From assembly GCA_963743445.1 (NCBI GenBank), contig CAVUPL010000003.1, positions 375,984-439,983 on the forward strand: DNA of 64,000 nt, in the 5' to 3' direction. Origin of the DNA: Vulcanimicrobiota bacterium. Lineage in GTDB: Bacteria > Vulcanimicrobiota > Vulcanimicrobiia > Vulcanimicrobiales > Vulcanimicrobiaceae. Position numbers and translations under genes: made by a program. Shown in pieces: positions 1 through 64,000 of the stretch. Below the pieces are notes generated by a model that did no database searches, had not been told where the DNA came from, and was given only the letters and a program-made list of their open reading frames with translations. Positions within the stretch are counted from its first letter, which is position 1; the number at the start of each line of letters is the position of its first letter.

Positions 1-243
1 TTCCAGTTCGACGTGCTCGCAGTCGCATTCGAGCCCGGTCGCGGATATGACGGTAAAGATCGCTGGCTGATGACCGTCAAACCTGCGGACCGCGAGCCCG
101 AGCTGCTCAGTCTCGGATCGAACCCAAAACGCGACGAGCAACTGAAGGCGGCGCGGGCACATCTCGAAGGCGGTGGCACAATCAAGAACGTTCGGCTGCG
201 GCGCTCGGGCAATGCGTACTACCTGACCGATGGAGACCACTAA
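1..243 (+). CDS. hypothetical protein, 3' end (ORF open at window start)
   Basis: Frame-1 ORF is open from nt 1 to the TAA at 241-243. Composition is protein-like (not Arg/Ala junk). No motif recognised. Confidence 0.4.
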   Translation, partial: FQFDVLAVAFEPGRGYDGKDRWLMTVKPADREPELLSLGSNPKRDEQLKAARAHLEGGGTIKNVRLRRSGNAYYLTDGDH

Positions 244-299
244 CTACACCTAAGGGGCCGAGGCATGTCCGCCTCGACCCCTTCGACTGCAGTTGAACT

Positions 300-835
300 A
301 TGGCAAAGATACCAAAGCGCCGCCGTGGCGGTCAACGTCGCCGGCGACCGCGAACGCTCGCCCAGTACGATGCGCTGCCGCGGCGCTCGCAAGCATCGGT
401 CGAAAACGTCGCACACGTCGTCACCCGGATGCGCGAAGGCGTTTCGCTAAAGAGCGCGGCGGCCGAGTACGGCGTCGACCCGCGAACCGTCGTCAAACTC
501 GGCGGGTCGGCGCTGCGCAAGACCGCAGGCGGTCGCTACGCCGCGAAGCCGAGCGATAACCTCCTGCGCGTCATGGTTGTGCCGGTTCACGGCGGCCGAG
601 TAGAAGTCGCCGTACGAGGTTCTCGCGCCGCGTCGGAGCTTGGCGAAGCGCGCGGCGGCGCAGCGCGAGTTTCTGGCGACCGGCGACGATACCAAGCTGC
701 GCGAGCTCAGCAAGAACGAAGCTTCTCGACGCGTCGGGCCGCGACGTGCCGTTCCTCACCGACCTCAATGAGCTGGAGCGCCAGGGCGACCTGGGCGTCC
801 TGTCCTTTGAAAGTATCTACGCGCGGCGCGGCTGA
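300..835 (+). pseudogene. hypothetical HTH-like protein, apparently disrupted by two +1 frameshifts
   Basis: Frame 3 from ATG 300 is protein-like up to about nt 636 (..VEVAVRGSRAAS), then turns into Arg-rich junk. Sense continues in frame 1 (LAKRAAAQREFLATGDDTKLRELSKN). It then continues in frame 2 (KLLDASGRDVPFLTDLNELERQGDLGVLSFESIYARRG*). The frame-2 TGA at 833-835 overlaps the ATG of the next gene (TGATG). Confidence 0.35.
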
Positions 836-1350
836 TGCGCGAGCGCGATCCGATCGGCGCGTGGCTGCGCGATACCCGTGCCCAGCGCCGTGTCGGCAGC
901 GCTCCATGTGCGTGCGGCGAATCGCGGCCGTTTGCGTTGATTACGGGCCGGTCGCCGCCGCTGTGCTATCGCTGCGAGCGCCTTGCGCACGGCCGCGAGC
1001 CGTACGAGCTCAACCACGTCTTCGGCAAGCGCAACAGCGCGCTGACGATCCGCTATCCGATCAACGATCACCGGGCGGTGCTTAGCGTGGCGCAATACCG
1101 CTGGCCACCCGGTGCCCTGGAGAATCCTAACGGGAGCGTCCTGCTCGCAAGCATCGCAGAGTCGCACGGGCTGTACGATAATACGGAGCACATGCTTGCC
1201 GAGCACAAAGCAAACGGCGCGCGGCTGCTCCACGTCGAGGAGTTGCTCGTCGCTGTCTATGGGCCGGACTGGCTTCCAGGGCTTGAAGCTGCGGCGAAGC
1301 GAGCTTCCGGCAAGCCCGCGACGAAGCGTAAGCCAGCGCATGACAAGTGA
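835..1350 (+). CDS. Zn-ribbon protein with possible HNH-like nuclease motif
   Basis: 171-aa ORF whose start overlaps the upstream stop. It has CxC...CxxC cysteines (CACG..CYRC) followed by ELNHVFGKRN...NDHR, which resembles an H-N-H core. The functional call is tentative. Confidence 0.45.
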   Translation: MRERDPIGAWLRDTRAQRRVGSAPCACGESRPFALITGRSPPLCYRCERLAHGREPYELNHVFGKRNSALTIRYPINDHRAVLSVAQYRWPPGALENPNGSVLLASIAESHGLYDNTEHMLAEHKANGARLLHVEELLVAVYGPDWLPGLEAAAKRASGKPATKRKPAHDK

Positions 1351-2615
1351 CCTGCCGATCGCAGTCCGCGTCTATCCCGATCTACCGTCGTCGCAGTCGG
1401 ATCGCAAGACCATGCCGCAGATCGACGGCATGCTCGTCTTCGACTGCGAGACGCGCACCGATAAAGCGCAGGCGCTGACCTTCGGCAGCTACAGGTTCCT
1501 CGTGGAAGGCCGCTGCCTCGAAGAGGGTCTGTTCTACGGTGACGATCTGCTGCCACGCGAGCGAGCCATCTTGGACCGGTACGTCGCGACCCATGCGGCC
1601 GACACCGATCCGCGCGGCATCCCGGAGCGCAGCATCCCGAGTAATCCAAAACTTATGCTGTTATCGGCAGCGGAGTTTCGCAGGCTTCTCTTCCGCGTGG
1701 CGTACAAAGGTCGCGGGCTGCTCGTTGCGTTCAACTTTCCTTTCGATATCTCGCGCCTCGCACTTGATTACCAACCTTCGCAGGGCCGGTTCCTGGGCGG
1801 GTTCAGCTTCGTACTCTTTCAGTACCGAGACCCCAACGGCATGCTGCGTCCCAGCGCGTACCGGCCAGCGATCACGGTCAAGCACATGGATGGTAAACGC
1901 TCCTTCAAGCGCTTCACTGCCACGATCGATCGCGATAAGGAAGACAAAATACCCGAAGGTGCCGCGACCCCCAAGCCGGACGATCGCTACATTTTCCGCG
2001 GGCACATGCTCGATGCGAAAACCCTGGCCTTCGCGCTGACCGATCAGGGCATGCGTCTCGAACGGGCCTGCGAGCTCTTCGGTGTCGAACACGGCAAGCA
2101 GAAGGTCAAGCGGCATGGGATCGTTACGCCAAGATACATCGACTACAACCGGCGCGATGTGCTCGCAACCTGCGAGCTGACCGAGAAGCTGCTCGCGGAA
2201 TACGCGCTCCACCTGATCCCCCTCCAGGCGACGAAAGCCTACTCGGCGGCCTCGATCGGCAAAGCCTACCTGGAGGCGATGGGGATCACGCCTCTGCTCG
2301 CACGCATGCCGGATTTTCCAAAGCGGTATCTCGGATATGCTGAATCAGCCTTCTTCGGCGGACGTGCGAGCGCGCACGCGCGCAAGGTTCCAGTGCCGGT
2401 CGTCTACACAGATTTCCTCAGTCAATATTCGACGGTGAACGTGCTGATGGGACTGTGGAACTTCGTCACTGCGAGCGACATAACGGTCGTGGAAGATGCT
2501 CGCGAGGAGCTCGCAGCAATGCTGCGAGCCGTGACGCCTGAATGGTTGCTCGATCAGGGCAACTGGAAGCGCCTTGCAGGCTTCGCTCGCATCATCCCGG
2601 ATGGCGACGCGCTGC
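1340..2615 (+). pseudogene. family-B DNA polymerase, N-terminal fragment (3'-5' exonuclease domain plus motif A), cut by IS110-family insertion
   Basis: Exo I LVFDCETRTD, Exo II VAFNFPFDISRL, Exo III YNRRDVLATCEL, motif A VVYTDFLSQYSTV (Dx2SLYPS-like). Protein-like reading ends at ..DGDALP, where the IS sequence begins. ATG 1340 overlaps the upstream gene end; ATG 1412 is an alternative start. Confidence 0.8.
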
Positions 2616-2874
2616 CGCTGCGAGCTTCCATGAGAAGGCCGTTTTTGTCAAGGCCGACGTGGCGGCCAAATACATCGCTCCACCAATTCATCTCGCCCCG
2701 CTTCCATCCGCACTCGTTGTGAGCCATTGTTGGCTCGGTGCACGTTGGGGTTCCTCGTGGAGTTTGGCGCTGCTATCTAAGCGACGATCTCAGAGGATCC
2801 TAGCTCGCATCGCAGTCACCAAAACGCGGCGAATTGTCGGAGCGAATGTCGCGCGAAGTTTTCCTCGCGAGTAT
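2616..2874 (-). ncRNA. candidate bridge/seek RNA region of IS copy A (3' non-coding flank)
   Basis: A 259-nt non-coding segment lies downstream of the transposase stop, versus 94 nt upstream. This architecture is typical of IS1111-type members, which encode their guide RNA 3' of the recombinase. No fold was computed. Confidence 0.25.
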
Positions 2875-3990
2875 TTAGGCGACGCCAACCGCTCCTAACG
2901 GGACGCCGGCGCGCACGGGCTCGTAGACCTCTGCAGTGACCCACAACCGGTGAAGCAGTACCGCGAGCTTACGAGCCACCGCGACAACGGCTCGTTTCTT
3001 GGCATTCTTGCCGCCGCGCTCGGCCAAATGTATCCCAAAGCGCCGTAAGTCGGAGTCTGGTCCAAAGGGTCCTAAGATGTAGTGAGCGCTTCCGATCAGC
3101 AGGCGGCGCAGATACCCGTTTCCAGCTTTGGTGATCGGCAGTTGCGGGGAATGTTCACCCGAGTCATCTTGGCGCGGAACCAACCCGAGGTAGGCTCCGA
3201 CGTCGCGGCTACGTGCAAAGCGAGTCTTGTCGGAAAGTGTGAGCACGAAGGCCAGCGAGGTTAACGCCCCAACGCCGGCTACCTGCCGCAGAACCTCCGT
3301 TTCCGGATAGCATTGGTGAGCTAGCACCTCGAGCTGCTTGTCATAGCAGCGGATCTGCTCCGTTAGCGAATCGATTGCAGCTGCTAGCGGTGCGAGCATC
3401 GTTTCGAACCGCTCGGGAGTTTGCTCGCGAATGCGCTGAGCAAAGCATGGAGTAGTGCACCGCGGTAAGCGACCACCCAGGGACTTGGTCAATCCGCGCG
3501 CGGCATTGATAAGCTTTGTACGCGCGCCAACGAGGACGTCACGCGCACGGATCAGAGAGATGTCGGCTTGCATCTGCTCGCTACGATGCTGGACTGGTGC
3601 GAGGAGCTGCGGATCGAAGCGAACTATGCGAGCGAGGATCTCTGCATCGGCGCGATCGTTCTTTCGATCGCTTTGGTGAATCTTGCGCAACTCGCGGGCA
3701 TTGGCAACGACAACCTCGTGGCCGCAGCCGGCGATGAGTCGGCTGACCCATCCCGAGTGCGTTCCCGTCTCAAGTGCGACCCGGGCCGGCGCACGCGAGT
3801 TGAAGTATTCCTGTAACGTCGCCCGAGTCGTGCGCAGGCGAGTTTGGCTGGCGATTGCGCCCTCCTCGTCAAGCACACAGGCTTCGCTATACCGGTCGCC
3901 CAGGTCGATTCCGATCGCAAGCGGGTTCGCCTTTGCGCGACGTTCCTTTCGGGACTTGCTTTGAATCTGGACTTTGCTATGCTTGGTCAT
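2875..3990 (-). CDS. IS110-family DEDD transposase/recombinase
   Basis: N-terminus has IGIDLGDRYSEACVLD. C-terminus has LRQVAGVGALTSLAFVLTLSDKTRFARSRDVGAYLGLVPRQDDSGEHS (Transposase_20-like). ATG is preceded by AAAGGAG. Identical to 9548-10663. Confidence 0.9.
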   Translation of the reverse strand: MTKHSKVQIQSKSRKERRAKANPLAIGIDLGDRYSEACVLDEEGAIASQTRLRTTRATLQEYFNSRAPARVALETGTHSGWVSRLIAGCGHEVVVANARELRKIHQSDRKNDRADAEILARIVRFDPQLLAPVQHRSEQMQADISLIRARDVLVGARTKLINAARGLTKSLGGRLPRCTTPCFAQRIREQTPERFETMLAPLAAAIDSLTEQIRCYDKQLEVLAHQCYPETEVLRQVAGVGALTSLAFVLTLSDKTRFARSRDVGAYLGLVPRQDDSGEHSPQLPITKAGNGYLRRLLIGSAHYILGPFGPDSDLRRFGIHLAERGGKNAKKRAVVAVARKLAVLLHRLWVTAEVYEPVRAGVPLGAVGVA

Positions 3991-4084
3991 GAGGGTCGGT
4001 CTCCTTTCATTGCACCTCGAGTGCGTCACGGATACTTCGTTTCAGAAGTCCGTCTTGGGGACCGGCCTTCTCATCTCATCTAAG

Positions 4085-5842
4085 TACGGTGGCAACGATT
4101 GGCAGATCGGCGTCAACTACGTCTATGCGAACAGCGACAATCCCAGCGATGCGCTGTGGTATTCATGGCCCGATCTTGTGGCGTCCGTGCTCTTAACTGG
4201 AAAGCAGCCGCGCATTATCGAGGCGTTCGAGATCGAGCCTATCGGTAAGGCTGAGGGCCTGAAGCCGATCACGTTCCGCGGACAAGTGCCGATCGATCCG
4301 CGCTCGCAGGACTTCTTCAAAGTGGTGATCGAGGAACGCAATCGCCTCGCAGCTCGCACCGATCTGGACAAGAGCGAGCGCGATCGGCTCAAGCGATCGC
4401 TCAAGACCTTCGGCAGCGCGACGAGCTACGGCATCTTCGCACAGATGGATCGCAAAGAGAGTGAAAAGCCGGTGAAGCTGACATGCTACGGCATCGATCC
4501 CGAGTCGTACGAGTGTACCGTAAAGCACCCGGAGTCACCCGGTGAGTTTTGCTTCCCACCGCTGGCCTCGCTCATTACGGGCGGTAGCCATCTGCTGCTC
4601 GCGCTGCTGGAGCGCCTGGTCACCGATCGCGGCGGCACATACGCGATGGAAGACACCGACTCCATGGCAATAGTGGCCTCGGAGCGCGGCCGCCTCGTTC
4701 CGTGCCCTGGCGGCGCATATAAGACCGAAGACCGGCGCGAGGCGATCCGCGCGCTGACCTGGGCGCAGGTGGACGAAATCGTTGCACTTCTGGATCGCCT
4801 CAATCCCTACGATCGCGAGGCGGTCAAAGAGCCGATCCTCAAGATCGAGAGCGACAACCGCGATCCCAAAACCAAACAGCAGCGGCAGCTCTGGTGCCTG
4901 GCGATTTCCGCCAAGCGTTACGCGCTCTTCCTCCGCGATCGCAACGGCGAGCCGGTACTGCTGCGTAAGGGTGACAATAACGGTGAGGACGGCGAAGATC
5001 GATGGTCGCAGCACGGCCTCGGGCATCTACTCAATCCCAGCGATCCGGAGGGCGACGATCGTAGCTGGATCGCGCAGGCGTGGCTTGCGATCGTACGCCG
5101 ATCGCTGAGTCTCGCAGCGGCGCCGCTTCCGATCGCCGATCGCGTGGCCGTAGGGCAGATCACCGTGAGCAGCCCCGAGGTGCTCAAGCCGCTAGAAGCG
5201 TTCAATGCTAGTAAACGGTACGCGCAACAGATCAAACCATTCAACTTCATCCTTAGCGCCCACGTAGCGTCGTTCGGTCATCCAAGCGGCGCCGATCCCG
5301 AACACTTCCATCTGATCGCACCGTATGAGAGCGACCCGCGCAGATGGGAGAGGCTGCCCTGGATCGATGAGTATTCGGAGAAGCCGTATCGGATCAGCGC
5401 ATCGCTGCCCAGCGCCACGCGATCGATCGCGGCCGTCAAGAGCTACGGCGACGTGCTCGAAGAGTACGAGTTCCACGAAGAGGCCAAGTGTGCCGATGCC
5501 ACTGGCGAGCCGTGCGATCGGCAGAGCGTCGGTCTGCTGGGTCGGCGCCGCGTCCGGATCAAACAGCTGCATTTCATCGGTAAGGAATCAAACAAGCTCG
5601 AAGAGGTCGAGGACCAAGCCTTGTTCGACCCGATGGATGTTTATACGGAGTATGCCGACCCGCGCCGCGACGATTGGCTCAACAAGTGGCTGCCGATGCT
5701 GCGATCGACCCCAGTTCCAAAGCTGCTTGCTCTAGGCGTTTCGCGCGCGACAATCTATGCGGCGCGGAGCGGACGCAAGCCGTACGGTAGCACAAAGCTG
5801 AAACTCATCCGTGCCCTTCGAATAGTTCATGGGTTGAGTTAG
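4085..5842 (+). pseudogene. family-B DNA polymerase, C-terminal fragment (motifs B, C, KxY, thumb)
   Basis: Resumes as YGGNDWQIGVNYVYAN directly after the IS. Motif B KTFGSATSYGIFAQ, motif C YAMEDTDSMAIV, KxY AISAKRYALF. Removing about 1,467 bp of IS restores the frame (..DGDALP-YGGNDW..). Confidence 0.8.
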
Positions 5843-5849
5843 TGACGTT

Positions 5850-7058
5850 ATGTTTGAACATTGGTTTCAGTTAGCGCCAGATATGGCGCCCCAAATCGGA
5901 GTGCCCCCAGCTGCCATGATAGCCGCGCACGACATTGTATGCTCGGTCATGGGGTCGGCGTGGATAGAGCGCCAAGCGGAACGTCTGGACGTTCGCGCTC
6001 GTTCCATTGCCGATGTTCATCCACTGTTTCGCTCCCTCACTGGAGGCACGGAGTTAAACATCATCGAGGTTTGCGAATTGGCGGCGTATTGCGTCGCCTT
6101 TAAGACCGATGCAAGGCTTGGCGAAGCGATAATCTCATTGCGTGATCCCAATAAGTATGCAGCGACAGTCACTGAGTTAAGCATGGCTTGGAAGTTTAAG
6201 CTCGCTGGAGCATCAGTTAGGCTCGCGCCGCCAACGGAACGTGGCACAGCTGACTTTGCCGCGGAGGTCGCGGGCAAAGAACATGTGGTCGAAGTTAGTG
6301 GATTTCCAAACGACCCATTTCGGAGCGATTCGATGATCTTTGTGGGCGCAATGCAGACTGCGCTAAAGTCGGCGCTAAAGAGGCACGCTTTTGCTCGCCA
6401 CGTCGTCGTTGAAATAGAAGTTGAAGGTAGCGATGTTGAAAACCTACAAGCAGAAGCGCACCGCGCTATCGCAAGCGCGACCCAAGAATTCGCGAAGTTG
6501 GGTACGCAGAGCGCAGTGGCGCACGAATATCCGTTCGGTTCAGTTAAGGTTAGACTTGTCGTTCCCGGCGAAAAGCCGGATACTTTGTATTGGACCTGTG
6601 CCGTTTGTCTTACCTTAGTGCCACCGCCTGATACCGGATTGCTTACGATGGAGCACTTAACGCAAGGGCAAGAAACTCATTGGCTCTACGTTCGATTACC
6701 AGAACGGCCTGCGTACCCTTACGAGCGGATCAAACAAAAGCTAAAGACAGAGGCACGACAGTTACGCGGTTGTACGGACGCCGTCGTGATGCTAGACTCA
6801 GGAGGCCTTCGGATGGGAATACCGTCTGACGGTGATTCCCACCTTAGCCGCATCGCCAAAGATTTCGAGCGAGAACACGCAAGCACAACTGCTTTCGGTG
6901 TTATTGCACAACCGGTCAAGAGGGATGGGACTAGCGGCCTCGCGGGTGCCTATTTTGCGCTCGCACCGGGAGCTTTGAGCGCGGCTTTTTGGCGAGATAT
7001 GCTCAAGGCCGACCAGCAATCGACAGTGCTGTGGGAGTTGGACGAGCTTCGAAAATGA
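5850..7058 (+). CDS. hypothetical protein (402 aa), last large gene of the polymerase block
   Basis: Long ORF starting 8 nt after the polymerase stop. Visibly lower GC than its surroundings. No recognisable motif. Confidence 0.6.
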   Translation: MFEHWFQLAPDMAPQIGVPPAAMIAAHDIVCSVMGSAWIERQAERLDVRARSIADVHPLFRSLTGGTELNIIEVCELAAYCVAFKTDARLGEAIISLRDPNKYAATVTELSMAWKFKLAGASVRLAPPTERGTADFAAEVAGKEHVVEVSGFPNDPFRSDSMIFVGAMQTALKSALKRHAFARHVVVEIEVEGSDVENLQAEAHRAIASATQEFAKLGTQSAVAHEYPFGSVKVRLVVPGEKPDTLYWTCAVCLTLVPPPDTGLLTMEHLTQGQETHWLYVRLPERPAYPYERIKQKLKTEARQLRGCTDAVVMLDSGGLRMGIPSDGDSHLSRIAKDFEREHASTTAFGVIAQPVKRDGTSGLAGAYFALAPGALSAAFWRDMLKADQQSTVLWELDELRK

Positions 7059-7140
7059 AGCGAAGTGCAGTGGCAGCGAAGGGGGGCCGCCTATCGGCGA
7101 CGTGGCTGCGAAGCGGGCCGAGGCGGCGACTAAGGCCCTC

Positions 7141-7190
7141 GGAGCCCGGCTGCTGCGCCGGAACGGAACAGAGCAGCACCGAACACCAAA
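7141..7190 (+). promoter_or_regulatory. copy of the conserved leader (CCGG.TGCTGCGC.GGAC.GAG..GC.CCGAAC)
   Basis: AGCCCGGCTGCTGCGCCGGAACGGAACAGAGCAGCACCGAAC aligns with the reverse complement of 17619-17667 and with the other leader copies. Confidence 0.3.
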
Positions 7191-7223
7191 ATAAGATTTC
7201 GAGCTGAGCGGGTTACGGAGACT

Positions 7224-7472
7224 TTGGACCTCGATCGTCTACTTCAGCGCAGCCGCCGCGAATTGCTGAGCAGCGTCCCGGAGATCAAGGAGCTACTAGA
7301 CTCCTTCGCCGTAACGCGTGATAGCCCTAAGTGCGTTGACGACGTGCGCAAGGCCGAGATTATCAACATGCTGGTAGCGAAGTTTTCATCAATCGGCCTA
7401 AGAGAGGACGACGAGCCCAACGAGCTTGGGCTGGCGATCGAGTCGCTTATCGACATCTTTAACAGGGACTAA
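7224..7472 (+). CDS. small acidic hypothetical protein (82 aa, TTG start)
   Basis: ORF with protein-like composition lying downstream of a leader copy. The non-ATG start lowers confidence. Confidence 0.35.
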   Translation: MDLDRLLQRSRRELLSSVPEIKELLDSFAVTRDSPKCVDDVRKAEIINMLVAKFSSIGLREDDEPNELGLAIESLIDIFNRD

Positions 7473-7481
7473 GAGCGTGCA

Positions 7482-7564
7482 CTGGCTGCTGCACATGGGA
7501 CTGAGCGCCGCCGCGCCGAACAAAGCCAGGCGCTGAGCGTTCATGCGGCACGGGAGCGAGGACT
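7482..7564 (+). promoter_or_regulatory. conserved leader upstream of orphan signal-peptide cassette
   Basis: CTGGCTGCTGCACATGGGACTGAGCGCCGCCGCGCCGAAC...GTTCATGCGGCACGGGAGCGAGGACTATG is homologous to the leaders at 25444-25490, 37041-37086 and 40242-40309. Confidence 0.4.
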
Positions 7565-7693
7565 ATGAGGATTCGAAGCTTGGGCTACGCGCTAAGCAGC
7601 TGCGTGGCTGCGGCAATGCTCGCTGGCTGCGGCGGATCGCAGCCGCCGCTCGGCGCGCCGGGCGCGGGATTAGCGGGGCGAGGTGATGCGTAG
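7565..7693 (+). other. orphan lipoprotein signal-peptide cassette (42 codons)
   Basis: MRIRSLGYALSSCVAAAMLAGCGGSQPPLGAPGAGLAGRGDA*. It contains the conserved core TGCGGCGGATCGCAGCCGCC at 7628-7647 and stops 20 codons after the lipobox Cys. Confidence 0.6.
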
Positions 7694-8162
7694 CCGTAAG
7701 GCGGCGGCGGTGATGTTCATCATCCTGGTAATTTGCTCGCAGCGCACGACGTTTGCGACAAATAAATACCCCGTGCCGTTCTCGGATAAGCCCGATTGGC
7801 ATGGCTTCATCGTGAATCCTCCAGCGAGCTTCGCCGCGGTGCTTCATGCTCGCGTAATGGCGCATGCGCTTGTCCTTGTAACGTTGAATTCGAGTGGGAC
7901 AATCGATCAACATGAGGCGGCGACGCTGGCCTATCAGAATTTGTTCAGCAATACTTCGCGTCTTCCCGCTGGTGCCTTATATGTTGTCGTGATGGTATAT
8001 GGACCGCCAAACTTCATCGGCGCACATCCAGAATTCGCTTACGTCTTTAGGCGCGATTCAACCCCGAATGGCTGGGAACCACGGCTAGTATCAGAGTCCG
8101 AGGTGAAAGCCATTCAATGCGCTCTTGGAAACAAGATCTTGGTTGGACACGGAGCCTGTTAG
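7683..8162 (+). CDS. secreted hypothetical protein (159 aa)
   Basis: N-terminal signal-like MMRSRKAAAVMFIILVICSQRTTFA. Lower-GC ORF that overlaps the orphan cassette's stop. Confidence 0.5.
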   Translation: MMRSRKAAAVMFIILVICSQRTTFATNKYPVPFSDKPDWHGFIVNPPASFAAVLHARVMAHALVLVTLNSSGTIDQHEAATLAYQNLFSNTSRLPAGALYVVVMVYGPPNFIGAHPEFAYVFRRDSTPNGWEPRLVSESEVKAIQCALGNKILVGHGAC

Positions 8163-9363
8163 AGCATTGCGTCACGCGCCTACCATCTGCGCCGCTGCTG
8201 CATTGTTCGCGGGATGCGGCGGATCGCAGCCGCCGATCGGCGCTCCGGGCGCGATGCTGCAAAGCAACGCGATAGCGACGTCGTCCTATCAGGTTCTGCA
8301 CAACTTCGCTGGCGACCCGGACGGCGCGAACCCCTCCGCGAGCTTGATCGACGTGAACGGTACGTTCTACGGTACCACAGCTGAGGGCGGCACATACGGC
8401 CATGGCGGAACGGTCTTCAGCATCAATACGACCGGCAAAGAACGCGTGCTCTATAGCTTTGGCGGTGGCCACGATGGCAACGGCCCCGTCGCGAGCCTGA
8501 TCGACGTGAACGGCACGCTGTACGGCACAACGGAGTACGGGGGACTATGCGGCTGTGGGACCGTTTATAGCGTGAGCACTTCCGGCAGCGAAAAAGTGCT
8601 GTATGCTTTCAAGGGCGGCACCGACGGAGCCAATCCGACCGCCGGATTACTCAACATGAAGGGTACGCTCTACGGCACAACCCGTTCGGGAGGTGGCGGC
8701 AAGTGCAGCACATCCGGCGCTAGCGGTTGCGGAACCGTTTACAGCATTAGCACGACCGGCAAGGAGAAAGTGCTATACCACTTTGCTGGCCCCGACGGCG
8801 AATTCCCAACTGCGAGCTTGATCGAACTTAAGGGCAGGCTCTACGGCACTACATATTGGGGCGGCGGCGGTTTCGGCTATGGAACGGTCTTCAGCATCAC
8901 TACGTCTGGCAGGGAGCACGTGATTCACAGCTTCCAGGGCGACCCTGACGGCGCACAGCCCGACGCATCCCTGATTAAGGTTAAGGGCATGCTATACGGA
9001 ACGACGGAATATGGTGGCGCACAGTCCTACCAAGCAGGCCTAGGAACGGTTTTTAGCATCACCACGCGTGGCACGGAGCACGTGATTCACATCTTCCGCT
9101 ACGGCGATGGCGAATTTCCGACTGCGAGCTTGATCAACGTTAAGGGCACGCTCTACGGCACTACATATGGGGGCGGCACGCATTACGGCGGAACGGTCTT
9201 CAGCATCACTACGTCCGGCACGGAACACGTGATTCACAGCTTCGACGGCGGCTTAGCACACGGCCCCCAGGCGGGCGTGATCGACGTTGAAGGCACGCTC
9301 TACGGCACCACGTTTTGGGCCGGCACGTATAACGACGGAACGGTCTTCGCGTTGAGATTGTAA
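8125..9363 (+). CDS. GloVer-type (Gloeo_Verruco-like) tandem-repeat lipoprotein
   Basis: ICAAAALFAGCGGSQPPIGAPGAMLQS is followed by about 8 repeats of the ..ASLIDVNGTLYGTT..GG..GTVFSI...G.E.V(L/I)(Y/H)SF.. type. Ends GTVFALRL*. There is no ATG; TTG at 8125 or 8143 are candidate starts. Confidence 0.8.
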   Translation: METRSWLDTEPVRALRHAPTICAAAALFAGCGGSQPPIGAPGAMLQSNAIATSSYQVLHNFAGDPDGANPSASLIDVNGTFYGTTAEGGTYGHGGTVFSINTTGKERVLYSFGGGHDGNGPVASLIDVNGTLYGTTEYGGLCGCGTVYSVSTSGSEKVLYAFKGGTDGANPTAGLLNMKGTLYGTTRSGGGGKCSTSGASGCGTVYSISTTGKEKVLYHFAGPDGEFPTASLIELKGRLYGTTYWGGGGFGYGTVFSITTSGREHVIHSFQGDPDGAQPDASLIKVKGMLYGTTEYGGAQSYQAGLGTVFSITTRGTEHVIHIFRYGDGEFPTASLINVKGTLYGTTYGGGTHYGGTVFSITTSGTEHVIHSFDGGLAHGPQAGVIDVEGTLYGTTFWAGTYNDGTVFALRL

Positions 9364-9366
9364 TGC

Positions 9367-9453
9367 CCGCGCCCGGCGTTCGCGATCGCGAGGCCGTTGT
9401 TCGCTTAGCAGCATTGCTCGCATTGCAGCTACGAGCGCCTCGCATTACGGAAG
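9367..9453. repeat. REP-like intergenic unit (left part, split by IS copy B)
   Basis: CCGCGCCCGGCGTTCGCGATCGCGAGGCC...GCTCGCATTGCAGCT.CGAGCGCCTCGCA is homologous to the reverse complement of 13345-13449. It contains the 12-nt palindrome TCGCGATCGCGA at 9380-9391. Confidence 0.7.
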
Positions 9454-9547
9454 CTTAGATGAGATGAGAAGGCCGGTCCCCAAGACGGACTTCTGAAACG
9501 AAGTATCCGTGACGCACTCGAGGTGCAATGAAAGGAGACCGACCCTC

Positions 9548-10663
9548 ATGACCAAGCATAGCAAAGTCCAGATTCAAAGCAAGTCCCGAAAGGAACGTCG
9601 CGCAAAGGCGAACCCGCTTGCGATCGGAATCGACCTGGGCGACCGGTATAGCGAAGCCTGTGTGCTTGACGAGGAGGGCGCAATCGCCAGCCAAACTCGC
9701 CTGCGCACGACTCGGGCGACGTTACAGGAATACTTCAACTCGCGTGCGCCGGCCCGGGTCGCACTTGAGACGGGAACGCACTCGGGATGGGTCAGCCGAC
9801 TCATCGCCGGCTGCGGCCACGAGGTTGTCGTTGCCAATGCCCGCGAGTTGCGCAAGATTCACCAAAGCGATCGAAAGAACGATCGCGCCGATGCAGAGAT
9901 CCTCGCTCGCATAGTTCGCTTCGATCCGCAGCTCCTCGCACCAGTCCAGCATCGTAGCGAGCAGATGCAAGCCGACATCTCTCTGATCCGTGCGCGTGAC
10001 GTCCTCGTTGGCGCGCGTACAAAGCTTATCAATGCCGCGCGCGGATTGACCAAGTCCCTGGGTGGTCGCTTACCGCGGTGCACTACTCCATGCTTTGCTC
10101 AGCGCATTCGCGAGCAAACTCCCGAGCGGTTCGAAACGATGCTCGCACCGCTAGCAGCTGCAATCGATTCGCTAACGGAGCAGATCCGCTGCTATGACAA
10201 GCAGCTCGAGGTGCTAGCTCACCAATGCTATCCGGAAACGGAGGTTCTGCGGCAGGTAGCCGGCGTTGGGGCGTTAACCTCGCTGGCCTTCGTGCTCACA
10301 CTTTCCGACAAGACTCGCTTTGCACGTAGCCGCGACGTCGGAGCCTACCTCGGGTTGGTTCCGCGCCAAGATGACTCGGGTGAACATTCCCCGCAACTGC
10401 CGATCACCAAAGCTGGAAACGGGTATCTGCGCCGCCTGCTGATCGGAAGCGCTCACTACATCTTAGGACCCTTTGGACCAGACTCCGACTTACGGCGCTT
10501 TGGGATACATTTGGCCGAGCGCGGCGGCAAGAATGCCAAGAAACGAGCCGTTGTCGCGGTGGCTCGTAAGCTCGCGGTACTGCTTCACCGGTTGTGGGTC
10601 ACTGCAGAGGTCTACGAGCCCGTGCGCGCCGGCGTCCCGTTAGGAGCGGTTGGCGTCGCCTAA
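9548..10663 (+). CDS. IS110-family DEDD transposase/recombinase
   Basis: Same protein as 2875-3990. ATG 9548 has an AAAGGAG RBS. The upstream GTG at 9509 given by the ORF track is less likely. Confidence 0.9.
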   Translation: MTKHSKVQIQSKSRKERRAKANPLAIGIDLGDRYSEACVLDEEGAIASQTRLRTTRATLQEYFNSRAPARVALETGTHSGWVSRLIAGCGHEVVVANARELRKIHQSDRKNDRADAEILARIVRFDPQLLAPVQHRSEQMQADISLIRARDVLVGARTKLINAARGLTKSLGGRLPRCTTPCFAQRIREQTPERFETMLAPLAAAIDSLTEQIRCYDKQLEVLAHQCYPETEVLRQVAGVGALTSLAFVLTLSDKTRFARSRDVGAYLGLVPRQDDSGEHSPQLPITKAGNGYLRRLLIGSAHYILGPFGPDSDLRRFGIHLAERGGKNAKKRAVVAVARKLAVLLHRLWVTAEVYEPVRAGVPLGAVGVA

Positions 10664-10922
10664 ATACTCGCGAGGAAAACTTCGCGCGACATTCGCTCCA
10701 ACAATTCGCCGCGTTTTGGTGACTGCGATGCGAGCTAGGATCCTCTGAGATCGTCGCTTAGATAGCAGCGCCAAACTCCACGAGGAACCCCAACGTGCAC
10801 CGAGCCAACAATGGCTCACAACGAGTGCGGATGGAAGCGGGGCGAGATGAATTGGTGGAGCGATGTATTTGGCCGCCACGTCGGCCTTGACAAAAACGGC
10901 CTTCTCATGGAAGCTCGCAGCG
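10664..10922 (+). ncRNA. candidate bridge/seek RNA region of IS copy B
   Basis: Long 3' non-coding flank with local hairpins (e.g. CGCGAGGAAAACTTCGCG at its start). No ORF with sensible composition. Called by analogy to IS1111-type elements. Confidence 0.25.
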
Positions 10923-10970
10923 TGCCTCGCAGCTTAGATCGCAACGCTTAACGCGTTGCAGCTTGGATCG
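10923..10970. repeat. REP-like intergenic unit (right part, after IS copy B)
   Basis: TGCCTCGCAGCTTAGATCGCAACGCTTAACGCGTTGCAGC aligns with the reverse complement of 13301-13345. Confidence 0.65.
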
Positions 10971-11356
10971 CGGCGGCTTGGATTCGTGTGGCCGAGCGGC
11001 TCAGCGGCCGGGTGTCTCGTCTTGGCTTCGCCAACCCCTATCCCGCGCCGCAGCATAACGGGCATAGGGGAAGGGCCTCAATTCCGGCCACCCTGCTCGG
11101 CGCTCGTGGATCCAGGCTTGCAGCGAAAAACCCAGTAAAATCAGGCTTTTTTGCGCATTCATCGATCGACGCGCCTAACGCGCGGCCTCGTGCAAACTTT
11201 GCAACGCCGTTTGCAAAAACCGCGACGCATCAAAAACGCTATATAGCATAAGGCTTTTTCGGCATGCTCCGGGATGCATGGTCGCGGCCGGTGTATCGGA
11301 TCATAGAGGGTGCTTGGACGGGGTGGCCGGACGCCGATCGTCGTAAGAGTAGGGCG

Positions 11357-11575
11357 ATGAGGGTAACATTTGACGAGCTCTGCCAGATCCTGGCGCGCGC
11401 AAAGTCGGTTCGCCCGGATTTCTGGAAAGAGGATCCGCTATACATAGAAGTCGGTACACACACAGATCGACACGTGTCAAATACCGAACCGTACTCCGTG
11501 AGCGGTAGCCCAGACCTCGCAATTGACGTTAATGCTGAAGGCGAAGCGTTGGGAATCGAATTCCTGCCAGTCTAG
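11357..11575 (+). CDS. DUF2283-like small protein
   Basis: MRVTFDE...DPLYIEV.....DLAIDVNAEGEALGIEFLPV matches the DUF2283 pattern (MkitYD..aDaLYI.l....iD.d..G.ivGIEil). The ORF track's start at 11264 is probably too far upstream. Confidence 0.55.
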   Translation: MRVTFDELCQILARAKSVRPDFWKEDPLYIEVGTHTDRHVSNTEPYSVSGSPDLAIDVNAEGEALGIEFLPV

Positions 11576-11658
11576 TGACAAGACATGTCAAATGGAACAA
11601 CGTTTTTTAGCTATGCTCCGCGATGCATGGTCATCGAGGATGCATCAGCGTGCATCGC

Positions 11659-12045
11659 TTAGCCGGCTCGGCCTCGCGATTGCGAACGCCGGGCGCGGGG
11701 CGGCGGGGTTCGCAAAATCGCGATCGGGTTTTGGCACAATCCTTTAATCAATCGAAGGTGTACGACCGTCGTAAAACCGATGTCCACGCGGATTGGGTCA
11801 GAATATGCGCAACCTGAATCGGTTTTAGCTGCCAAACCGTAAGCGCCGGGGGCGAGGTCCGTAAAATGGAACGAACCATCCGACCCGGATAGAGTCTTTT
11901 CTATTGTCTGGTTAGCATAAAGTGCAACGACCGATATGGGCACGCCGGAAACAAGCTTGCCATTGTAATCCACGATCGTCCCCGTAATCTCTGGGGTCGG
12001 CGATAAAGCTGCTAACGTCAGGATCAAGCAGATCAGTGGGTTCAT
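11659..12045 (-). CDS. secreted carboxypeptidase-regulatory-like (CarboxypepD_reg) domain protein
   Basis: MNPLICLILTLAALSPTPEITGTIVDYNGKLVSGVPISVV...SDGSFHFTDLAPGAYGL. The last ~15 codons (..PPPRARRSQSRGRAG*) are read from a REP-like unit at 11669-11700. Confidence 0.55.
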   Translation of the reverse strand: MNPLICLILTLAALSPTPEITGTIVDYNGKLVSGVPISVVALYANQTIEKTLSGSDGSFHFTDLAPGAYGLAAKTDSGCAYSDPIRVDIGFTTVVHLRLIKGLCQNPIAILRTPPPRARRSQSRGRAG

Positions 12046-12087
12046 CTTATCCCCTGTAATCAAAAGCGGCCGTTAGCGTCGGCCCCG

Positions 12088-12933
12088 TCATGCAGCCATT
12101 GATTTCTGTGGAAGTTGGGTAGTTTCGTAGGTTGCGAGGAACTCCTCGGGCGTGCGGTAACCGAGCGCGCTGTGCGAGTGCGTCGTGTTGTAGCCATGCA
12201 GCCACCCATGCGCCTTGAGTTGTCCTTCGGCTAGCGAGTGAAACCACTGCGCGTTGAGGAACTCGCAGCGAACGCGGTTGTTAAACGACTCGATAAACGC
12301 GTTCTGCGTCGGCTTACCGGGCTGGATGAAGAGCAGCTCGACGTCGTGCTCTTCCGACCAAATCTGCATGAGCTTCGACGTGAACTCTGTGCCGTTGTCG
12401 ATCCGCAGGTACTTCGGGTAACCATAGATCGCCGCAACACTGTCCAGCACCGCGATCACCGAGCGGCTCGGGAACGAGAACGACATCTCCAGGGCGAGGC
12501 CGCTGCGGCTGAACTCATCCTCCATTGAGAGCGTCCGGAACGCCCGGCCGCCGAAAAGCCGGTCGTGCATGAAGTCGAGCGTCCAGCCTTCGAACGGCTT
12601 GGTTGCGCGACGCAGCGGCTTGCCTCGCACGATCTTGGCTCGGCCACGCCGGCGCCGTCGACCGATTTGCAGGTTCGCCAAGCGGTAAATCCGGCGAAAT
12701 CGCTTGTAGTTCATGAACTCGTCTCGTTCGGGCATCGCGTCGCGAGCATAGTCATCGTAGAGTCGTCGACAGCCGTGTTCGGCGTGTGCTTGCGCGACTT
12801 CAGTGAGTCGGGTAGCCCAGCGCGCGTCCTCCACCGCTTTCGCACTGGGTTTCTCGCGCGGTGATCGACGTCGCGCACGCACGATCGCGCAGGCTTCGCG
12901 TTGACTTACGCCGAGCGTTTGCAGCGCCTTCAC
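12088..12933 (-). CDS. IS3-family transposase OrfB (DDE integrase core)
   Basis: ..WTLDFMHD....RIDNGTEFTS...IQPGKPTQNAFIESFNNRVRCEFLN. Lies in the -1 frame relative to OrfA and is probably expressed as an OrfAB fusion. Confidence 0.9.
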   Translation of the reverse strand: MKALQTLGVSQREACAIVRARRRSPREKPSAKAVEDARWATRLTEVAQAHAEHGCRRLYDDYARDAMPERDEFMNYKRFRRIYRLANLQIGRRRRRGRAKIVRGKPLRRATKPFEGWTLDFMHDRLFGGRAFRTLSMEDEFSRSGLALEMSFSFPSRSVIAVLDSVAAIYGYPKYLRIDNGTEFTSKLMQIWSEEHDVELLFIQPGKPTQNAFIESFNNRVRCEFLNAQWFHSLAEGQLKAHGWLHGYNTTHSHSALGYRTPEEFLATYETTQLPQKSMAA

Positions 12934-13223
12934 GACTTCGGCTCGCCGGGAAGGCTCCAGGAGTTTTTTCGCATGAGCTCTTCCATGGCATCGATCTTGA
13001 CCGTTTGGCGAGCGATGATGCGCTGCATCTGCACATTCTCGGCCTCGAGCTGCTTGAGCCGGGCGAGATCGCTAGCGTTCATGCCGGCGTACTTCGACCG
13101 CCAAAGTCGGATCGTGTTAGCGTGAATGCCGTGGCGGCGCGCAAGTTCTTCAGCCGGCGCTCCGGCATCGAACTCGCGTAAGATCGCAACGATCTGCACC
13201 TCGGAGAAGCGACTCTTGCGCAT
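12930..13223 (-). CDS. IS3-family transposase OrfA (HTH)
   Basis: MRKSRFSEVQIVAILREFDAGAPAEELARRHGIHANTIRLWRSKYAGMNASDLARLKQLEAEN is a typical IS3/IS407 OrfA. Confidence 0.9.
   Translation of the reverse strand: MRKSRFSEVQIVAILREFDAGAPAEELARRHGIHANTIRLWRSKYAGMNASDLARLKQLEAENVQMQRIIARQTVKIDAMEELMRKNSWSLPGEPKS
12963..12969 (-). promoter_or_regulatory. -1 programmed ribosomal frameshift heptamer A_AAA_AAC (IS3 copy 1)
   Basis: The heptamer sits in the OrfA zero frame (CGA AAA AAC). A -1 shift reads KKLLEPSRRAEVVKALQTL.. into OrfB. Confidence 0.6.
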
Positions 13224-13300
13224 GGGTGGATCTCCTTCGTAGCCCGTTTGGGCGGAAATCCACAGTTATCCCTGGCTCCCGATTCTGGGCCGACGCTAAG

Positions 13301-13449
13301 CCGCAACGCGTTAAGCGCCGCGATCTAAGCTGCTAGACCTGCGAGGCTACTGCGAGCACCGCTGCCGCGCTGCGAGGCGCTCGCAACTGCAATGCGAGCA
13401 AGGCCGCTAGGCAACAGCACGGCCTCGCGATCGCGAACGCCGGGCGCGG
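13301..13449. repeat. intact REP-like intergenic unit
   Basis: Contains CTTAACGCGTTGCGGC, AGCTTAGATCGC and CTCGCAG reiterations, GCTCGCAACTGCAATGCGAGC, and GGCCTCGCGATCGCGAACGCCGGGCGCGG (13421-13449; palindrome at 13425-13436). Confidence 0.7.
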
Positions 13450-13580
13450 CGGGCGGCGGGGGCTCAGCGATCGACGCGGCAGGACGCGCGGCGGGCGTTA
13501 CGGCCTCAACGCGAAGACCGTTCCCGCGCGGTACGTGTCGCCATCAGATGCGGTCTCAGGCTTAGCGTCGAAGGCGCGGG

Positions 13581-14600
13581 TTAATGCGGAGCGCGACTAA
13601 CGGCTATACCCTCCGGTGACGAAATCCCTCCGCTCGTCCCTTTAACGGGATAGCCGCCCGCCGGATAAATCCAGTAGGCAACGTCGTTACCGGGCAGGTC
13701 CGCTCCGATGAGCCTCTTCCCTCTCGGGTTTACCTTGCCGTTTCCAAACAACTTTGGGACCGCAAACTCAAGCACCCAGTCCGAGCCACTGAGTGTTGTT
13801 GAACCTTCGAGCCGTCCGCTTGAGCCTGACATCGAGAACTGGTGGATCGCGGTTGGACCTGAACCAAATCCCAGCGCAAGATACTCCCCGTCCCACGCGA
13901 GGCCGCCGGCAAATGGCGGAGTATCGTCCAGGGTCACGCTCGTGAGCGTACTGCCGCCTTTTGGAAGCTCGACGAGTTGGAAGGGACTACTTGGACCAAC
14001 GCCGTCGACGTAGAGGTTGCCCTCATTGTCATAGGCGGGATAGTAGAATAATGAGACGCTAGCATCTGCATACTGCGTCGGAGTACCCGATGCGTCTCGG
14101 TAAACCAAGACGCTGCTCGGCGCGCTACCCGGACTCGTATTGCTGGCAGCGAGATCGCCGGTCGTCGGATCGACGGCGCAAGCCGTGGGACTTCCGTATG
14201 GGTCGCTCAGAGCATTGATCGGGCTCGTGCCGCCGTGCTCGTACTCGAAGATCTGCGATGTTCGAGAGTTTGTGACGAACACATCGCCGTTTCTATCGGC
14301 ACACAAGCCGCGCGGCGCCTCAAAACCGGTCAACGTTCCTACCTGATGTTGGTATCCCCACGTGTAGACGGTCACCGTATTCGTACCGCCATTCGAGACG
14401 TAGAGCAAATCGTCACTCTTCGCTTCCGGCAGCATCCACGACCCGCCGTGCGAAGCGTGCGTTGCGATCGCGCTGCTTTGCTGCATAGCGCCCGGCGCGC
14501 CGGTCGGCGGCTGCGATCCGCCGCATCCTGCAAGCAATGCCGCGGCCGTGCAAATGGTAAGCGCGTACCTGGCGAGACGCGAACGCTTCATCTGCTTCAC
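13581..14600 (-). CDS. lipoprotein, beta-propeller-like paralog family A
   Basis: MKQMKRSRLARYALTICTAAALLAGCGGSQPPTGAPGAMQQSSAIATHASHGGSWMLPEAKSDDLLYVS.. Core 20-mer at 14506-14525. Confidence 0.8.
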   Translation of the reverse strand: MKQMKRSRLARYALTICTAAALLAGCGGSQPPTGAPGAMQQSSAIATHASHGGSWMLPEAKSDDLLYVSNGGTNTVTVYTWGYQHQVGTLTGFEAPRGLCADRNGDVFVTNSRTSQIFEYEHGGTSPINALSDPYGSPTACAVDPTTGDLAASNTSPGSAPSSVLVYRDASGTPTQYADASVSLFYYPAYDNEGNLYVDGVGPSSPFQLVELPKGGSTLTSVTLDDTPPFAGGLAWDGEYLALGFGSGPTAIHQFSMSGSSGRLEGSTTLSGSDWVLEFAVPKLFGNGKVNPRGKRLIGADLPGNDVAYWIYPAGGYPVKGTSGGISSPEGIAVSRAPH

Positions 14601-14603
14601 TCC

Positions 14604-15572
14604 CTACTTTTGTGCCTTGCTCACCGTGACACCACTGAAACTTGACAACTTTGGCGCAAAATGCTGGAGCAGTTTGCGAGCCTTCTCCCCCGTTGGATAA
14701 TTCCAAAGGCCAATGTTGGGAGCTCTGGACTGGTCCCCGCTCGTGCCAAACGGAATGAGGATTGTGTTGTCATTGATCCAGGACTGGTAGGCATCCCGCA
14801 TCGCCCCTTTAAAGTGCGTTGTGCCCACGATGGTTGCCGTCGAGCCCGAAAGTTGCAAACGGTAGATCGCGACAGCGTTCCGCGGCTGGTGAAGGGCGAC
14901 CCCACCTTCAACGGTAACGTAGCTGCCGTCCCACTGGACCTGTCCCGGATTTTCAGTGATGCTGGGACTAACACTTATATTAATAAACGTGCTACTTCCG
15001 CTCGGAAGCTCAGTTAAGGCAAATTCATTGTCCGCATACCCGTCGACGAAGAGGTCGCTGTTGTTGTCGTAACCACAGTAAAAGGTCTCTATGTCGTCTT
15101 TGTAAATTGTCGGGGTGCCCTGCGCCTCCTGAAAAACTGCTAGGTTGCCTCCGCTTGAAGTGGAGAAGGCTACGGCCAGATTTCCGGTAGTTGGGTCGAT
15201 GGAGCATCCAATTGCGTTAGCGGCTCCTGGCAGGCTCAACGTTGCAATCGGAATTGTCCCGCCATGCTTGTATTCAAGCACGTTATCATCTGCTGTAAGA
15301 AACACATTGCCATTGCTATCCGAACAAGCGCCGTTAGCTCCAGCATCGATAGTTCCCAGTAACTTCCCCGCCGGATACGAGAGCACGTAAGAATGCTCGT
15401 TGCCAGCAGCGTAAATGAGGTCCCCATTGTGCTCAGCCTGCGATGTGATCGCGCGGCTTTGCGGCATCGCGCCCGGCACGCCGATCGGCGGCTGCGATCC
15501 GCCGCAGCCAAAAAGCATTGCCGCAGCCGCGCAGCTGCATAGCGTGGACCGGCTAAAATCTGAAGGCTTCAT
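14604..15572 (-). CDS. lipoprotein, beta-propeller-like paralog family A
   Basis: MKPSDFSRSTLCSCAAAAMLFGCGGSQPPIGVPGAMPQSRAITSQAEH.. Core at 15487-15506. A 3-nt gap separates it from the downstream gene. Confidence 0.8.
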   Translation of the reverse strand: MKPSDFSRSTLCSCAAAAMLFGCGGSQPPIGVPGAMPQSRAITSQAEHNGDLIYAAGNEHSYVLSYPAGKLLGTIDAGANGACSDSNGNVFLTADDNVLEYKHGGTIPIATLSLPGAANAIGCSIDPTTGNLAVAFSTSSGGNLAVFQEAQGTPTIYKDDIETFYCGYDNNSDLFVDGYADNEFALTELPSGSSTFINISVSPSITENPGQVQWDGSYVTVEGGVALHQPRNAVAIYRLQLSGSTATIVGTTHFKGAMRDAYQSWINDNTILIPFGTSGDQSRAPNIGLWNYPTGEKARKLLQHFAPKLSSFSGVTVSKAQK

Positions 15573-15605
15573 CTGCTTAGCTCCTTAGCTGCATGTCACG
15601 ACGAT

Positions 15606-16559
15606 TCAGGGCAGCAGCGGAGGCGAGTACGCCGAACCCTCCGGGGCATAGAGCTCTTTATTGATTTGCCGCTTTGACGGCGTGATCGAACCAGGTGCAA
15701 ACTCAACGACAAGGTTGTTCCCGAAGTTGCTGACGTAGAGGCGCCCAATCTTGTTGACAGTTGCCGCCGCTGGTTGGTTCAAGCCTTCTGTGATCGTCTG
15801 ATACGGATGATTTTGCCCGGCAGCATACTTTTCCACATTGTTTTGCCGAATATTCGTCACATAGAGTGTGCCCTTGGCGTCCACGGTGATGCCGACCGGA
15901 GACATTACACTATCCGTGATCGTCCTGCTCGGTGTCTTACCACCCCGCGCATATACTTGAACATTTTGGGTCGAGCCACCCAAACCGTTGGAAACGTACA
16001 AGTTGCCGGAGTGATCGATCGCAATGCCTACCGGATAGATAAGACCGCGAGTTATAACGGCGTACGGCTTGGACGAGTCCTTCCTGTACTCGGTAACATT
16101 ACCGGAAAGGTTTGCGACCCAAAGGTTTCCTGTGCCATCAATTGCGCAGAACGCTGGCCCATTAATACCTTTCGTAATTATCTTAGACGGCTTCGTTTGC
16201 CCGGCGGCGTATTCCGAAACCCAGCCAGAACCACTCGCCGGCTCATTTGTTACATAAAGCGTGCCAGCGCGATCGACGCAATCGGCCGCCGGGTAATTCA
16301 GCCCATCGGTAATCGTTGCCTTAGGGGGTGGGTCCTTGATCGTTGGATCGTAAACATGGAGCTCGCTCGGGCCAAAGGCATTCACAACGTACAGCAGCGG
16401 GGTTGAAGCCGTGTCATGCTCGGCGTGCGTTGCGATCTGCGAGCTTTGCGGCATCGTGCCCGGCGCGCCGATCGGCGGCTGCGATCCGCCGCAGCCCGCG
16501 AGCACGGCGATAAGCGCAATAGGGCTAAGGCTTTTCGAAATGAGGCGTAAGGCGCTCAT
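15606..16559 (-). CDS. lipoprotein, NHL-like six-bladed beta-propeller (family B)
   Basis: LAGCGGSQPPIGAPGTMPQS is followed by repeated G(T/N)LYV(T/S/A)N blades (GTLYVTN, GNLWVAN, GNLYVSN, GTLYVTN, GRLYVSN). Core at 16474-16493. Confidence 0.8.
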   Translation of the reverse strand: MSALRLISKSLSPIALIAVLAGCGGSQPPIGAPGTMPQSSQIATHAEHDTASTPLLYVVNAFGPSELHVYDPTIKDPPPKATITDGLNYPAADCVDRAGTLYVTNEPASGSGWVSEYAAGQTKPSKIITKGINGPAFCAIDGTGNLWVANLSGNVTEYRKDSSKPYAVITRGLIYPVGIAIDHSGNLYVSNGLGGSTQNVQVYARGGKTPSRTITDSVMSPVGITVDAKGTLYVTNIRQNNVEKYAAGQNHPYQTITEGLNQPAAATVNKIGRLYVSNFGNNLVVEFAPGSITPSKRQINKELYAPEGSAYSPPLLP

Positions 16560-16569
16560 TTTTGGTCCT

Positions 16570-17592
16570 TTATTTGCGCGTATGCGAGGCGGGTGGGGCG
16601 ACGGAGACCGTTACGGCGTAAGAAGAATTAACAGCGATTGCCTTCTCAAAAACGGCGCCGGGATAGGTGAGAAGCACAACGTCATTTACCCCATCGGCGA
16701 CTATAACCGTTGAGCCTTTGATAAAGAAGCTGTCCGCCGTGTCATGGAGCCGTACCGTGCTCACGAAAACCCCACGGTTTCCCTCGATTTTATATCTAAA
16801 AAGAAGGCCATCGATCGAAGGGTCGTACGTCCCGTCCCCGAGAACCACGTATGTGCCGTCCCACTGAACGCCTATCGCGACTTTGATGGTTTTCTTTTGT
16901 TTAATCTCCGTAAATTGACGGCTGTCTTTCGCAAGCTCGGCCAGGCGATGTTTTGGCTCACCATAACCATGACTACGACTTTTCCCGTAACCCATAACGA
17001 AGAGGTCACTGTGGCTATCATAGCCGCAGTAGAACGCGAGAAAATAAGGCTTGTAAACTTTTGGAGTTCCCGTCGCTCCCGGATAGACGAGGACGGTGCT
17101 GCCGACGTCATTATCCCCGCCATTCGCGACAGCAAGATTCCCAGTGGCTGGGTCCACGGAACAACCCCGAGCCCCATTGTACGGGTCGCTTAACGTTGCG
17201 ATGGGCTCTTGGCCGCCGTGCGCGTACTCTACAATTTTTGAGTCATCACTAGACCTCGACCCTTGCGTCACGAAAATGTTCCCGTGTCGGTCGGAACATA
17301 GTTGCGAGGCGTAGACGCTAAGCTGCCCCACCGGGCTACCGCCTGGATACGTGAACACAGCAACAAAGTGACCGGAAGAATCCTGCCCTGGAGTGGCGAC
17401 ATAAAGCAAGTCCTCGCCCTTCGCTTCCGGCAGCATCCACGATCCGCTGCGATTGGCGTGGGTCGCGAGCGTGGAGGTTTGCGTCATCGCGCCTGGCGCG
17501 GCGATCGGCGGCTGCGATCCGCCGCACCCTGCAACCAATGCGGCAGCGAGGCTAATGCTGAAAGCGTAAAGACTGGTGGCGAAGGTTCTCAT
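16570..17592 (-). CDS. lipoprotein, beta-propeller-like paralog family A
   Basis: LVAGCGGSQPPIAAPGAMTQTSTLATHANRSGSWMLPEAKGEDLLYVA.. Core at 17507-17526. First gene of a four-gene minus-strand operon. Confidence 0.8.
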   Translation of the reverse strand: MRTFATSLYAFSISLAAALVAGCGGSQPPIAAPGAMTQTSTLATHANRSGSWMLPEAKGEDLLYVATPGQDSSGHFVAVFTYPGGSPVGQLSVYASQLCSDRHGNIFVTQGSRSSDDSKIVEYAHGGQEPIATLSDPYNGARGCSVDPATGNLAVANGGDNDVGSTVLVYPGATGTPKVYKPYFLAFYCGYDSHSDLFVMGYGKSRSHGYGEPKHRLAELAKDSRQFTEIKQKKTIKVAIGVQWDGTYVVLGDGTYDPSIDGLLFRYKIEGNRGVFVSTVRLHDTADSFFIKGSTVIVADGVNDVVLLTYPGAVFEKAIAVNSSYAVTVSVAPPASHTRK

Positions 17593-17618
17593 TTGCGGTG
17601 CCTCCGATGCCTGAATAG

Positions 17619-17667
17619 TGTGGACGTTCGCGTTCGGCGCCGCTCAGTCCCAGCGCAGCAACCCGGC
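17619..17667 (-). promoter_or_regulatory. conserved leader upstream of the four-gene lipoprotein operon
   Basis: Reverse complement reads CCGGGTTGCTGCGCTGGGACTGAGCGGCGCCGAACGCGAACGTCCAC, about 30 nt upstream of a GGAGG RBS and the ATG. Confidence 0.4.
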
Positions 17668-17875
17668 TGGGGATCGTAGCCCAGCTTATTAGACAGCACC
17701 GGCCGTCCCGCAACGTGCGGCCGACGTTGCCGAGCGCTACCTTGAAGAATAGAATCTGCTTTGAGGTCACTGACCTCGCGGGACTTAACGCGTTGCGGCT
17801 TAGCGTCGGCCCAGAATCGGGAGCCAGGGATAACTGTGGATTTCCGCCCAAACGGGCTACGAAGGAGATCCACCC

Positions 17876-18169
17876 ATGCGCAAGAGTCGCTTCTCCGAGG
17901 TGCAGATCGTTGCGATCTTACGCGAGTTCGATGCCGGAGCGCCGGCTGAAGAACTTGCGCGCCGCCACGGCATTCACGCTAACACGATCCGACTTTGGCG
18001 GTCGAAGTACGCCGGCATGAACGCTAGCGATCTCGCCCGGCTCAAGCAGCTCGAGGCCGAGAATGTGCAGATGCAGCGCATCATCGCTCGCCAAACGGTC
18101 AAGATCGATGCCATGGAAGAGCTCATGCGAAAAAACTCCTGGAGCCTTCCCGGCGAGCCGAAGTCGTGA
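17876..18169 (+). CDS. IS3-family transposase OrfA
   Basis: Identical to 12930-13223. Confidence 0.9.
   Translation: MRKSRFSEVQIVAILREFDAGAPAEELARRHGIHANTIRLWRSKYAGMNASDLARLKQLEAENVQMQRIIARQTVKIDAMEELMRKNSWSLPGEPKS
18130..18136 (+). promoter_or_regulatory. -1 programmed ribosomal frameshift heptamer A_AAA_AAC (IS3 copy 2)
   Basis: CGA AAA AAC lies in the OrfA frame, and OrfB is in the -1 frame. Confidence 0.6.
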
Positions 18170-19011
18170 AGGCGCTGCAAACGCTCGGCGTAAGTCAACG
18201 CGAAGCCTGCGCGATCGTGCGTGCGCGACGTCGATCACCGCGCGAGAAACCCAGTGCGAAAGCGGTGGAGGACGCGCGCTGGGCTACCCGACTCACTGAA
18301 GTCGCGCAAGCACACGCCGAACACGGCTGTCGACGACTCTACGATGACTATGCTCGCGACGCGATGCCCGAACGAGACGAGTTCATGAACTACAAGCGAT
18401 TTCGCCGGATTTACCGCTTGGCGAACCTGCAAATCGGTCGACGGCGCCGGCGTGGCCGAGCCAAGATCGTGCGAGGCAAGCCGCTGCGTCGCGCAACCAA
18501 GCCGTTCGAAGGCTGGACGCTCGACTTCATGCACGACCGGCTTTTCGGCGGCCGGGCGTTCCGGACGCTCTCAATGGAGGATGAGTTCAGCCGCAGCGGC
18601 CTCGCCCTGGAGATGTCGTTCTCGTTCCCGAGCCGCTCGGTGATCGCGGTGCTGGACAGTGTTGCGGCGATCTATGGTTACCCGAAGTACCTGCGGATCG
18701 ACAACGGCACAGAGTTCACGTCGAAGCTCATGCAGATTTGGTCGGAAGAGCACGACGTCGAGCTGCTCTTCATCCAGCCCGGTAAGCCGACGCAGAACGC
18801 GTTTATCGAGTCGTTTAACAACCGCGTTCGCTGCGAGTTCCTCAACGCGCAGTGGTTTCACTCGCTAGCCGAAGGACAACTCAAGGCGCATGGGTGGCTG
18901 CATGGCTACAACACGACGCACTCGCACAGCGCGCTCGGTTACCGCACGCCCGAGGAGTTCCTCGCAACCTACGAAACTACCCAACTTCCACAGAAATCAA
19001 TGGCTGCATGA
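18166..19011 (+). CDS. IS3-family transposase OrfB
   Basis: Identical to 12088-12933. Confidence 0.9.
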   Translation: MKALQTLGVSQREACAIVRARRRSPREKPSAKAVEDARWATRLTEVAQAHAEHGCRRLYDDYARDAMPERDEFMNYKRFRRIYRLANLQIGRRRRRGRAKIVRGKPLRRATKPFEGWTLDFMHDRLFGGRAFRTLSMEDEFSRSGLALEMSFSFPSRSVIAVLDSVAAIYGYPKYLRIDNGTEFTSKLMQIWSEEHDVELLFIQPGKPTQNAFIESFNNRVRCEFLNAQWFHSLAEGQLKAHGWLHGYNTTHSHSALGYRTPEEFLATYETTQLPQKSMAA

Positions 19012-19288
19012 CGGGCCGACGCTATTACTTATCTCCTACTGATCTGGCAGGCTGGTTCGCAAAACTAACGGTCGAAACAGCGAAAAAGCGTCGTTGCCGC
19101 GCGAATAGTCGGCTTCCGGCTCTCCCCACTGTAGCCTGCCTCGACTGTCCACGCCGACCCAAGGGGTTTCAAAACAAGGCTCCCCCAGTCGGCAATGCCG
19201 CGTGGTATAGCGCTGCGATCAAACCCCTCAGCGCTACGCGATTCGGAGCCGCTCTTAATCGAGGTGAGTGAGACAGTCGCCGCCCTGA

Positions 19289-19675
19289 TTAACGAAACTC
19301 GAGCGTCCATGCGGGCGGAAAATCCGTCTGGCAGTGGTTCCTAAATGAGGAACCACTTGAAAAGTGGTAATCGCCCCACGCGCATACGACGTCCTTGTTT
19401 GTGAAGTTGCCGGATAAGCCTACCTTGCCATTTTTAGCTGTCTTGCCTTTCGCGATCACCGGACCGTCTTTGCTATTGCGACTAAGCGTAATCAAAAGGC
19501 CTGAAATTGGTTTCCCAGTAGCTTTGTTCCAGGCGGTGATCGTTGTGGCGCGCAGTGGGGACACGTTAGGGTTAAAAACTCCGGGCGACCCAAGCGCGCT
19601 GCCGCTTCCAGTACCGCAGGCGGCCAGCATTAGAGAAAACGCCGCCACGGCGAGCGCCGACCCATATCGTTTCAT
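19289..19675 (-). CDS. small lipoprotein (128 aa)
   Basis: MKRYGSALAVAAFSLMLAACGTGSG lipobox. Protein-like ORF. Confidence 0.6.
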   Translation of the reverse strand: MKRYGSALAVAAFSLMLAACGTGSGSALGSPGVFNPNVSPLRATTITAWNKATGKPISGLLITLSRNSKDGPVIAKGKTAKNGKVGLSGNFTNKDVVCAWGDYHFSSGSSFRNHCQTDFPPAWTLEFR

Positions 19676-19843
19676 AAGATATCCTCCCCGGTTGCAGGTA
19701 GATTAGGTTCTTTCGACTGCGCGTCTGTACGGGTGGGCAAAAACTCATTGAATCTCGACCGCTGCGCGCCAGGTTGAGCCCCTAATGGCTAGGGTGCGCC
19801 CTCTTGCCGGCAATGTCAATGAGGCCATTAGCAGAAGCGACGC

Positions 19844-20115
19844 CCCAACGCCGGCCTGATCGATTGTAAAGGGCACGTTTTACGGCACAACAAGCGAAGG
19901 CGGTGCGTATAGCTGCGGCGCGAACCATTCCACCTGCGGAACAGTCTTTAGCATCACGCCGGACGGAAAGGAAAAAGTGCTCCACAGCTTCGACGGAGCC
20001 GACGGCAAAAAACCCGAACGCCGGCCTGATCGACGTGAATGGCACGCTCTACGGAACCACGACATACGGAGGCACGTACAACAATGGCACGGTGTTTGCG
20101 CTGACGCCGCGCTAG
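19844..20115 (+). pseudogene. C-terminal remnant of a GloVer-type repeat protein with two frameshifts
   Basis: Reads PNAGLID, then KGTFYGTTSEGGAYSCGANHSTCGTVFSITPDGKEKVLHSFDGADGKKP, then NAGLIDVNGTLYGTTTYGGTYNNGTVFALTPR*, in three frames. One shift falls inside the A6 run at about 20008-20013. It has no start or signal peptide. Confidence 0.75.
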
Positions 20116-20120
20116 CCCCG

Positions 20121-20153
20121 CCGCCTCGCGCCCGGCGATCGCGATCGCGAGGC
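20121..20153. repeat. REP-like palindromic unit
   Basis: CCGCCTCGCGCCCGGCGATCGCGATCGCGAGGCC lies immediately 3' of the remnant. Palindrome TCGCGATCGCGA at 20139-20150. Confidence 0.6.
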
Positions 20154-20320
20154 CGCGCTCGAAATCCGTAAACGGGCTGATCATTGAAGCGCGGCTGCCA
20201 TCGTCGCGACATCAAAGGCAGCGGCGAGGATACGTGCAAACTTCACGCGACGCGGTTCGCTAACGGAGAAGGCGGCCCTTGCTTCTGCATGCGAAGAGAT
20301 CTTTGCGGAGATGAACGGGG

Positions 20321-21514
20321 ATGGAACGATTTAGACGCCGCGACCACGTGGCGATCAACGCGCTGTGGGTCGGTGTGCATTTCCAGGACGCGGCGTTAAT
20401 GTCGATCATCGTGCCGGCGCTGTTGCTGCAGTTGGCCCCGGGCAAACACACCTACGTCCTGGCGGTGCTCTCGACGCTCGTCGCAATTGGGACCGCAATC
20501 GTGCCTCCGTTCGCGGGTGCGCTCTCGGACCGCCTTCGCCGGCGCGGCGGGGACCGGCGCCTCCAGACGGCGATTGTGCTCGCGATCGACGCCCTTGCGC
20601 TCCTCGCGATGGCCTGCGCCTCGTCAGTTGTTGACCTGGGCGCTGCCACTGTCGTGGCGACCGTCGCGTTGATGAGCGGCTCGGTCGTCTATCAGGTGCT
20701 CGTGCCGGAGATCGTTCCCCGCAGGTTCTGGGGAACCGCCGCAGGCCATCGCGGCGCAATGACGCTGGTCGGAACCATCGTCGGCCTCATGCTGGGCGCG
20801 CTATTGCCGCCGCGTGAGGCGCTCTTGGCCGCTGCAGGCGGCGTCGTCGTCAGCGCGCTGACGCTGGTGTTCGTCCCGGCTTCTCCGGCGTTCGTAGCGA
20901 CGGAGCGCCACGAGGGCCCGCACGTCCGCGATCGCCACGATCTAATCGTCACGCTGATCGCCCGCGCCTGGATCATCATGGGAATGACGTTGCTCAATAC
21001 CTACGTGCTGTACTTCTTCCACGACGTGCTCGGCATCCGCAACGCGTCGTTGAACACGGGGCTCGTCGCCGGGGCTGCTATGGTCGGGGCAGTTGCGTCA
21101 AGTGTAGCGGCCGGAATCGTTTCCGATAAGTTCGACCGCCGGCTGGTCGTCTGTTTGTCGGGGCTGCCGATGACGCTGGCCGCGCTCGGCTTCGCCCTTG
21201 CTCCGGATTTGCGATTGATCTTCGTGTATGCTGTGCTGTTTGGCCTCGGTTACGGCGGCGTGTTCGCGGTCGGTTGGGCACTTGCCATGGATTCGGTCCC
21301 CGAACTGGGCGACGTCGCGCGCGATCTCGGCATTTGGGGAACGCTCTCCAATCTCCCCACGGTCATCGCGCCGGCGATCGGCGCCGCGATCATCACCGGC
21401 GGGGCTACCGTGAGTGACGGCTATCGTTGGCTGTTCGCCAGCGCCGGCGCGTGCTTTCTGCTTGGCTCCCTGACCGTGCTTGCGGTGCGTAAGCCGAATG
21501 CGGCTCCCCGATGA
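20321..21514 (+). CDS. MFS transporter
   Basis: About 12 hydrophobic segments and a loop motif GALSDRLRRRGGDRR (MFS D-R-x-G-R-R-like) between TM2 and TM3. Exact start is uncertain. Confidence 0.75.
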   Translation: MERFRRRDHVAINALWVGVHFQDAALMSIIVPALLLQLAPGKHTYVLAVLSTLVAIGTAIVPPFAGALSDRLRRRGGDRRLQTAIVLAIDALALLAMACASSVVDLGAATVVATVALMSGSVVYQVLVPEIVPRRFWGTAAGHRGAMTLVGTIVGLMLGALLPPREALLAAAGGVVVSALTLVFVPASPAFVATERHEGPHVRDRHDLIVTLIARAWIIMGMTLLNTYVLYFFHDVLGIRNASLNTGLVAGAAMVGAVASSVAAGIVSDKFDRRLVVCLSGLPMTLAALGFALAPDLRLIFVYAVLFGLGYGGVFAVGWALAMDSVPELGDVARDLGIWGTLSNLPTVIAPAIGAAIITGGATVSDGYRWLFASAGACFLLGSLTVLAVRKPNAAPR

Positions 21515-21700
21515 AGCCCAACTGGACGATGACGGCGATCAGCTACGGCGTGCGCCAGATCTACCGTTCCTTCAAGATTCGCGATACGCAGTATAGCGGC
21601 GCGGATCGCTTAGCACGCTAAGCGGCGTCGCTACTCCGAGCGCAGCAACCAGGCGCTAGGGGTGCAAAATTACCGAAGAATGCCGTAGGCGAGAACCCGG

Positions 21701-22207
21701 CTAAGGCGAAGCCGTGCCCATCGTGTACTGGCCGGTGCACATATATTTGTTGGTTCCCGAAGTTGGGCCCGCGCCGAACGTGCACGTGCCTTTCGCCGCA
21801 ACGCCCTTCATCTTGCCGGTACCGCCAACCGCCACGAACGTTCCAGTACCGGACTGCACGACGCCGTTCTCAGTGGAGACCGAAAGCGAGTACTGGTAGA
21901 ACATCTTGTCGCCGGTGTTGTAGGTGACGGTGAAGATGCCGGCAGCCTTCGAACTGCTCGCAGTAACGTCGGAGTGTTCGGCGTATTGACCGCCGGTGGC
22001 GGTAGCGCCGGCCATCGATTCTTTATCGGTGCATTTGCCGGCCTGAATGACGAAGGCATGGCCCGGCCGATCTCCGGCGGGGATGCTCTTCTGCATCGAG
22101 ATCTTGCAGGTGCCGGCAAGCGTATAACTCGTCTGTGCCGAGGCTCCGGCTATGCTAAAACCGAGGAACGCGCAGCTGCAGAGGATAGTGGTGATCACCA
22201 GTTTCAT
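21701..22207 (-). CDS. secreted hypothetical protein (168 aa)
   Basis: MKLVITTILCSCAFLGFSIAGASAQ signal peptide. The ORF track's upstream extension to 22351 is Arg-rich and unlikely. Confidence 0.55.
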   Translation of the reverse strand: MKLVITTILCSCAFLGFSIAGASAQTSYTLAGTCKISMQKSIPAGDRPGHAFVIQAGKCTDKESMAGATATGGQYAEHSDVTASSSKAAGIFTVTYNTGDKMFYQYSLSVSTENGVVQSGTGTFVAVGGTGKMKGVAAKGTCTFGAGPTSGTNKYMCTGQYTMGTASP

Positions 22208-22951
22208 GAGTACTCCAATGCGGGCGGTGAAATGCGGCAGCGTGGTTGCTGCAACACGCTTCGCTCGCCCAGCGACGTTCAAGCGCAATGCGGCGTCTCC
22301 TGGCGGGGATTCAAGCCTCCGGCTACCGGATATCCGCCTGCGCCGCCGCAATCCAGGCCAGAAAACTTATCTCGGCATCACGGGCGATGAATTAATCGCC
22401 TCCGCCACCGTTGCAACCGGTGCGCGCGATTTGTCCGGGCGTGGTCAGCTTTCGCAGGCCTAAACGACCGTTGATCGCGTCGAACAAGACCTCGTCGCGA
22501 TTGAAAAATGTAACGCCCGTAATTTCCCATAGCAGCGTTTTGCGTTAGCATCTGGAGCTCTCTCTCCGGGTGCGACGCCTCCGGTCCATTCACGCGGGCC
22601 GGGGGCATCTTTAGTTAAACGATCTTTCCTGTGAGGCCCGAAAAATCCGAAATCGGTGGAAGCTTGGCGGGTCGTAAGAATGGCAGTTGTATCTCTGGAG
22701 TTATATTATCCATCGAAGAACCGGCGACGCCGAAGTATTGGAAGGCCGCGAGGCGCGCGATGTGCGTGACTGCTGATTATCGCTTGCCGCTTGCTCGCGG
22801 ATTCCCGCAGGCCGGAGGGTGCGGCATCCGAGGCATTGGGCGGCTTTGCGCGAGCTCGCAGATTTGTCGACGCTTACTCCGCTGGGATAGCTGACGGCAG
22901 CCGCGAACGTCGTTAGCTGCTCGTCCGTTCAGCTTCCGGGAGGCATGGAAC

Positions 22952-23515
22952 ATGAAAACCTTCGCTCGCTACGCGCTTAGCATCAGCGCCGCTGCGGCAT
23001 CGTTCGCTGGTTGCGCGGCGTCGTCGCAATCATCTTTCGACCCGCCCAGTACGACGCAAGGGTCAATAGCGATGGGAGCCTATGCGCGCAACCTTCTGTA
23101 CGTCGCCGCCGCTGGCTCAGTTCAGGTTTTCACCTATCCGCGCGGCAGACCGATAGGGTCGCTCGGAGTTTTCGACAGCTATCTCTGCTCGGACAGGTTT
23201 GGGAATGTCTTCGTCACCGGCGCTGAGGGCATAAGCTACGTCTGGGTTTTTCCGCACGGAAGCGGCCAGCCTGTGGCGACCCTGTACAATCCGCAAAGTC
23301 CTGGAGGATGCTCTGTAGACAAGAGCAGCGGAAACGTGGCCGTCGCCGATCCGGATTCGAGTCCAGTGGTCATCTTTCCGTATAACCGTAAGCGTGGCTA
23401 GAGGCTAGCCCGCCAGTACAATGATCCGAATGTGCGCGCAAGCCTCTATTGCACCTACGATCCCGAAGGCAATCTTTTTCTCGATGGATACAGTACGAGC
23501 GATCCTCATAGATGA
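22952..23515 (+). pseudogene. family A lipoprotein paralog with in-frame TAG and 3' truncation
   Basis: Aligns with the 16570-17592 protein (..LLYVAAAGSVQVFTYPRGRPIGSLGVFDSYLCSDRFGNVFVTG..GCSVDKSSGNVAVAD..). A TAG falls at 23399-23401, and homology continues in the same frame (RLARQYNDPNVRASLYCTYDPEGNLFLDGYS) to the TGA at 23513-23515. The last ~130 codons of the family are missing. Its signal peptide lacks the GGSQPPIGAPGAM linker. Confidence 0.65.
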
Positions 23516-23613
23516 AGAAGCCTGCGCGGCCGTGAGGTTCTATTTTAAATGACTGCGACCCATTTGAATAACGCGCGCTCAAGAATGAACGCTTCCAGCC
23601 CGACACAATTGGC

Positions 23614-23769
23614 TTAGTTCCTTGCATGCGCGGCGTGCGTCGCGATCGCGGTGCTTTGTGGCATCGCGCCCGGCGCGCCGATCGGCGGCTGCGATCCGCC
23701 GCACCCTGTCAGCATAGCGATGCTTACGCTTGCGCATAATGCGTAGCGGCTGAAATCCAAGCTCTTCAT
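23614..23769 (-). other. orphan lipoprotein signal-peptide cassette (51 codons)
   Basis: MKSLDFSRYALCASVSIAMLTGCGGSQPPIGAPGAMPQSTAIATHAAHARN*. Core at 23684-23703. No homologous body follows. Confidence 0.6.
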
Positions 23770-23800
23770 CTGCCCTGCTCCTCGCTCCATGAACGAATCA

Positions 23801-23828
23801 GCGGTTTAGGACGTTCGGCTCTTGGCGC
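23801..23828 (-). promoter_or_regulatory. partial conserved leader upstream of the orphan cassette
   Basis: Reverse complement reads GCGCCAAGAGCCGAACGTCCTAAACCGC, followed by ..GTTCATGGAGCGAGGAGCAGGGCAGATG. This is nearly identical to the leader of the 25414 gene. Confidence 0.35.
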
Positions 23829-24117
23829 TAAGTAGAGCAAGCAGCAGATGCCTCGCCACGACGCTCAGCGCTGCAATGACCCAGACCTCCGCTACAACGG
23901 AATGCAAAACGTCGCCGCGGCTGACGTTTATTGTCGTAAGCACGTAGGCTGCAGTCACTGCGACAACCATTGCAAACACGGCATCTATGCCGACGGTCTT
24001 GAAGCTCCATAGTCGTCGTAGTACGGCGCATGTGACCCCGCCGGCGCAGATCCCCAGGACACGTGCCAAAATAATGTTTGCTATAACCAAGATGGCAGCA
24101 CCAGTTGTTCCGATCAA
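23806..24117 (-). CDS. small integral membrane protein (103 aa)
   Basis: Three to four hydrophobic helices. No homology recognised. Confidence 0.45.
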   Translation of the reverse strand: MIGTTGAAILVIANIILARVLGICAGGVTCAVLRRLWSFKTVGIDAVFAMVVAVTAAYVLTTINVSRGDVLHSVVAEVWVIAALSVVARHLLLALLSAKSRTS

Positions 24118-24166
24118 GTAGCCACCTGCGCGGAGAAACTGCTCGGCTTTCCGACGGCCACAATCG

Positions 24167-25414
24167 TCAGGGAGTCAGTGCGAAGACGGTCCCGCCCCCA
24201 CCGTCCCCACCGCTCGTCGTGCCGTACAACGTCCCGTTCACGTCTATCAGGCCCGCCTTCGGATCATCGCCGTCAAGGCCGCTAAAGCTGTGCAGCACTT
24301 GTTCCGCGCCCGATGTGCTCACGCTGTAGATGGTTCCGCAGCCTTTAGGGCCGCAGTACTTGCTGCCGCCGCCCCACACGGTGGTGCCATACAGCGTGCC
24401 ATTCACGTCGATCAGGCCCGCGACCGGATGCTCACCGTCGGAGCCGCCGGCGAAGTTGTACAGCACCGTTTCTTTGCCGTGCGTCGTTATGCTGTAAACA
24501 GTCCCGCAGCCCTTATTACAGGACCCAGAACCGCCAGGACCGCCGAGAGATGTCGTGCCATACAGCGTACGATTCACGGCGATCAAACCACCGTGTGGAC
24601 CGTCTCCCGAATCGCCGAAGCTGTAAAGTACCTTCTCTTTGCCGCTCTGGCTGATACTATAGACGGTCCCGCAGCCATGATTCCGGCAGCGGCCCGTGCC
24701 GCCATGCCTCGTCGTGCCATACAGCGTGCCGTTCACGTCGACAAGACCAGTGGTTGGGTCCCGAGCATCCCCGAAGCGGCTGCCGAACCGGTAGACTATT
24801 GTCTCCACGCCTTTGGTGCTAATGCGGTAAACAACCCCAAAACGTCCGCCGTGGCCGCCGCCGTGCTCCGTCGTGCCATACAGCATGCCGTCAACGTAGG
24901 TGAGGGGCGCCTCCGGAGCACATCCGTCGTCGTTGGGAGCGCCGAGAAAGCTATGCAGCAACGTCTCTTTGCCGCGCCTGCTAATGCTGTAGACGGTCCC
25001 GCAGCCGCTAACCCCACCGCCACGCGTCGTGCCGTACAGCGTGCCGTTTACGCTGACAAGGCCAGCCATCGGGTCCTGTCCGTCCTGCGAGCCGCCACCA
25101 AAGCGGTGTAGCACCCGCTGTACGCCGCGGGCACTGAGGCGGTAAACGACACCGTAGCCGAAGGCGCCGCGCTCCGTCGTGCCGTACAGCGTTCCGCCTA
25201 TCTCGAGCAAAGGCGTTGTCGGGTCGTAGCCGCGCGAACCAACCTGGAAGCGGTAGAATACAACGAAAGCCGACGAAGCGGGCCTAGCGAAGGCTCGGGT
25301 TTGCGAAATGTAGCCCGGCGCGCCGATCGGCGGCTGCGATCCGCCGCAGCCAGCGAGCATAGCGATGCTCATGCTTGCGCATAACGCATAGCGGCTAATG
25401 CCAGAAACCTTCAT
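24167..25414 (-). CDS. GloVer-type tandem-repeat lipoprotein
   Basis: MKVSGISRYALCASMSIAMLAGCGGSQPPIGAPGYISQ.. followed by repeated GTLYGTT..GG..CGTVYSI..GKE.VL(Y/H)SF units. Ends GTVFALTP*. Core at 25329-25348. ATG 25414 is preceded by GAGGAG. Confidence 0.85.
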   Translation of the reverse strand: MKVSGISRYALCASMSIAMLAGCGGSQPPIGAPGYISQTRAFARPASSAFVVFYRFQVGSRGYDPTTPLLEIGGTLYGTTERGAFGYGVVYRLSARGVQRVLHRFGGGSQDGQDPMAGLVSVNGTLYGTTRGGGVSGCGTVYSISRRGKETLLHSFLGAPNDDGCAPEAPLTYVDGMLYGTTEHGGGHGGRFGVVYRISTKGVETIVYRFGSRFGDARDPTTGLVDVNGTLYGTTRHGGTGRCRNHGCGTVYSISQSGKEKVLYSFGDSGDGPHGGLIAVNRTLYGTTSLGGPGGSGSCNKGCGTVYSITTHGKETVLYNFAGGSDGEHPVAGLIDVNGTLYGTTVWGGGSKYCGPKGCGTIYSVSTSGAEQVLHSFSGLDGDDPKAGLIDVNGTLYGTTSGGDGGGGTVFALTP

Positions 25415-25443
25415 CTGCCTTGCTCCTCGCTCCATGAACGGAG

Positions 25444-25490
25444 CAGCGGCTAAGGATGTTCGGCGTGCAGCCTCAGTTCCCAGCTTCAAC
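25444..25490 (-). promoter_or_regulatory. conserved leader (best copy)
   Basis: Reverse complement reads GTTGAAGCTGGGAACTGAGGCTGCACGCCGAACATCCTTAGCCGCTG. GGAAC-N17-CATCC resembles an ECF-type -35/-10 pair. Confidence 0.4.
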
Positions 25491-25710
25491 TGAGCGCGAT
25501 CGCGCGTGTCACCGGCCTTCACTCGCTGCGTGCTCCCGCTATCGAACCGGTGCGCGTGTACCGCACCCAGGCATTGGCAGGCGCTAGTCGCATTGGTCGA
25601 ACGATGAAAAAAGAATACGACTAGCCAAGCGGAAGTACCGGAGAGACGAGAGGCTCCTCCAATAATTTACTGCTGCACGCGCCCGCACGAAGGTCTCAAA
25701 TTATACGAAC

Positions 25711-26409
25711 ATGCTGCAGACAATGCCGGCTCTCGCGCTCGGGTTCGCGGCGGGGCTTTCCTCGCTGATCGGAGCAGCCGTTCGACCAGGGAGCAATCCG
25801 CTCCCCGATGGGATCTACAAGTACGCGATCATCGACAGCGGGAAGCCGTCGGGCACGAGCACGATTCGCGTCAGCCGCTCGAACGGCCAGATCGTCATCG
25901 AAGAGCACTCATCGCCGATGGAAGCGACCGAGTCGTCGCAGCGTAATCTCGATCCCGCAACGTTCGTAACGCGTTCGTTCTCGGTCGATAGCGATGGCAA
26001 GCGGTTTGTCACGCTGACGCTCGATGGGGGGACGGCAACTCTTCAGCAGCCCGACAACTCTGTGAAGGGAACCAAGACGACGACGATATCCGCCCCGTCC
26101 GGCGCTACGTTCATCGGCGTCTTCGATCTGAACGTGGCGTCCTTCTTTGCACTTGCGGCAGCGCTCCACGCCGCGCATCCCCCGGTGGCGATCGCCAACT
26201 TCGCTTTTGACTTTAATGCGGCGCTGATGAACGCCGGCCCCAGCGCGGCCGCGCCGCCCGAGGGCGTTCCGGCGAACGACGTGTGTATTGCCATGACGGA
26301 CGACAAAGGGACCGGTACGCTCTGGTACGATCCTCAAACGTTCGTTCTGGACGAGTTCAACCTCGCGGCGGCGCGCATCGTCTTCAAGCGAGTGTCATCC
26401 GAGCGATAA
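25711..26409 (+). CDS. secreted hypothetical protein (232 aa)
   Basis: N-terminal hydrophobic signal MLQTMPALALGFAAGLSSLIGAA. Protein-like ORF. Confidence 0.55.
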   Translation: MLQTMPALALGFAAGLSSLIGAAVRPGSNPLPDGIYKYAIIDSGKPSGTSTIRVSRSNGQIVIEEHSSPMEATESSQRNLDPATFVTRSFSVDSDGKRFVTLTLDGGTATLQQPDNSVKGTKTTTISAPSGATFIGVFDLNVASFFALAAALHAAHPPVAIANFAFDFNAALMNAGPSAAAPPEGVPANDVCIAMTDDKGTGTLWYDPQTFVLDEFNLAAARIVFKRVSSER

Positions 26410-26732
26410 ATCGGCCTGGGGGATTGTAACTCGGCGTCGAAAATCTGTTCCACTTTGGGGAACGTCGTCCTGAACGCTAGCGGAACCCGACGCCCAAATG
26501 TCGGATGTGGACTTCGTAATGCACGCGCGAAGTCATGCTGGTACGGAGCAAAGCGCTACAACCGTCGAAGCGCAGCTCGCCAATATTGTCGCAGCCACGC
26601 AGCTCGTAAGCGTGTAGCGGCTAAGATCGAAAGTCGTCGTCGGCGGAGGCTCTTAAGCATGAACAGATCTGGGGGCTAGAAATTGAACATGTCGGCAAAA
26701 CTTTGGGACCGCGAACGCCGGGCGCGGGGCGC

Positions 26733-28172
26733 CTATTCCGTGTCGGTCGGCTGGTTGTCCGGTCGCTCGTGGACAAAGTGTGAGATCGGATATTTCGAAG
26801 GAATCGCCTTAAACTTGCGCGGTTGCTGCGTAAAGTCGAATGCGTCGTCGAGACTCTTCGCACGCGCGTCGGTGTAGCCATCCGGGGTAGATCCGATGCT
26901 GCCCGGCGAAAGGCCGTTGACCTCCTCGATGAACCTCAGGATGCTGCCGTACTCGTATTGCGTGTGCACGACGACCCCGCGCTTGGCGTACGGCGAAATG
27001 ATCAGACAGGGGACGCGCATGCCGAGGCCGCGATAATCGAGCTGCGGAGGCGGAGCGTTGTCGTAGTAGCCGCCCCAGTCGTCCCAAACCACGATGATCG
27101 CGCTCTTGGACCAGTACTGGCTCGTGCCGACCGCGTTGACTATCGAAGCTACCCATGAGGGTCCTTGATCGCTGAGATACTTCGGATGATCCGAATCGGG
27201 CCTGGTCGGCGTAACCCAGCTCACCGATGCGAGCTTTCCGGAGGATGCGTCGGTCAAGAACGTCGTTTGCGGAGCGATGATCTTGTGGCTCCAGTCGCTG
27301 CCGTAGCGAACGTATTTGATCGCTTCAAAGGGCTCCCAGAACCCTCCGTCCAGCAGTTGCGTCGCGTACATCTTCCACGAGACCTGAGCACTATCGAGCA
27401 CTTGCGCGATGGTGTTGAACTGATCAAAACACGGGAACGGGCCGTCGAAGAAGTGCACGACGCGATCGGGCGTGAGATACGAGCTCTTCGTACCCGGCGG
27501 TGAATCGCAGTCGTCAGGAGCGTGGCTTGGAAAATTGACCTCGGCTTCGGAGGGAAGCTTGATATCGTCCGTTCCGGCGATGAGCGTGAGATGCGCGGTA
27601 AAACTGCCGCCGAACTCTGTGGGGAACATCTCGTCGGCGAGCACGTATTGCTTCGCCATCAGCCGATACGGTTCTATCTGCGAATGTTCGATGTACTCGT
27701 ATGCCTGGTGCGGGCCTCGTTTCGTGCCGTACGCCGAGAAGCCATCCATCTGGCCGTTGTTCCATTCGATCATCGAGGAGCCCCAATCGTGCTCCAGGTC
27801 CGAGTTGTTTTCGAACGTCACTTGGTGGAGGGGCACGACCGAATCTCTCGGAGGACAAGAAATCGAGGCCGGCGGGAGTTCGTGTTGGCTTGCCGGCTCG
27901 ACGACTGCATTTCCACTTAGCTGAGGGGAAGGGGAGTAGCAACCGCTCATGGGCGCGTTTGCGCCGGGCCAGCCGGCAAAGAAATTCTCGAAGCTGCGGT
28001 TTTCCTGGATGACCACGATCACGTTGGAAATATATTTGCTCGCCGAGCCGCCCGAGGTTCGCATCGGCGGCAGCGCGACATGCGTGCCCGTCGAGCCGGT
28101 GCCGGGCGACGAACAGCCGACCCACAAGATGAGGCCGAAAAGCGAAAGGATGACGACCGACTTCGAAACCAT
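26733..28172 (-). CDS. phosphoesterase-family lipoprotein (PLC/AcpA type), paralog 1
   Basis: MVSKSVVILSLFGLILWVGCSS lipobox. VVIQENRSFENFFAGWPGANAP, ..HLTLIAGTD.., ..SVSWVTPT..DSDHP.., VVWDDWGGYYDN, LGMRVPCLIISPYAK are hallmarks of the phosphoesterase (PF04185-like) family. Confidence 0.85.
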   Translation of the reverse strand: MVSKSVVILSLFGLILWVGCSSPGTGSTGTHVALPPMRTSGGSASKYISNVIVVIQENRSFENFFAGWPGANAPMSGCYSPSPQLSGNAVVEPASQHELPPASISCPPRDSVVPLHQVTFENNSDLEHDWGSSMIEWNNGQMDGFSAYGTKRGPHQAYEYIEHSQIEPYRLMAKQYVLADEMFPTEFGGSFTAHLTLIAGTDDIKLPSEAEVNFPSHAPDDCDSPPGTKSSYLTPDRVVHFFDGPFPCFDQFNTIAQVLDSAQVSWKMYATQLLDGGFWEPFEAIKYVRYGSDWSHKIIAPQTTFLTDASSGKLASVSWVTPTRPDSDHPKYLSDQGPSWVASIVNAVGTSQYWSKSAIIVVWDDWGGYYDNAPPPQLDYRGLGMRVPCLIISPYAKRGVVVHTQYEYGSILRFIEEVNGLSPGSIGSTPDGYTDARAKSLDDAFDFTQQPRKFKAIPSKYPISHFVHERPDNQPTDTE

Positions 28173-28200
28173 CTTTCCCCCTGCTAGCAACTCTGTATAT

Positions 28201-28240
28201 CGGCTAAGGATGTTCGGCGCTTGGCGTTAGGACACCACTC
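28201..28240 (-). promoter_or_regulatory. conserved leader upstream of phosphoesterase paralog 1
   Basis: Reverse complement reads GAGTGGTGTCCTAACGCCAAGCGCCGAACATCCTTAGCCG, sharing the GCCGAACATCCTTAGCCG block. Confidence 0.35.
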
Positions 28241-28321
28241 ACGACCAATCCGCGGTGATCAAAAATTGCCTGGCGCTGGGCTCCCTCGAAGGTGCAACGC
28301 CTTGCCGACCGTGACGCAAAA

Positions 28322-28361
28322 CGGCTTCGCGATCGCGAACGCCGGGCGCGGCGGCGGCGGG
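28322..28361. repeat. REP-like palindromic unit
   Basis: CGGCTTCGCGATCGCGAACGCCGGGCGCGGCGGCGGCGGG abuts the stop of the 28362 gene. Palindrome at 28327-28338. Confidence 0.6.
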
Positions 28362-28859
28362 TTATGGTTGCCCGAGCAGATGATGCGTTCTTAGCAATTG
28401 TATAAAGTCATCAAGGTTCTGGGGTGGAATATTGCGCTTCGGAACGCAAACGCACGAAAGCCCGACGATGAGCAAGTAGGCCTTCGTGGTCTCCATCACG
28501 CGGTCTACCGCGGACCAAGCGATGGAGCTTTGAACATAGCGCGACGTCGCCAAGATTCGCTCGCTCGTAAATGTATAGCTCGGATTAGATTCCCTATATC
28601 TTTTGTATGCCTTTCGGCCTTGCGTAGCGTTGATTCGGCCGACCAAGTACAACGTGAAAAAAAAGGCCGCCAAGGCCAGACCGGCGAGAATCGAGGCGGG
28701 CGTTCCCCACGTCAGCGCCGCACTCGATGCCAAACAAGCTGCACCAACTGCAAGAACCGCCCAAAGAACGGTCCGGACGCCTTTCGAATACCGCAATGCG
28801 TCTTGGCAAGCGGTGTACTCCTGCAACGTCATTTCTGCTGGGATCGTAATGTCGTTCAT
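28362..28859 (-). CDS. YcxB-like membrane protein
   Basis: Two central TM helices followed by ..ERILATSRYVQSSIAWSAVDRVMETTKAYLLIVGLSCVCVPKRNI.., the pattern of YcxB/DUF family proteins. Confidence 0.5.
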   Translation of the reverse strand: MNDITIPAEMTLQEYTACQDALRYSKGVRTVLWAVLAVGAACLASSAALTWGTPASILAGLALAAFFFTLYLVGRINATQGRKAYKRYRESNPSYTFTSERILATSRYVQSSIAWSAVDRVMETTKAYLLIVGLSCVCVPKRNIPPQNLDDFIQLLRTHHLLGQP

Positions 28860-28882
28860 AAAAAGCTTTGCGAGCGTGTGGG

Positions 28883-29005
28883 TTACATCAAATGCCTTTG
28901 CGGCATCGCGCCGGGCGCGCCGATCGGCGGCTGCGATCCACCGCAGCCAGCTAAGAATGCAACAATGGCGGTGGCGTTAAGTGCGTACCGAGTCGAGATT
29001 TTCAC
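28883..29005 (-). other. orphan lipoprotein signal-peptide cassette (40 codons, GTG start)
   Basis: VKISTRYALNATAIVAFLAGCGGSQPPIGAPGAMPQRHLM*. Core at 28926-28945. Confidence 0.55.
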
Positions 29006-29011
29006 GAGGTG

Positions 29012-30060
29012 CTAATGAATCGCGATACCTTGGGGGAAATCGAGATCCGTCTGGTTTCCCTCAATCGCTTCCATGGGGCGCACGTTACCATTTGAGCCGG
29101 CCGCATAAACGGTAATACGGCTCACGCTGGCGATACCGCTGGCTGCATAGATATTGCCATCGCTATCAACCGCGATACCAAATGGGCTGACCAATCTCCT
29201 CCGACCGCCGTTAATCTCTCGGATGGGCGCGACATTACCGTTCGCGCCCGGAGCGTAAACTGTTACTCTGACGCTATTGTGGTTAGCTACGTACGTGTTT
29301 AGACTCGAGTCCAGCGCAATCTGCGTCGGCAAATCTATTTTCGTAAGGTCGCCCTGAATAATCCGCGTTGGTGCGGTGTCCCCCGTACTGCCCGCACGAT
29401 AAAAAGTTAGCCAGCCGGGATGTCCTGGCGGGGCGTTCGTAACTCCAACGTTTCCACTTGCATCTAACGCGAGGCAGTTGGGATGTTCGAGGAGGGTGTC
29501 CGACCCTTGAATCACCCCAATCGGTGAAACGTCGCCCCTCGAGCCCGGGGCGTATATGGTTACGGAACCGCTTCTCGATGGACCGCCGTCGATGTTTGAA
29601 ACATAAATGTCCGCATTGACCGAATCGACAGCGATCCCGGTTGGTGTGTTCAGCTCGGTGTTCCGGCCGCGGATGGTTTCGGTGGGCTTGACGTTTCCTG
29701 TAGCACCGGGCGCGTAGACGGTCACGGACGCAGGAAACGTGTTTACAACGTAGATATGACCACGCCCACCCACCGCGACATCGTGAGGGTGGTTCAGGCC
29801 GGTTTTGGAGCCGTGAATGTCTTGGATCGGTTTTACGTTGCCCGTCGCGCCCGAGGCGTAGACCGTTACCCTATATGGTTCACGTTGGTGACATAGAGGC
29901 ATGGACACGAAGCGCTGCGGTGCTTGCCTGAGAAGACGCGATCGGCATGCGCGGCGATTGCATGGCTTTGCGGCAGGATCGGCGGCTGCGATCCGCCGCA
30001 CGCTGCGAGCGATGCCACGGCGATGCTGACGCTAAGCACAAAGCGAGCACAGAAACTCAT
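29012..30060 (-). pseudogene. NHL-like beta-propeller lipoprotein (family B) with a frameshift after the signal peptide
   Basis: MSFCARFVLSVSIAVASLAACGGSQPPILPQSHAIAAHADR...LYVTNVNHIG* is read in one frame (30060 to 29866). The body (Y)RVTVYASGATGNVKP.. with six blades (IYVVN, IYVSN, VGVTN, TYVAN, IYAAS) lies in the -1 frame down to 29012. The shift is near 29868-29880. Confidence 0.65.
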
Positions 30061-31055
30061 GTACCGATGCTGACCGCTTCCACGCTTCCCAGTTCGGTCT
30101 TGACCTTGTAGACCTTGAACGGGTTCCCGCCCTGCGGGTAGTGCCAAAACTCAATCTCGTAAATGCCCGCGCCGGCGCACAAGAGGTTGATGCCCACTAC
30201 GACTCGCCCTTGCCGGTCGTTCACGGGCGTATTCTTCTCTCCCAGAATGAACGGTGCGGCAATGGACGTTGAGTTACCGCTGCACGTGTCGGTGAGGATC
30301 GCTTCGTGGTGGAACTTCAGCGCCTTGCCGGAGAGGCTCGCATCGACGATGCCGTCGGTCGCGTTCTTATCGGCGTCTTCGTCGGTGAGCGCGAAGTACT
30401 TGCCGTCCCACATCGTATGACCCGGCGTATTGACCGTAAAACCCTTCATCGATAGGGTCCTCAAGGATTTCGCGCCCGACAGTAACGCGCAAGGTGTAGC
30501 CGGCGGCGTTGCGTCCGCAAGTCCAACGAGATTGCCTTTGGTGTCGTAACCCAACGGTAGCATGTCCCCACAATCTTTCGCGCTGTACGTCTTACCTTTC
30601 GCCGGGTCGCCGCCGGCAAAGACCGTCGCAGTACCTCCGTTGGTGATAGCCAGGTCGTTCGTTGCATCGGCCGAGCATCCGTCCGACACAGCGGCGGTAG
30701 AATAGGTGTTGAGGATCTTATTGCCTCCGTGGGCGTACTCGAGGGTCGTGGCGTTGCTCTGGCCGATGAACACGTCGCCTTTCGCATCGACGCACGCTCC
30801 GAAGCCTGCGTTTATGTTTAACTTTCCGACCCGCTTGCCCGTAAAATAATCGTAGACATAGATGCCGCCGTAAATACCTCCGGCATAAATCAGGACCGAT
30901 TTGTGGCCGCTGCTCTGCGGCAGCATCCACGATCCACGACCTATCGGCGTCGCGCCCGGCGCGCCGATCGGCGACTGCGGTCCGCCGCAGCCCGCGAGAA
31001 TAGCCATGGCCCCGCAGATGCCAAATGCATAGCGGCCCAAATCTGAAATTCTCAC
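30057..31055 (-). CDS. lipoprotein, beta-propeller-like paralog family A
   Basis: VRISDLGRYAFGICGAMAILAGCGGPQSPIGAPGATPIGRGSWMLPQSS.. GTG 31055 is preceded by GGAGCAAGGCAA, as in the other leaders. The stop overlaps the ATG of the next gene (ATGA). Confidence 0.75.
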   Translation of the reverse strand: MRISDLGRYAFGICGAMAILAGCGGPQSPIGAPGATPIGRGSWMLPQSSGHKSVLIYAGGIYGGIYVYDYFTGKRVGKLNINAGFGACVDAKGDVFIGQSNATTLEYAHGGNKILNTYSTAAVSDGCSADATNDLAITNGGTATVFAGGDPAKGKTYSAKDCGDMLPLGYDTKGNLVGLADATPPATPCALLSGAKSLRTLSMKGFTVNTPGHTMWDGKYFALTDEDADKNATDGIVDASLSGKALKFHHEAILTDTCSGNSTSIAAPFILGEKNTPVNDRQGRVVVGINLLCAGAGIYEIEFWHYPQGGNPFKVYKVKTELGSVEAVSIGT

Positions 31056-31390
31056 TTGCCTTGCTCCAATTTCCACGCGTTCGCGTCGTCACGTTCTGCC
31101 CGCAAGGCCCTCGGGCAAGCGATGCAGTCTAAGCCCATCGTACCACCCAGGTCGCGATCTCGGAAGCCGCCTCGGCCCAAGGCTCCGTGGCGACGGCGCC
31201 GTTCGGTGGCTCTCGTCGCTGTATACTTGGCTCCGGTCGAAGCGTTCAGCGTAAGCGTGATCGCTCGGCTTTGCGGCATGGTGCCCGGCGCGCCGATTGG
31301 CGGCTGCGATTCGCCGCAGCCCGCGAGCAATGCAGCTGCGCAGCTTGTTAGCGCGTAACGGCTAAAAACCCAATCCGAGGGAAGGACCAT
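31052..31390 (-). other. signal-peptide cassette ORF with non-homologous Arg-rich tail (likely orphan)
   Basis: MVLPSDWVFSRYALTSCAAALLAGCGESQPPIGAPGTMPQSRAITLTLNAS.. then RATERRRRHGALGRGGFRDRD.. Core at 31299-31318. The tail overlaps the leader of the 31055 gene. Confidence 0.45.
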
Positions 31391-31444
31391 TCTGAGCACC
31401 TGTGAACTGAACGGGTCCTTTACTACATCTTTGGGAGCGATAGT

Positions 31445-32254
31445 ATGCGTTCGAAAACAAGCATCCAACGCGGTCGATTCCTTGCGACGAGCGCGGCGGC
31501 GATCGGTGCCGCCGCGGCGAGCTACTCCTTTGCATCGGCGCAAACGGAAGTGGCTGCGACGACGAGCGGCGCGGGCAAGCCGAGCATAGTTTTCTGTCAT
31601 GGTCTTTGGGCCGACGGCTCGTGCTTTACTAAAGTAATTGGGCCGTTGCAAGCGCAAGGCTACGATTGCATTGCTGCGCAGTACCCGCTCAACACACCCG
31701 AAAATGACGTCACTTTTGCCAAGTGGGCAATGGACGTGGTGAAGGGTCCTATCGTGCTTGTTGGACATTCATATGGCGGCTCGGTGATCACGGCCGCCGG
31801 AACCGCCCCGCGCGTGAAAGCCCTCGTTTACATCAACGCGCTGGCTCCCGATACTGCTGCCGGCGAGACATCGCAGAGCATACAGCAGAAGTTCCCCACG
31901 ACCGACGTGCTCAAGCACATCAAAGTCGTCGATGGACGTATCTGGCTGACCAAAGAAGGCCTACAGTATTTTTGCGGCGATCTCTCGGCGACTGAGCAGC
32001 AGCTCGTTTGGGCGACACAGGGCGCGCCGGCTGCCAACATCTTCGCGCACGATGCGCCGGGCGTTGCGTGGAAGACCAAACCGAGTTGGTACATTGTTGG
32101 AAAGAAGGATCACACAGTCAACCCGGATCTTGAACGTTTTCTAGCGAAACGGATGAAAGCCAAGACGACCGAACTCGATTCGAGTCACGTGCCGATGCTC
32201 TCGCAACCAGACCGCGTGGTCGAAGTAATTCTCAGCGCTGCGCAGTCGGTGTAG
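31445..32254 (+). CDS. secreted alpha/beta hydrolase
   Basis: Signal-like N-terminus, HG box (IVFCHGLWADG) and nucleophile elbow VLVGHSYGG. The C-terminal ..DSSHVPMLSQP contains the catalytic His. Confidence 0.8.
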   Translation: MRSKTSIQRGRFLATSAAAIGAAAASYSFASAQTEVAATTSGAGKPSIVFCHGLWADGSCFTKVIGPLQAQGYDCIAAQYPLNTPENDVTFAKWAMDVVKGPIVLVGHSYGGSVITAAGTAPRVKALVYINALAPDTAAGETSQSIQQKFPTTDVLKHIKVVDGRIWLTKEGLQYFCGDLSATEQQLVWATQGAPAANIFAHDAPGVAWKTKPSWYIVGKKDHTVNPDLERFLAKRMKAKTTELDSSHVPMLSQPDRVVEVILSAAQSV

Positions 32255-32335
32255 AAGTCGGGGAGCACGAGCTGCCACAGGCGGCCACATAAGTCCTCGT
32301 GAAAAAAAAAGGACGCCGGCCATTCTTGACCGCAT

Positions 32336-32629
32336 GTGTTCCGCGAATACAAGTTGACGAATGTGCTGGCAATGTTCGGGACCTTCGAAAGCCTCGGCAT
32401 CCTGATATATCGGCGAGAGATTAACATCTCGCTCGTCGAGGATTATTGCGGCGGGGCGATCGTCTTAGCCGGCAGACGCTTCAAACGGTACATCACAGAG
32501 ATGCAAGAATCAAGCGGCCGCGCAACCTATTACGAATGGTTTCAGTGGCTGTACGAACGCTTTGAAGAGCGCGAATCCACAAAGCCCGCGGTTCCCGCGT
32601 TCGTCGCCCATCGCGATTGGAGGCCCTAG
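32336..32629 (+). CDS. hypothetical protein (97 aa, GTG start), low-GC
   Basis: ORF with non-junk composition. No motif recognised. Confidence 0.35.
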   Translation: MFREYKLTNVLAMFGTFESLGILIYRREINISLVEDYCGGAIVLAGRRFKRYITEMQESSGRATYYEWFQWLYERFEERESTKPAVPAFVAHRDWRP

Positions 32630-32765
32630 AACACGCCAGGGATTCCGCGTCGTAGTTTCCTTGGTGTCACCGCGCCCCGCGAGTGCCGCATTGCGCCTCG
32701 CAGCTGCAATGCGAGCTACGCAAGCCGATCACTGGTTGCGTTGCTTCGTTCGGAAAGCGCGTGCG

Positions 32766-34073
32766 CTACGGCTTTAGCGAGAAGACCGTGCCATAGCCGT
32801 GCGCGCCGCCTACCTCCGTCGTTCCATAGAGCGTACCCTTGACGTCGATCAGGCTTGAGTAGGGATTAGCACCATCGCTTCCGTTACCGAAGCTGTGGAG
32901 TACCTTCTCGGTGCCGCCCGGCGTGATGCTAAAGACGGTCCCGTAGCCACAGTTGGAGCCGCAGCGATACGAACCGCCTGCGTATGTGGTCCCATAGAGC
33001 TTGCCGTTTAGCTCGATCAGGGATGCGCGGGGATTAGCACCATCGGTTCCGTTCCCGAAGCTGTGGAGTACGTTCTCCGTGCCGCCCAGCGTGATGCTAA
33101 AGACCGTGCCACAACCCACGTGGGAGCCGCAGCTGTACGCACCGCCGGCGCCTGTCGTGCCATACAGCTTGCCTTTTATGTCGATCAGGCCCGCAAAAGG
33201 GTTACGGCCGTCGCTTCCCGCGCCGAAGCTGTGGAGCAGCTTCTCCGCGCCGCCCGCCGTAATGCCAAACACCATGCCGTAGCCATGCTTACCGCCAGAC
33301 GCTGTCGTACCGTAGAGCGTTCCCTTTATATCGATCAGGCCTGCATGAGGGAACGCGCCGTCGGGACTACCGGTGAAGTTGTACAAGACGCCCTCCGCAC
33401 CGGCTGTCGTGATGCTAAACACTGTTCCGCAGGCTTGGCCGGAGTAGTAGCACTCACCCCGGCCGCCTAAGCCTGTCGTTCCGTAGAGTGTGCCCTTTAC
33501 GTCGATCAGGCCTGCACTCGGCCTCGCGCCATCATTGGGGTACCCGTTGAAGCTGTGCAGCACTTTTTCCGTGCCGCTGCGCGTGATACTAAAGACCGTG
33601 CCGCAGTTGACATAGGACGAGCCATAGCACGCATACGAGCCGCCGCGCGTCGTCGTGCCATACAGCATGCCACCCACATCGACTAAGCCGGCGCGAGGGT
33701 TCTGGCCATCGCTTCCTGCGCCGAAGTCATGCAGCACTTTCTCCGTGCCGCCCAGCGTGACGCTATAGACCGTTCCGCAGCCGTAGTACGCGCTATCGCT
33801 GCAGTAAAACGAGCCCCCGCCGGCGATCGTCGTGCCGTAAAGCGCGCCGCCCACGTAGATTAAGCCGGCGAAAGACTTAGCGCCATCGCTTCCGCCGCCA
33901 AAGCTATACACGACTTTGTAGTGCGTGCTATCGGTCCGCACGGCGAGTGGTGCGGTTTGCGGCATCATGCCAGGCACGCCGATCGGCGGTTGCGATGATC
34001 CGCCGCACGCGGCCAGCGCCGCCGCGGCCGAGGTTATGCTCAGCACGCAGCGGCCCAAAATAAAGCTCTTCAT
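32766..34073 (-). CDS. GloVer-type tandem-repeat lipoprotein
   Basis: MKSFILGRCVLSITSAAAALAACGGSSQPPIGVPGMMPQT.. followed by 8 or more G(T/A/K)LYGTT..GG..CGTVFSIT.GG.E.VLHSF repeats. Ends GTVFSLKP*. Core variant at 33985-34007. Confidence 0.85.
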   Translation of the reverse strand: MKSFILGRCVLSITSAAAALAACGGSSQPPIGVPGMMPQTAPLAVRTDSTHYKVVYSFGGGSDGAKSFAGLIYVGGALYGTTIAGGGSFYCSDSAYYGCGTVYSVTLGGTEKVLHDFGAGSDGQNPRAGLVDVGGMLYGTTTRGGSYACYGSSYVNCGTVFSITRSGTEKVLHSFNGYPNDGARPSAGLIDVKGTLYGTTGLGGRGECYYSGQACGTVFSITTAGAEGVLYNFTGSPDGAFPHAGLIDIKGTLYGTTASGGKHGYGMVFGITAGGAEKLLHSFGAGSDGRNPFAGLIDIKGKLYGTTGAGGAYSCGSHVGCGTVFSITLGGTENVLHSFGNGTDGANPRASLIELNGKLYGTTYAGGSYRCGSNCGYGTVFSITPGGTEKVLHSFGNGSDGANPYSSLIDVKGTLYGTTEVGGAHGYGTVFSLKP

Positions 34074-34105
34074 CTACGTAGCTCCTCGCCGGGTAAATGG
34101 ATCGA

Positions 34106-34146
34106 CGGCTAGAGAGGTTCGGCGTGACGGCGTCAGAACCCTAAGG
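34106..34146 (-). promoter_or_regulatory. conserved leader (diverged copy)
   Basis: Reverse complement reads CCTTAGGGTTCTGACGCCGTCACGCCGAACCTCTCTAGCCG. Confidence 0.3.
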
Positions 34147-34152
34147 CCGCTA

Positions 34153-34830
34153 ATGTCGATTAGTTTCACCGCTCTGTTCGGTCGGAGGCTGTTGATGCGT
34201 AGGGGGCGTGTCGCCTCGGGTCTCGCGATATTCGTGATATGTGGGTGCGCAACGATCAGCGCGCCCTTACCAGACTCTGCGACGGCCGGTTACGTTCGAC
34301 AAACGAATGTGCAAGAAAAAACACCGGTCTGTCACGGACAGAAGACGTACGCAAAGTACGCGAGTGTGACTGAAGCGATTCGGATAAAGCCGACGGAGTT
34401 GTGCGTTCCCTCGTTTAAGGGCTTTGGAGGATTCATTGGTTTTCCGGCCGCGCATCCGCCTGGAAAGTTGACATTAATGGCGAGCGACAGGCACTTACAT
34501 CACGGTTTGCCTAAGCTAAAAGGAATCGCGCCTGTTTTCTATCTAGAGTGGGATCCAGGTTGGCAGATGACGTTGGGTAAAGTTGCGCCAGCCGGAGGCG
34601 TCTTCGGTAAGAAATTCATTCCCGGTCACTTTTATACGGCGTACGGACAGGGAGAGAAAGACGGTGGCACCGACCGTGTTGGGCCGTGTTACTCAGTTGC
34701 GGTTGAAGGTAAGTATGGCGGCGTGTTTCGCAATCTCGGGAGCCTCGTGACGGGACACAGTGACTCCATCTTCGCCTGGACGCTGGGGATCTATCCGGGC
34801 AAAGAGGCCAACGACCGCTGCGGCAGCTAA
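34153..34830 (+). CDS. hypothetical lipoprotein (225 aa)
   Basis: ..RRGRVASGLAIFVICGCATISAP lipobox-like N-terminus. ATG 34195 is an alternative start. The ORF track's upstream part (from 33925) is antisense to the GloVer gene. Confidence 0.5.
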   Translation: MSISFTALFGRRLLMRRGRVASGLAIFVICGCATISAPLPDSATAGYVRQTNVQEKTPVCHGQKTYAKYASVTEAIRIKPTELCVPSFKGFGGFIGFPAAHPPGKLTLMASDRHLHHGLPKLKGIAPVFYLEWDPGWQMTLGKVAPAGGVFGKKFIPGHFYTAYGQGEKDGGTDRVGPCYSVAVEGKYGGVFRNLGSLVTGHSDSIFAWTLGIYPGKEANDRCGS

Positions 34831-34897
34831 AACACGCACGATTCGTACAGGTTAGGCATCATCTAGTCTCCTCGCCGCTTCCGGCGTTCCCTGGGCT

Positions 34898-36058
34898 TCA
34901 GAATGCTTCGATGCCGTGTGGCGTACCCCAGCCGTCAGGATACGAGAAGCGCCCTCCGTAAATGCACGAGCTGTAACACTCGACCTTGTAAAGATGCTGC
35001 TGATGCTTCTTGCTCCAGAACGTGCGGCCGCCGTCTTGATTTCTTGCGTTGCCCGCGAGTCCGAACACACCGGAGATAAGGGCGGTCGGCAAGTTGTTGC
35101 CGCTGGCGTTTAACCAGCCCCCATCTGTCCCGAGGCCGTCAAAGCTGTCAAAAATGACAATGGAGTTAGCGACGATCGAGACGTCATCGGAGACGCGCCC
35201 GGAGCAACCTGTCGCGGTTTGCCACGGCGGTTTTGGAACGTCGGTAAAGCAACCTCCGCCGACATGCTTCCAAATCGTCTCAGTCCAGCCCCGTTTTCCA
35301 CCACCGCCCTGCGTTAGATACGTTCCGCCGACCGCCACGACGGTGTCAAAGTCCGCTGGAAAGACTTCGTCGGGCTGCGGCACCGCAGCCAGCCCGACAT
35401 ACGTGACCCCCTTCGCGTCGAAGTAGGATTTGTCAACGCAGCCGTAGCCAGTACACGCCCAATCGTTGCTCACGATGTGGGCGCCGAGCGAAACGGCGGT
35501 CTTCGCTGCGGTTTGAAGGTCGCTCTGATCCTCGCCATTTGCTTCGATCAGATCGATCGTACAGTTCGGACAAACCGCGGCTACCATCTCAACATCGCCA
35601 TCAATGAAGACCCCGAGGGGTTTGCGCGCCGGCGGATATTTTTTTTGCTGACCATACTCGTTAAACTTGTAGAGCTTCCCGCTCGGCAGCTGGAACTCGG
35701 AACGATACTCCGCTTGATCCGAGGCGACGTTGGGATTGTCGCATACTTCCACGAGCGCCACGATTTGGCCGTTGCCGTTGCTCATCGAGGGCAGATCGTA
35801 TGCGGCCTGAAGATTCGCAGGCGTCAGGCCGCGCGGAAGCGCTCGGCGGCTTTTGTCGCCGGGCCGTACCGTGAGCCACGGCCTAAGGATATTACCGTGG
35901 CTGCCGGTGCAGACATCGTACGATTCACGCGTAGCGCTCTGCTGCGACGCGCCCGGCACACTGATGGGCGTTTGCGATCCACCGCACCCCGCGAGCATTG
36001 CAACAGCGATGCTGATGCATACAGCGCGGTTCTCGAAATGCGACTGCTTCACTGCCAA
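34898..36058 (-). CDS. S53 (sedolisin)-like lipoprotein, catalytic residues substituted (predicted pseudo-peptidase)
   Basis: AMLAGCGGSQTPISVPGASQQS.. It aligns along its length with the 40310 protein. However, EIDLD becomes FIDGD, SGGDAG becomes AAVPQPDE, and CGTSVPTP becomes ASGNNLPT. Confidence 0.7.
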   Translation of the reverse strand: MAVKQSHFENRAVCISIAVAMLAGCGGSQTPISVPGASQQSATRESYDVCTGSHGNILRPWLTVRPGDKSRRALPRGLTPANLQAAYDLPSMSNGNGQIVALVEVCDNPNVASDQAEYRSEFQLPSGKLYKFNEYGQQKKYPPARKPLGVFIDGDVEMVAAVCPNCTIDLIEANGEDQSDLQTAAKTAVSLGAHIVSNDWACTGYGCVDKSYFDAKGVTYVGLAAVPQPDEVFPADFDTVVAVGGTYLTQGGGGKRGWTETIWKHVGGGCFTDVPKPPWQTATGCSGRVSDDVSIVANSIVIFDSFDGLGTDGGWLNASGNNLPTALISGVFGLAGNARNQDGGRTFWSKKHQQHLYKVECYSSCIYGGRFSYPDGWGTPHGIEAF

Positions 36059-37008
36059 CTAAAGACGACAAGACCGTTAGCGGTGTGGATTTTTTTCCAG
36101 CCTTGCCAACTCCGGTAGGCGTACGCGCTCGGCTCGACGTACGACGAACCGCCGCCGCCGCCACCGCCGCCGAGGCCGCCGTAGTAGTAGTCGCCACCGC
36201 CACCGCCGCCGCCACCAGCGCCATAGTAGCCGCCCCCGCCACCACCACCGCCGCCACTGTAGTTGTCGAACGGGCCGCCACCCTGCCCACCTCTGCCGCC
36301 AACCGCGAGACTGCCGGGGCTCCCGGAATCTCCGCCGTATGAGCTTGCGCCGCGTCCGCCGTCTCCCCCGGCACCACCGTCAAGCTGCGTGCCACCGCCA
36401 CCGCCGTATCCGCCGATGCCGTCGGATGAGCCGGTAGAGGAGCCGTAGCCATCGGTTCCGGCGCCCCCCACGCTACCGCCGCCTTTACCGCCCCTACCAT
36501 CACCATAGCTCGCATAGCTGTATCCACCTGTACCGCCTCCACCGCCGACAACGAGAACGCGATCGGTCAACTTATCACCACCTTCCCGTATATCGGAAGC
36601 TCCGCCGCCACCGTACGCGCACCCGCTGCAGTAAGACCCGCCACCGCCGCCATCAGCGCCGCCGTTGAAACCGCCGTCGTATTTCGATCCTTGGCCGCCG
36701 ACAAAGACCGCTAACTTTTCTCCAGGCGTAACCGGGATGATCGCGTATACGCGCCCACCGAAACCTTGGATGTCGCCGCCTCCCTGGGCGCCGACGGCAA
36801 TCACCTTAAGCTTCTTCACGCCGCCCGGAACGGTGAACATCTGTTCTGCGCCCGTGTAGTTGAACGTCTTGTGGTACGGAAGTCTTTCGCCCGCGCCGTT
36901 CACCGGCGGCGTCGCGCCGCTGCTGCCAGCGTTACCTCCGCAGCCCGAAAGCATTACAGCAGCCGCGAAAATGCATAGCGCGTAACGGCCAAAATCCAAG
37001 CTCTTCAT
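36049..37008 (-). CDS. glycine-rich domain lipoprotein (Gly_rich/PF12810-like)
   Basis: MKSLDFGRYALCIFAAAVMLSGCGG.. then FNYTGAEQMFTVPGGVKKLKVIAVGAQGGG.. followed by about 200 aa of G/Y/S low complexity. It overlaps the downstream S53-like gene by 10 nt. Confidence 0.75.
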   Translation of the reverse strand: MKSLDFGRYALCIFAAAVMLSGCGGNAGSSGATPPVNGAGERLPYHKTFNYTGAEQMFTVPGGVKKLKVIAVGAQGGGDIQGFGGRVYAIIPVTPGEKLAVFVGGQGSKYDGGFNGGADGGGGGSYCSGCAYGGGGASDIREGGDKLTDRVLVVGGGGGTGGYSYASYGDGRGGKGGGSVGGAGTDGYGSSTGSSDGIGGYGGGGGTQLDGGAGGDGGRGASSYGGDSGSPGSLAVGGRGGQGGGPFDNYSGGGGGGGGGYYGAGGGGGGGGDYYYGGLGGGGGGGGSSYVEPSAYAYRSWQGWKKIHTANGLVVFSWQ

Positions 37009-37040
37009 CTACGTTGCTCCTCGTCGGGTAAACGGAATCG

Positions 37041-37086
37041 GCGGCTAAGGACGTTCGCCGCGGAGCTTCAGTCCCCAGCTTCAACC
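37041..37086 (-). promoter_or_regulatory. conserved leader upstream of the Gly-rich/S53-like operon
   Basis: Reverse complement reads GGTTGAAGCTGGGGACTGAAGCTCCGCGGCGAACGTCCTTAGCCGC (GGGAC-N17-CGTCC). Confidence 0.4.
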
Positions 37087-37173
37087 AACCGGCCCCGCTT
37101 CCGGATACGTCATCGCTAAAAGGGTGGTACAATAGTCACTGGACCGCTGTAAGTTCATCCGGACTAGACCTGC

Positions 37174-37350
37174 ATGCACGAAGTGATCGTAACTCCGTTT
37201 GGCTTTGCAACGACGGCAGATGATGTCATCGCCGGGCTGGACCTTAGCGGCAAGCAGGTTATCGTCACCGGTGGCGCTTCGGGCATAGGGCTTGAGACCG
37301 CTCGGGCCTTGGCGAATGCTGGCGCTGAAGTGACGCTCGCCGTTCGCAAT
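37174..37350 (+). pseudogene. N-terminal fragment of a short-chain dehydrogenase/reductase
   Basis: ..LSGKQVIVTGGASGIGLETARALANAGAEVTLAVRN (TGxxxGxG Rossmann start). Sense is then lost (RRRECGAALGRC..). Confidence 0.6.
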
Positions 37351-37405
37351 AGACGCCGGGAATGCGGCGCGGCTTTGGGACGTTGCGCTGAATCTGTTGT
37401 TCTAA

Positions 37406-38827
37406 ATGCGGAGGGGAAGGATGTCTGCTAAGCGGTTTCTCGTCCTTGCATTGCTAGGGCTTATCGTTCCAGCCGGATGTTCTTCTGCCAGCGGTACGCC
37501 TGCGGTTTTGACTCGCGCGCTGCCGCAGAGCGGATCTCCGAGTCAATACATTTCCCACGTCGTCGTCATCGTCCAAGAGAACCGCACCTTTGAAAACTTT
37601 TTCACCGGTTATCCCGGTGCCAACGCGCCGCCGTCGGGCTGCGCGATTCCAGAGGGACGCGCGCGACCGACGATTACCCGACACGTCGCGCGCCGCGGCG
37701 CGAGTTCGGACTGCCCCCGCGGAGATATCTCGGTTGCGCTCCAACCGATCACCTTCGTCGGTCCCGACTTGGGGCACGACTGGCAGACGTCTCAGACTGA
37801 TTACGACAAAGGAAAGATGGACGGCTTTTCCAAGTTTCACGGCAACTATGGCCCATATCCGGCGTATTCGTACGTCGAGCGGTCTCTGATCAAACCGTAC
37901 TGGGACATCGCGCGGCAGTACGTGCTCGCCGACGAAATGTTTCCGACGCAGTGGGGCGGGAGTTTCACCGGGCATCTGACGCTGGTCGCCGGCACCGACG
38001 ACATCGATCAATCGCCATCTGAAGCCGAAATCGACAACCCGACTAGGGCACCCTACGATTGCGATTCGCCACCGGGCACTGAGAGCTCGTACGTAACGTC
38101 CACACAGAAAGTGGAGATGAATAAGGGCCCGTTCCCGTGTTTCGACCAGTGGAACACGGTGGCCAACGTGCTCGATAATGCCGGCGTTTCGTGGAAGTAC
38201 TACGCGACCAAAAAGCTGGACGCGGGCATCTGGGAGCCGTTTGAAGCGATGCAGTACGTAAGATACGGGCCCGACTGGGCTAACATCATCGCTCCCCAGA
38301 CGAAGATATTAACCGATCCGGGCGACGGGGAGCTGGCATCGGTGAGCTTTGTCACCCCGAGCACGGCCGACTCCGATCACCCGATCGCGAAAAGCGACCT
38401 CGGGCCTTCGTGGGTAGCATCGGTGGTTAACGCGATTGGAGAGAGTTCGTACTGGAACTCTACGGCGATCGTCGTCCTATGGGACGACTGGGGCGGATGG
38501 TACGATAATGCGAAGCCGCCGCAACTCGATTATCGCGGGCTCGGGTTCCGCGTTCCTTGCCTTATCATCTCGCCTTACGCCAAGAGCGGCTACGTCGATA
38601 GCACGCAATACGAGTTTGCCAGCATTCTGAAGTTTATCGAGAAGGTCTACGGGACCGGAAGCATCGGCCCGCGGTCGCAGGGCTACACCGACCAGCGCGC
38701 AACGAGTTTGGACGCCGCCTTCGACTTCAACCAGAACCCGCGCAGCTTCACCCCGATTACCTCGAAGTATCCGATGTCGCACTTCCTGCACGAGCCGCCT
38801 TCGAACGGACCCGTCGACACGCAGTAA
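37406..38827 (+). CDS. phosphoesterase-family lipoprotein (PLC/AcpA type), paralog 2
   Basis: LIVPAGCSS lipobox. VVIVQENRTFENFFTGYPGANAP, HLTLVAGTD, SVSFVTPS..DSDHP, VLWDDWGGWYDN, LGFRVPCLIISPYAK. Collinear with paralog 1. Confidence 0.85.
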   Translation: MRRGRMSAKRFLVLALLGLIVPAGCSSASGTPAVLTRALPQSGSPSQYISHVVVIVQENRTFENFFTGYPGANAPPSGCAIPEGRARPTITRHVARRGASSDCPRGDISVALQPITFVGPDLGHDWQTSQTDYDKGKMDGFSKFHGNYGPYPAYSYVERSLIKPYWDIARQYVLADEMFPTQWGGSFTGHLTLVAGTDDIDQSPSEAEIDNPTRAPYDCDSPPGTESSYVTSTQKVEMNKGPFPCFDQWNTVANVLDNAGVSWKYYATKKLDAGIWEPFEAMQYVRYGPDWANIIAPQTKILTDPGDGELASVSFVTPSTADSDHPIAKSDLGPSWVASVVNAIGESSYWNSTAIVVLWDDWGGWYDNAKPPQLDYRGLGFRVPCLIISPYAKSGYVDSTQYEFASILKFIEKVYGTGSIGPRSQGYTDQRATSLDAAFDFNQNPRSFTPITSKYPMSHFLHEPPSNGPVDTQ

Positions 38828-38845
38828 CCTTGCAGCGTCGCCGTT

Positions 38846-40102
38846 TCACGGCGATAACGAGAAGACGGTTCCTGCGTTCTTCGCGCCGCCGGCAGTGGTC
38901 GTGCCGTAGAGCGTACCGTTTACATTGATGAGGCCGGCATACGGGTATTTGCCGTCCCTCGAGCCGCCGAAGCTGTGGAGCACGCTTTCCTTACCGGAGG
39001 TCGTAGTCTTGAAAACTGTTCCGCATCCATGGACGTCGCCGTACCGCACACCGCACGAAACCGAACCACCATTGGAGGTCGTACCGTACAGCGTGCCGTT
39101 GACATCGAGGAGGCCCCCATATGGAAACACGCCGTCCCCCGAGCCGCCGAAGCTGTGGACCACCGTTTCCTTGCCGGAGGTCGCGATCGAGAATACTGTT
39201 CCCCGGTTGTTCGTCCCGCCGTATTTACTCGTGCCGTACAGCGTGCCGTTGACGTCGAGGAGGGCTGCCTGCGTTGGGTATCTGCCGTCTCCCGAGCCGC
39301 CTTTGAAGCTATAGAGCACGGTTTCCGCGCCGGACGTCGTGATCGTAAAGACCGTTCCGCAACCTCCATTTGAGCTGCAGTTCGCGCCGCCACTAGTGGT
39401 CGTGCCGTAGAGCGTGCCGTTGACGTTCATGAGGCCTGCGTATGGGTGTGCACCGTCTGGTGTACCTGCGAAGCTGTGGAGCACGGTTTCCGTGCCGGAG
39501 GTCGTGATCGCGAAGACGGTTCCATCGCCGTTTGCGCCGCCGTTAAAGGTCGTGCCGTAGAGCGTGCCGTTGACGTCGAAGAGGCCCGCATCCGGGCCGA
39601 AGCCGTCTGGTGTACCTGCGAAACTGTAGAGCACGGTTTCCGTGCCGGACAGCGTGACCTTGAACACGGTTCCGCAATAGCACGAAGCACCTCCACCATT
39701 GACGGTGGTGCCGTAGAGCGTGCCCATGACGTTTATGAGGCCTGCCCGCGGGTTTTTACCGTCTCCCGAGCCAACTTCGAAGCTGTGGAGCACGGTTTCG
39801 CCGCCGGACGTCGTGATCGCGAAGACCGTGCCGCCGAAGCAACGGTCATGACAGGGGCCGCCCCCGTATACCGTGGTGCCGTAGAGCGTGCCCTTGACCT
39901 TAATAAGAGGACCGGCGTGCGGGTCTCTGCCGTCGTTAATCCCGCCTTTGAAACTGTAGAGCACGCGGTACGCGTGACGCACGTGCGTTCGCTCCGCCGC
40001 AACTCCGGCAGGCGGTGGGCTCAGCTGCGTGCTGCCGCCTTCGCACCCCGCTACCACCACGAATAGAATCACTGCAGCAAAGCTTTTCAGTCCGTCCCTC
40101 AT
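38846..40102 (-). CDS. GloVer-type tandem-repeat lipoprotein (different signal peptide)
   Basis: MRDGLKSFAAVILFVVVAGCEGG.. followed by 8 repeats (..AGLINVMGTLYGTT.NGG...GTVF.IT.SG.ETVL(Y/H)SF.G..DG). Ends GTVFSLSP*. Confidence 0.85.
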   Translation of the reverse strand: MRDGLKSFAAVILFVVVAGCEGGSTQLSPPPAGVAAERTHVRHAYRVLYSFKGGINDGRDPHAGPLIKVKGTLYGTTVYGGGPCHDRCFGGTVFAITTSGGETVLHSFEVGSGDGKNPRAGLINVMGTLYGTTVNGGGASCYCGTVFKVTLSGTETVLYSFAGTPDGFGPDAGLFDVNGTLYGTTFNGGANGDGTVFAITTSGTETVLHSFAGTPDGAHPYAGLMNVNGTLYGTTTSGGANCSSNGGCGTVFTITTSGAETVLYSFKGGSGDGRYPTQAALLDVNGTLYGTSKYGGTNNRGTVFSIATSGKETVVHSFGGSGDGVFPYGGLLDVNGTLYGTTSNGGSVSCGVRYGDVHGCGTVFKTTTSGKESVLHSFGGSRDGKYPYAGLINVNGTLYGTTTAGGAKNAGTVFSLSP

Positions 40103-40241
40103 GAAGCAGTATCACTTCGACAGGCTTGAGTGCCACCCGCCTCAGTCCGGATGCGTTTCCGATGCTGGCGCGGGCGTCCGGGCGCCTCGCAAAGGGGCTG
40201 AGTTAGCTCCTAGGGCGGTTAATCTCGTGCTAGCTTGCCGC

Positions 40242-40309
40242 GCTGGGACTGAGGGCTCGCGCGAAGAACGCTCTAGCCGACGATCGACCCGCGGAGCGAG
40301 GGGCAAGAG
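40242..40309 (+). promoter_or_regulatory. conserved leader upstream of the S53/phosphoesterase/propeller operon
   Basis: GCTGGGACTGAGGGCTCGCGCGAAGAACGCTCTAGCCGACGATCGACCCGCGGAGCGAGGGGCAAGAGATG. Confidence 0.4.
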
Positions 40310-41491
40310 ATGACAAACTCAGATTTTGGCCGATATGCGTTAAGCATTTGCGGAGCCATTGTAATGCTTTCAGGCTGTGGCGGATCGCAGCCGCCCATCG
40401 GCGCGCCGGGCGCCTCGGAAAGTGCTGCTAACGTGGTACATATGATCCCGGAGTGGCAAGCGAAGGGCCTCGCGCGAGCCGTCTGCCAGCAGGACGTCGG
40501 CAAGCCGACGTGCCTGGCGCTGACCCAAAGAGGAATTCAGCCGGCTTGCTCCGGCTCGAAGTGCGGTTGGGCGCCGATCGATTTCCAAACCCGCTACAAA
40601 CTTCCGATATCAAAGGGATCGGGACAAATCGTCGCTGTCGTTGACGCAGGCGACAACCCCAACGCCGCCACCGACATCTCGGAGTACCGCTCCGAGTTTG
40701 GCTTAGGGACGGCGAACTTTTACAAGTACAATCAGGAAGGCCAACAGGGCAACTACCCGAGCTATACTGGCTGGAATGTTGAGATCGATCTCGACATCGA
40801 GATGGTATCGGCGTCCTGCCCGCTCTGCACGATATATCTGGTTGAAGCGAACAGCGCTGACAGCGACGATCTCGATACCGCCGAAGTCGAAGCGGTGAAG
40901 CTTGGCGCGCACATCGTCAGCAACAGCTGGATTTGTTACGGCTCGGTCAACTGCGTCGATAAACACGACTTTGACAAGAAGGGCGTCACCTATCTTGCCT
41001 CCGGCGGCGACGCCGGTTCCTACTATACGGGAGCTCCGGCCGCGCTCGACAGCGTCGCGGCGATCGGCGGCACGCAGCTATCGAAGAATGGCTCGCAATA
41101 CAGCGAGATCGTTTGGGCCGATAGCGGCGGTGGGTGCGCGATGGGCGTCAAGAAACCGAAGTGGCAACACGACAAGTATTGCACTTACCGGCTGACCAAT
41201 GATGCAGGGGCGCAAGCAGGGTGTGGTCCCGGCGTTGCAGAGTATGATAGCTACGAAGGCGGGTGGTTCGGAGTCTGCGGTACCAGCGTGCCGACACCAT
41301 TGCTAGCCGGTGTCTTCGCTCTCGCCGGTAACGCTACGGAACAAAATGGGGGGCGAACGTTCTGGAAGAAAGCGGACCACAAGTACCTTTACCTGATCAA
41401 CGGGGGTCAGGACCCAGAGTGCGCATACAGTCAAGGCCATTACACGACGTGCGCCGGCTGGGGATCGCCGAATGGCATCGGCGCCTTCTGA
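40310..41491 (+). CDS. S53 (sedolisin)-family serine-carboxyl peptidase lipoprotein
   Basis: MLSGCGGSQPPIGAPGASES.. IVAVVDAGDNP, WNVEIDLDIEMVSASCP (Glu/Asp), VSNSWICYG, LASGGDAG, CGTSVPTPLLAG (catalytic Ser). Confidence 0.8.
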   Translation: MTNSDFGRYALSICGAIVMLSGCGGSQPPIGAPGASESAANVVHMIPEWQAKGLARAVCQQDVGKPTCLALTQRGIQPACSGSKCGWAPIDFQTRYKLPISKGSGQIVAVVDAGDNPNAATDISEYRSEFGLGTANFYKYNQEGQQGNYPSYTGWNVEIDLDIEMVSASCPLCTIYLVEANSADSDDLDTAEVEAVKLGAHIVSNSWICYGSVNCVDKHDFDKKGVTYLASGGDAGSYYTGAPAALDSVAAIGGTQLSKNGSQYSEIVWADSGGGCAMGVKKPKWQHDKYCTYRLTNDAGAQAGCGPGVAEYDSYEGGWFGVCGTSVPTPLLAGVFALAGNATEQNGGRTFWKKADHKYLYLINGGQDPECAYSQGHYTTCAGWGSPNGIGAF

Positions 41492-41514
41492 AAATCTTCG
41501 AATGGGTAAGCCAA

Positions 41515-43002
41515 ATGAAGACACTCGGCATCAGCCGCTATGCGTTCTGCGCAAGCATGAGCGTCGCTATGCTCGCAGGCTGCGGCGGCTCAGTTACTGG
41601 AGTAACTCCTCCGCATCCAAGCTCGCCGGCTTCGATCCAGCACATCGTGATCATGGTGCAGGAGAATCGCAGCTTCGACAATCTGTTTGCCGGCTTCCCC
41701 GGGGCCGATACTACGATGGAAGGGCTCTGCAAGCCCAAGCTTCCCAAGACAACATGGTGCAAAGTGGCTCACGACGTTCCACTCAAACCTATCAAGCTCG
41801 AGGACGGTCACGTTCCAGCAGGAAAGGACATCTGTCACAGCCACCAATGTTTCAAGATCGAATGCGACTTCGACAAGGCGACGAACGTTTGCCTAAATGA
41901 CGGCTTTGACCTCATCGATCTCGGTGAAGTTCAAACGGGCGTGCCAGCAAAGCTTTACCCATACGCATACGTCGAACGTTCGGAGACGAGGCCGTACTGG
42001 AACCTTGCCAAGCAATACACGCTTGCCGACAAGATGTTCTTCACTGCTACCGCGTCGAGCTTCATCGCGCATCAAGAACTGATCGCGGGAACGGTACGGC
42101 TCAGCGACGACAAGTCGCTGACCGACCAGCCCGACGCGACGCCGTGGGGATGCGATGCTCCCCCTGGGGCACAAACGCCGCTCTTATTCCGCGATGGCCG
42201 ATCGTTTGAGGCACCTCGTCCCCACAGCGCCGGGCCACCCTATTTGCCATTTCCGTGCTTTACGCAATACCGGACGATGGCCGACCTTTTCGATGCCGCA
42301 AACACGAGTTGGAAGTTCTATGTGTGGTGGATGTTTGGAGCGCACGCCGACTTTTCGGGTGATGTCTGGAATGGCTTTGACGCCATCAAGAAGATCGCGT
42401 GCCCGTCGAGACACTCGAACGCGAGTGGACAACCGGTCTGCAGCCGCGGAGAAGACTGGTCGCATATGAGCTTCCCAACCACAAACCTGTTCGCCGACAT
42501 CAAGGAGGGTAAACTGCCGCAGGTCTCTTGGGTCATCCCGACGCTTTGCGATTCCGACCACCCTGGGAGCGGTGCGAACCGAGGGCCGAAGTGGGTCACG
42601 GAAGTTGTCAATGCGATCGGCACCAGCCGGTATTGGAAGAACACGGCGATCATTCTCGTTTGGGACGACTGGGGAGGCTGGTACGATAACGTTCCGCCTC
42701 CGCAAATCAATTACACCAGCTTAGGATTCCGCGTTCCGATGATCGTGATATCGCCCTGGGCGAAGCCGCACTATATCTCCCATACGCAATATGATTTTGG
42801 CAGCATCTTGAAGTTCGTTGAACAAACTTTCGGATTAGGATCGCTCGGGACGAGCGATGCCACAGCAAACTCGATGGCCGATGTATTCGACTTTGCGCAA
42901 CGCCCGAACAGATTCGAGCCGGCCCCGTCGCCGCATGTGACCTCGTGCCCAGCCACATCTTTCTCCGAGTTTATTGAGGAGAACGGCGCGCCGCCAGGAT
43001 AA
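41515..43002 (+). CDS. phosphoesterase-family lipoprotein (PLC/AcpA type), paralog 3
   Basis: MKTLGISRYAFCASMSVAMLAGCGGS is the module's signal peptide without the SQPPIGAPG linker. IVIMVQENRSFDNLFAGFPGADT, QVSWVIPT..DSDHP, LVWDDWGGWYDN, LGFRVPMIVISPWAK. Confidence 0.85.
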   Translation: MKTLGISRYAFCASMSVAMLAGCGGSVTGVTPPHPSSPASIQHIVIMVQENRSFDNLFAGFPGADTTMEGLCKPKLPKTTWCKVAHDVPLKPIKLEDGHVPAGKDICHSHQCFKIECDFDKATNVCLNDGFDLIDLGEVQTGVPAKLYPYAYVERSETRPYWNLAKQYTLADKMFFTATASSFIAHQELIAGTVRLSDDKSLTDQPDATPWGCDAPPGAQTPLLFRDGRSFEAPRPHSAGPPYLPFPCFTQYRTMADLFDAANTSWKFYVWWMFGAHADFSGDVWNGFDAIKKIACPSRHSNASGQPVCSRGEDWSHMSFPTTNLFADIKEGKLPQVSWVIPTLCDSDHPGSGANRGPKWVTEVVNAIGTSRYWKNTAIILVWDDWGGWYDNVPPPQINYTSLGFRVPMIVISPWAKPHYISHTQYDFGSILKFVEQTFGLGSLGTSDATANSMADVFDFAQRPNRFEPAPSPHVTSCPATSFSEFIEENGAPPG

Positions 43003-43081
43003 CAGCGCAACCACGATGCAAAGCCGTGATGTCGTGCATGCCGAAGCGTTGCCATGGCGTTCGCGGAAGGAAGCAGAGCAG

Positions 43082-44062
43082 ATGAAGAGCTTGGGATTTG
43101 GCCAAACCCTAGGGATCGTAGCCGCGACGGCATTGCTGGCTGGATGCGGCGGATCGCAGCCGCCGATCGGCGCGCCGGGCGCGTTGCCGCAAAGCCGCGC
43201 GATTGCAACGCACGCCGAGCACGGCCGGTCAACGACCATGCAAGACATAAAGACTCAGAACTTACTCTACGTTGCTGACTATAGCGTAGGAGTTATCGTT
43301 TATACGTACCTGCCGTCGCACATGAAGTACGTTGGTCTTTTATCAGGGCCTTCGTACCCCAGGGGAGAGTGCGTTGACAAGGCACAGAACGTGTGGGTCA
43401 CAAACGGCGATTATTCGATTCTCAAGTACGCCCATGGCGGGACCAATCCAATTGCAATTTTGAGCGATCCTATTGCCATCCCGGAAGGCTGCGCCGTTGA
43501 CCCCACAACCGGAAACCTTGCGGCCGTCGGCGCTGGGGAAAACGGAATTGGACAAGTTGCGGTTTACAAAAAGGGCCGAGGTAGACCGGCCATCTACCAC
43601 GACCCTAGCTTCGGCGACATGTTCTCCTGCGGTTATGATAACAATGGAAACCTTTTTATCGACGGCATGGTCGTCCGCGGCTCCCTCCGTTTTACCGAGC
43701 TTCCAAAGGGGAGCGGCACATTCAACAGCATCACCCTCGATCAGTCATTCTTCGGTGAATGGGGCGGTGGCGTTCAGTGGGATGGTAGATACGTCGTAGT
43801 CGGAGACTTGCTTAAGGCGGTCGTCTATCAGTTCGATATCGACGGGAGCGCCGGAACCGAAGTCAGTTCGACACCTTTGGATGGCTCCGGTACCGTCTCT
43901 GAATTCTTCATCGACGGCGGTCGAATAATCGCGCCAAGTTCTTTCCCAGCCCGAGCGGGCTTTGTGAAGATTTATAACTATCCGGCGGGCGGGTCGGCTG
44001 AAAAGACACTCCATAACTTTAGCTCTCCAGACGGGGTCGTAGTCAGCCTCGGACGCCGATAG
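43082..44062 (+). CDS. lipoprotein, beta-propeller-like paralog family A
   Basis: MKSLGFGQTLGIVAATALLAGCGGSQPPIGAPGALPQSRAIATHAEHG.. Core at 43145-43164. ..GCAVDPTTGNLAAV.. is shared with the other family A members. Confidence 0.8.
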   Translation: MKSLGFGQTLGIVAATALLAGCGGSQPPIGAPGALPQSRAIATHAEHGRSTTMQDIKTQNLLYVADYSVGVIVYTYLPSHMKYVGLLSGPSYPRGECVDKAQNVWVTNGDYSILKYAHGGTNPIAILSDPIAIPEGCAVDPTTGNLAAVGAGENGIGQVAVYKKGRGRPAIYHDPSFGDMFSCGYDNNGNLFIDGMVVRGSLRFTELPKGSGTFNSITLDQSFFGEWGGGVQWDGRYVVVGDLLKAVVYQFDIDGSAGTEVSSTPLDGSGTVSEFFIDGGRIIAPSSFPARAGFVKIYNYPAGGSAEKTLHNFSSPDGVVVSLGRR

Positions 44063-44067
44063 ACGCG

Positions 44068-45192
44068 ATGAAGCGCACCTCCGCGGTTCTTCGCACCTCA
44101 GATTTCAACCGCTGCATGCTTGGCATTTGCGCAGCAGCTGCGATGCTCGCCGGGTGCGGCGGGTCGCAGCCGCCGACCGGTGCACCAGGCGCGATGCCGC
44201 AGAAGCAGGCGCCGCAAATGATGAGTGATCGCAGTGTCCACCTGAATGGGGCAAAGTGGTTTCTTTACGTTGGCCTGCAAAATGCGAGGTCTCTTGACGT
44301 GTATCGCCTTCACGGCAACAAGCCGATACGCAAATTCTCCGGCACGCTCGGGCCCGTAACGATTGCACTTGACCCTTGGAGCGACGTCTATACCACAGAT
44401 GACAATCCTAGCGGTGGAGCGATCACGGCCTATACCCCGGGCGCGCGCGCCGTGCTGCTTCAAATTGGTCCCTATGATTGGTGCCGCGGCCTTGCATTCG
44501 ACGCTGAGGGTCATCTCTACGCCGGTTGTTACGCGTCCGTGCGCGTGTATGCAGCGCGCAGCAGGAAACTCATTCGCATAATACGCCAAGGCGGGGTAAA
44601 CGAGGCGTTAGCTTTCGACTCGAAGGGAAATCTCTACGTCGCCGGTTTGGAAGGTTCGGGCCCACGGGCGCAGATTGAGGTCTTTCCGCCAGGCGCGAAG
44701 AAGCCGGCGCGCACGATCACGAAGGGAATTCAATATCCGTTCGCCCTGCTCGTCGACAAATCAAATGACCTCTTCGTTGCCAATTGTGGTTTCATTTATT
44801 GCCACTTGAGCAGCAGTAACCGTGGCTCAATCACAGAGTACGCATACGGAAGCGGTACGCCTCTGCGAACGATTACCGATGGCATCGACTCACCGCAAGC
44901 GATGGCATTCGGAAAGAAGAGTTTACTCTTCGTTGCGAATTATGCGTACTCGGGGAAAGGTTCCGTCACCATCTACTCATCCGGCACGAAGCCCATTCGA
45001 ACGATCACGGCGGGAATCCGCAATCCTGATGCGCTGGCGGTCGATCCGAGCGGCCATGTCTATGTTGCCAACTACGCATACGCCAAAGGCCACGACAGCA
45101 TTACCGTCTACACAGCGGACGGATCCCAGTTAGTGCGAACCATCCCCGAGGAGTTGAGTGGACCGCTCTCCCTCGGCATAGGCAAGGAGTAG
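44068..45192 (+). CDS. NHL-like beta-propeller lipoprotein (family B)
   Basis: AMLAGCGGSQPPTGAPGAMPQK.. with blades GHLYAGC, GNLYVAG, NDLFVAN, SLLFVAN, GHVYVAN. Starts 5 nt after the upstream gene. Confidence 0.8.
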   Translation: MKRTSAVLRTSDFNRCMLGICAAAAMLAGCGGSQPPTGAPGAMPQKQAPQMMSDRSVHLNGAKWFLYVGLQNARSLDVYRLHGNKPIRKFSGTLGPVTIALDPWSDVYTTDDNPSGGAITAYTPGARAVLLQIGPYDWCRGLAFDAEGHLYAGCYASVRVYAARSRKLIRIIRQGGVNEALAFDSKGNLYVAGLEGSGPRAQIEVFPPGAKKPARTITKGIQYPFALLVDKSNDLFVANCGFIYCHLSSSNRGSITEYAYGSGTPLRTITDGIDSPQAMAFGKKSLLFVANYAYSGKGSVTIYSSGTKPIRTITAGIRNPDALAVDPSGHVYVANYAYAKGHDSITVYTADGSQLVRTIPEELSGPLSLGIGKE

Positions 45193-45214
45193 CAGTACTA
45201 TTGCGACTTTACTT

Positions 45215-45910
45215 CTAGTGCGGCGCCGGCGATCCGTCGGACCAGGTGAGCACCGGTACCATAACCACCGTCGATAGATATGGACCGCGATCAGCGGACA
45301 GAGTCGGCGAATTGTCTACGTCGGCACCCCAACTAGCTACTTGATCTCGTGGAATGAAAAACATCACGTGGGGATACCATGGTCCGTGGGCATGGTTAAG
45401 ATAGCCCTCCTTCGAGAGCATAAAGCCAAATGCACCAGGCTCCGGTGGCTTGACGCTATGATCGGCGAAGGCAGCTTTCGTTTTTTCCGCCATTTGCTGC
45501 TTGCTGAGCCCGGCCAGCGCCCATTGCGTCTCCTGAAGGAGCTGCGGTATCTCGGTGCGCGCCGCGGGAGGATTGTAACAATCAGGCCCGCGCTCTTTCG
45601 GATTCCAAAACTCGGTATCGGTAAATGGTGCCGTCCAAGAACGTTCGACGAGGCACACGAAGCCGTTCGTTCCTTTCACTGCCGTTTCGAAGCCGTGGGA
45701 AGTAAGCACGAGCACCTCGGCGTTCGCCGCGATCGATGGCGGAGCGGCGCTCCGCGCCAAGGCAACTTCCGCTTGACGATCGGGCATAAGGTATGGAGCG
45801 ACTGGGCCCCTCGTTGGCAATCCTTCGCTGGTGGCGGCTCGCGCCACAAATGGCAGCGCCGTAGCGGCGAGGAGCAGCACGAGCGCTCGACGGAATGGGG
45901 AAATCAACAC
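45215..45910 (-). CDS. secreted hypothetical protein (231 aa)
   Basis: Signal peptide MLISPFRRALVLLLAATALPFVARA. Protein-like ORF. Confidence 0.6.
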   Translation of the reverse strand: MLISPFRRALVLLLAATALPFVARAATSEGLPTRGPVAPYLMPDRQAEVALARSAAPPSIAANAEVLVLTSHGFETAVKGTNGFVCLVERSWTAPFTDTEFWNPKERGPDCYNPPAARTEIPQLLQETQWALAGLSKQQMAEKTKAAFADHSVKPPEPGAFGFMLSKEGYLNHAHGPWYPHVMFFIPRDQVASWGADVDNSPTLSADRGPYLSTVVMVPVLTWSDGSPAPH

Positions 45911-45976
45911 GACCCAGTACCTCCGTTTTCGGCGACGTGCCTTGCAACGCGCGAACCCGAGGCGCTGTGACGACAG

Positions 45977-46942
45977 CTAAGGAACGATGACAATCCGGTA
46001 GGTGTCGTCTGCCGATGCGGTCCAAGCTTCCGAGATCGACGAAAGCGGCACCGTTTTGGTTGGGACGTCGACGCTACCGTCTGCGATAAGCTGCATGTAG
46101 ACGGGGACTTCGGCCATGATATCGGCAATTTGCGCGGAACCCGCACCGCTGCCGGAGATGCGAATGCGGCGGCTTCGTAAGAGCGCCGCCGGCACGGCTG
46201 CTTCGGGACCGGCCGCAGCGCCGATTTGCACGTAGGCAATGTTCCCGGTGTCTTCTTCGAGCCCGCGCCTCGCGAGCGAAGCGAAGACGGTTTCGGCGGC
46301 CGCCGCCCACAGAAAGTCGAGCACGATGCTGGGTGTCGTACCGGCGAGAGCGTCGACGATTGCCGCAGCATCGGTCTCGCGATTGCCGGTCAGCGCAACG
46401 GTAGCAGCCCCGAGCTCCGCGGCGCGCGCAAGACGTGCCGGATTGCGCCCCACGCCCACGACGCGGTTTGCGCCGAGCATGCGCGCGTGTTGAACGGCAA
46501 GATATCCGGCCATGCCGGTCACGCCGAGAATCAGAACCGTTGCGAGCGAGCCGACCTCGCCCACGCGCGCCTTGAGCGGCAACCACGATGCGAAGGCCGG
46601 GTTCAATCCGCCGGCAACCTGCACGGGATCGGCGCCGGGGGGCAGCGCAACGCGCATCGTTTTGGGTACCGCCATTCGCTCCGCGAACGTGCCGTACGGG
46701 GGACGCGCAAAGCCCGTGTAGATGAAATCGCCAGCCGCGGTACGAGCGACGACGTCGACGCCCGGGACGAGTGGCCACGACTGCGTGCTTCCGTAATGCC
46801 GCCCGGCTGCCAGCGATCGTACGATAGGATGGAGCCCCGCAGCTACCAGCTCTACCAGTTCGTAGCCGTCGTCGACCTGCGGTTCGGGAAATTCGCCGTA
46901 TTCCGGGGTCGCGTCGGAAGCGGTAACGACAGCAGCTTTCAT
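45977..46942 (-). CDS. zinc-type/quinone oxidoreductase (MDR superfamily)
   Basis: MKAAVVTAS...GYELVELVAAGLHPI.. and NAD(P) fold LILGVTGMAGYLAVQHARMLGANRVVGVGRN. Confidence 0.8.
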   Translation of the reverse strand: MKAAVVTASDATPEYGEFPEPQVDDGYELVELVAAGLHPIVRSLAAGRHYGSTQSWPLVPGVDVVARTAAGDFIYTGFARPPYGTFAERMAVPKTMRVALPPGADPVQVAGGLNPAFASWLPLKARVGEVGSLATVLILGVTGMAGYLAVQHARMLGANRVVGVGRNPARLARAAELGAATVALTGNRETDAAAIVDALAGTTPSIVLDFLWAAAAETVFASLARRGLEEDTGNIAYVQIGAAAGPEAAVPAALLRSRRIRISGSGAGSAQIADIMAEVPVYMQLIADGSVDVPTKTVPLSSISEAWTASADDTYRIVIVP

Positions 46943-47097
46943 AGGATTCCCTTCTTAAAAGGCTCCTCGGGCGAATAGCCACGCTCCTCCTGGCTCTCCA
47001 TGAAGAACCCCGCCGCCGGAATAGCCACTGGAACAACGTTGGGTCTGAAACAACGTTGCCTACGCACCGTAGGATGGCTAGGGGAGAAGCGAGGAGC

Positions 47098-47796
47098 ATG
47101 CAGCAAACCGACAAAGCCGCGCGCGTGGCCGGGGCGATCTACCTCTTAGGAGTGATTACCGGGCCGTTTAGCCTCATGTACGTTCCCAACAAGATGATCG
47201 TGACGGGAAACGCCGCTGCGACCGTGGCCAACATCCTGGCTCACGAGACAATTTTCCGTTTGGGTATCCTGGGCGATCTGCTCACCGGAGTTTGGGGGCT
47301 CGCGATTACGTTCGCGCTCTACCGGCTCTTCACGGGCGTCGATCAGAGCCTCGCCGCGGCGATGGTGATTTTAGGCGGTGTCATGCCGGCCGGCATCTTT
47401 TTCGTCAACTCGCTCAACTGGATCGCGGCGCTGATGATCGCGCACGGCACCGGCCTGGCCGCCTTCTCAAGCGCGCAGCAGGACGCACTCGCAATGCTGT
47501 TCATGCACCTGCACTCCAAGGGAAACGTCGTCAACTCGATCTTTTGGGGGCTTTGGCTCTTTCCGTTCGGCATGCTCGTGATGCGGTCGAGCTTTCTTCC
47601 GCGCATTTTGGGTATGTGGTTGATCGGCGGTGGCTTCGGCTATCTCGCCGTGGCTTTCGCCGGACTCTTCGCCCCGCGATACCAAGACGTGGCCTTTATG
47701 ATTTCGCAACCCCTGCTCTTGTCGGAGCTCGCGATCACGTTCTGGCTGCTCGTCATGGGGGCAAAGGTTCGAGGCTCAGCCGTACCCGCCGGGTAA
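47098..47796 (+). CDS. DUF4386-like membrane protein
   Basis: MQQTDKAARVAGAIYLLGVITGPFSLMYVP..GNAAATVANILAHETIFRLGILGDLL.. with six hydrophobic helices. RBS GGGGAGAAGCGAGGAG lies upstream. Confidence 0.65.
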   Translation: MQQTDKAARVAGAIYLLGVITGPFSLMYVPNKMIVTGNAAATVANILAHETIFRLGILGDLLTGVWGLAITFALYRLFTGVDQSLAAAMVILGGVMPAGIFFVNSLNWIAALMIAHGTGLAAFSSAQQDALAMLFMHLHSKGNVVNSIFWGLWLFPFGMLVMRSSFLPRILGMWLIGGGFGYLAVAFAGLFAPRYQDVAFMISQPLLLSELAITFWLLVMGAKVRGSAVPAG

Positions 47797-47828
47797 ATGA
47801 TACGGGATCCCAGCCGTCCCAGCACGAG

Positions 47829-48173
47829 CTACCTGAGCGGCGAGAGATGCTTTGGTTCGTAGAGGCCGAGCTTGTCGCCGCCGGGGAGTTCGATCGTCGT
47901 CACCAAACCCCAGCCGCGGTCGGCGACCGCTGTCGTTTTGATTCCCTTACTCTCGAGCTGCCGTACCGTCGCGGCGATGTCGTCGCAGATCAGCCACAGT
48001 TCGTGTTCGGTGTCGTCTTCCGTCTCGTGGACGGCGAGTTCCGTCGGCGGTGCGGCGAAGAAGAGTCGCCCGTTGCCGGCGTCGACGTAGTGCAGGCCGA
48101 GCACGTCCTTGAGAAAGTCGTACATCTCCTTGGAGTGCTTGGTGTAGAAGATCGCGTGGATGCCGGTGATCAC
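47829..48173 (-). CDS. VOC-family (glyoxalase/dioxygenase fold) protein
   Basis: MITGIHAIFYTKHSKEMYDFLKDVLGL...HELWLICDDIAATVRQLESKGIK..GWGLVTTIELPGGDKLGLYEPKH. Confidence 0.75.
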   Translation of the reverse strand: MITGIHAIFYTKHSKEMYDFLKDVLGLHYVDAGNGRLFFAAPPTELAVHETEDDTEHELWLICDDIAATVRQLESKGIKTTAVADRGWGLVTTIELPGGDKLGLYEPKHLSPLR

Positions 48174-48260
48174 TGCTGGATGACATTACTACGCTGCAGA
48201 CACCTCGTCCTCGAATGCGCGCCGGCAGGGTGCCAGCGCCGCAGAGCATATTCTTAATCA

Positions 48261-49127
48261 ATGGCGATCGATCCGGGACCCGACGCCTACGCGATCTTCG
48301 CGCGGGCGCGCGCGGCTGTCACCGCCGCGCGTTATCCTGACGCTTTGCAGTATACGATTTCGGTGGCGGGAATGGATGGCTCGTCCTCACAAGCGGACCA
48401 CTATCGAGCCTACAGCCGCCCCGCCGACGGAATTATCGACGTTGCGACCATCAGTGAAGAGCAAGCCGCCCAACCGCCTCCAGTTATTCACGGAATCAAT
48501 TTTTCTTTCACAGCATCCATTTGCGGAGGCAACTGTGCTACGGGAAGCAGCACCCTTTCTTTCCCCGCAGGGCGCCCACCGCAAATGCCAGATCTTATCG
48601 GCGTACCGATGCTCGATCCAACGTATACGTTTGGGTTGAAGTACCCAGCTAATCGCTCGGGGAAGTCCGAAACGGAAACGCCTTCTCGCTTGCGCATAAT
48701 CGCAACGGTATCCGCGACGCACCGGGAATATGAGGTTACGCTCGCCGGTGTGTCAACGGTCGATGGCGTTCCGAGCTACCATCTCCTGCTGAGGCCGCTT
48801 AGTAAGCCGAAGGAGAATCGACTGCGCGAGCTTTGGGTGGGTATCAACGACTACCTTCCGAGAAAAGCCGTGCTCGCTGGAAACTTTACAATCGCTCCGC
48901 TCGTCGACGTTCCGTGGACGGTGAAGTTCACGATCCTCGATGGCGTGCCATTTATTTCAATCGAGATGGCGGAGTCTACGTTATATCTAAAGCACCATCG
49001 CGTAGTGCGCGATGCCGTCATTGCATTCGAGCAAATAAATATTTCCGCCGATTCGCTGATAGACAGACCGCTCATCGCACCAGATGTTACGGAAACGACC
49101 CTCATTGAACCGCGTGGCTACATTTGA
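48261..49127 (+). CDS. hypothetical protein (288 aa)
   Basis: Long ORF of normal composition. No motif recognised. Confidence 0.5.
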   Translation: MAIDPGPDAYAIFARARAAVTAARYPDALQYTISVAGMDGSSSQADHYRAYSRPADGIIDVATISEEQAAQPPPVIHGINFSFTASICGGNCATGSSTLSFPAGRPPQMPDLIGVPMLDPTYTFGLKYPANRSGKSETETPSRLRIIATVSATHREYEVTLAGVSTVDGVPSYHLLLRPLSKPKENRLRELWVGINDYLPRKAVLAGNFTIAPLVDVPWTVKFTILDGVPFISIEMAESTLYLKHHRVVRDAVIAFEQINISADSLIDRPLIAPDVTETTLIEPRGYI

Positions 49128-49233
49128 GCCCACGCCATGAAAGGCTAGACAGGCCTGCCGGCGAAGCAGGCAACCTCGCTCCGGGCCGCTCGCTAGCGGG
49201 TGGCGCGAGGTCCACGTAAAGGAGATTGACGAC

Positions 49234-50448
49234 ATGCGCTTAGCATTGGCCACCGCCGCTTGCGCTGTTATGGGGGCACTCCTCGCGGGTTGCTCCATAT
49301 CATCGCAGGGATCGTCCGGCCCGCCCGTTTCGGCCGGCACGACCCAAACAGGTGACGTTTTCCCGCGCGCCATTCCCGATTCTGGATTGGCGTTGCTTCG
49401 GATGCAAGCCGAGGGTAAACTGCCCGGGCCCGTTCCGATACGGATCTTGCGCGCGCAGTTAAAGCAACTCGAAACACAGCCTCGACCACACTTCAACCTT
49501 CGTCCCGATGCGGGCGGCGTCCAGATTTGGTCCGCGATGACCGACGCGGATTACGTGCTTGGGTCATCTGCGAGCGGCAAGAAAATCAATGCCAGCATCG
49601 ACACCGAAACGCAGGCCACGCCCGGCTACTATCCCACCGGGCTCAAGGTCGATCACGCGCGGAACCTTTGGGTCGCTAACGAAGTCGGTTCCTTCGGCTC
49701 CAGCTTCGGGGGCGTCGTGCAGGAATACACCAACGGCACATTCGCGAACGCCTACAGCGTCCAATGCCCGTCATCTGCCGGCTGCAAATACATGTACAGC
49801 GCCTCATTCGACGTTGCGGTTAACTCCAAGAACGTTTTTGCCGCACTGGAGTACATGGACTACGAAGTCTGCAACCCATCATGCGTCGCGTACGACGTCT
49901 CCGGTTTCGAATACTGGCCTAACGGCAGCCCATCGTCGAAGCCGACGCTTATCGCGCTGAACTACCGCAGTCCGGTTGTCGCTCTCGGCTGGGCGGACGT
50001 CGACAGCTCGGGCAATCTCTGGTTCACGGACTCCGGATACTACGACGGTTCGCATTACGGCTACGGACTCGGCGAGATCACCAATCCAACGACTAATCCG
50101 ACGTTCACTCAGGTTGAGCCGCCGGGTACGTATTCTTTCTGGGGTGGTGTCTACGTGAGCGGCCGTGGGAAGACGCTCAACGTCATCGATGAGGGTGCTC
50201 GCAAGGTCTATCAATATGCCTTGCCGTTGTCACCGAGCGGAACGCCGTTCAACACGCTCACGCCGTGCCAATCAGGCTGTGACCCCACCTCCGGCGGCTT
50301 CAATAAAGGCGATAAGAAGATGGTCATTGGCGATGCGAACGATTGGCTCGACATCGGCACCGTCGCGACGAACCATTGGAAGCAGGCCAAATCCCCACAG
50401 ATGAACTCTAGCCTGTCGGGCGCTGCCTACACGCCATCGGATAAGTAG
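49234..50448 (+). CDS. hypothetical lipoprotein (404 aa)
   Basis: MRLALATAACAVMGALLAGCSISS lipobox (not the conserved module). RBS AAAGGAG. Confidence 0.65.
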   Translation: MRLALATAACAVMGALLAGCSISSQGSSGPPVSAGTTQTGDVFPRAIPDSGLALLRMQAEGKLPGPVPIRILRAQLKQLETQPRPHFNLRPDAGGVQIWSAMTDADYVLGSSASGKKINASIDTETQATPGYYPTGLKVDHARNLWVANEVGSFGSSFGGVVQEYTNGTFANAYSVQCPSSAGCKYMYSASFDVAVNSKNVFAALEYMDYEVCNPSCVAYDVSGFEYWPNGSPSSKPTLIALNYRSPVVALGWADVDSSGNLWFTDSGYYDGSHYGYGLGEITNPTTNPTFTQVEPPGTYSFWGGVYVSGRGKTLNVIDEGARKVYQYALPLSPSGTPFNTLTPCQSGCDPTSGGFNKGDKKMVIGDANDWLDIGTVATNHWKQAKSPQMNSSLSGAAYTPSDK

Positions 50449-50560
50449 CAACCGTCGTCGTTACGCCAACTCCACGACGGCTGCAAGAATGCGCCGGTTG
50501 CTCGTCGTATAACTAGGGCCCCGACGACGCATCGCTTGTCGCGGTCTTTTGGAGGACGAA

Positions 50561-52948
50561 ATGTCCGCTTCAAACGGTTCACCTAATTCGAAGAAACCCG
50601 CACAGCGTGAAGTGCTGCCGATTCCAGACAAGCCATACGCCGGCTTCGTTGCCTACGATGCAAAAGACCCAGACTCGAAGTTTCCGCCCATCGAGCCCTT
50701 GCGGCCGCCTAAGGGCGCTCCAAACGTGCTTATCGTTTTAATAGATGACGTCGGTTTTGGCGCCTCGAGTGTCTTCGGAGGACCATGCCAGGCACCCACT
50801 GCGGAACGAATCGCCAAGGATGGGCTGCGTTATACGCGCTTTCACACGACGGCTCTTTGTTCGCCGACGCGCGCGGCACTCTTGAGCGGGCGCAATCACC
50901 ACACCGTTGGCATGGGCGGCATTACGGAAATCGCAACCTCCGCGCCGGGCTACAACTCCGTGCGCCCGAACTCGATGGCGCCGCTCCCGGAAATTCTCCG
51001 ACTCAACGGTTATTCAACCGCGCAGTTCGGCAAGTGCCATGAGGTGCCGGTCTGGGAAACCAGCCCAGTCGGTCCGTTCGATCGCTGGCCGACGGGATCG
51101 GGCTTCGAATACTTCTACGGCTTCGTTGCGGGCGAGACCAATCAATGGTATCCCGCGATTCACGAAGGCACCAAGGCGATCGAGCCACCGAAGACGCCCG
51201 AAGAAGGCTACCATTTCATGGAGGACATGACGGATCGCGCGATTGCATGGGTCCGCCAGCAACGCTTGCTTGCCGGCGATAAGCCCTTCTTTATGTACTT
51301 TGCGCCTGGCGCCACTCACGCACCGCACCACGTTCCGAAAGAATGGGCCGACAAGTACAAGGGGAAGTTCGACCAAGGCTGGGACAAGCTGCGCGAAGAG
51401 ACGTTCGCACGGCAAAAACAACTCGGAGTTATTCCACAGGACTGCGAGCTGACGGCGCGCCCGAAAGAAATCCCGTCGTGGGATTCCCAAACGCCCGAGT
51501 TCCAACGCGTCCTCGCACGCGAGATGGAGGTCTATGCGGGCTTCTATGAGTTTGCCGATCATCACATCGGCCGGCTCATCGACGCGCTCGATCAGGTTAA
51601 GGCACTCGACAATACCTTGATTTATTACATTATCGGCGATAACGGCGCCTCGGCCGAGGGCACGCCACAGGGCACATTCAACGAGATGATCCCCTTCAAC
51701 GGAATGAGCGCGCTGGAAACGGTCGACTTCCTGACGCAGCACATGGACCTCTTGGGTAGCCCGCAGTCGTACAACCATTATGCGGTTGGCTGGGCGCACG
51801 CGATGGATACGCCGTACCAGTGGACGAAGCAGGTGGCATCGCACTGGGGTGGCACGCGCAACGGTACGATCGTGCGCTGGCCCAAGGGCATTAATGCGAA
51901 GGGCGAGATACGCCATCAGTTCCATCACGTCATCGACATCGCGCCGACGATCCTCGAGATAGCTCAACTGACGCAGCCGTACATGGTTAACGGTGTTGGA
52001 CAAGTCCCAATGCAGGGCGTGAGCATGGCATACAGCTTCGACGATGCCGCTGCCGCAGAACGCCATGAGACGCAATATTTTGAAATGTTCGGCAATCGCG
52101 GAATCTACCACAAAGGCTGGACGGCGGTCACGCGGCATCGCACACCGTGGATCATGACCGGATCGGTTCCGCCGTTTGACGATGACGTATGGGAGCTCTA
52201 CGACACGAGCAAGGATTGGTCGCAGGCGAAGGATCTCTCAAAACAGATGCCCGATAAGCTGCACGAGCTGCAACGTCTTTGGGTCATCGAAGCGACGCGC
52301 AATGGCGTCCTCCCGATGGACGACCGCGGGGCCGAGCGACTCAACTCCGACCTCGCAGGGCGCCCGGTGCTCGTACGAGGGACCTCGCAGGTGCTCGCTA
52401 ACGGGATGGGCGACCTCAACGAGAACGGCCTCATCAACGTCAAGAATAAGAGCCATTCAGTTACGGCGCAGCTGATCATCCCCGAGGGAATGACGGCCCA
52501 GGGAGTCATCCTGTCGCAAGGCGGGATTGGCGGCGGCTGGATGTTCTACGTCCAAGACGGAAAGCCGACGTATCTCTACAATCTCCTGGGCCTCAAGAAA
52601 ACCGAGATCGCATCCACGCAGACGCTCACCGCCGGAACGCATCAAGTAAGAATGGAGTTCGAGTACGACGGCGGCGGTCTCGCCAAGGGCGGCACGGTGA
52701 CGCTCTACATTGACGGAAAGCCCGTCGGCAACGGGCGCCTCGAAGAGACAGCGCCGATGTGCTTCTCGGCCGACGAGACGTCCGACGTCGGTCTCAAGCG
52801 CGGCTCACCCATGAAGCCCGAGATGCCGGCCGCTAAGAGCGCGTTCAATGGAACGGTCTTCGCCGTCGCTATCGAAACCAGCGGCGAAAATACCGACCAT
52901 TTGCTGAATCGCGAGGAAGTGCTCAATATGATCATGGCGCGACAGTAG
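50561..52948 (+). CDS. arylsulfatase (Cys-type, formylglycine-dependent)
   Basis: VLIVLIDDVGFGASS..., sulfatase signature TTALCSPTRAALLSGRNHH (C-x-P-x-R), GKCHE.., about 795 aa. Confidence 0.9.
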   Translation: MSASNGSPNSKKPAQREVLPIPDKPYAGFVAYDAKDPDSKFPPIEPLRPPKGAPNVLIVLIDDVGFGASSVFGGPCQAPTAERIAKDGLRYTRFHTTALCSPTRAALLSGRNHHTVGMGGITEIATSAPGYNSVRPNSMAPLPEILRLNGYSTAQFGKCHEVPVWETSPVGPFDRWPTGSGFEYFYGFVAGETNQWYPAIHEGTKAIEPPKTPEEGYHFMEDMTDRAIAWVRQQRLLAGDKPFFMYFAPGATHAPHHVPKEWADKYKGKFDQGWDKLREETFARQKQLGVIPQDCELTARPKEIPSWDSQTPEFQRVLAREMEVYAGFYEFADHHIGRLIDALDQVKALDNTLIYYIIGDNGASAEGTPQGTFNEMIPFNGMSALETVDFLTQHMDLLGSPQSYNHYAVGWAHAMDTPYQWTKQVASHWGGTRNGTIVRWPKGINAKGEIRHQFHHVIDIAPTILEIAQLTQPYMVNGVGQVPMQGVSMAYSFDDAAAAERHETQYFEMFGNRGIYHKGWTAVTRHRTPWIMTGSVPPFDDDVWELYDTSKDWSQAKDLSKQMPDKLHELQRLWVIEATRNGVLPMDDRGAERLNSDLAGRPVLVRGTSQVLANGMGDLNENGLINVKNKSHSVTAQLIIPEGMTAQGVILSQGGIGGGWMFYVQDGKPTYLYNLLGLKKTEIASTQTLTAGTHQVRMEFEYDGGGLAKGGTVTLYIDGKPVGNGRLEETAPMCFSADETSDVGLKRGSPMKPEMPAAKSAFNGTVFAVAIETSGENTDHLLNREEVLNMIMARQ

Positions 52949-53741
52949 ATTCGCTCTTTGACCGCGGGGAGAGTCCCGTCATGCGCAGGTAATCGGCGAG
53001 CATCCATGCGACTGCGGCAATCGCCAGGGTTTCGGCACTTTCGGCCCAGTTGAAGTGAGTGTGGGGATCGGCGAAAAGCGTCGGAAGCCATACGAGTAAT
53101 CCGAAGAGCAGTAACATTGCCGTGAGGAGTCGAGAGGCAAGAAGGGCTTGACGCCCCGACACAATGGCAATGGCGGCGAGCGCGAAGGCAATCGTGGTCG
53201 CTATCGCCCAGAACATTTGCCCGGGAGGAATCCACTTTGGAACAAAGCCCGCCGTGACGTGCAGATAGAATGCCTGCTCGAGCGCAAATGAGAGAACGCA
53301 GATGCCAAAAAATGTGCGACCGATCCCAGCTGTGCGGGCCGCCCGTGGCGACCCGCTCGATGCTACGCTCGCATAAGCGATGAGCGCGCCCGAGAAAATA
53401 GAAAATTGCTCGAAGAAGTTTCCCCAACTATTGTAGGTCAGCGGAGCCTGAACGATTGCGGGTACACAATTCACTGCGAAGACGAGGTAGTAGGCCCCCA
53501 GCACTAACGCCCCGACCTGCGCCGTCCGGCGCCATTGAATCGCGATTCCGCCTCCAATTGCAGCCGCAGCGGCGATGTAGCCGAGAGACTCACGGTAGGG
53601 GGCGTTCCCAAGCGCCTGAAGCGGCGGCCACGTGTTGACACCGTGCCAGTAGAGGGTCAACGCCCCATAAACAATGGCCGCCGCGCCGTACGCGTGACGC
53701 CCAAAGTAACGTGTCACTTGGGCTGGCCTCCAGTCGACCAA
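52932..53741 (-). CDS. integral membrane protein (269 aa)
   Basis: Seven to eight hydrophobic helices. Converges on and overlaps the arylsulfatase 3' end by 17 nt. Confidence 0.55.
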   Translation of the reverse strand: MVDWRPAQVTRYFGRHAYGAAAIVYGALTLYWHGVNTWPPLQALGNAPYRESLGYIAAAAAIGGGIAIQWRRTAQVGALVLGAYYLVFAVNCVPAIVQAPLTYNSWGNFFEQFSIFSGALIAYASVASSGSPRAARTAGIGRTFFGICVLSFALEQAFYLHVTAGFVPKWIPPGQMFWAIATTIAFALAAIAIVSGRQALLASRLLTAMLLLFGLLVWLPTLFADPHTHFNWAESAETLAIAAVAWMLADYLRMTGLSPRSKSESTVAP

Positions 53742-53795
53742 ACGGACATTCTAGCGTAGCGTTCCCAAGCCTACGAATGTGACGACGCCCGAAGG

Positions 53796-54302
53796 TCAGG
53801 GCTTCCTGGCTTCATATTTGACCAGCGTTGCGCCAAAGTGATGTGCGAGTCCGAGCGGCGTCATGCCAACTGAGCGCATCACGCCTATCGAGCGAACGTT
53901 TTCCGAAAACGCGACGGCCACGATACGGGAGATATTCAATCTCGAAAAGCCATGGGCGATGATCGCCCTGGCTGCTTCCGAAGCATAGCCTTGTCCCCAA
54001 TGGGAAGAATCCAGAATATATGCGATCTCGATTTCCGGAGTCTGTTCGAGAAGGCCTAGCCCGCAATGTCCGATGATCGTTCCGAGGCTCTTAACGACGA
54101 CGGGATAGAATCCATATCCGTGCTCGATATCCAGCTCTCGCATCCGCGCTACCGCCCGGACGGTTCGATCGGGGCTCCATACGCCGCCCGGAATGAACTC
54201 CATAACCTCTGGCTTGCGGTAAATGTCTGCTACTGCCGCTGCGTCTTCGTCGTTCCACTTGCGGAGTACTAGGCGCTCGGTCTCAACGACGACGCAGCTC
54301 AT
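53796..54302 (-). CDS. GNAT-family N-acetyltransferase (RimJ/RimL-like)
   Basis: TERLVLRKWNDEDAAAVADIY...IGHCGL....EIAYILDSSHWGQGYASEAARAIIAHGF..L...RIVAV..EN..S..VM...GM. Confidence 0.8.
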   Translation of the reverse strand: MSCVVVETERLVLRKWNDEDAAAVADIYRKPEVMEFIPGGVWSPDRTVRAVARMRELDIEHGYGFYPVVVKSLGTIIGHCGLGLLEQTPEIEIAYILDSSHWGQGYASEAARAIIAHGFSRLNISRIVAVAFSENVRSIGVMRSVGMTPLGLAHHFGATLVKYEARKP

Positions 54303-54309
54303 CGAGCCC

Positions 54310-55515
54310 TCAAGGCGTTCCTCCCAGCACCGCGGCGGCGGACGCGAGCGCCTTCGACCATGCGGTGTGGTGGGCGCGATACGTCGGCCAGTTCGGATCA
54401 TCGGCGGTGAGCCATTCTTGGTAGTAGAGCTCGAATATCTGGGCGTGATTGTAGAGTGCATACGGCAACAGCTGCGTGAGCGGAGCAAGTTTAGGGAACG
54501 CCGGGTTGAGCGTCCACGAGATCGGTTGGAACTGCAGCGGAACCTTTCCGGCGTACTCGTCGAACGCGTGGCACCAGTACGGAACCGGGGAGTTGTTCGC
54601 GCACGCGACCGTGGTGCTTCCGTAGTTTCCGGATCCGAGGTTCTCGGTGCCGAATCCGATCGCGTTGTCGTAGGCGCTGTGCGCGACCGCGCCGGGGACG
54701 TCGAAGGGATGCTGCGGATCGGCGAACGTGTTGAGCGCTACTAGTTGTTGCACGCGTGATGAGTTACGTTGCGACTCCGCCGCAATCTCGCTCACGACGC
54801 TCGTGCTGTACGTCGCCCACCGCTTGGCCGACATCCCGTAAGCGGCCCAGGCGGCAAAGCAGTTCCCGTCAGCGCCGTGCTGTGGAAAATCTTCGGCGCC
54901 GGCGCCCAGGCCGAAACGCATGTATCCGACGTGCCGATCGCTGGCGTACTTGCGAATCATCGCGGCGATGAAGGCTCCCCACGGCCGCCGGTACCCCGGC
55001 TCCCAATAGACGGGCGTCGGCGGACCGGCCTTCTGGCCGCCGCCCGGATTCGGGCATGGCACGACGTCGACTTTGTTGGGGCCGGTTTGCGCGAGAACCC
55101 AAGCGGGCGTCGCCGTGTTCGCGGTCCCCACTTCGTTAACGCCGGCCACGAGGACGTTTACTGTCTTGCCGGCCTTCAACCACGGCGCCATCGCGGCTTC
55201 GAGCGGCGCAAAGTCGTACTGTGGATTGACCGACGGACCGCGATCGATCGCCGACCACATCACCAAGATGCTCGCGCCGCACAGCCGCGAGTCTCCGGAT
55301 AGATATTTCAGAATTTCGGGTTGGCTCTTGATTTCGGTCAGGCTGTCTATCCAGACCATCAATCCGTGGGGAGCGGCCGGATCGGGCACCGTAGCCAGCG
55401 GCTTGGTACACGAGGCGAACTGCACGGCGCGAGGTGCGCTGGGAAGTTCGTACGTCGCCGCGGAGCATGCGGCCAGCGAAACGAGAATCGTGAAACACCT
55501 GAACACCTGACGCAC
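54310..55515 (-). CDS. hypothetical lipoprotein, possibly glycoside-hydrolase-like TIM barrel
   Basis: Lipobox-like ILVSLAACSA. ..VMWSAIDRGPSVNPQYDFAPLEAAMAPWLKAGKTV.. resembles the N-terminal strand-loop of GH42-type enzymes. Function is tentative. Confidence 0.5.
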   Translation of the reverse strand: MRQVFRCFTILVSLAACSAATYELPSAPRAVQFASCTKPLATVPDPAAPHGLMVWIDSLTEIKSQPEILKYLSGDSRLCGASILVMWSAIDRGPSVNPQYDFAPLEAAMAPWLKAGKTVNVLVAGVNEVGTANTATPAWVLAQTGPNKVDVVPCPNPGGGQKAGPPTPVYWEPGYRRPWGAFIAAMIRKYASDRHVGYMRFGLGAGAEDFPQHGADGNCFAAWAAYGMSAKRWATYSTSVVSEIAAESQRNSSRVQQLVALNTFADPQHPFDVPGAVAHSAYDNAIGFGTENLGSGNYGSTTVACANNSPVPYWCHAFDEYAGKVPLQFQPISWTLNPAFPKLAPLTQLLPYALYNHAQIFELYYQEWLTADDPNWPTYRAHHTAWSKALASAAAVLGGTP

Positions 55516-55536
55516 ACCTCCCGATTGCGTGGACCC

Positions 55537-56253
55537 TTAGGGCATCTTCATCTCCATCGCGCCGTCTCCGGCACCGCTCTCGTTGGGATGAAGAGCCCAA
55601 ATCTTCGCCGGATCCGTTTGCATCGGCCAGACGTGTAGCATCCAGCCGAAAACCCACGCTTTCCAATACCCGTTCGCGGCCACGCAACTGACACGGTCAT
55701 GGATCGAGCCGGCCAAGCCGAATCGCGCGCCGGGACCGACGTAGTCGCGGCGCGTCGATCCCAGCGGCCCGATGCAAAAGTTGGTATGCCGATGCCACCT
55801 TCCGATACTCATTGGCACGTCGGCGTCGAGTTGCGCTTGCGTAGCACTGCGCGAGGCCGTGTACATCGCACCTTGGAGCACCCAACCGTGATCGGTGCGG
55901 TGATACATCAACGACGTCGGGTGGCTCGGATCGAAGTGGCCGAACCAAGCTTCCAATGCGTGCGCCTTGTTGGTGAAGTGCGCATCGACTAAATGCAATT
56001 CGGGGTGAAACTCCTTAAAACCGTCCGCAATCGCTACGTTGACGTCCCCGTACTTGCGCATTACCGGCTGCAACGCGGCAAGGATGGCATCCGCACGGGC
56101 CTGGTCGCCGGGTTCGAGGGGTCGCTTGACCGTCATATCCATGTGCGGACCCATAGCAACGACGGCAACATCGGCGGCCCGGCTTCGAGCGTAGCCGGTC
56201 GCAAGCAGTGCGGTCGCGGCCGCAATCACGAGAAAAAGAACTGGCGCTTTCAC
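55537..56253 (-). CDS. secreted hypothetical protein (238 aa), His-rich
   Basis: Signal peptide MKAPVLFLVIAAATALLATGYA. Protein-like ORF. Confidence 0.55.
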   Translation of the reverse strand: MKAPVLFLVIAAATALLATGYARSRAADVAVVAMGPHMDMTVKRPLEPGDQARADAILAALQPVMRKYGDVNVAIADGFKEFHPELHLVDAHFTNKAHALEAWFGHFDPSHPTSLMYHRTDHGWVLQGAMYTASRSATQAQLDADVPMSIGRWHRHTNFCIGPLGSTRRDYVGPGARFGLAGSIHDRVSCVAANGYWKAWVFGWMLHVWPMQTDPAKIWALHPNESGAGDGAMEMKMP

Positions 56254-56292
56254 AACTCGATTCCTCCAGTACCCGCTAACGGCACATCGCGC

Positions 56293-56811
56293 TTATGACT
56301 TCACGCAAGTTCCGTTGTAGCCGGGCTTCATGGTGCCGGTCGAATCGTCTTCGCCCAGATCGTTGAACTTCGTCGCGCTGTAAAGCGTGTACGTGTCGCG
56401 GATGTGGATGTTCTTGCCGGTGCTCGAGTCAAAGATGAAACCCGTCCACTCCGTTTTCTTGCCGTTCTGCTTCGTCGATTCGTTACCGATGCTGCCGCCG
56501 GGATAGGCCCAGGAGAACCACCACGTGCCGGTCTTCGGAGCGTACGAAAGGAAGCCGTACTGATCGTAGGCCTTGCCCGTATACCGCCAGATGATCGCGC
56601 CTGTAGTGCTGCTGCGCGTAGCCGTTAACATCTGAACCGCCGGGCCGGCCAGCGCGCTCGGGATGCTGTTCTTGCAGGTCCAAGTGCCGATCATCCAATC
56701 ATACGCATGCAGCCCCATGCCCGCCCCGGACATCATCGATGACTGCGCGCGGACGGCAGCCGGAGCGGCGACCAGTCCGGCGAGCGCACAGAGAACGAGA
56801 AGCTTTCTCAT
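56293..56811 (-). CDS. secreted hypothetical protein (172 aa)
   Basis: Signal peptide MRKLLVLCALAGLVAAPAAVRA. Confidence 0.55.
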   Translation of the reverse strand: MRKLLVLCALAGLVAAPAAVRAQSSMMSGAGMGLHAYDWMIGTWTCKNSIPSALAGPAVQMLTATRSSTTGAIIWRYTGKAYDQYGFLSYAPKTGTWWFSWAYPGGSIGNESTKQNGKKTEWTGFIFDSSTGKNIHIRDTYTLYSATKFNDLGEDDSTGTMKPGYNGTCVKS

Positions 56812-56847
56812 GGTAAGATCCTCCCAAAGAAGCGAGCTGCAGGTCAG

Positions 56848-57243
56848 TTAAGCTTCGTATTGCTCGTCGGTGACTTTTTCCATCCAATCCACGGGGCGCC
56901 CATCGAGCTCCTCCTGAATGGCGATATGGGTCATCGCCGTCGTCGGCGTGGCGCCATGCCAATGCTTCTCACCAGGCGCGATTGAAACCACGTCACCCGG
57001 TCGAATTTCATCGATCGGACCGCCCCAGCGCTGAACGCGACCGCAGCCAGCAGTAACGACAAGGGTCTGGCCGAACGGATGCGTATGCCACGCCGTTCGC
57101 GCGTACGGCTCGAACGTCACGCTAGAGCCGAGCGCACGGGACGGATCCTTCGCTTGAAAGAGTGGGTCGATGCGTACCGTGCCCGTAAAATACTCTTGCG
57201 GTCCTTTTTGACTCGGTTGCGAACCGGCGCGTTTGATCTCCAT
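56848..57243 (-). CDS. cupin-domain protein
   Basis: ..[49 protein letters not shown] has the two cupin motifs. Confidence 0.8.
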
Positions 57244-57288
57244 TCCAGATTCCTTCGTCTAAGCTCTCAGAGTCTGCGTTTCTTCATT

Positions 57289-58329
57289 TTAGGAGACCGT
57301 GAGCAGCACTTTAATCGCGCGGCGTTCATCCATCGCTTCATACCCGTCCGCGGCGCTGCCGAGCGGTAACGCGAGATCAAGCACCGGCGAGGGGTCGATG
57401 CGTGCGGCCTCGAGGGCTGCGATGAGCTGCGGAAGATAAGCGCGCACCGGAGCGACGCCGCCCACGAGGGAAAGGTTGTCGTGAAAGATTTCGTCCAGCG
57501 GGGCCGCCTTAACGTTGTGCGGCACGCCGAGGAAGCTGATGGTGCCGCCCGGGCGTGCGACGCCCACCGCCAAATCCAAACTTTCCTGATTTCCGACCGC
57601 TTCGACGACGTGCGGCGCTCCGCCGCCGGTCAGCTCGAGAATCTCCTCTTGCACGTTCTCGTCGCGCGAGTTGAATGTATGCGTCGCGCCGAACCGCTGG
57701 GCGAGCTCGAGGCGCTTTGGGTTGTGCCCGACTGCGATGATCCGTTCGGCGCGAATGAGTTTTGCTGCTGAAAGAGCCGCACACAAGCCGACCGCGCCGT
57801 CGCCGACGACGACGACCGTTGACCCGGTCGCGGAGTGTGCCCGCACGACGCCGTGATGCCCCGTCGCCATAACGTCGCAGAGCGTTACGCTGGCGTTATG
57901 CTTGTCAGCGTCGTCCGCGATTGCTTCGGGCATTCCGACGAGCGTCCCATCGGCGTATGGCACCCGCACGAATTCGGCTTGGCCGCCCCATCCTTCACTT
58001 CCGAAGAAGCCGCCGTGCACGCATGACGTCTGCAGGCCGGCACGGCAGAATTCGCACGTGCCGTCGCTCCACGCGAACGGCGCGATCACGGAATCGCCCG
58101 GACCGATGCTACGCACGCCGGCGCCGACCTCTTCAATGACCCCGACGAATTCGTGACCGGTGCGATCTCCAGGCGTCAGTTGCGTGATGCCGCGATAAAA
58201 CCACAGGTCTGACCCGCAAATCGCGGACCGCGTAATGCGAACGATCGCATCGGTCGAATCGACGATACGCGGGTCGGCGACGTTTTCGACGCGGACGTCA
58301 TGTGGGCCGTGATAGACCGCTGCCTTCAT
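57289..58329 (-). CDS. zinc-dependent alcohol dehydrogenase family protein
   Basis: MKAAVYHGPHDVRVENV..ICGSDLWFYRG..GHEFVG..CEFCRAG..C.. and VVVVGDGAVGL Rossmann motif. Confidence 0.85.
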   Translation of the reverse strand: MKAAVYHGPHDVRVENVADPRIVDSTDAIVRITRSAICGSDLWFYRGITQLTPGDRTGHEFVGVIEEVGAGVRSIGPGDSVIAPFAWSDGTCEFCRAGLQTSCVHGGFFGSEGWGGQAEFVRVPYADGTLVGMPEAIADDADKHNASVTLCDVMATGHHGVVRAHSATGSTVVVVGDGAVGLCAALSAAKLIRAERIIAVGHNPKRLELAQRFGATHTFNSRDENVQEEILELTGGGAPHVVEAVGNQESLDLAVGVARPGGTISFLGVPHNVKAAPLDEIFHDNLSLVGGVAPVRAYLPQLIAALEAARIDPSPVLDLALPLGSAADGYEAMDERRAIKVLLTVS

Positions 58330-58353
58330 AGCCGATTGATCTCCCTCTTCGGG

Positions 58354-58842
58354 TTACTCGGTCGTCGCAATCCAGATCTGGGTAGCGATTTTCCACGTGC
58401 CGCCCTCACGGCGCAGCGTGAGGGCCAGGATTCCATTTTCGTATGCCGGTTGGCCCTTGAGCGTGTACGTGATGTGGAGAGGAACGACGACATAGGCGTT
58501 GTCGCCCGCTACCTGGTAATGTTTGACCGTCTGGACCGTTGCCTGTACGTTAGCGGAGTCCAACTGCGCGGTATTCTTGTTTACTCCGTTCCACCATTGG
58601 GTGGCGGCCGCCTGACCGGCCCACCGATACGGCGCAAACTCGTCCACGACGACGGCATCGGACGTGTAGTACGCGTCGATCCCGGCGATGTTATTGGCGT
58701 TGGTTGCCGCGATCATGGCCTTGATTGGGACCATCAGCACCGCCAGCGGCGTCGCCGCGGCAGCCGGTGCCGCGAGCGTCAGCAGAGTTGCCGCGGCCGC
58801 GCAGAGAGTTAGGGCGTAGCGCCCGAAAGCTCGATGCTGCAT
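58354..58842 (-). CDS. secreted NTF2-like (SnoaL/DUF4440-type) protein
   Basis: MQHRAFGRYALTLCAAAATLLTLAAPAAA signal, then ..IAATNANNIAGIDAYYTSDAVVVDEF.. ATG 58863 is an alternative start. Confidence 0.55.
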   Translation of the reverse strand: MQHRAFGRYALTLCAAAATLLTLAAPAAAATPLAVLMVPIKAMIAATNANNIAGIDAYYTSDAVVVDEFAPYRWAGQAAATQWWNGVNKNTAQLDSANVQATVQTVKHYQVAGDNAYVVVPLHITYTLKGQPAYENGILALTLRREGGTWKIATQIWIATTE

Positions 58843-58982
58843 CTTTGTGCTCTTCACTCCCACCGTAATTGTCTACAACAAAGACGAATTAAATCCATTT
58901 AGCCGGTGCTACCGTTCTTTACGTATGCTGGCAGCGCTGCTCGTTACCTTTGCCTTATCGCAAGACTGACTCTCGTATTGCG

Positions 58983-59345
58983 CTAGCGCGTCGATCGGAT
59001 GTACGTGGTGGCCGAATGACCGTTGGTGTCTGTGACTCGAATCTGCTCGACGTCGAGCTTGCTGCACGTGAGGCCTTGGGGAACAACCGTCCAGGCGCCG
59101 CTCGTCGTGACCGGAGATTGAACGACCCAACATTTTCCGACTGTCGTTTGCGCCGTAAACTGACCCGTGTAACCGTCTTCCTGCGCGATCAACGTGAACG
59201 ACGACGCGATCGACCTGCTGGCAGGGTTCGCGGCCGTTCCGTTTGGGGTTAACTGAATCACGTTGGGCATGTAGTCGCTGTGGGTGCAGGCAACCAGCCC
59301 GAGAGCGATGGCGAGCGTTACGAAAAGACAACGGGACCCGTTCAT
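58983..59345 (-). CDS. small lipoprotein (120 aa)
   Basis: MNGSRCLFVTLAIALGLVACTHS lipobox. The ORF track's upstream extension is unlikely. Confidence 0.55.
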   Translation of the reverse strand: MNGSRCLFVTLAIALGLVACTHSDYMPNVIQLTPNGTAANPASRSIASSFTLIAQEDGYTGQFTAQTTVGKCWVVQSPVTTSGAWTVVPQGLTCSKLDVEQIRVTDTNGHSATTYIRSTR

Positions 59346-59507
59346 GAAGAGAGTGCCGTTTGACGTTTCATCGAGCATTGCCCCCTTGCTTTCGTTTGAG
59401 GCGAATCGCGCCGTTTGCCCTGCAAACGGCAGGTCGCTATCGAGGCGCAAGGAAGCTGCAATCATGCGACTTCGGAGGGTATCGCGTTGACGGCCGACCG
59501 CAACGAA

Positions 59508-60209
59508 GTGCTAAGAAAGTTCTTTATCTTGCTGGGCCTCATGCTCGTGGTGCCTATCGCAACACCGGCGCAACAGCGCGCTGCCCCGCCGGTGTCGAGG
59601 CCGGCGCCTGCGCCGGCAGTCTACCACCCGGCTCCGGTCTATCACCCGGCTCCGGTCTATCATTCGGCTCCGGTCTATCGTCCGGTTCCGGCAGATCGCT
59701 TCGCGCCCACTTATTATCCCGCGTCACCGGTGTACTTTCCGGCGCACGAGGTCAGCGCGCAATCATCGCAGAGCTATTGGGCATCGGTACGTCCGGTGAC
59801 GGTACCGTCAGCGCCGCCATATTGGAGTTGGCGCGGCCCGGTGATTTACAATCCGTACCGTTGGAGCCCGTGGGGGTGGAACCACCACGCCATATGGTAT
59901 CCCATACACATCTACTGGGGCGGAGGCTTTTGGGGCCCATGGGGTTTGAGCAGGAACAAGGTCGCTCAATACGGTGCGATTACCAACGATCAAAGCGGCG
60001 CGATCTATCCGTCGTACGACATCGGGCCAGACAGTCCGGGCGCGCAGGTCCTCATTGACTACGGCCTCGTGCAGACGCAATGCGGTCCTCCGAATCTTGT
60101 GATCATATGGGGACCGGACAACAGCGTAATCTGCGCCTATCCGAACGACTTGGTCTCGCCAGGCAACTACGAACTCGATCCCGCCACGTTGTCGCTCCAG
60201 TCTCTCTAG
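59508..60209 (+). CDS. secreted Pro/Tyr-rich repeat protein
   Basis: GTG start. Signal VLRKFFILLGLMLVVPIATPAQQ, then PAPAVYHPAPVYHPAPVYHSAPVYRPVPA. Confidence 0.55.
   Translation: MLRKFFILLGLMLVVPIATPAQQRAAPPVSRPAPAPAVYHPAPVYHPAPVYHSAPVYRPVPADRFAPTYYPASPVYFPAHEVSAQSSQSYWASVRPVTVPSAPPYWSWRGPVIYNPYRWSPWGWNHHAIWYPIHIYWGGGFWGPWGLSRNKVAQYGAITNDQSGAIYPSYDIGPDSPGAQVLIDYGLVQTQCGPPNLVIIWGPDNSVICAYPNDLVSPGNYELDPATLSLQSL
59619..59691 (+). repeat. 15-bp in-frame tandem repeat (about 4.5 copies) encoding PAPVY(H/R)
   Basis: CCGGCTCCGGTCTATCA(C/T)(C/T) reiterated. Confidence 0.8.
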
Positions 60210-60272
60210 AAACGGTTCGGACCCGCCCCGAGGAACCGAAGCTCCACGGTGCGGGTCCTGCTTGACGTGTCG

Positions 60273-60353
60273 CTAACGGCCAACGCCCAACGCGAAGAGG
60301 ATGATGAGCACGATCAACGGTGCGCCGAGCAGCCAGAGCAGAATAAGAAGCAT
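60273..60353 (-). CDS. possible 26-aa hydrophobic peptide
   Basis: MLLILLWLLGAPLIVLIILFALGVGR*. Its ATG lies 3 nt after the stop of the 60356 gene. Too short to judge. Confidence 0.25.
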   Translation of the reverse strand: MLLILLWLLGAPLIVLIILFALGVGR

Positions 60354-60355
60354 AC

Positions 60356-60943
60356 CTACACCCTACCTTTCTGCGCCTCGATGTACGCGTTGCGCTTTTG
60401 GTGATGCGTCAGTGTCATTGGTTCGCCCGAAGCCATCCAGCCCCCGATGACGCTGCCGATAAGACCGACGAGCAACGCCGTAAGCGTTGCCATCGCGGTA
60501 TTGCGGACGATGTCCGGAGAGGCAGGTTGGGCGATCGCCGCGCCGATTGGTGACGCGACGAGGCCGCCGTACCAGCCGCCGAAAGCAGTCCCGGCACCGG
60601 CAGCCAGCATGGTGACGAGCAGTGGCGTTGCCACAAGCCACGCGATAGCTGCATGAAGTATCGTCAGTTCGGAATGACGGGCGCCGGTGATTTTTCCGGC
60701 GGCCCATCCACCGATCACGAAGCTAAAGAACGCGGTGCAGACGGTTACTGCAACGTCAACACGCGAAATCGTGTGCCATGAAGAGAGTTTTTCCAAAGAC
60801 GTCGCGCCGATGGCCATGCCGAGCAGTCCGAAGATCAATGCGGCACAGACCGACGCGAGCGCGCCAACCCATATCGCGCTCCAGTTGACGCTCCAGGCTA
60901 CCCAAGTGCCGGGGCGCGCGTAGAGCTCCTGATCTGATGTCAT
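60356..60943 (-). CDS. integral membrane protein (195 aa)
   Basis: Five hydrophobic, Gly/Ala-rich helices. Confidence 0.55.
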   Translation of the reverse strand: MTSDQELYARPGTWVAWSVNWSAIWVGALASVCAALIFGLLGMAIGATSLEKLSSWHTISRVDVAVTVCTAFFSFVIGGWAAGKITGARHSELTILHAAIAWLVATPLLVTMLAAGAGTAFGGWYGGLVASPIGAAIAQPASPDIVRNTAMATLTALLVGLIGSVIGGWMASGEPMTLTHHQKRNAYIEAQKGRV

Positions 60944-61032
60944 CGTGTCCCTCCAAGAACTGAGCTTCCGGCTCCTTGCCCAAAACCGGACTTAGCGAAA
61001 CCCTCAGAGCATCGAGGAGGGCGTTATTGCGA

Positions 61033-61473
61033 CTACGTTTTGACGTGTGCGATCGTAATCATGGTCTTGGCTCCCGACGTCGTGATGGTTAGCGACGTCT
61101 GGTCCGTGCCGGGATTACCAATCATGAAGACGGCGCTTTGAACGGGCGCGGTCGTGTGCGACTTTTCAGAGCCGGCGGGCATATGCTGCTGGTACCATGT
61201 GTAAACCTTGTCAAACGCATCGTCGGTCGTCATGACCGTGCCCGTTGCACTCTGCCCCATATTGGAGCTGCTTCCCGAAGCCTGCGTCGCTGCGCCGGGA
61301 TAGCTGGGAATTTCGCCGGACGCTGCGGCAGCAGTTGTGGCGGCGCCGCTCGGCTCCGCAGCAGAGGTTGCCGCCGCGTTCGACTGATCCGAGCTATTCG
61401 AATTTGACTTGCCCGCGCACGCGGTCATCGCAAGCGCGGCCGCGATGACGAGCGACATGCTGAATAAACGCAT
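61033..61473 (-). CDS. lipoprotein (146 aa)
   Basis: MRLFSMSLVIAAALAMTACAGKS lipobox, followed by a Ser/Ala-rich linker. Confidence 0.6.
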   Translation of the reverse strand: MRLFSMSLVIAAALAMTACAGKSNSNSSDQSNAAATSAAEPSGAATTAAAASGEIPSYPGAATQASGSSSNMGQSATGTVMTTDDAFDKVYTWYQQHMPAGSEKSHTTAPVQSAVFMIGNPGTDQTSLTITTSGAKTMITIAHVKT

Positions 61474-61573
61474 TTGATTCTCCTTTAAAGAACTGAGGCG
61501 TGGTGACGCTTGGTCCCTGAGGTTAACGCCAAGCAGTCGCCATTCTCCTGCGGCAATGACCGACCGCCTCTAT

Positions 61574-62065
61574 TCAGCCCGAAATTGGCGAAGCGCTCGG
61601 GGACGGCGCAGGCGTGACCACCGGCGTTGCTGACGGCGTCGGCGATGGCGTGCTCGCCCAAGCCGGCTCGAGTTTCGCCCGAATGCCGCGATGAAGTTGA
61701 TCGCGGCTTTCGCGCGCGTACGATGTTTCTGGGAAATGCGATTTCACGTAGACGAGCAGCGCAACGGCGTGGTCGCGCGCGACCGTTCCGGGAAGCTCCT
61801 CGTAAAGCTGCGCCAGCTCATAGCCGGTCGACGCAAGCCACGGATCCTTTGGGTAGAGCCGAGCCCACTCGTCGAACGCATCTTGGGTCAGCAGCAACAA
61901 GTGCAAGGTTTGATCGGGAAGCAAGTCGTGGTTTTCGTAACGTTTCTTGAGCTGCATCGTTTCGTACCGGATCCTCAGCGCGCTCATCTTGAGCTTGCCA
62001 AAGTACTGGTCCGCCGGCGCAGTCGTGGCGGCCACTTGTGCCGCTACTAAAAAAACGCTAATCAA
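61574..62065 (-). CDS. hypothetical protein with Pro/Ser/Thr-rich C-terminus
   Basis: Protein-like ORF. C-terminus is ASTPSPTPSATPVVTPAPSPSASP. Confidence 0.5.
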   Translation of the reverse strand: MISVFLVAAQVAATTAPADQYFGKLKMSALRIRYETMQLKKRYENHDLLPDQTLHLLLLTQDAFDEWARLYPKDPWLASTGYELAQLYEELPGTVARDHAVALLVYVKSHFPETSYARESRDQLHRGIRAKLEPAWASTPSPTPSATPVVTPAPSPSASPISG

Positions 62066-62072
62066 GCCGGTC

Positions 62073-62336
62073 CTAGTGGGGCTGGGTGTTCGTGGTGGAA
62101 CTCGAGTTGCTCTGCTGGGCTCCTGCGTTGCCCGGCTGGGTTATCGTTGTAGTGTTCGTCGTGGACGTCGTACTCCACGGGTGCCAGTAGAAGAGCACGA
62201 TCAGGACGGCTGCAACGACGATCGCGACGCCGGCGACCCACGCGATGGGACCCGCCGAGTTACGCTGAACTTCAACCACCTGGGGTTCGTTACGCATGCT
62301 TGATACCTCCGGGCGCATTCTTCCCGAAGGTCGCAA
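62073..62336 (-). CDS. small single-pass membrane protein with Thr/Ser/Asn-rich tail
   Basis: TM segment PIAWVAGVAIVVAAVLIVLFYW. The start is uncertain (three in-frame ATGs). Confidence 0.45.
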   Translation of the reverse strand: MRPSGRMRPEVSSMRNEPQVVEVQRNSAGPIAWVAGVAIVVAAVLIVLFYWHPWSTTSTTNTTTITQPGNAGAQQSNSSSTTNTQPH

Positions 62337-62362
62337 GCCTCAATCAAACGGATCATTAGGAG

Positions 62363-63460
62363 TTAGTAAACCGGCCGCGGCTCTCCCACTATCGGTTCGG
62401 GAGTTTGATATGGTTCCGGAATCGGAACCGGTACCGGACCCGGGATGCGAATCGGCGTTGGCTGTGGTCCGGAGATCGGAATCGGCGTTGGCTGTGGTCC
62501 GGAGATCGGAATCGGCGTTGGCTGTGGTCCGGAGATCGGAATGGGAGTCGGGCTCGGCTGGCCTTGCTCGTGCCCGTTTACCAACGTACCGCCAAGATCG
62601 ACGTCGTGAGCCGTGACGTCGACGTTGACACCCTTCCCTTCCGGCGTGAGCGTCGTCTCGATCTGGCCGCCGAAACCGTTTTGCGCGTTGACGCGCAGAG
62701 CGCCGCTTTGTTCGCAGGTGACCGATTCGCCGTCGCCGAGTTGCAACGTCTGTCCGCGAGCGATCGATATCGATTGCCCATAACTCGTGATCGACGGTTC
62801 GCCGTTATCGTTCATGCTGATCGTCGTCGCACCGTTATTCATCGAGACCGTTGCCGATTGGTTCCAAGTGACGCCCTGAGAGTTCGGCGGCGTGACCTGC
62901 GTCGAAATGCGAAAACCGCCCTGAAACGAATTGGAGTTGAGCAAATCGGGTTGAGAGGCCATGTTGTTCCACTTCGCGCCATTGAACGAAAGGTGCGGAT
63001 CGCCGTCGCTCGCGCCGGTCGCGTTCTGGAAGTAGCTCTCGTTGCCGTTGGGTGGACAGCCGCCGGAACCGTAGGGCGGACACCCGCCGGAACCGTAGGG
63101 CGGATAACTACCGGATCCGTAGGGCGGACAACCACCGGACCCGTACGGCGGACAGCCGCCCGAACCGTAAGGAGCGTTGCCTCCGTAACCCATCAACGAC
63201 TGCAGCATCTGCATCAGCTGTTGCAAGATGCCCATGAGAGGTGCGAAAACGTTTTGTAAGGCGCCGGAGTTCCCGTACTCGTCGCCGTACGGCGAGGCGG
63301 CGCTGCTTTCGTTGAACGAGGGTGGAACGAAACGCGAGATGTTGTCTCCCGCCGCCGGAGCCGCTGGACCCTGAAAAAGGGCGCCTTCGGCTTCCGCGTT
63401 TCCGGCCGGCGACGCGAGCGAATTGGGGCTGAGGGAGCCGTCGAGCGGCTGAACGTACAT
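62363..63460 (-). CDS. repeat protein with GDPH motif (MIIA/DUF1521-like autocleavage domain candidate)
   Basis: No signal peptide. Gln/Leu/Met helix LMGILQQLMQMLQSLMG, then 5x GCPPYGSG, then ASDGDPHLSFNGAKWNNM.., and a C-terminal 3x PQPTPIPISG. Confidence 0.7.
   Translation of the reverse strand: MYVQPLDGSLSPNSLASPAGNAEAEGALFQGPAAPAAGDNISRFVPPSFNESSAASPYGDEYGNSGALQNVFAPLMGILQQLMQMLQSLMGYGGNAPYGSGGCPPYGSGGCPPYGSGSYPPYGSGGCPPYGSGGCPPNGNESYFQNATGASDGDPHLSFNGAKWNNMASQPDLLNSNSFQGGFRISTQVTPPNSQGVTWNQSATVSMNNGATTISMNDNGEPSITSYGQSISIARGQTLQLGDGESVTCEQSGALRVNAQNGFGGQIETTLTPEGKGVNVDVTAHDVDLGGTLVNGHEQGQPSPTPIPISGPQPTPIPISGPQPTPIPISGPQPTPIRIPGPVPVPIPEPYQTPEPIVGEPRPVY
62449..62538 (-). repeat. 30-bp perfect tandem repeat x3 (coding, PQPTPIPISG)
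   Basis: GAATCGGCGTTGGCTGTGGTCCGGAGATCG occurs three times head-to-tail. Confidence 0.9.
63050..63169 (-). repeat. 24-bp imperfect tandem repeat x5 (coding, G(C/S)(P/Y)PYGSG)
   Basis: GGGCGGACA.CC.CCGGA.CCGTA units in frame. Confidence 0.85.
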
Positions 63461-63555
63461 GGTGAACCTCCGTCGTAGTAGCTGCGCTTCGAATCACGAC
63501 GAGGGCGCGCGACGACAAGGGGAGCCGAGCATTGTGGAAAAATCCGATTGTCAGG

Positions 63556-64000
63556 ATGAGCGAAACGCAAATAACGCAACTGACGCGCCTCACCGAACGC
63601 CTGGAGGCGCTCAAGGAGCGGCTTTGACGACGCAGGAAAACGACGGCGCATAGCCGAGCTCGACGAGCGCTCGCGTTCGCAAGAGTTCTGGAGCGATCCG
63701 GACTCGGCGCAGCGCGTCATGAAGGAGCTCGCCGAGTTGCGCGAACAGACGGCGTCGCTCGATGCCGTCGCCCACATTCTGAGCGATGCGCGCGAGATGC
63801 TTGGGCTCTTTGCGGACGATCCGGCGGCTGAGGGCGAAGCGGATCGTACGATCGCTTCTGCTACCGAATCGATCGAAGCGCTCGAGATGGCGGCCAGCTT
63901 CAGCGGCGAGTTCGACGCCCGCGACGCTATCGTCAGCATCTTCGCCGGTGCCGGCGGCGTGGATGCCGCGGATTGGACGGCGATGCTCGCCCGCATGTAT
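63556..64000 (+). CDS. prfB: peptide chain release factor 2, 5' part (requires +1 frameshift; runs off window)
   Basis: ORF0 is MSETQITQLTRLTERLEALKERL-TGA. The +1 frame continues DDAGKRRRIAELDERSRSQEFWSDPDSAQRVMKEL...IFAGAGGVDAADWTAMLARMY, which matches the RF2 N-domain and the start of the GGxDAxDW..ML.RMY region. Confidence 0.9.
63613..63628 (+). promoter_or_regulatory. prfB autoregulatory +1 frameshift site
   Basis: AAGGAG (internal SD-like), then CGG, then CTT TGA C. This is the same architecture as the canonical CUU UGA C site. Confidence 0.85.

Follow-up and report, generated by a model that had tools for sequence, protein, structure and literature searches.

A 1455-bp IS1111-type insertion sequence from a Vulcanimicrobiota bacterium and the putative 3'-encoded RNA predicted to set its target

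Two nearly identical copies of an IS110-family insertion sequence lie in the 64,000-nt stretch of a Vulcanimicrobiota contig analysed here (the window), and a first-pass annotation, which proposed a guide RNA in their long 3' arm, read the two insertion sites as dissimilar, raising the question of how one RNA could direct both. Our analysis suggested, at a probability of roughly 0.87, that the copies are a 1455-bp IS1111-group element with a 3' seek/bridge RNA, in which guides in an internal loop set the target. We observed corrected element boundaries, a common target, a conserved structure and covariation between guides and flanks.

The inverted repeat itself, 1469 nt long, was present at window positions 2616-4084 (copy A, minus strand) and 9454-10922 (copy B, plus strand), with 94 nt 5' and 259 nt 3' of the transposase gene, as annotated. 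The assembly held three 1469-bp copies, the third (copy C, G000:C3:367543-369011, minus strand) lying outside the window, 7 kb upstream. The copies had been called 100% identical; however, one of the three differed by 1 nt, which set A and B apart at window positions 2838 and 10700. This mismatch may be an assembly-level difference, because metagenome contigs bridging a copy A junction carried the other allele. Both copy A junctions were bridged by contigs in three of four metagenome runs.

The repeat was wider than the element, its tips having been drawn 14 bases too wide. Boundaries were set from paralogous REP-like units and from an uninterrupted orthologue of the gene that copy A interrupts (88-90% identity to the interrupted gene). 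The orthologue reads CCGTA-CTTGGCTCGCAGCG-GCA, and because it carries 14 nt at that point, 14 nt of the repeat's tips, in CTT+AG on the left and AG+CTCGCAGCG on the right, are target DNA. At the position of copy B, paralogous units read GGCAG CTTAGCTCGCGG TAGCC, which also bore out the placement of this copy in a REP-like unit. By both comparisons, the junction stretches of copy B that had been counted as element ends were target or core (Table 1). Deleting 1469 bp at copy A left the interrupted gene out of frame. The element is thus 1455 bp long, made up of a 1453-bp body and a single AG core. Since the core position in the orthologue is GG, not AG, we can only infer the exact pre-insertion sequence of site A. 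The 12-nt subterminal inverted repeats stood as annotated, but 5 nt (left) and 3 nt (right) from the corrected body tips, not 10 and 14 nt.

Table 1. Window coordinates of the corrected element copies and of the features assigned to them
Feature	Position	Strand	Detail
Copy A element body	2627-4079	-	inside ~1100-aa gene
Copy A flanks	2616-2626, 4080-4084		AG cores 4080-4081 and 2625-2626; target halves CTT 4082-4084 and CTCGCAGCG 2616-2624
Copy B left junction	9454-9458	+	target left half CTT 9454-9456; core AG 9457-9458
Copy B element body, 1453 bp	9459-10911	+	ATGAG + left inverted repeat ... right inverted repeat + GGA
Left subterminal inverted repeat	9464-9475	+	ATGAGAAGGCCG; conserved in relatives
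DEDD transposase/recombinase gene, IS110 family, 371 aa	9548-10663	+	ATG 9548 to stop 10663; motif YLGLVPRQDDSG
Candidate seek/bridge RNA core, 178 nt	10708-10885	+	RNAalifold and pair counts; closing helix GCCGCGU (10708-10714) with ACGUCGGC (10878-10885), three branches inside
Predicted target-binding hairpin	10717-10773	+	internal loop between lower stem (10717-10726 with 10765-10773) and upper stem (10739-10742 with 10749-10752)
Right target guide	10729-10736	+	UGCGAGCU; 5' side of loop; predicted pairing with top-strand AG-CTCGCA
Left target guide, then invariant AU	10756-10763	+	GCUUAG; 3' side of loop; = G-CTT-AG
Candidate left donor guide	10831-10838	+	AUGGAAGC; multiloop junction; same sense as ATGGA + AG + C
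Outward-facing TTGACA	10887-10892	+	invariant in 12/12 aligned relatives
Right subterminal inverted repeat	10897-10908	+	CGGCCTTCTCAT; conserved in relatives
Copy B right junction	10912-10922	+	core AG 10912-10913; target right half CTCGCAGCG 10914-10922

With the ends corrected, sites A and B share the 14-mer CTT-AG-CTCGCAGCG, so the puzzle of dissimilar targets came from a boundary error. The "echoes" of the element tips seen in the flanks were target DNA and sub-repeats of the REP-like unit (CTCGCAG, GCTTAG), and loop matches had been sought against the wrong donor ends and flanks. Site A is coding sequence; for copies B and C the site is a REP-like unit. Copy A does interrupt a gene, as annotated; the name PolB had no profile support, as the ~1100-aa product found no sequence match in Pfam, NCBIfam or the PDB and its PolB-like features were limited to motif-like strings read by eye. 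Exact free copies of CTTAGCTCGCA numbered only two in the 2.84-Mb assembly. In another genome, an element (L046) with a 92% identical transposase and the same guides occupied the site GGAAG CTT AG | AG CTCGCAGCA, and loose contig ends in run X3 gave the further flanks GCGGCGG|CTTAG and GCAGCG|TGCTCGCAGTTTAGCC.

Copies B and C probably represent one insertion whose REP-like unit was later copied with it, whether through segmental duplication, through gene conversion or as an assembly artefact: a 1680-bp block was 100% identical between them, including flanks of 88 nt and 123 nt, while other units of this REP-like family were merely 75-90% alike, and the identity stopped at the unit's boundary and at a hairpin with a loop that has opposite orientations at the two loci. 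A site-specific element could, however, have struck two identical REP-like units separately. Because the B and C flanks are identical, the three copies do not support three recent independent insertions.

Assignment of the element to the IS1111 subgroup of the IS110 family agreed with the first-pass annotation. The transposase matched Pfam PF01548 (DEDD_Tnp_IS110; 71.1 bits, cut-off 29) and PF02371 (Transposase_20; 58.3 bits, cut-off 21.3), which gives the IS110-family layout of an N-terminal DEDD/RuvC-like and a C-terminal Transposase_20 domain, and NCBIfam NF033542, "IS110 family RNA-guided transposase" (221.9 bits, cut-off 140). IS1111 elements are described as having subterminal inverted repeats of 7-17 bp (PMC11208160), a longer non-coding region downstream of the transposase gene and a GL-P----S(t)G motif (PMC11187229). 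The present repeats are 12 bp long, the corrected body has 248 nt downstream of the gene versus 89 nt upstream, and YLGLVPRQDDSG is the motif in the C-terminal domain, invariant in four of four aligned relatives; these sequence features support an IS1111-type element. Counted from ATG 9548, the 371 aa fall outside the 330-350 aa given for IS1111 transposases, which is a descriptive range and no definition (PMC11187229); relatives ranged from 338 to 378 aa. The named relatives were soil MAGs titled Candidatus Eremiobacteraeota, Vulcanimicrobiota or Candidatus Cybelea.

The proposal of a structured RNA in the 3' arm was borne out by a conserved multi-branch fold with loop segments that match the target. 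Over 36 pairs in 12 distinct relatives, 97.7% of cells were paired, versus 26-45% when the partners were slid, and compensatory changes occurred at four pairs, all in the stems on either side of the guide loop. Modelled in this way, the fold supports a putative conserved structured RNA encoded by the 3' non-coding region. A covariance model of the hairpin (R1) matched only the three element copies in the genome, and Rfam gave no matching family at E up to 10. A sigma-70-type promoter was sought within the element and none was found; the outward-facing TTGACA is a candidate -35 box of a promoter that, by analogy, would be completed at the circle junction.

Both site flanks fitted guides of a single internal loop, which lies in a conserved stem-loop with compensatory changes in both flanking stems. 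The left guide has the same sense as G-CTT-AG and is therefore predicted to pair with the bottom strand, so that the two segments match opposite target strands and overlap at the core, as in seekRNAs and bridge RNAs. In this element the left guide spans only 3-4 nt plus the core, and site A fits GCUUAG at only five of six positions. The invariant AU that follows equals the first 2 nt of the element's left end. On the donor side, only a candidate for the right-end tip was found: AUGGAAG(C), in the multiloop junction, equals this tip plus core, and is a weak candidate with a single covariation event (L055, GGAAA in both) because relatives hardly differ at the element ends. Outside the right inverted repeat itself, no stretch complementary to the AG-ATGAG top strand turned up, and no right-donor guide was found.

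The same loop segments could instead form a donor-binding loop that recognises the junction (…AGCTCGCAGCG|CTTAGAT…) of a circularised 1469-bp element, with target guides elsewhere. The expected circle junction would be …CTCGCAGCG-CTTAGATG…; NCR nt 92-100 (CGCUUAGAU) equal positions -2 to +7 around the junction of the 1469-bp repeat, and NCR nt 66-73 are the reverse complement of its right tip. We consider this hardly credible, and the sequences already contradict it: the orthologous gene and paralogous REP-like units contain the 14 tip nucleotides as one unbroken stretch, 1469-bp excision breaks the reading frame, and loop positions in relatives track sequences that vary among insertions of one element (TATCCCG, TATCCCC and TATCAGC in the G034 copies). 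Such variation between insertions is the behaviour of flanks, unlike that of element ends.

The reading of the loop as target guides was examined across 25 insertions in 10 guide classes by best-offset 9-mer identity to own and cross-class flanks; because copies within a guide class are related, the 25 rows are not independent and the 10 classes are the fairer count. The right guide matched its own flank at a mean of 7.80 of 9 positions (at least 8 in 20/25) versus 4.33 for cross-class flanks (at least 8 in 2/490), and the left guide at 7.43 of 9 (at least 8 in 14/23) versus 4.55 (0/456). For example, L043 pairs UAAGCCGCU with AGCGGCTTA, whereas L045 pairs UAUGCCGCU with AGCGGCATA. Some relatives fitted poorly (L051 and L016, 5/9; L070, 6/9; L055, 7/9 with an AA core), and a scan of the genus yielded further guide classes. 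Both sides of the loop change jointly with the flanks in the 10 classes.

This covariation also bears on whether the recombinase protein itself picks the target, through DNA sequence or a structure such as the REP hairpin, with the 3' region acting in regulation or mRNA stability and the loop matches a by-product. Many targets do lie within palindromic REP-like units, a sequence-plus-structure logic is given for ISPpu10 in a 2026 preprint abstract, and the RNA here is known from sequence alone. However, at least 10 different targets occurred among transposases 58-92% identical, each mirrored in both loop sides; site A is coding and has no REP unit; and in the experiments reported for IS1111 members the RNA was essential and reprogrammable (PMC11187229). 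Choice by the protein is therefore very unlikely.

In the RNA-guided mechanism that we favour, the 3' non-coding region would yield a structured seek/bridge RNA, bound by the recombinase, in which the internal loop of one hairpin holds two guide segments whose pairings overlap at the AG core. The specified target would be ca. 12 nt, GCTT-AG-CTCGCA, and the DEDD recombinase would exchange strands at AG between the circularised element and the target, presumably with the chemistry of IS621 and ISEc11.

A broader reading, against which we would still put the odds, joins a landing-pad proposal with one on strand order. In one soil genus, both guides would have been rewritten by sibling elements on 10 or more occasions, and at least three guide classes aim at different positions of one ~225-nt REP-like unit. 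One class (the present element) targets GCTT-AG-CTCGCA; a second (L047, L048, L067) targets CATTGC-AG-CTGCG, with three exact free sites in the genome, all in REP-like units; and a third class has a right half, CGGCTTA, that occurs in the unit, with 1 mismatch over the full site and a partial fit of the left half. The unit would be a shared multi-site landing pad partitioned among related RNA-guided elements, and the block of unit plus element that B and C have in common is a hint that a pad can be copied once it is loaded. As for strand order, the invariant AU may make a handshake-type contact with the bottom strand; if so, it would be the mirror image of IS621 and would suggest a reversed order of strand exchange in the IS1111 group.

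The boundary correction carries a caution for IS110/IS1111 elements generally: when copies share a target, the longest repeat common to them overshoots the element, and guide hunting then fails or indicates the wrong loop, a difficulty that the seekRNA paper also describes for ISfinder entries (PMC11187229). Once corrected, the element offers a natural worked example of IS1111 target-loop reprogramming from an uncultured soil phylum, and at least 10 matched guide/target pairs on one scaffold could help in the selection and trial of new programmable recombinases. The known mechanism is unchanged by this ordinary but cleanly resolved RNA-guided insertion sequence.

The target-loop architecture agrees with both published types of RNA. 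In bridge RNAs, the left guide is described as pairing with the bottom strand and the right guide with the top strand, with the core in both, and this RNA is placed in the right end for IS1111 elements (PMC11208160); for IS1111 seekRNAs, the segment that matches the top strand is described as 5' of the one that matches the bottom strand, with an overlap in the target (PMC11187229). As described for IS621 of the IS110 group (Durrant et al. 2024, PMC11208160; Hiraizumi et al. 2024, PMC11208158), likenesses include a DEDD recombinase, left and right target guides for opposite strands with a 2-nt core in both, the core on both sides of the integrated element and, in the right end, an outward-facing -35 box, here a candidate. 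The present transposase matched the IS621 protein over the C-terminal domain only (E = 5.7e-7). Unlike IS621, with its RNA in the left end and a CT core, the present element has the RNA in the right end, reversed guide order in the loop, an AG core, long (12 bp) inverted repeats and candidate donor-binding nucleotides outside any simple second internal loop. ISPpu9 and ISPpu10 of Pseudomonas putida are likewise described as inserting into repetitive extragenic units and having an RNA gene that follows the transposase gene; for ISPpu9, additional orphan copies of the RNA gene are described, whereas the hairpin model here found none beyond the element copies. From their descriptions, ISEc11, ISPa11 and ISKpn4 (IS1111 seekRNA; Siddiquee et al. 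2024, PMC11187229) are set apart by host phylum, by transposases of 330-350 aa against 371 aa and by other targets. With these elements the present one shares subterminal repeats, a long 3' non-coding region, the GL-P----SG motif and a hairpin loop whose top-strand and then bottom-strand matches overlap at the insertion point, and ISPa11 likewise targets a REP sequence.

In the window, a repeat search recovered copies A and B of the IS1111-type element as an inverted repeat of 1469 nt (2616-4084 against 9454-10922). The pair therefore stood as the first-pass annotation had described it, but the apparent 100% identity did not, as direct comparison revealed a single difference: repeat position 1247 is G-complement in copy A (window 2838) and A in copy B (10700). 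Excising the 1469-bp repeat at site A left the interrupted gene with one extra base and out of frame. The uninterrupted gene was found in a same-genus relative (locus L032, 88-90% identity), where it read, in element orientation, GTTGCCACCGTA-CTTGGCTCGCAGCG-GCAATACG, against GTTGCCACCGTA-[CTTAG ATGAG…CATGGA AGCTCGCAGCG]-GCAGCGCG at site A. Therefore, 14 tip nucleotides of the repeat represented gene sequence, the left tip being CTT+AG and the right tip AG+CTCGCAGCG, so that both contain AG. Unoccupied paralogous copies of the REP-like unit, the repeated extragenic unit holding copy B, read …GGCAG CTTAGCTCGCGG TAGCCTCGCA… at the place where the occupied site read …GGAAG CTTAG[element]AGCTCGCAGCG TGCCTCGCA…. 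Together, the intact gene and the unoccupied units indicated an element composed of a 1453-bp body and one AG core. With the ends so corrected, sites A and B shared the 14-mer CTT-AG-CTCGCAGCG. The puzzle of two dissimilar targets was thus solved, because the repeat boundaries had been wrong: the tips previously drawn as element ends were target DNA, and the flank "echoes" noticed beside them were target DNA together with the REP-like unit sub-repeats CTCGCAG and GCTTAG.

At the core position of site A (4080-4081), the intact L032 orthologue carried GG and the genome under study AG, which on the gene strand corresponded to the alanine codons GCC and GCT. Site A may have become a perfect target through a synonymous change before insertion; alternatively, its AG core was copied from the donor.

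The 3' non-coding regions of relatives with a transposase identity of 58-92% were aligned, displaying a conserved scaffold and two hypervariable stretches. Folding of 12 distinct sequences by RNAalifold and pair counting yielded a closing helix around three branches, with 97.7% of cells paired in the consensus fold against 26-45% when partners were slid, and with compensatory changes in 4 pairs, each lying in one or the other stem of the first branch; the structured RNA proposed for the 3' arm was thereby supported. These stems are separated by an internal loop whose sides were formed by the variable stretches, and an invariant AU directly followed the 3' side. The first branch is interpreted as the target-binding loop because its geometry matches published seekRNA and bridge RNA models. 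According to PMC11208160, both bridge RNA guides include the core; PMC11187229 describes, for IS1111 seekRNAs, a match to the top strand 5' of that to the bottom strand, overlap of the two in the target, an order reversed relative to IS110, and a donor that must be flanked by target.

Two other readings were rejected. Nucleotides 100-108 of the non-coding region (UAGCAGCGC) gave a 9-nt match to the site A flank (ta/gcagcgc), and were dismissed as a guide because they lie in the lower stem and are conserved in all relatives. Assigning the loop to donor binding by a 1469-bp element was ruled out by the out-of-frame excision and the intact L032 gene. An Rfam scan of 9300-11100 (E up to 10) returned a chance sRNA match only and no bridge/seek RNA family. 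A covariance model of the target-binding hairpin (10717-10773) matched only the three element copies in this genome, with no orphan hairpin above E = 0.15, and matched 14 of 91 genomes across the genus.

Guides and flanks were compared in 25 insertions, comprising copies A and B, the 22 of 35 loci with a parsable right end, and L028, after seven duplicate rows representing the same places (L002-L006, L016, L024) were dropped. In these insertions, the reverse complement of the 5' loop side matched the 9 nt after CATGGA, and the 3' loop side matched the 9 nt ending with the core before ATG(A/G)(G/A). The right guide and flank of L043 (AGCGGCTTA) differed from those of L045 (AGCGGCATA) by a single A/T change on guide and target alike; the pairing was AGCTGCGC in L047 and L048, AGTATCCCG with one G-U pair in L049-L054, and AGGGACCG in the eight copies L057-L064. 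On the left, it was CATTGCAG (9/9) in L047, L048 and L067, and AGTCGAG in L057-L064. As a control, the best-offset 9-nt identity of each guide was determined against its own flank and against the flanks of other guide classes (relatives with the same loop guides forming one class). Right guides matched their own flanks at a mean of 7.80 of 9 (at least 8 in 20/25) compared with 4.33 across classes (at least 8 in 2/490), and left guides at 7.43 (at least 8 in 14/23) compared with 4.55 (0/456). The loop sides thus tracked their own flanks above the cross-class control in 10 guide classes, in agreement with the earlier proposal of guide segments in the 3' arm RNA; the 25 rows amount to about that many independent tests. 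Poor fits were seen in L051/L016 (5/9 on the right), L070 (6/9) and L055 (7/9, core AA). A genus scan, in which L097 and L105 gave no clean parse, added further guide classes, among them CUCGCGCU with AGCGCGA and CGCCUAG with CGCCTAG.

Features of the element, its RNA and its surroundings (window positions unless a contig, C1 or C3, is named)
Feature	Position	Strand	Description
Transposase ORF	ATG 9548 to stop 10663	+	371 aa
Element body, copy B	9459-10911	+	1453 bp; plus one AG core
Closing helix	10708-10714 with 10878-10885	+	encloses three branches; RNAalifold
Right guide, 5' loop side	10729-10736	+	UGCGAGCU; reverse complement of AG-CTCGCA (core + right target)
Left guide, 3' loop side	10756-10761	+	GCUUAG; equals G-CTT-AG (left target + core)
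Gene hit by copy A	1112-2615 + 4085-5842	+	about 1100 aa
REP-like unit	9366-9453 + 10923-11045		about 225 nt; holds copy B
REP-like unit	13298-13449	-	further copy
REP-like units elsewhere in genome	C3:353918-354055, C3:366055, C1:59976-60126

Most likely, the element would leave as a circle joined …CATGGA-AG-ATGAG…, the recombinase-RNA complex would pair its loop with GCTT-AG-CTCGCA, and strand exchange at AG would put the element in. The corrected ends predict a circle junction of …CTCATGGA-AG-ATGAGATG…, rather than …CTCGCAGCG-CTTAGATG…. An outward TTGACA at 10887-10892 was invariant in 12/12 sequences and agrees with the junction promoter reported for this family. The -10 box that would form at the junction, GAAGAT, is weak by our own reading, and a promoter scan inside the element returned 0 sites. 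None of the 6 runs listed was an RNA run. On the donor side, AUGGAAG(C) at 10831-10838, located where two branches join, equaled the right-end tip plus core; this position fits the statement in PMC11208160 that IS1111 elements often have their donor-binding nucleotides in a multiloop. Covariation of this segment was seen only in L055 (GGAAA in both places), because element ends hardly vary among relatives. Extending AUGGAAG into the right target was rejected, as the next nucleotide matched in only 5/8 lineages, and so was an IS621-like handshake guide beside the right guide, where the nucleotides after CU (AG, CG, GG, UG) were not complementary to the tip GA. Apart from the right inverted repeat itself, no segment complementary to AG-ATGAG turned up as a right donor guide.

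Copy C was located by blastn of the genome at C3:367543-369011(-), ~7 kb upstream of the window, and was 100% identical to copy B. Since the identical block spanned 1680 bp, including 88 nt of left and 123 nt of right flank, B and C were not clearly independent insertions and may represent one event. Their flank identity stopped in the right flank at the hairpin CTATCCCG-loop-CGGG(C)ATAG (about 11046-11080 for copy B), whose 13-nt loop was reverse-complemented between the two loci, a possible sign that a breakpoint of inversion or recombination lies there. The assembly was 69.6% complete by marker count. When contigs from four runs of a single soil-metagenome study were aligned to site A, both junctions of copy A were bridged in 3/4 runs. 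At window 2838, the sole base setting copy A apart from B and C, all contigs of the four runs carried the B/C allele, including those bridging the copy A junction. Loose contig ends led into the B/C flank and, in run X3, into the other flanks …GCGGCGG/CTTAG and GCAGCG/TGCTCGCAGTTTAGCC; no empty-site joint or circle junction occurred among the contigs at site A.

The gene hit by copy A had no match in Pfam, NCBIfam or PDB sequence searches. It contained FDCET, NFPFD, YNRRD and EDTDS, which we take to be PolB-like strings, and its exonuclease-like and EDTDS strings suggest that it may encode a divergent family B polymerase. Multiple copies of the gene occurred in the genus (genome G006 alone gave 5 matches), and a 61% paralogue lay at C3:358440-359042 of the genome under study.

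Exact copies of the target sequence of this element, CTTAGCTCGCA, in the genome comprised 2 free and 3 occupied sites, with about 1.2 expected by chance from base composition; the free sites were at C3:1602085 (+) and C3:640515 (-), GCTTAGCTCGCAGCA and TCTTAGCTCGCAGTG. In another genome, an element with guides identical to those here (L046) had entered a REP-like unit, with junctions reading GGAAG CTT AG / AG CTCGCAGCA. Copies of the REP-like unit were 75-90% alike, shared the conserved start CCCGCGCCCGGCGTTCGCGATCGCGAGGCCGT and the sub-repeats CTCGCAG, GCTTAG and CATTGCAGCTGCGAG, and carried target sites of several sibling elements. For the CATTGC-AG-CTGCGC class, three exact free sites were present in the genome under study, all in REP-like units, although this genome lacks that element. 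Judged by their guides, at least three classes appear to aim at different positions of one REP-like unit family, a mildly new aspect. Another mobile element was present as two inverted copies of 1250 bp (12074-13323 and 17776-19024, 99.8% identity) and adjoined a REP-like unit; its ORF at 12088-12930(-) had rve and rve_3 integrase-core domains, and it is probably IS3-like. The 412-aa ORF at 8125-9363 (+) consisted of a unit of about 150 nt (about 50 aa) repeated six times in tandem, the repeats being 62-92% alike; it had no Pfam match, and its neighbor at 13581-14597(-) encoded NHL repeats.

The transposase matched Pfam DEDD_Tnp_IS110 and Transposase_20 as well as NCBIfam NF033542, "IS110 family RNA-guided transposase" (221.9 bits, cut-off 140); among PDB sequences, only its C-terminal domain matched, to the ISCro4 and IS621 transposases (E about 1e-7). 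A literature search pairing "Eremiobacterota" with "IS110" returned no paper, indicating only that the two words were not found together in the collection searched. As in the IS1111 group, the element had 12-bp subterminal inverted repeats, the GL-P----SG motif, a long non-coding region following the gene, and a top-strand match placed 5' to the bottom-strand one, although its transposase, at 371 aa, was above the stated range of 330-350 aa. According to PMC11208160, 93% of IS1111 elements have a predicted bridge RNA, and ISPa11 (PMC11187229) is a known IS1111 element targeting REP sequences, similar to the REP-like targets here. Given these shared features and the REP-targeting IS1111 elements already known, the element is of an already known type.

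Follow-up and report, generated by a model that had tools for sequence, protein, structure and literature searches.

An N-terminal lipoprotein module that occurs 17 times in the window, the 64,000-nucleotide stretch of DNA analyzed here, is best read as lineage-specific to the Eremiobacterota (Baltobacteraceae/"Candidatus Cybelea"), a soil bacterial lineage. The window itself derives from a diderm member of this group. The module carries a Pro/Gly tether directly behind the lipobox Cys, and the silent positions of the tether DNA are frozen across dozens of species, for which protein function alone is an insufficient explanation. We give somewhat better than even chances to the reading that the module is a lineage-specific lipoprotein sorting or tether tag overlaid by a constraint at the nucleic acid level.

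The Module and Its Copies in the Window

The 20-mer TGCGGCGGATCGCAGCCGCC matched the window 16 times at three or fewer mismatches, against 0.03 matches expected, and a 17th copy with a 3-nt insertion (GGSSQPP) lies at 33988 on the minus strand. All 17 copies can be read in frame as ...LAG/C-GGSQPPIGAPGAMPQS. The original prediction had described them as 17 ORFs; the number of copies held, but they comprise 12 full genes, four bare stubs and one frameshifted gene (a pseudogene), and two of the starts it gave were slightly off (8216 for 8215 and 33985 for 33988). Its central observation, a lipobox module whose Pro/Gly linker is near-invariant and stands ahead of mature domains unrelated in sequence, was borne out.

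From 5' to 3', the module consists of a promoter and ribosome-binding region (in some copies), a signal peptide, the tether and a looser stretch. The first part, found in about 30% of the copies, is an ECF-sigma-type promoter, GCCGAAC-N16/17-CGTTCA, with the ribosome-binding region GGAGCGAGGAG; the motif GAAC-N15-18-CGT[TC] was present in 90 of 302 copies, its end mostly 81-92 nt upstream of the Cys codon. The second is a predicted type-II (lipoprotein) signal peptide, MKSxDFxRYAL, with a hydrophobic core and then LAG/C; at least 279 of 318 copies fit a PROSITE-type lipobox pattern, and 183 have LAGC. The third part, the tether GGSQPPIGAPGAMPQS, is uncharged and near-invariant (about 80-98% per position), is 17 residues long, and has a net charge of 0 over +1 to +16 in 242/318 copies, while the fourth, an AIATHAxRG stretch, is less strictly conserved. 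AlphaFold assigned pLDDT values of 45-54 to residues 1-55 and above 90 to the propeller, and its model of gene 43082..44062 shows residues 1-55 as disordered and a six-bladed propeller from about residue 60. The tether is thus best read as a predicted disordered linker ahead of many unrelated extracytoplasmic domains.

Family-A NHL-type six-bladed propellers stand behind the module in the genes at 13581..14591 (minus strand; tract 14475-14525, 48/51 matches), 14604..15572 (minus; tract 15456-15506, 50/51), 16570..17592 (minus; tract 17476-17526, 47/51), 30057..31076 (minus; module variant CGGPQSPIGAPGATP, tract 30939-30989) and 43082..44062 (plus; canonical module, tract 43145-43195, 50/51), and NHL/ScyE-like propellers in those at 15606..16559 (minus; tract 16443-16493, 50/51) and 44068..45192 (plus; tract 44155-44205). 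The NHL propeller gene at 29012..30060 (minus; tract 29950-30000, previously the 29981 copy) has a single frameshift about 40 codons past the Cys, and its tract is missing the 15 nt that encode GAPGA. GloVer-repeat proteins are encoded at 8125..9363 (TIGR03803; plus; tract 8215-8265, 49/51), where the n-region is atypical and all candidate start codons are TTG, and at 24167..25435 (minus; ECF-like promoter 25437-25461, tract 25298-25348, 27/27 over the first 27 nt). The gene at 32766..34073 (minus; 3-nt insertion, CGGSSQPP, Cys codon 34005-34007) encodes GloVer-type repeats, a call made from the repeat sequence and its relatives, not from an NCBIfam scan. The body of 40310..41491 (plus; tract 40376-40426) is S8/S53-like, and its paralog in 34898..36058 (minus; variant CGGSQTPISVPGAS, tract 35936-35986) is peptidase-like. 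The sole hit of the former was a sub-threshold match to Peptidase_S8, so that the S53 peptidase call of the original prediction was overstated; so was its count of five unrelated folds, both propeller families being NHL-type six-bladed, but the mature domains are indeed unrelated in sequence.

The four stubs are bare 5' cassettes. The one at 7565..7693 (plus; ECF-like promoter 7518-7541, signal peptide, tract 7628-7678) matches at 26/27 over the first 27 nt of the tract, loses the consensus after about +12 and then stops; that at 23614..23790 (minus; ECF-like promoter 23792-23816, signal peptide, tract 23653-23703, 50/51) continues past the tract with AIATHAAHARN and a stop; that at 28883..29005 (minus; GTG start, tract 28895-28945, 48/51) stops 20 codons past the Cys; and the frame of 31052..31390 (minus; CGESQPP variant, tract 31268-31318) stays open into the sequence upstream of the next module gene. 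No body remnant was seen for any of the four, including downstream of 7565..7693. The parts of the module are also separable, as had been proposed, since three further loci combine the signal peptide with a different linker: 22952..23401 (plus) has an ECF-like leader, an RYAL...AGC signal peptide and the linker AASSQSS before a truncated family-A propeller body; 36049..37008 (minus) has an ECF-like leader, the signal peptide MKSLDFGRYAL, the linker GGNAGSS (codons TGC GGA GGT, without GATC) and a Gly-rich body; and 41515..43002 (plus) has a module-type signal peptide, the linker GGSVTGV (codons GGC GGC TCA, again without GATC) and a PF04185 phosphoesterase body. The phosphoesterase at 26733-28190 does have an unrelated signal peptide, but the leader ascribed to it is reduced to a -35-side fragment.

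Bare cassettes with intact reading frames are common (41/265 copies), and these, together with the chimeric partial forms, the presence of both orientations inside one 38-kb region and the conserved 5' end of a surface-type lipoprotein family, would suit programmed shuffling, with a dedicated recombination system crossing over at the tract so that bodies exchange promoters and signal peptides, giving phase or antigenic variation like that of the Mycoplasma vsa/vsp/vpma loci. We hold this to be very improbable. No single expression site exists, since each copy comes with a separate start codon and signal peptide and about 30% with a separate promoter; the stubs break off at points between nt 23 and 65, without a constant crossover position; and a search of the window for a tyrosine or serine recombinase found none, the transposases being of the IS110 and IS3 types only. 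The Mycoplasma agalactiae system recombines at sites within the 5' UTR and has the Xer1 gene next to it (PMC2268961).

Distribution and Associated Domains

In public data, the module was found in 2,039 clusters at 50% identity (E<=1e-3), nearly always at residues 1-47, and the exact 38-mer occurs at 58 loci in 30 species-representative assemblies, all of them Eremiobacterota, a phylum with a diderm envelope (PMC6664022, PMC9758169). The bodies behind the module fall into 17 clusters of at least eight families, including NHL-type propellers, GloVer repeats, Gly-rich proteins, phosphoesterases and peptidase-like proteins. Related bodies elsewhere have dedicated sorting tags, i.e., the 'choice-of-anchor' of GloVer proteins, the PEP-CTERM of ScyF and the myxosortase-dependent phytase. 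The module is absent from at least nine other lipoproteins in the window, which speaks against the generic signal-peptide bias that the original prediction had named as its refutation. No model in Pfam, NCBIfam or Rfam covers the module and a literature search found no paper on it, in agreement with the earlier statement that the motif has no described counterpart. A PolB-type polymerase gene lies upstream of the module arrays at all 13 informative loci.

Probable Nucleotide-Level Constraint on the Tract

Where residues are identical, the same codon is used at a fraction of 0.82-0.85 in the tract, compared to 0.37 in the bodies and 0.43 in the signal peptide, which upholds the key claim that the block DNA is more conserved than the bodies at synonymous sites; between tract genes with unrelated bodies the fraction is still 0.82. 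The boundary of conservation is sharp at the Cys codon: in the window, codon fixation from Cys (0) through +16 far exceeds codon usage, whereas the signal-peptide codons vary synonymously, and third-position conservation is 0.92 in the tract and 0.55 in the signal peptide. Synonymous fixation is strongest in the first ~27 nt past the Cys codon and weaker out to ~51 nt. The tracts of the window use GGA in 15/16 cases against a background of 0.20 (P=6e-10), TCG in 16/16 against 0.33, and AGC in 9/9; a sample collected independently of codon choice gave GGA in 141/149 and TCG in 147/155.

Selection at the level of translation would fix the tether codons for decoding speed just past the signal peptide, for instance as fast common codons or as a pause programmed at QPPIG to serve membrane targeting. 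Other bacteria have been reported to use codons unevenly in their signal peptides. Here, 14 of the 16 degenerate codons in the consensus are those that the genome uses most for their residue, while the signal-peptide consensus leans toward non-top codons (GCA, GCA, GGG). However, the codon with the strongest fixation, GGA, is rare (95% vs. 15-20% usage), CAA stands at 78% vs. 42-48% usage, codons are not fixed at conserved residues in the bodies of these genes (0.37-0.47), and a third-position identity of 92% far exceeds codon bias, as the genome's top codons reach just 0.4-0.7. We consider this explanation improbable, though translational selection may contribute because most tract codons are the genome's commonest.

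Neutral concerted evolution, in which short-patch gene conversion or recombination among paralogs keeps the tract uniform and the peptide alone is selected, is a stronger contender but in our judgment still unlikely; it may include horizontal exchange between species on mobile elements and assumes no function at the nucleic acid level. The copies are many per genome, clustered and on both strands, many IS elements and a PolB-type element lie nearby, the stubs and chimeric forms are evidence of 5' cassette rearrangement, and the star-like pattern of variants is also compatible with a mutation-conversion balance. Yet tract identity is no higher within genomes than between them (0.806 vs. 0.807; 526/1000 permutations reach the observed difference), so that, of the two causes offered by the original prediction, ordinary gene conversion within the genome is not supported and a nucleotide-level force is favored. 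The 48-nt consensus is identical across 10 species despite orthologs being near synonymous saturation (a same-codon score of just 0.45 for an ortholog at 81% amino acid identity), and, as we read neutral multigene-family theory, under unbiased conversion the consensus drifts at the neutral rate. Tract variants are scattered without regard to body relatedness, and no shared variant blocks were seen. The neighboring signal-peptide codons are not homogenized, and therefore conversion would have to act on an island of 27-50 nt alone, a length at about the lower homology limit of RecA-type exchange or under it. Interspecies gene flow combined with very short-patch conversion retains a residual likelihood as homogenizer of the tract.

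The GC-rich tract is in part complementary to itself (CGGCGG-N7-CCGCCG; TGCGGCG pairing with TGCCGCA), which would suit a conserved hairpin in the mRNA, or a segment of a riboswitch-like leader, controlling translation or stability. We find such a structure barely credible: folding energies do not improve on dinucleotide shuffles (z = -0.4 to +1.0) and folds differ among copies, the variants in 311 copies disrupt the predicted pairs with compensatory changes essentially absent, and the window contains no Rfam family. Conservation of the tract is left unexplained by codon bias, by recent duplication, by an RNA hairpin and by ordinary gene conversion within genomes.

Synonymous sites are held to one cross-species consensus, and therefore a second constraint acts on the DNA or RNA itself; we favor a restoring force on the nucleotide sequence. 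The sole lead on its agent is three GATC sites, which are retained in 270/284, 243/271 and 75/92 copies vs. 7-37% expected and account for part of the fixed tract positions only. Our leading guess is a protein- or methylation-dependent DNA switch. Orphan or antisense copies of the tract were not found in 883 kb.

A Proposed Sorting Tag and Its Relation to Known Systems

The sorting-tag reading builds on the lipoprotein-signal features, the disorder, the restriction to a subset of lipoproteins and the many body types. Processing by Lgt and LspA would come first and leave an acylated Cys with the invariant tether, which one dedicated partner might then read, possibly a factor for sorting or surface translocation, or a pore in the outer membrane threaded by the tether. 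Read in this way, the tether would be an address tag, comparable in role to C-terminal tags, e.g., PEP-CTERM, on homologous domains in other phyla, and the constraint on the tract DNA or RNA would add a second layer to what the peptide requires. The role in surface export or as a protease site suggested by the original prediction would be plausible in a diderm phylum. The window yielded no candidate sorting gene. To our knowledge, an invariance as extreme as that of the tether has no precedent as a sorting requirement.

The closest parallel in position is the lipoprotein export signal (LES) of Bacteroidota, 4-5 residues at +2 to +6 with the acidic pattern C-X-K-(D/E)2-X, conserved at 16-72% per position (PMC5080379, Lauber et al., 2016). 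In both cases a short peptide directly past the lipidated Cys marks some of the lipoproteins of a diderm phylum, many unrelated proteins that mostly act in hydrolysis or binding, with other lipoproteins of the organism lacking the tag; in contrast to the LES, the tag described here has 16 or more residues, is uncharged and Pro/Gly-rich, is conserved at ~80-98% per position and has frozen synonymous sites. The Mycoplasma vsp/vpma/vsa loci are likewise multigene lipoprotein families with a DNA-conserved 5' UTR and signal-peptide region, unrelated mature regions and clustered genes in both orientations, but they have a single promoter, recombination sites in the 5' UTR and switching by an adjacent Xer1/HvsR recombinase (PMC2268961). 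Conservation of the module peaks past the Cys codon, not in the 5' UTR or signal peptide, its genes have their own start codons and often their own promoters with no recombinase adjoining the arrays, and its consensus is common to about 30 species.

PEP-CTERM/exosortase, MYXO-CTERM/myxosortase, the T9SS CTD and 'choice-of-anchor' resemble the module in that one short lineage-specific tag is borne by many unrelated secreted domains, and they share the body families GloVer (TIGR03803), ScyE/ScyF-like NHL and phytase-like; those tags, however, are C-terminal and cleaved by a known partner enzyme, whereas the module is N-terminal and fused to the lipobox. The disordered N-terminal tethers of Borrelia surface lipoproteins, like the threaded linker of RcsF in E. 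coli, are flexible, and the proteins depend on them to reach the outer membrane or cross it. The module also has a linker past the acylated Cys, and its predicted disorder is consistent with such flexibility, but in those proteins length and disorder outweigh exact sequence, while the sequence of the module is almost invariant. On the DNA side, E. coli agn43 and pap are Dam-dependent phase switches with GATC in regulatory DNA overlapping an OxyR or Lrp site. The module similarly clusters GATC at the start of putative surface-protein genes and keeps two to three of them through otherwise unfavored codons; its GATC sites differ in lying 70-130 nt inside the coding sequence, where positions outside GATC are fixed as well.

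Module copies in the window and their lipoprotein signal

The 20-mer TGCGGCGGATCGCAGCCGCC matched the window 16 times at up to three mismatches, where 0.03 matches were expected, and a 17th module copy at 33988 (-) carries a 3-nt insertion. All 17 copies read in frame as the module, i.e., a signal peptide ending in LAG|C followed by the tether GGSQPPIGAPGAMPQS, often continued by AIATHA. The original prediction of 17 module ORFs therefore stood with respect to reading frame, but only 12 of the copies head full-length genes. Four are stubs, bare 5′ cassettes with no remnant of a body (the mature domain behind the module) downstream (7565-7693, 23614-23790, 28883-29005, and 31052-31390), and the 29981 copy lies in an NHL-propeller gene with one frameshift (29012-30060). 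In the nucleotide alignment conservation was highest between the Cys codon and about +50 nt, third codon positions included, as had been proposed from inspection of the DNA. This tract of conserved nucleotides, counted from the Cys codon as codon 0, is quasi-palindromic (GGCGCGCC, CGATCG, and CGGCGG-N7-CCGCCG), and its reverse strand reads ...GAPIGGC|DPPQP..., a mimic of a lipobox. The reverse-strand ORFs carrying the mimic, at 15415-15588, 28803-29015, 29924-30073, 31257-31358, and 33925-34830 (all +), are very likely a by-product and no real genes.

Across 318 copies, at least 279 matched the PROSITE PS51257-type lipobox core pattern, 295 had K/R upstream of the h-region, and the lipobox was spelled LAGC in 183 and LAAC in 32; in most window copies the Cys lies 20-22 residues from the start, within the 15-35 residues of the criterion. 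By these sequence features the module contains a type II signal peptide and its carriers are predicted lipoproteins. The tether (+1 to +16, GGSQPPIGAPGAMPQS) had a net charge of zero in 242 of the 318 copies. Residues 1-55 were of low confidence and non-globular in the AlphaFold model, with the propeller beginning at about residue 60, so the module would be a flexible tether outside the fold.

At least nine further lipobox proteins encoded in the window are without this linker, which argues against a generic signal peptide bias, and those outside the module island (49234, 54310, 58983, and 61033) have ordinary, unrelated signal peptides. The parts of the module proved separable, as had been claimed: 22952, 36049, and 41515 keep its RYAL...AGC signal peptide with different linkers. 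The island also holds three PF04185 phosphoesterase paralogs, 26733-28190 (-), 37406-38827 (+), and 41419-43002 (+), whose N-termini all differ, two having unrelated lipoprotein signal peptides and one a module-type signal peptide without the tether; a phosphoesterase homolog in L054, a locus from outside the window, has the full module. In addition, 38846-40102 (-) encodes a GloVer-like lipoprotein with an unrelated signal peptide (MRDGLKSFAAVILFVVVAGC) and linker (EGGSTQLSPPPAG), and its relatives lie near module genes in many of the loci from other genomes. The same body type thus occurs both with and without the module.

Bodies behind the module

Tandem GloVer repeats of about 50 residues (TIGR03803) scored above the NCBIfam cut-off of 44 bits in 8125-9363 (254 bits) and 24167-25435 (208 bits), an assignment that applies to the bodies only; 32766-34073 has the same type of repeats as judged by its sequence and relatives, and 7 of 75 module proteins taken from the database matched TIGR03803. 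NHL/ScyE-like propellers are encoded at 15606-16559, 44068-45192, and the frameshifted 29012-30060. A further group of bodies, family A (13581-14591, 14604-15572, 16570-17592, 30057-31076, and 43082-44062), gave sequence matches to Pizza6 and PknD, and its confident AlphaFold model (pTM 0.81) gave structure matches to the same two proteins. By sequence and predicted structure, family A is an NHL-type six-bladed propeller. Two separate propeller families had been expected; since family A is also of this type, the two form a single fold class. The mutually related peptidase-like bodies 34898-36058 and 40310-41491 had been read as S53 peptidases, a tentative assignment, as they showed only a sub-threshold S8 match and no PDB sequence match.

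The 238 module genes collected from 137 loci of other genomes and metagenomes formed 17 body clusters, which extended the range of bodies to Gly-rich proteins, PF04185 phosphoesterases, and a lactonase-type seven-bladed propeller, among others. A Pfam/NCBIfam census of the 75 database proteins, which were ranked by module score alone, agreed with this clustering, and no model covered the N-terminus in any of the 75. Related bodies in other phyla come with dedicated C-terminal sorting tags, namely the GloVer 'choice-of-anchor', the PEP-CTERM of ScyF, and the tag of the myxosortase-dependent phytase.

Distribution of the module and the host envelope

The exact 38-mer TGCGGCGGATCGCAGCCGCCGATCGGCGCGCCGGGCGC was found at 58 loci in 30 species-representative assemblies, labeled Candidatus Cybelea, Baltobacteraceae, 'Vulcanimicrobiota', or Eremiobacteraeota MAGs. 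All 30 belong to the Eremiobacterota, which are abundant in peat, tundra, and acidic soils and barely cultured. A search profile built from the 17 module N-termini matched 709 proteins in a word-indexed database. When 1.84 billion representatives were searched exhaustively, it matched 2,039 clusters at E<=1e-3, of which 716 reached E<=1e-10, the module almost always lying within residues 1-47. A few database proteins, P0121 (271 aa), P0151 (414 aa, module at 321-347), and P0194 (669 aa), have two module stretches or an internal one, and probably arose where tandem cassettes were read through or gene calls were fused. Pfam and NCBIfam had no curated family for the module in the window proteins and the 75 database proteins, and a literature search on GGSQPP returned irrelevant matches only. 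The phylum is diderm: its genomes encode LPS synthesis and BamA (PMC6664022), and electron microscopy of the only isolate showed an inner membrane, thin peptidoglycan, and an LPS-covered outer membrane (PMC9758169).

Synonymous sites are conserved from the Cys codon onward

In the window copies, codons 0 to +16 are fixed beyond what codon usage predicts (GGA in 15/16 against 0.20, TCG in 16/16 against 0.33), and the codons of Gly(-1) vary (GGC 8, GGA 3, GGG 4). This fixation was repeated in 86 extra copies from other species. A metagenome scan with degenerate peptide patterns, which ignore codon choice, yielded 158 distinct copies with GGA in 141/149, TCG in 147/155, CAG in 149/155, CCG in 147/150, and CAA(+15) in 99/127; the signal peptide of the same set varied, with Val(-8) codons split 24/20/19/17 and Gly(-1) codons 69/33/16/8. 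Third positions were conserved at 0.92 in codons 0-8 and at 0.55 in the signal peptide. Where two genes shared a residue, they used the same codon for it in a fraction of 0.82-0.85 in the tract at any degree of body divergence (10,062 gene pairs) and of 0.82 even between unrelated bodies (18,028 pairs); diverged bodies gave 0.37-0.47 and the signal peptide gave 0.43, which confirms the anticipated excess of synonymous-site identity in the module. The conservation of the tract is real and its boundary at the Cys codon is sharp.

Several causes were considered and rejected. Codon bias does not account for the pattern, since the best-fixed codon, GGA, is a rare one and conserved residues of the bodies show no codon fixation; recent duplication fails because synonymous sites in the signal peptides and bodies of the same genes are saturated. 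Ascertainment bias from the exact 38-mer search was controlled by the codon-blind peptide-pattern scan, and a further control dropped the best-matching copy of each locus.

What keeps the tract uniform

Tract identity was 0.806 within and 0.807 between assemblies (526 of 1000 permutations gave a difference at least as large as that observed), and the consensus of the first 48 nt was identical in 10 assemblies. A sulfatase ortholog with 81% amino-acid identity used the same codons at only 45% of identical residues; the tract-bearing species are near synonymous saturation. Each tract copy differs from the common consensus by 0-3 changes, variants occur together at about the rate predicted under independence, carriers of any synonymous variant have bodies no more related than random pairs, and no variants were shared in blocks among the copies compared. 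This star-like pattern points to a strong restoring force towards one sequence. Of the two causes put forward in the original prediction, within-genome gene conversion (or genome-specific concerted evolution) is not supported, given that identity within genomes equals that between them, with no genome-specific consensus and no variant blocks. The second, purifying selection on the nucleotides, fits the pattern. Conversion in very short patches combined with gene flow between species might also keep the tract uniform across assemblies, and we regard it as an exotic alternative.

If selection acts on the nucleotides, several readers of the tract can be considered. An RNA hairpin was rejected: folding z-scores ranged from -0.4 to +1.0 against shuffled sequences, variants break predicted pairs without compensation, and Rfam gave no match for a structured cis-regulatory RNA. 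Nor was a trans-acting antisense copy found: the 883 kb around module genes contained no orphan or antisense copy of the tract, and of the 363 nucleotide-level matches there, 359 follow a signal peptide in frame. One lead came from GATC sites. A rare GGA codon and a Ser encoded only by TCN together spell GGATCG, and the module has two more GATC sites, in CCG-ATC and GCG-ATC-GCA. The three are kept in 270/284, 243/271, and 75/92 copies against 7-37% expected, and GATC is otherwise of ordinary frequency in these genomes (observed/expected 1.06). Clustered GATC sites underlie the Dam-dependent switches of E. coli surface proteins. GATC can be at most part of the answer, since tract positions outside these sites are fixed too. 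We tentatively suggest that the first 9-17 codons after the Cys (27-51 nt) might be dual-coding, specifying both the tether and a cis-acting nucleic-acid site common to the family of more than 2,000 gene clusters, although we consider this rather doubtful at present. Such a site could possibly be a GATC-methylation-sensitive operator acting as an on/off switch for each surface lipoprotein gene, a target that all copies present to a single regulatory RNA or protein, or the sequence recognized by the PolB-type element that lies upstream of many arrays.

The upstream leader, stubs, and turnover

Upstream of the start codon, GAAC-N15-18-CGT[TC] was present in 90 of 302 copies (~30%), typically as GCGCCGAAC-N16/17-CCGTTCA, with its end mostly falling 81-92 nt upstream of the Cys codon, or about 20-25 nt ahead of the ATG; a ribosome-binding region, GGAGCGAGGAGCAAGG, lies 3′ of it. 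An AAC (-35)/CGT (-10) architecture is that of ECF-sigma promoters, and with its AAC/CGT boxes, typical spacing of 16-17 nt, and preferred distance to the start codon the element is a putative promoter of this class. The spacer is also alike between copies, so the whole 5′ cassette of about 200 nt is homologous DNA; it is the only part of the genes that matched dozens of other loci, at about 80% identity. The nearest of the loci compared with the window reached at best 72-92% over 1-2 kb. Many copies have a second conserved box, (C)TGGGA(A)CTGAG, some 15-25 nt 5′ of the GCCGAAC box (e.g., window 7495-7510, 25465-25480, and 40240-40255), a possible additional -35-like element or regulator site.

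Among scorable copies, 41 of 265 (~15%) stop within 70 codons of the Cys. These stubs consist of promoter, start codon, signal peptide, and tract, followed by a stop after 17-66 residues; their reading frames are intact, 38 of the 41 keep the start codon and signal peptide, and their first 27 nt match the consensus at 0.966, against 0.955 in full genes. They could be leftovers of rearrangement or expressed small lipopeptides. Many short database matches are truncated or frameshifted genes. The module family turns over quickly, as expected of surface proteins. The breakpoints of stubs and chimeras fall anywhere between nt 23 and 65, peaking broadly at 42-50, which excludes a fixed recombination crossover.

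A PolB gene and IS elements accompany the module array

The ORFs 1112-2722 and 3974-5842 (+) are halves of one gene of about 1,015 aa with exonuclease motifs (FDCET, NFPFD, and YIDYNRRD), polymerase motifs (DTDS and KRYA), and a C-terminal HTH. Its intact homologs often match Pfam PF03175 (DNA_pol_B_2), the protein-primed type of PolB. The gene has 2,742 relatives, with only Cybelea among those named, forms at least three subfamilies, and is present in at least two copies in some genomes. In all 13 informative loci the gene immediately precedes the module array on the same strand, with 196-2,829 nt between its stop and the Cys codon; homologs were located in L078 (1164-4199) and L103 (511-4239), and further in L010, L016, L018, L024, L031, L043, L050, L074, L125, and L137. 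The gene may represent a mobile element that replicates itself and is linked to the module arrays. In the window the gene is split by one copy (2616-4084) of an inverted, 100% identical IS110-family pair of 1,469 nt, the other copy being at 9454-10922 and the DEDD transposase genes at 2875-4029 and 9509-10663. The 5.4 kb between the copies hold the PolB half 3974-5842, the ORF 5850-7058, the 7565 stub, and the 8125 GloVer gene. Similarly, an inverted, 100% identical IS3-family pair of 1,240 nt with an rve integrase core (12084-13323 and 17776-19015) flanks four tandem module genes (13581-17592) in a composite-transposon-like layout.

Significance and comparison with known systems

To our knowledge, nothing is known of how the Eremiobacterota cell surface is constructed, and the route of lipoproteins to the surface of diderm cells is an open question outside Bacteroidota and spirochetes. 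A single tag on thousands of lipoproteins makes it possible to list, straight from metagenomes, the candidates for a surface or secreted proteome, and would predict a dedicated sorting or processing partner; no sorting gene, sigma factor, or recombinase was found within the window. It is in itself unusual for the silent sites of a short coding tract to be frozen across species within such sharp limits, and if a reader at the DNA or RNA level exists, the tract would be a clear example from nature of codons that carry a regulatory code for a whole gene family.

The 5′ end conserved at the DNA level resembles that of the Mycoplasma vsp/vpma genes. In contrast to those systems, there is no single promoter with silent copies lacking one, and each of the 17 window copies has a start codon and a signal peptide of its own. 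The 5′-UTR recombination sites, adjacent recombinase, and fixed crossover of vsp/vpma/vsa are also absent; the transposases of IS110 (DEDD) and IS3 (rve) are the only such enzymes encoded in the window, which has neither an integrase nor an invertase. Most similar in position and logic is the lipoprotein export signal (LES) of Bacteroidota, which occupies +2 to +6, the module peptide beginning at +1. However, the LES is defined as acidic, K-(D/E)2 or a polar residue followed by D/E residues (PMC5080379), and the module lacks this composition and is far longer and more conserved. By analogy, we classify the module as a probable lineage-specific lipoprotein address tag with an added constraint at the nucleotide level.
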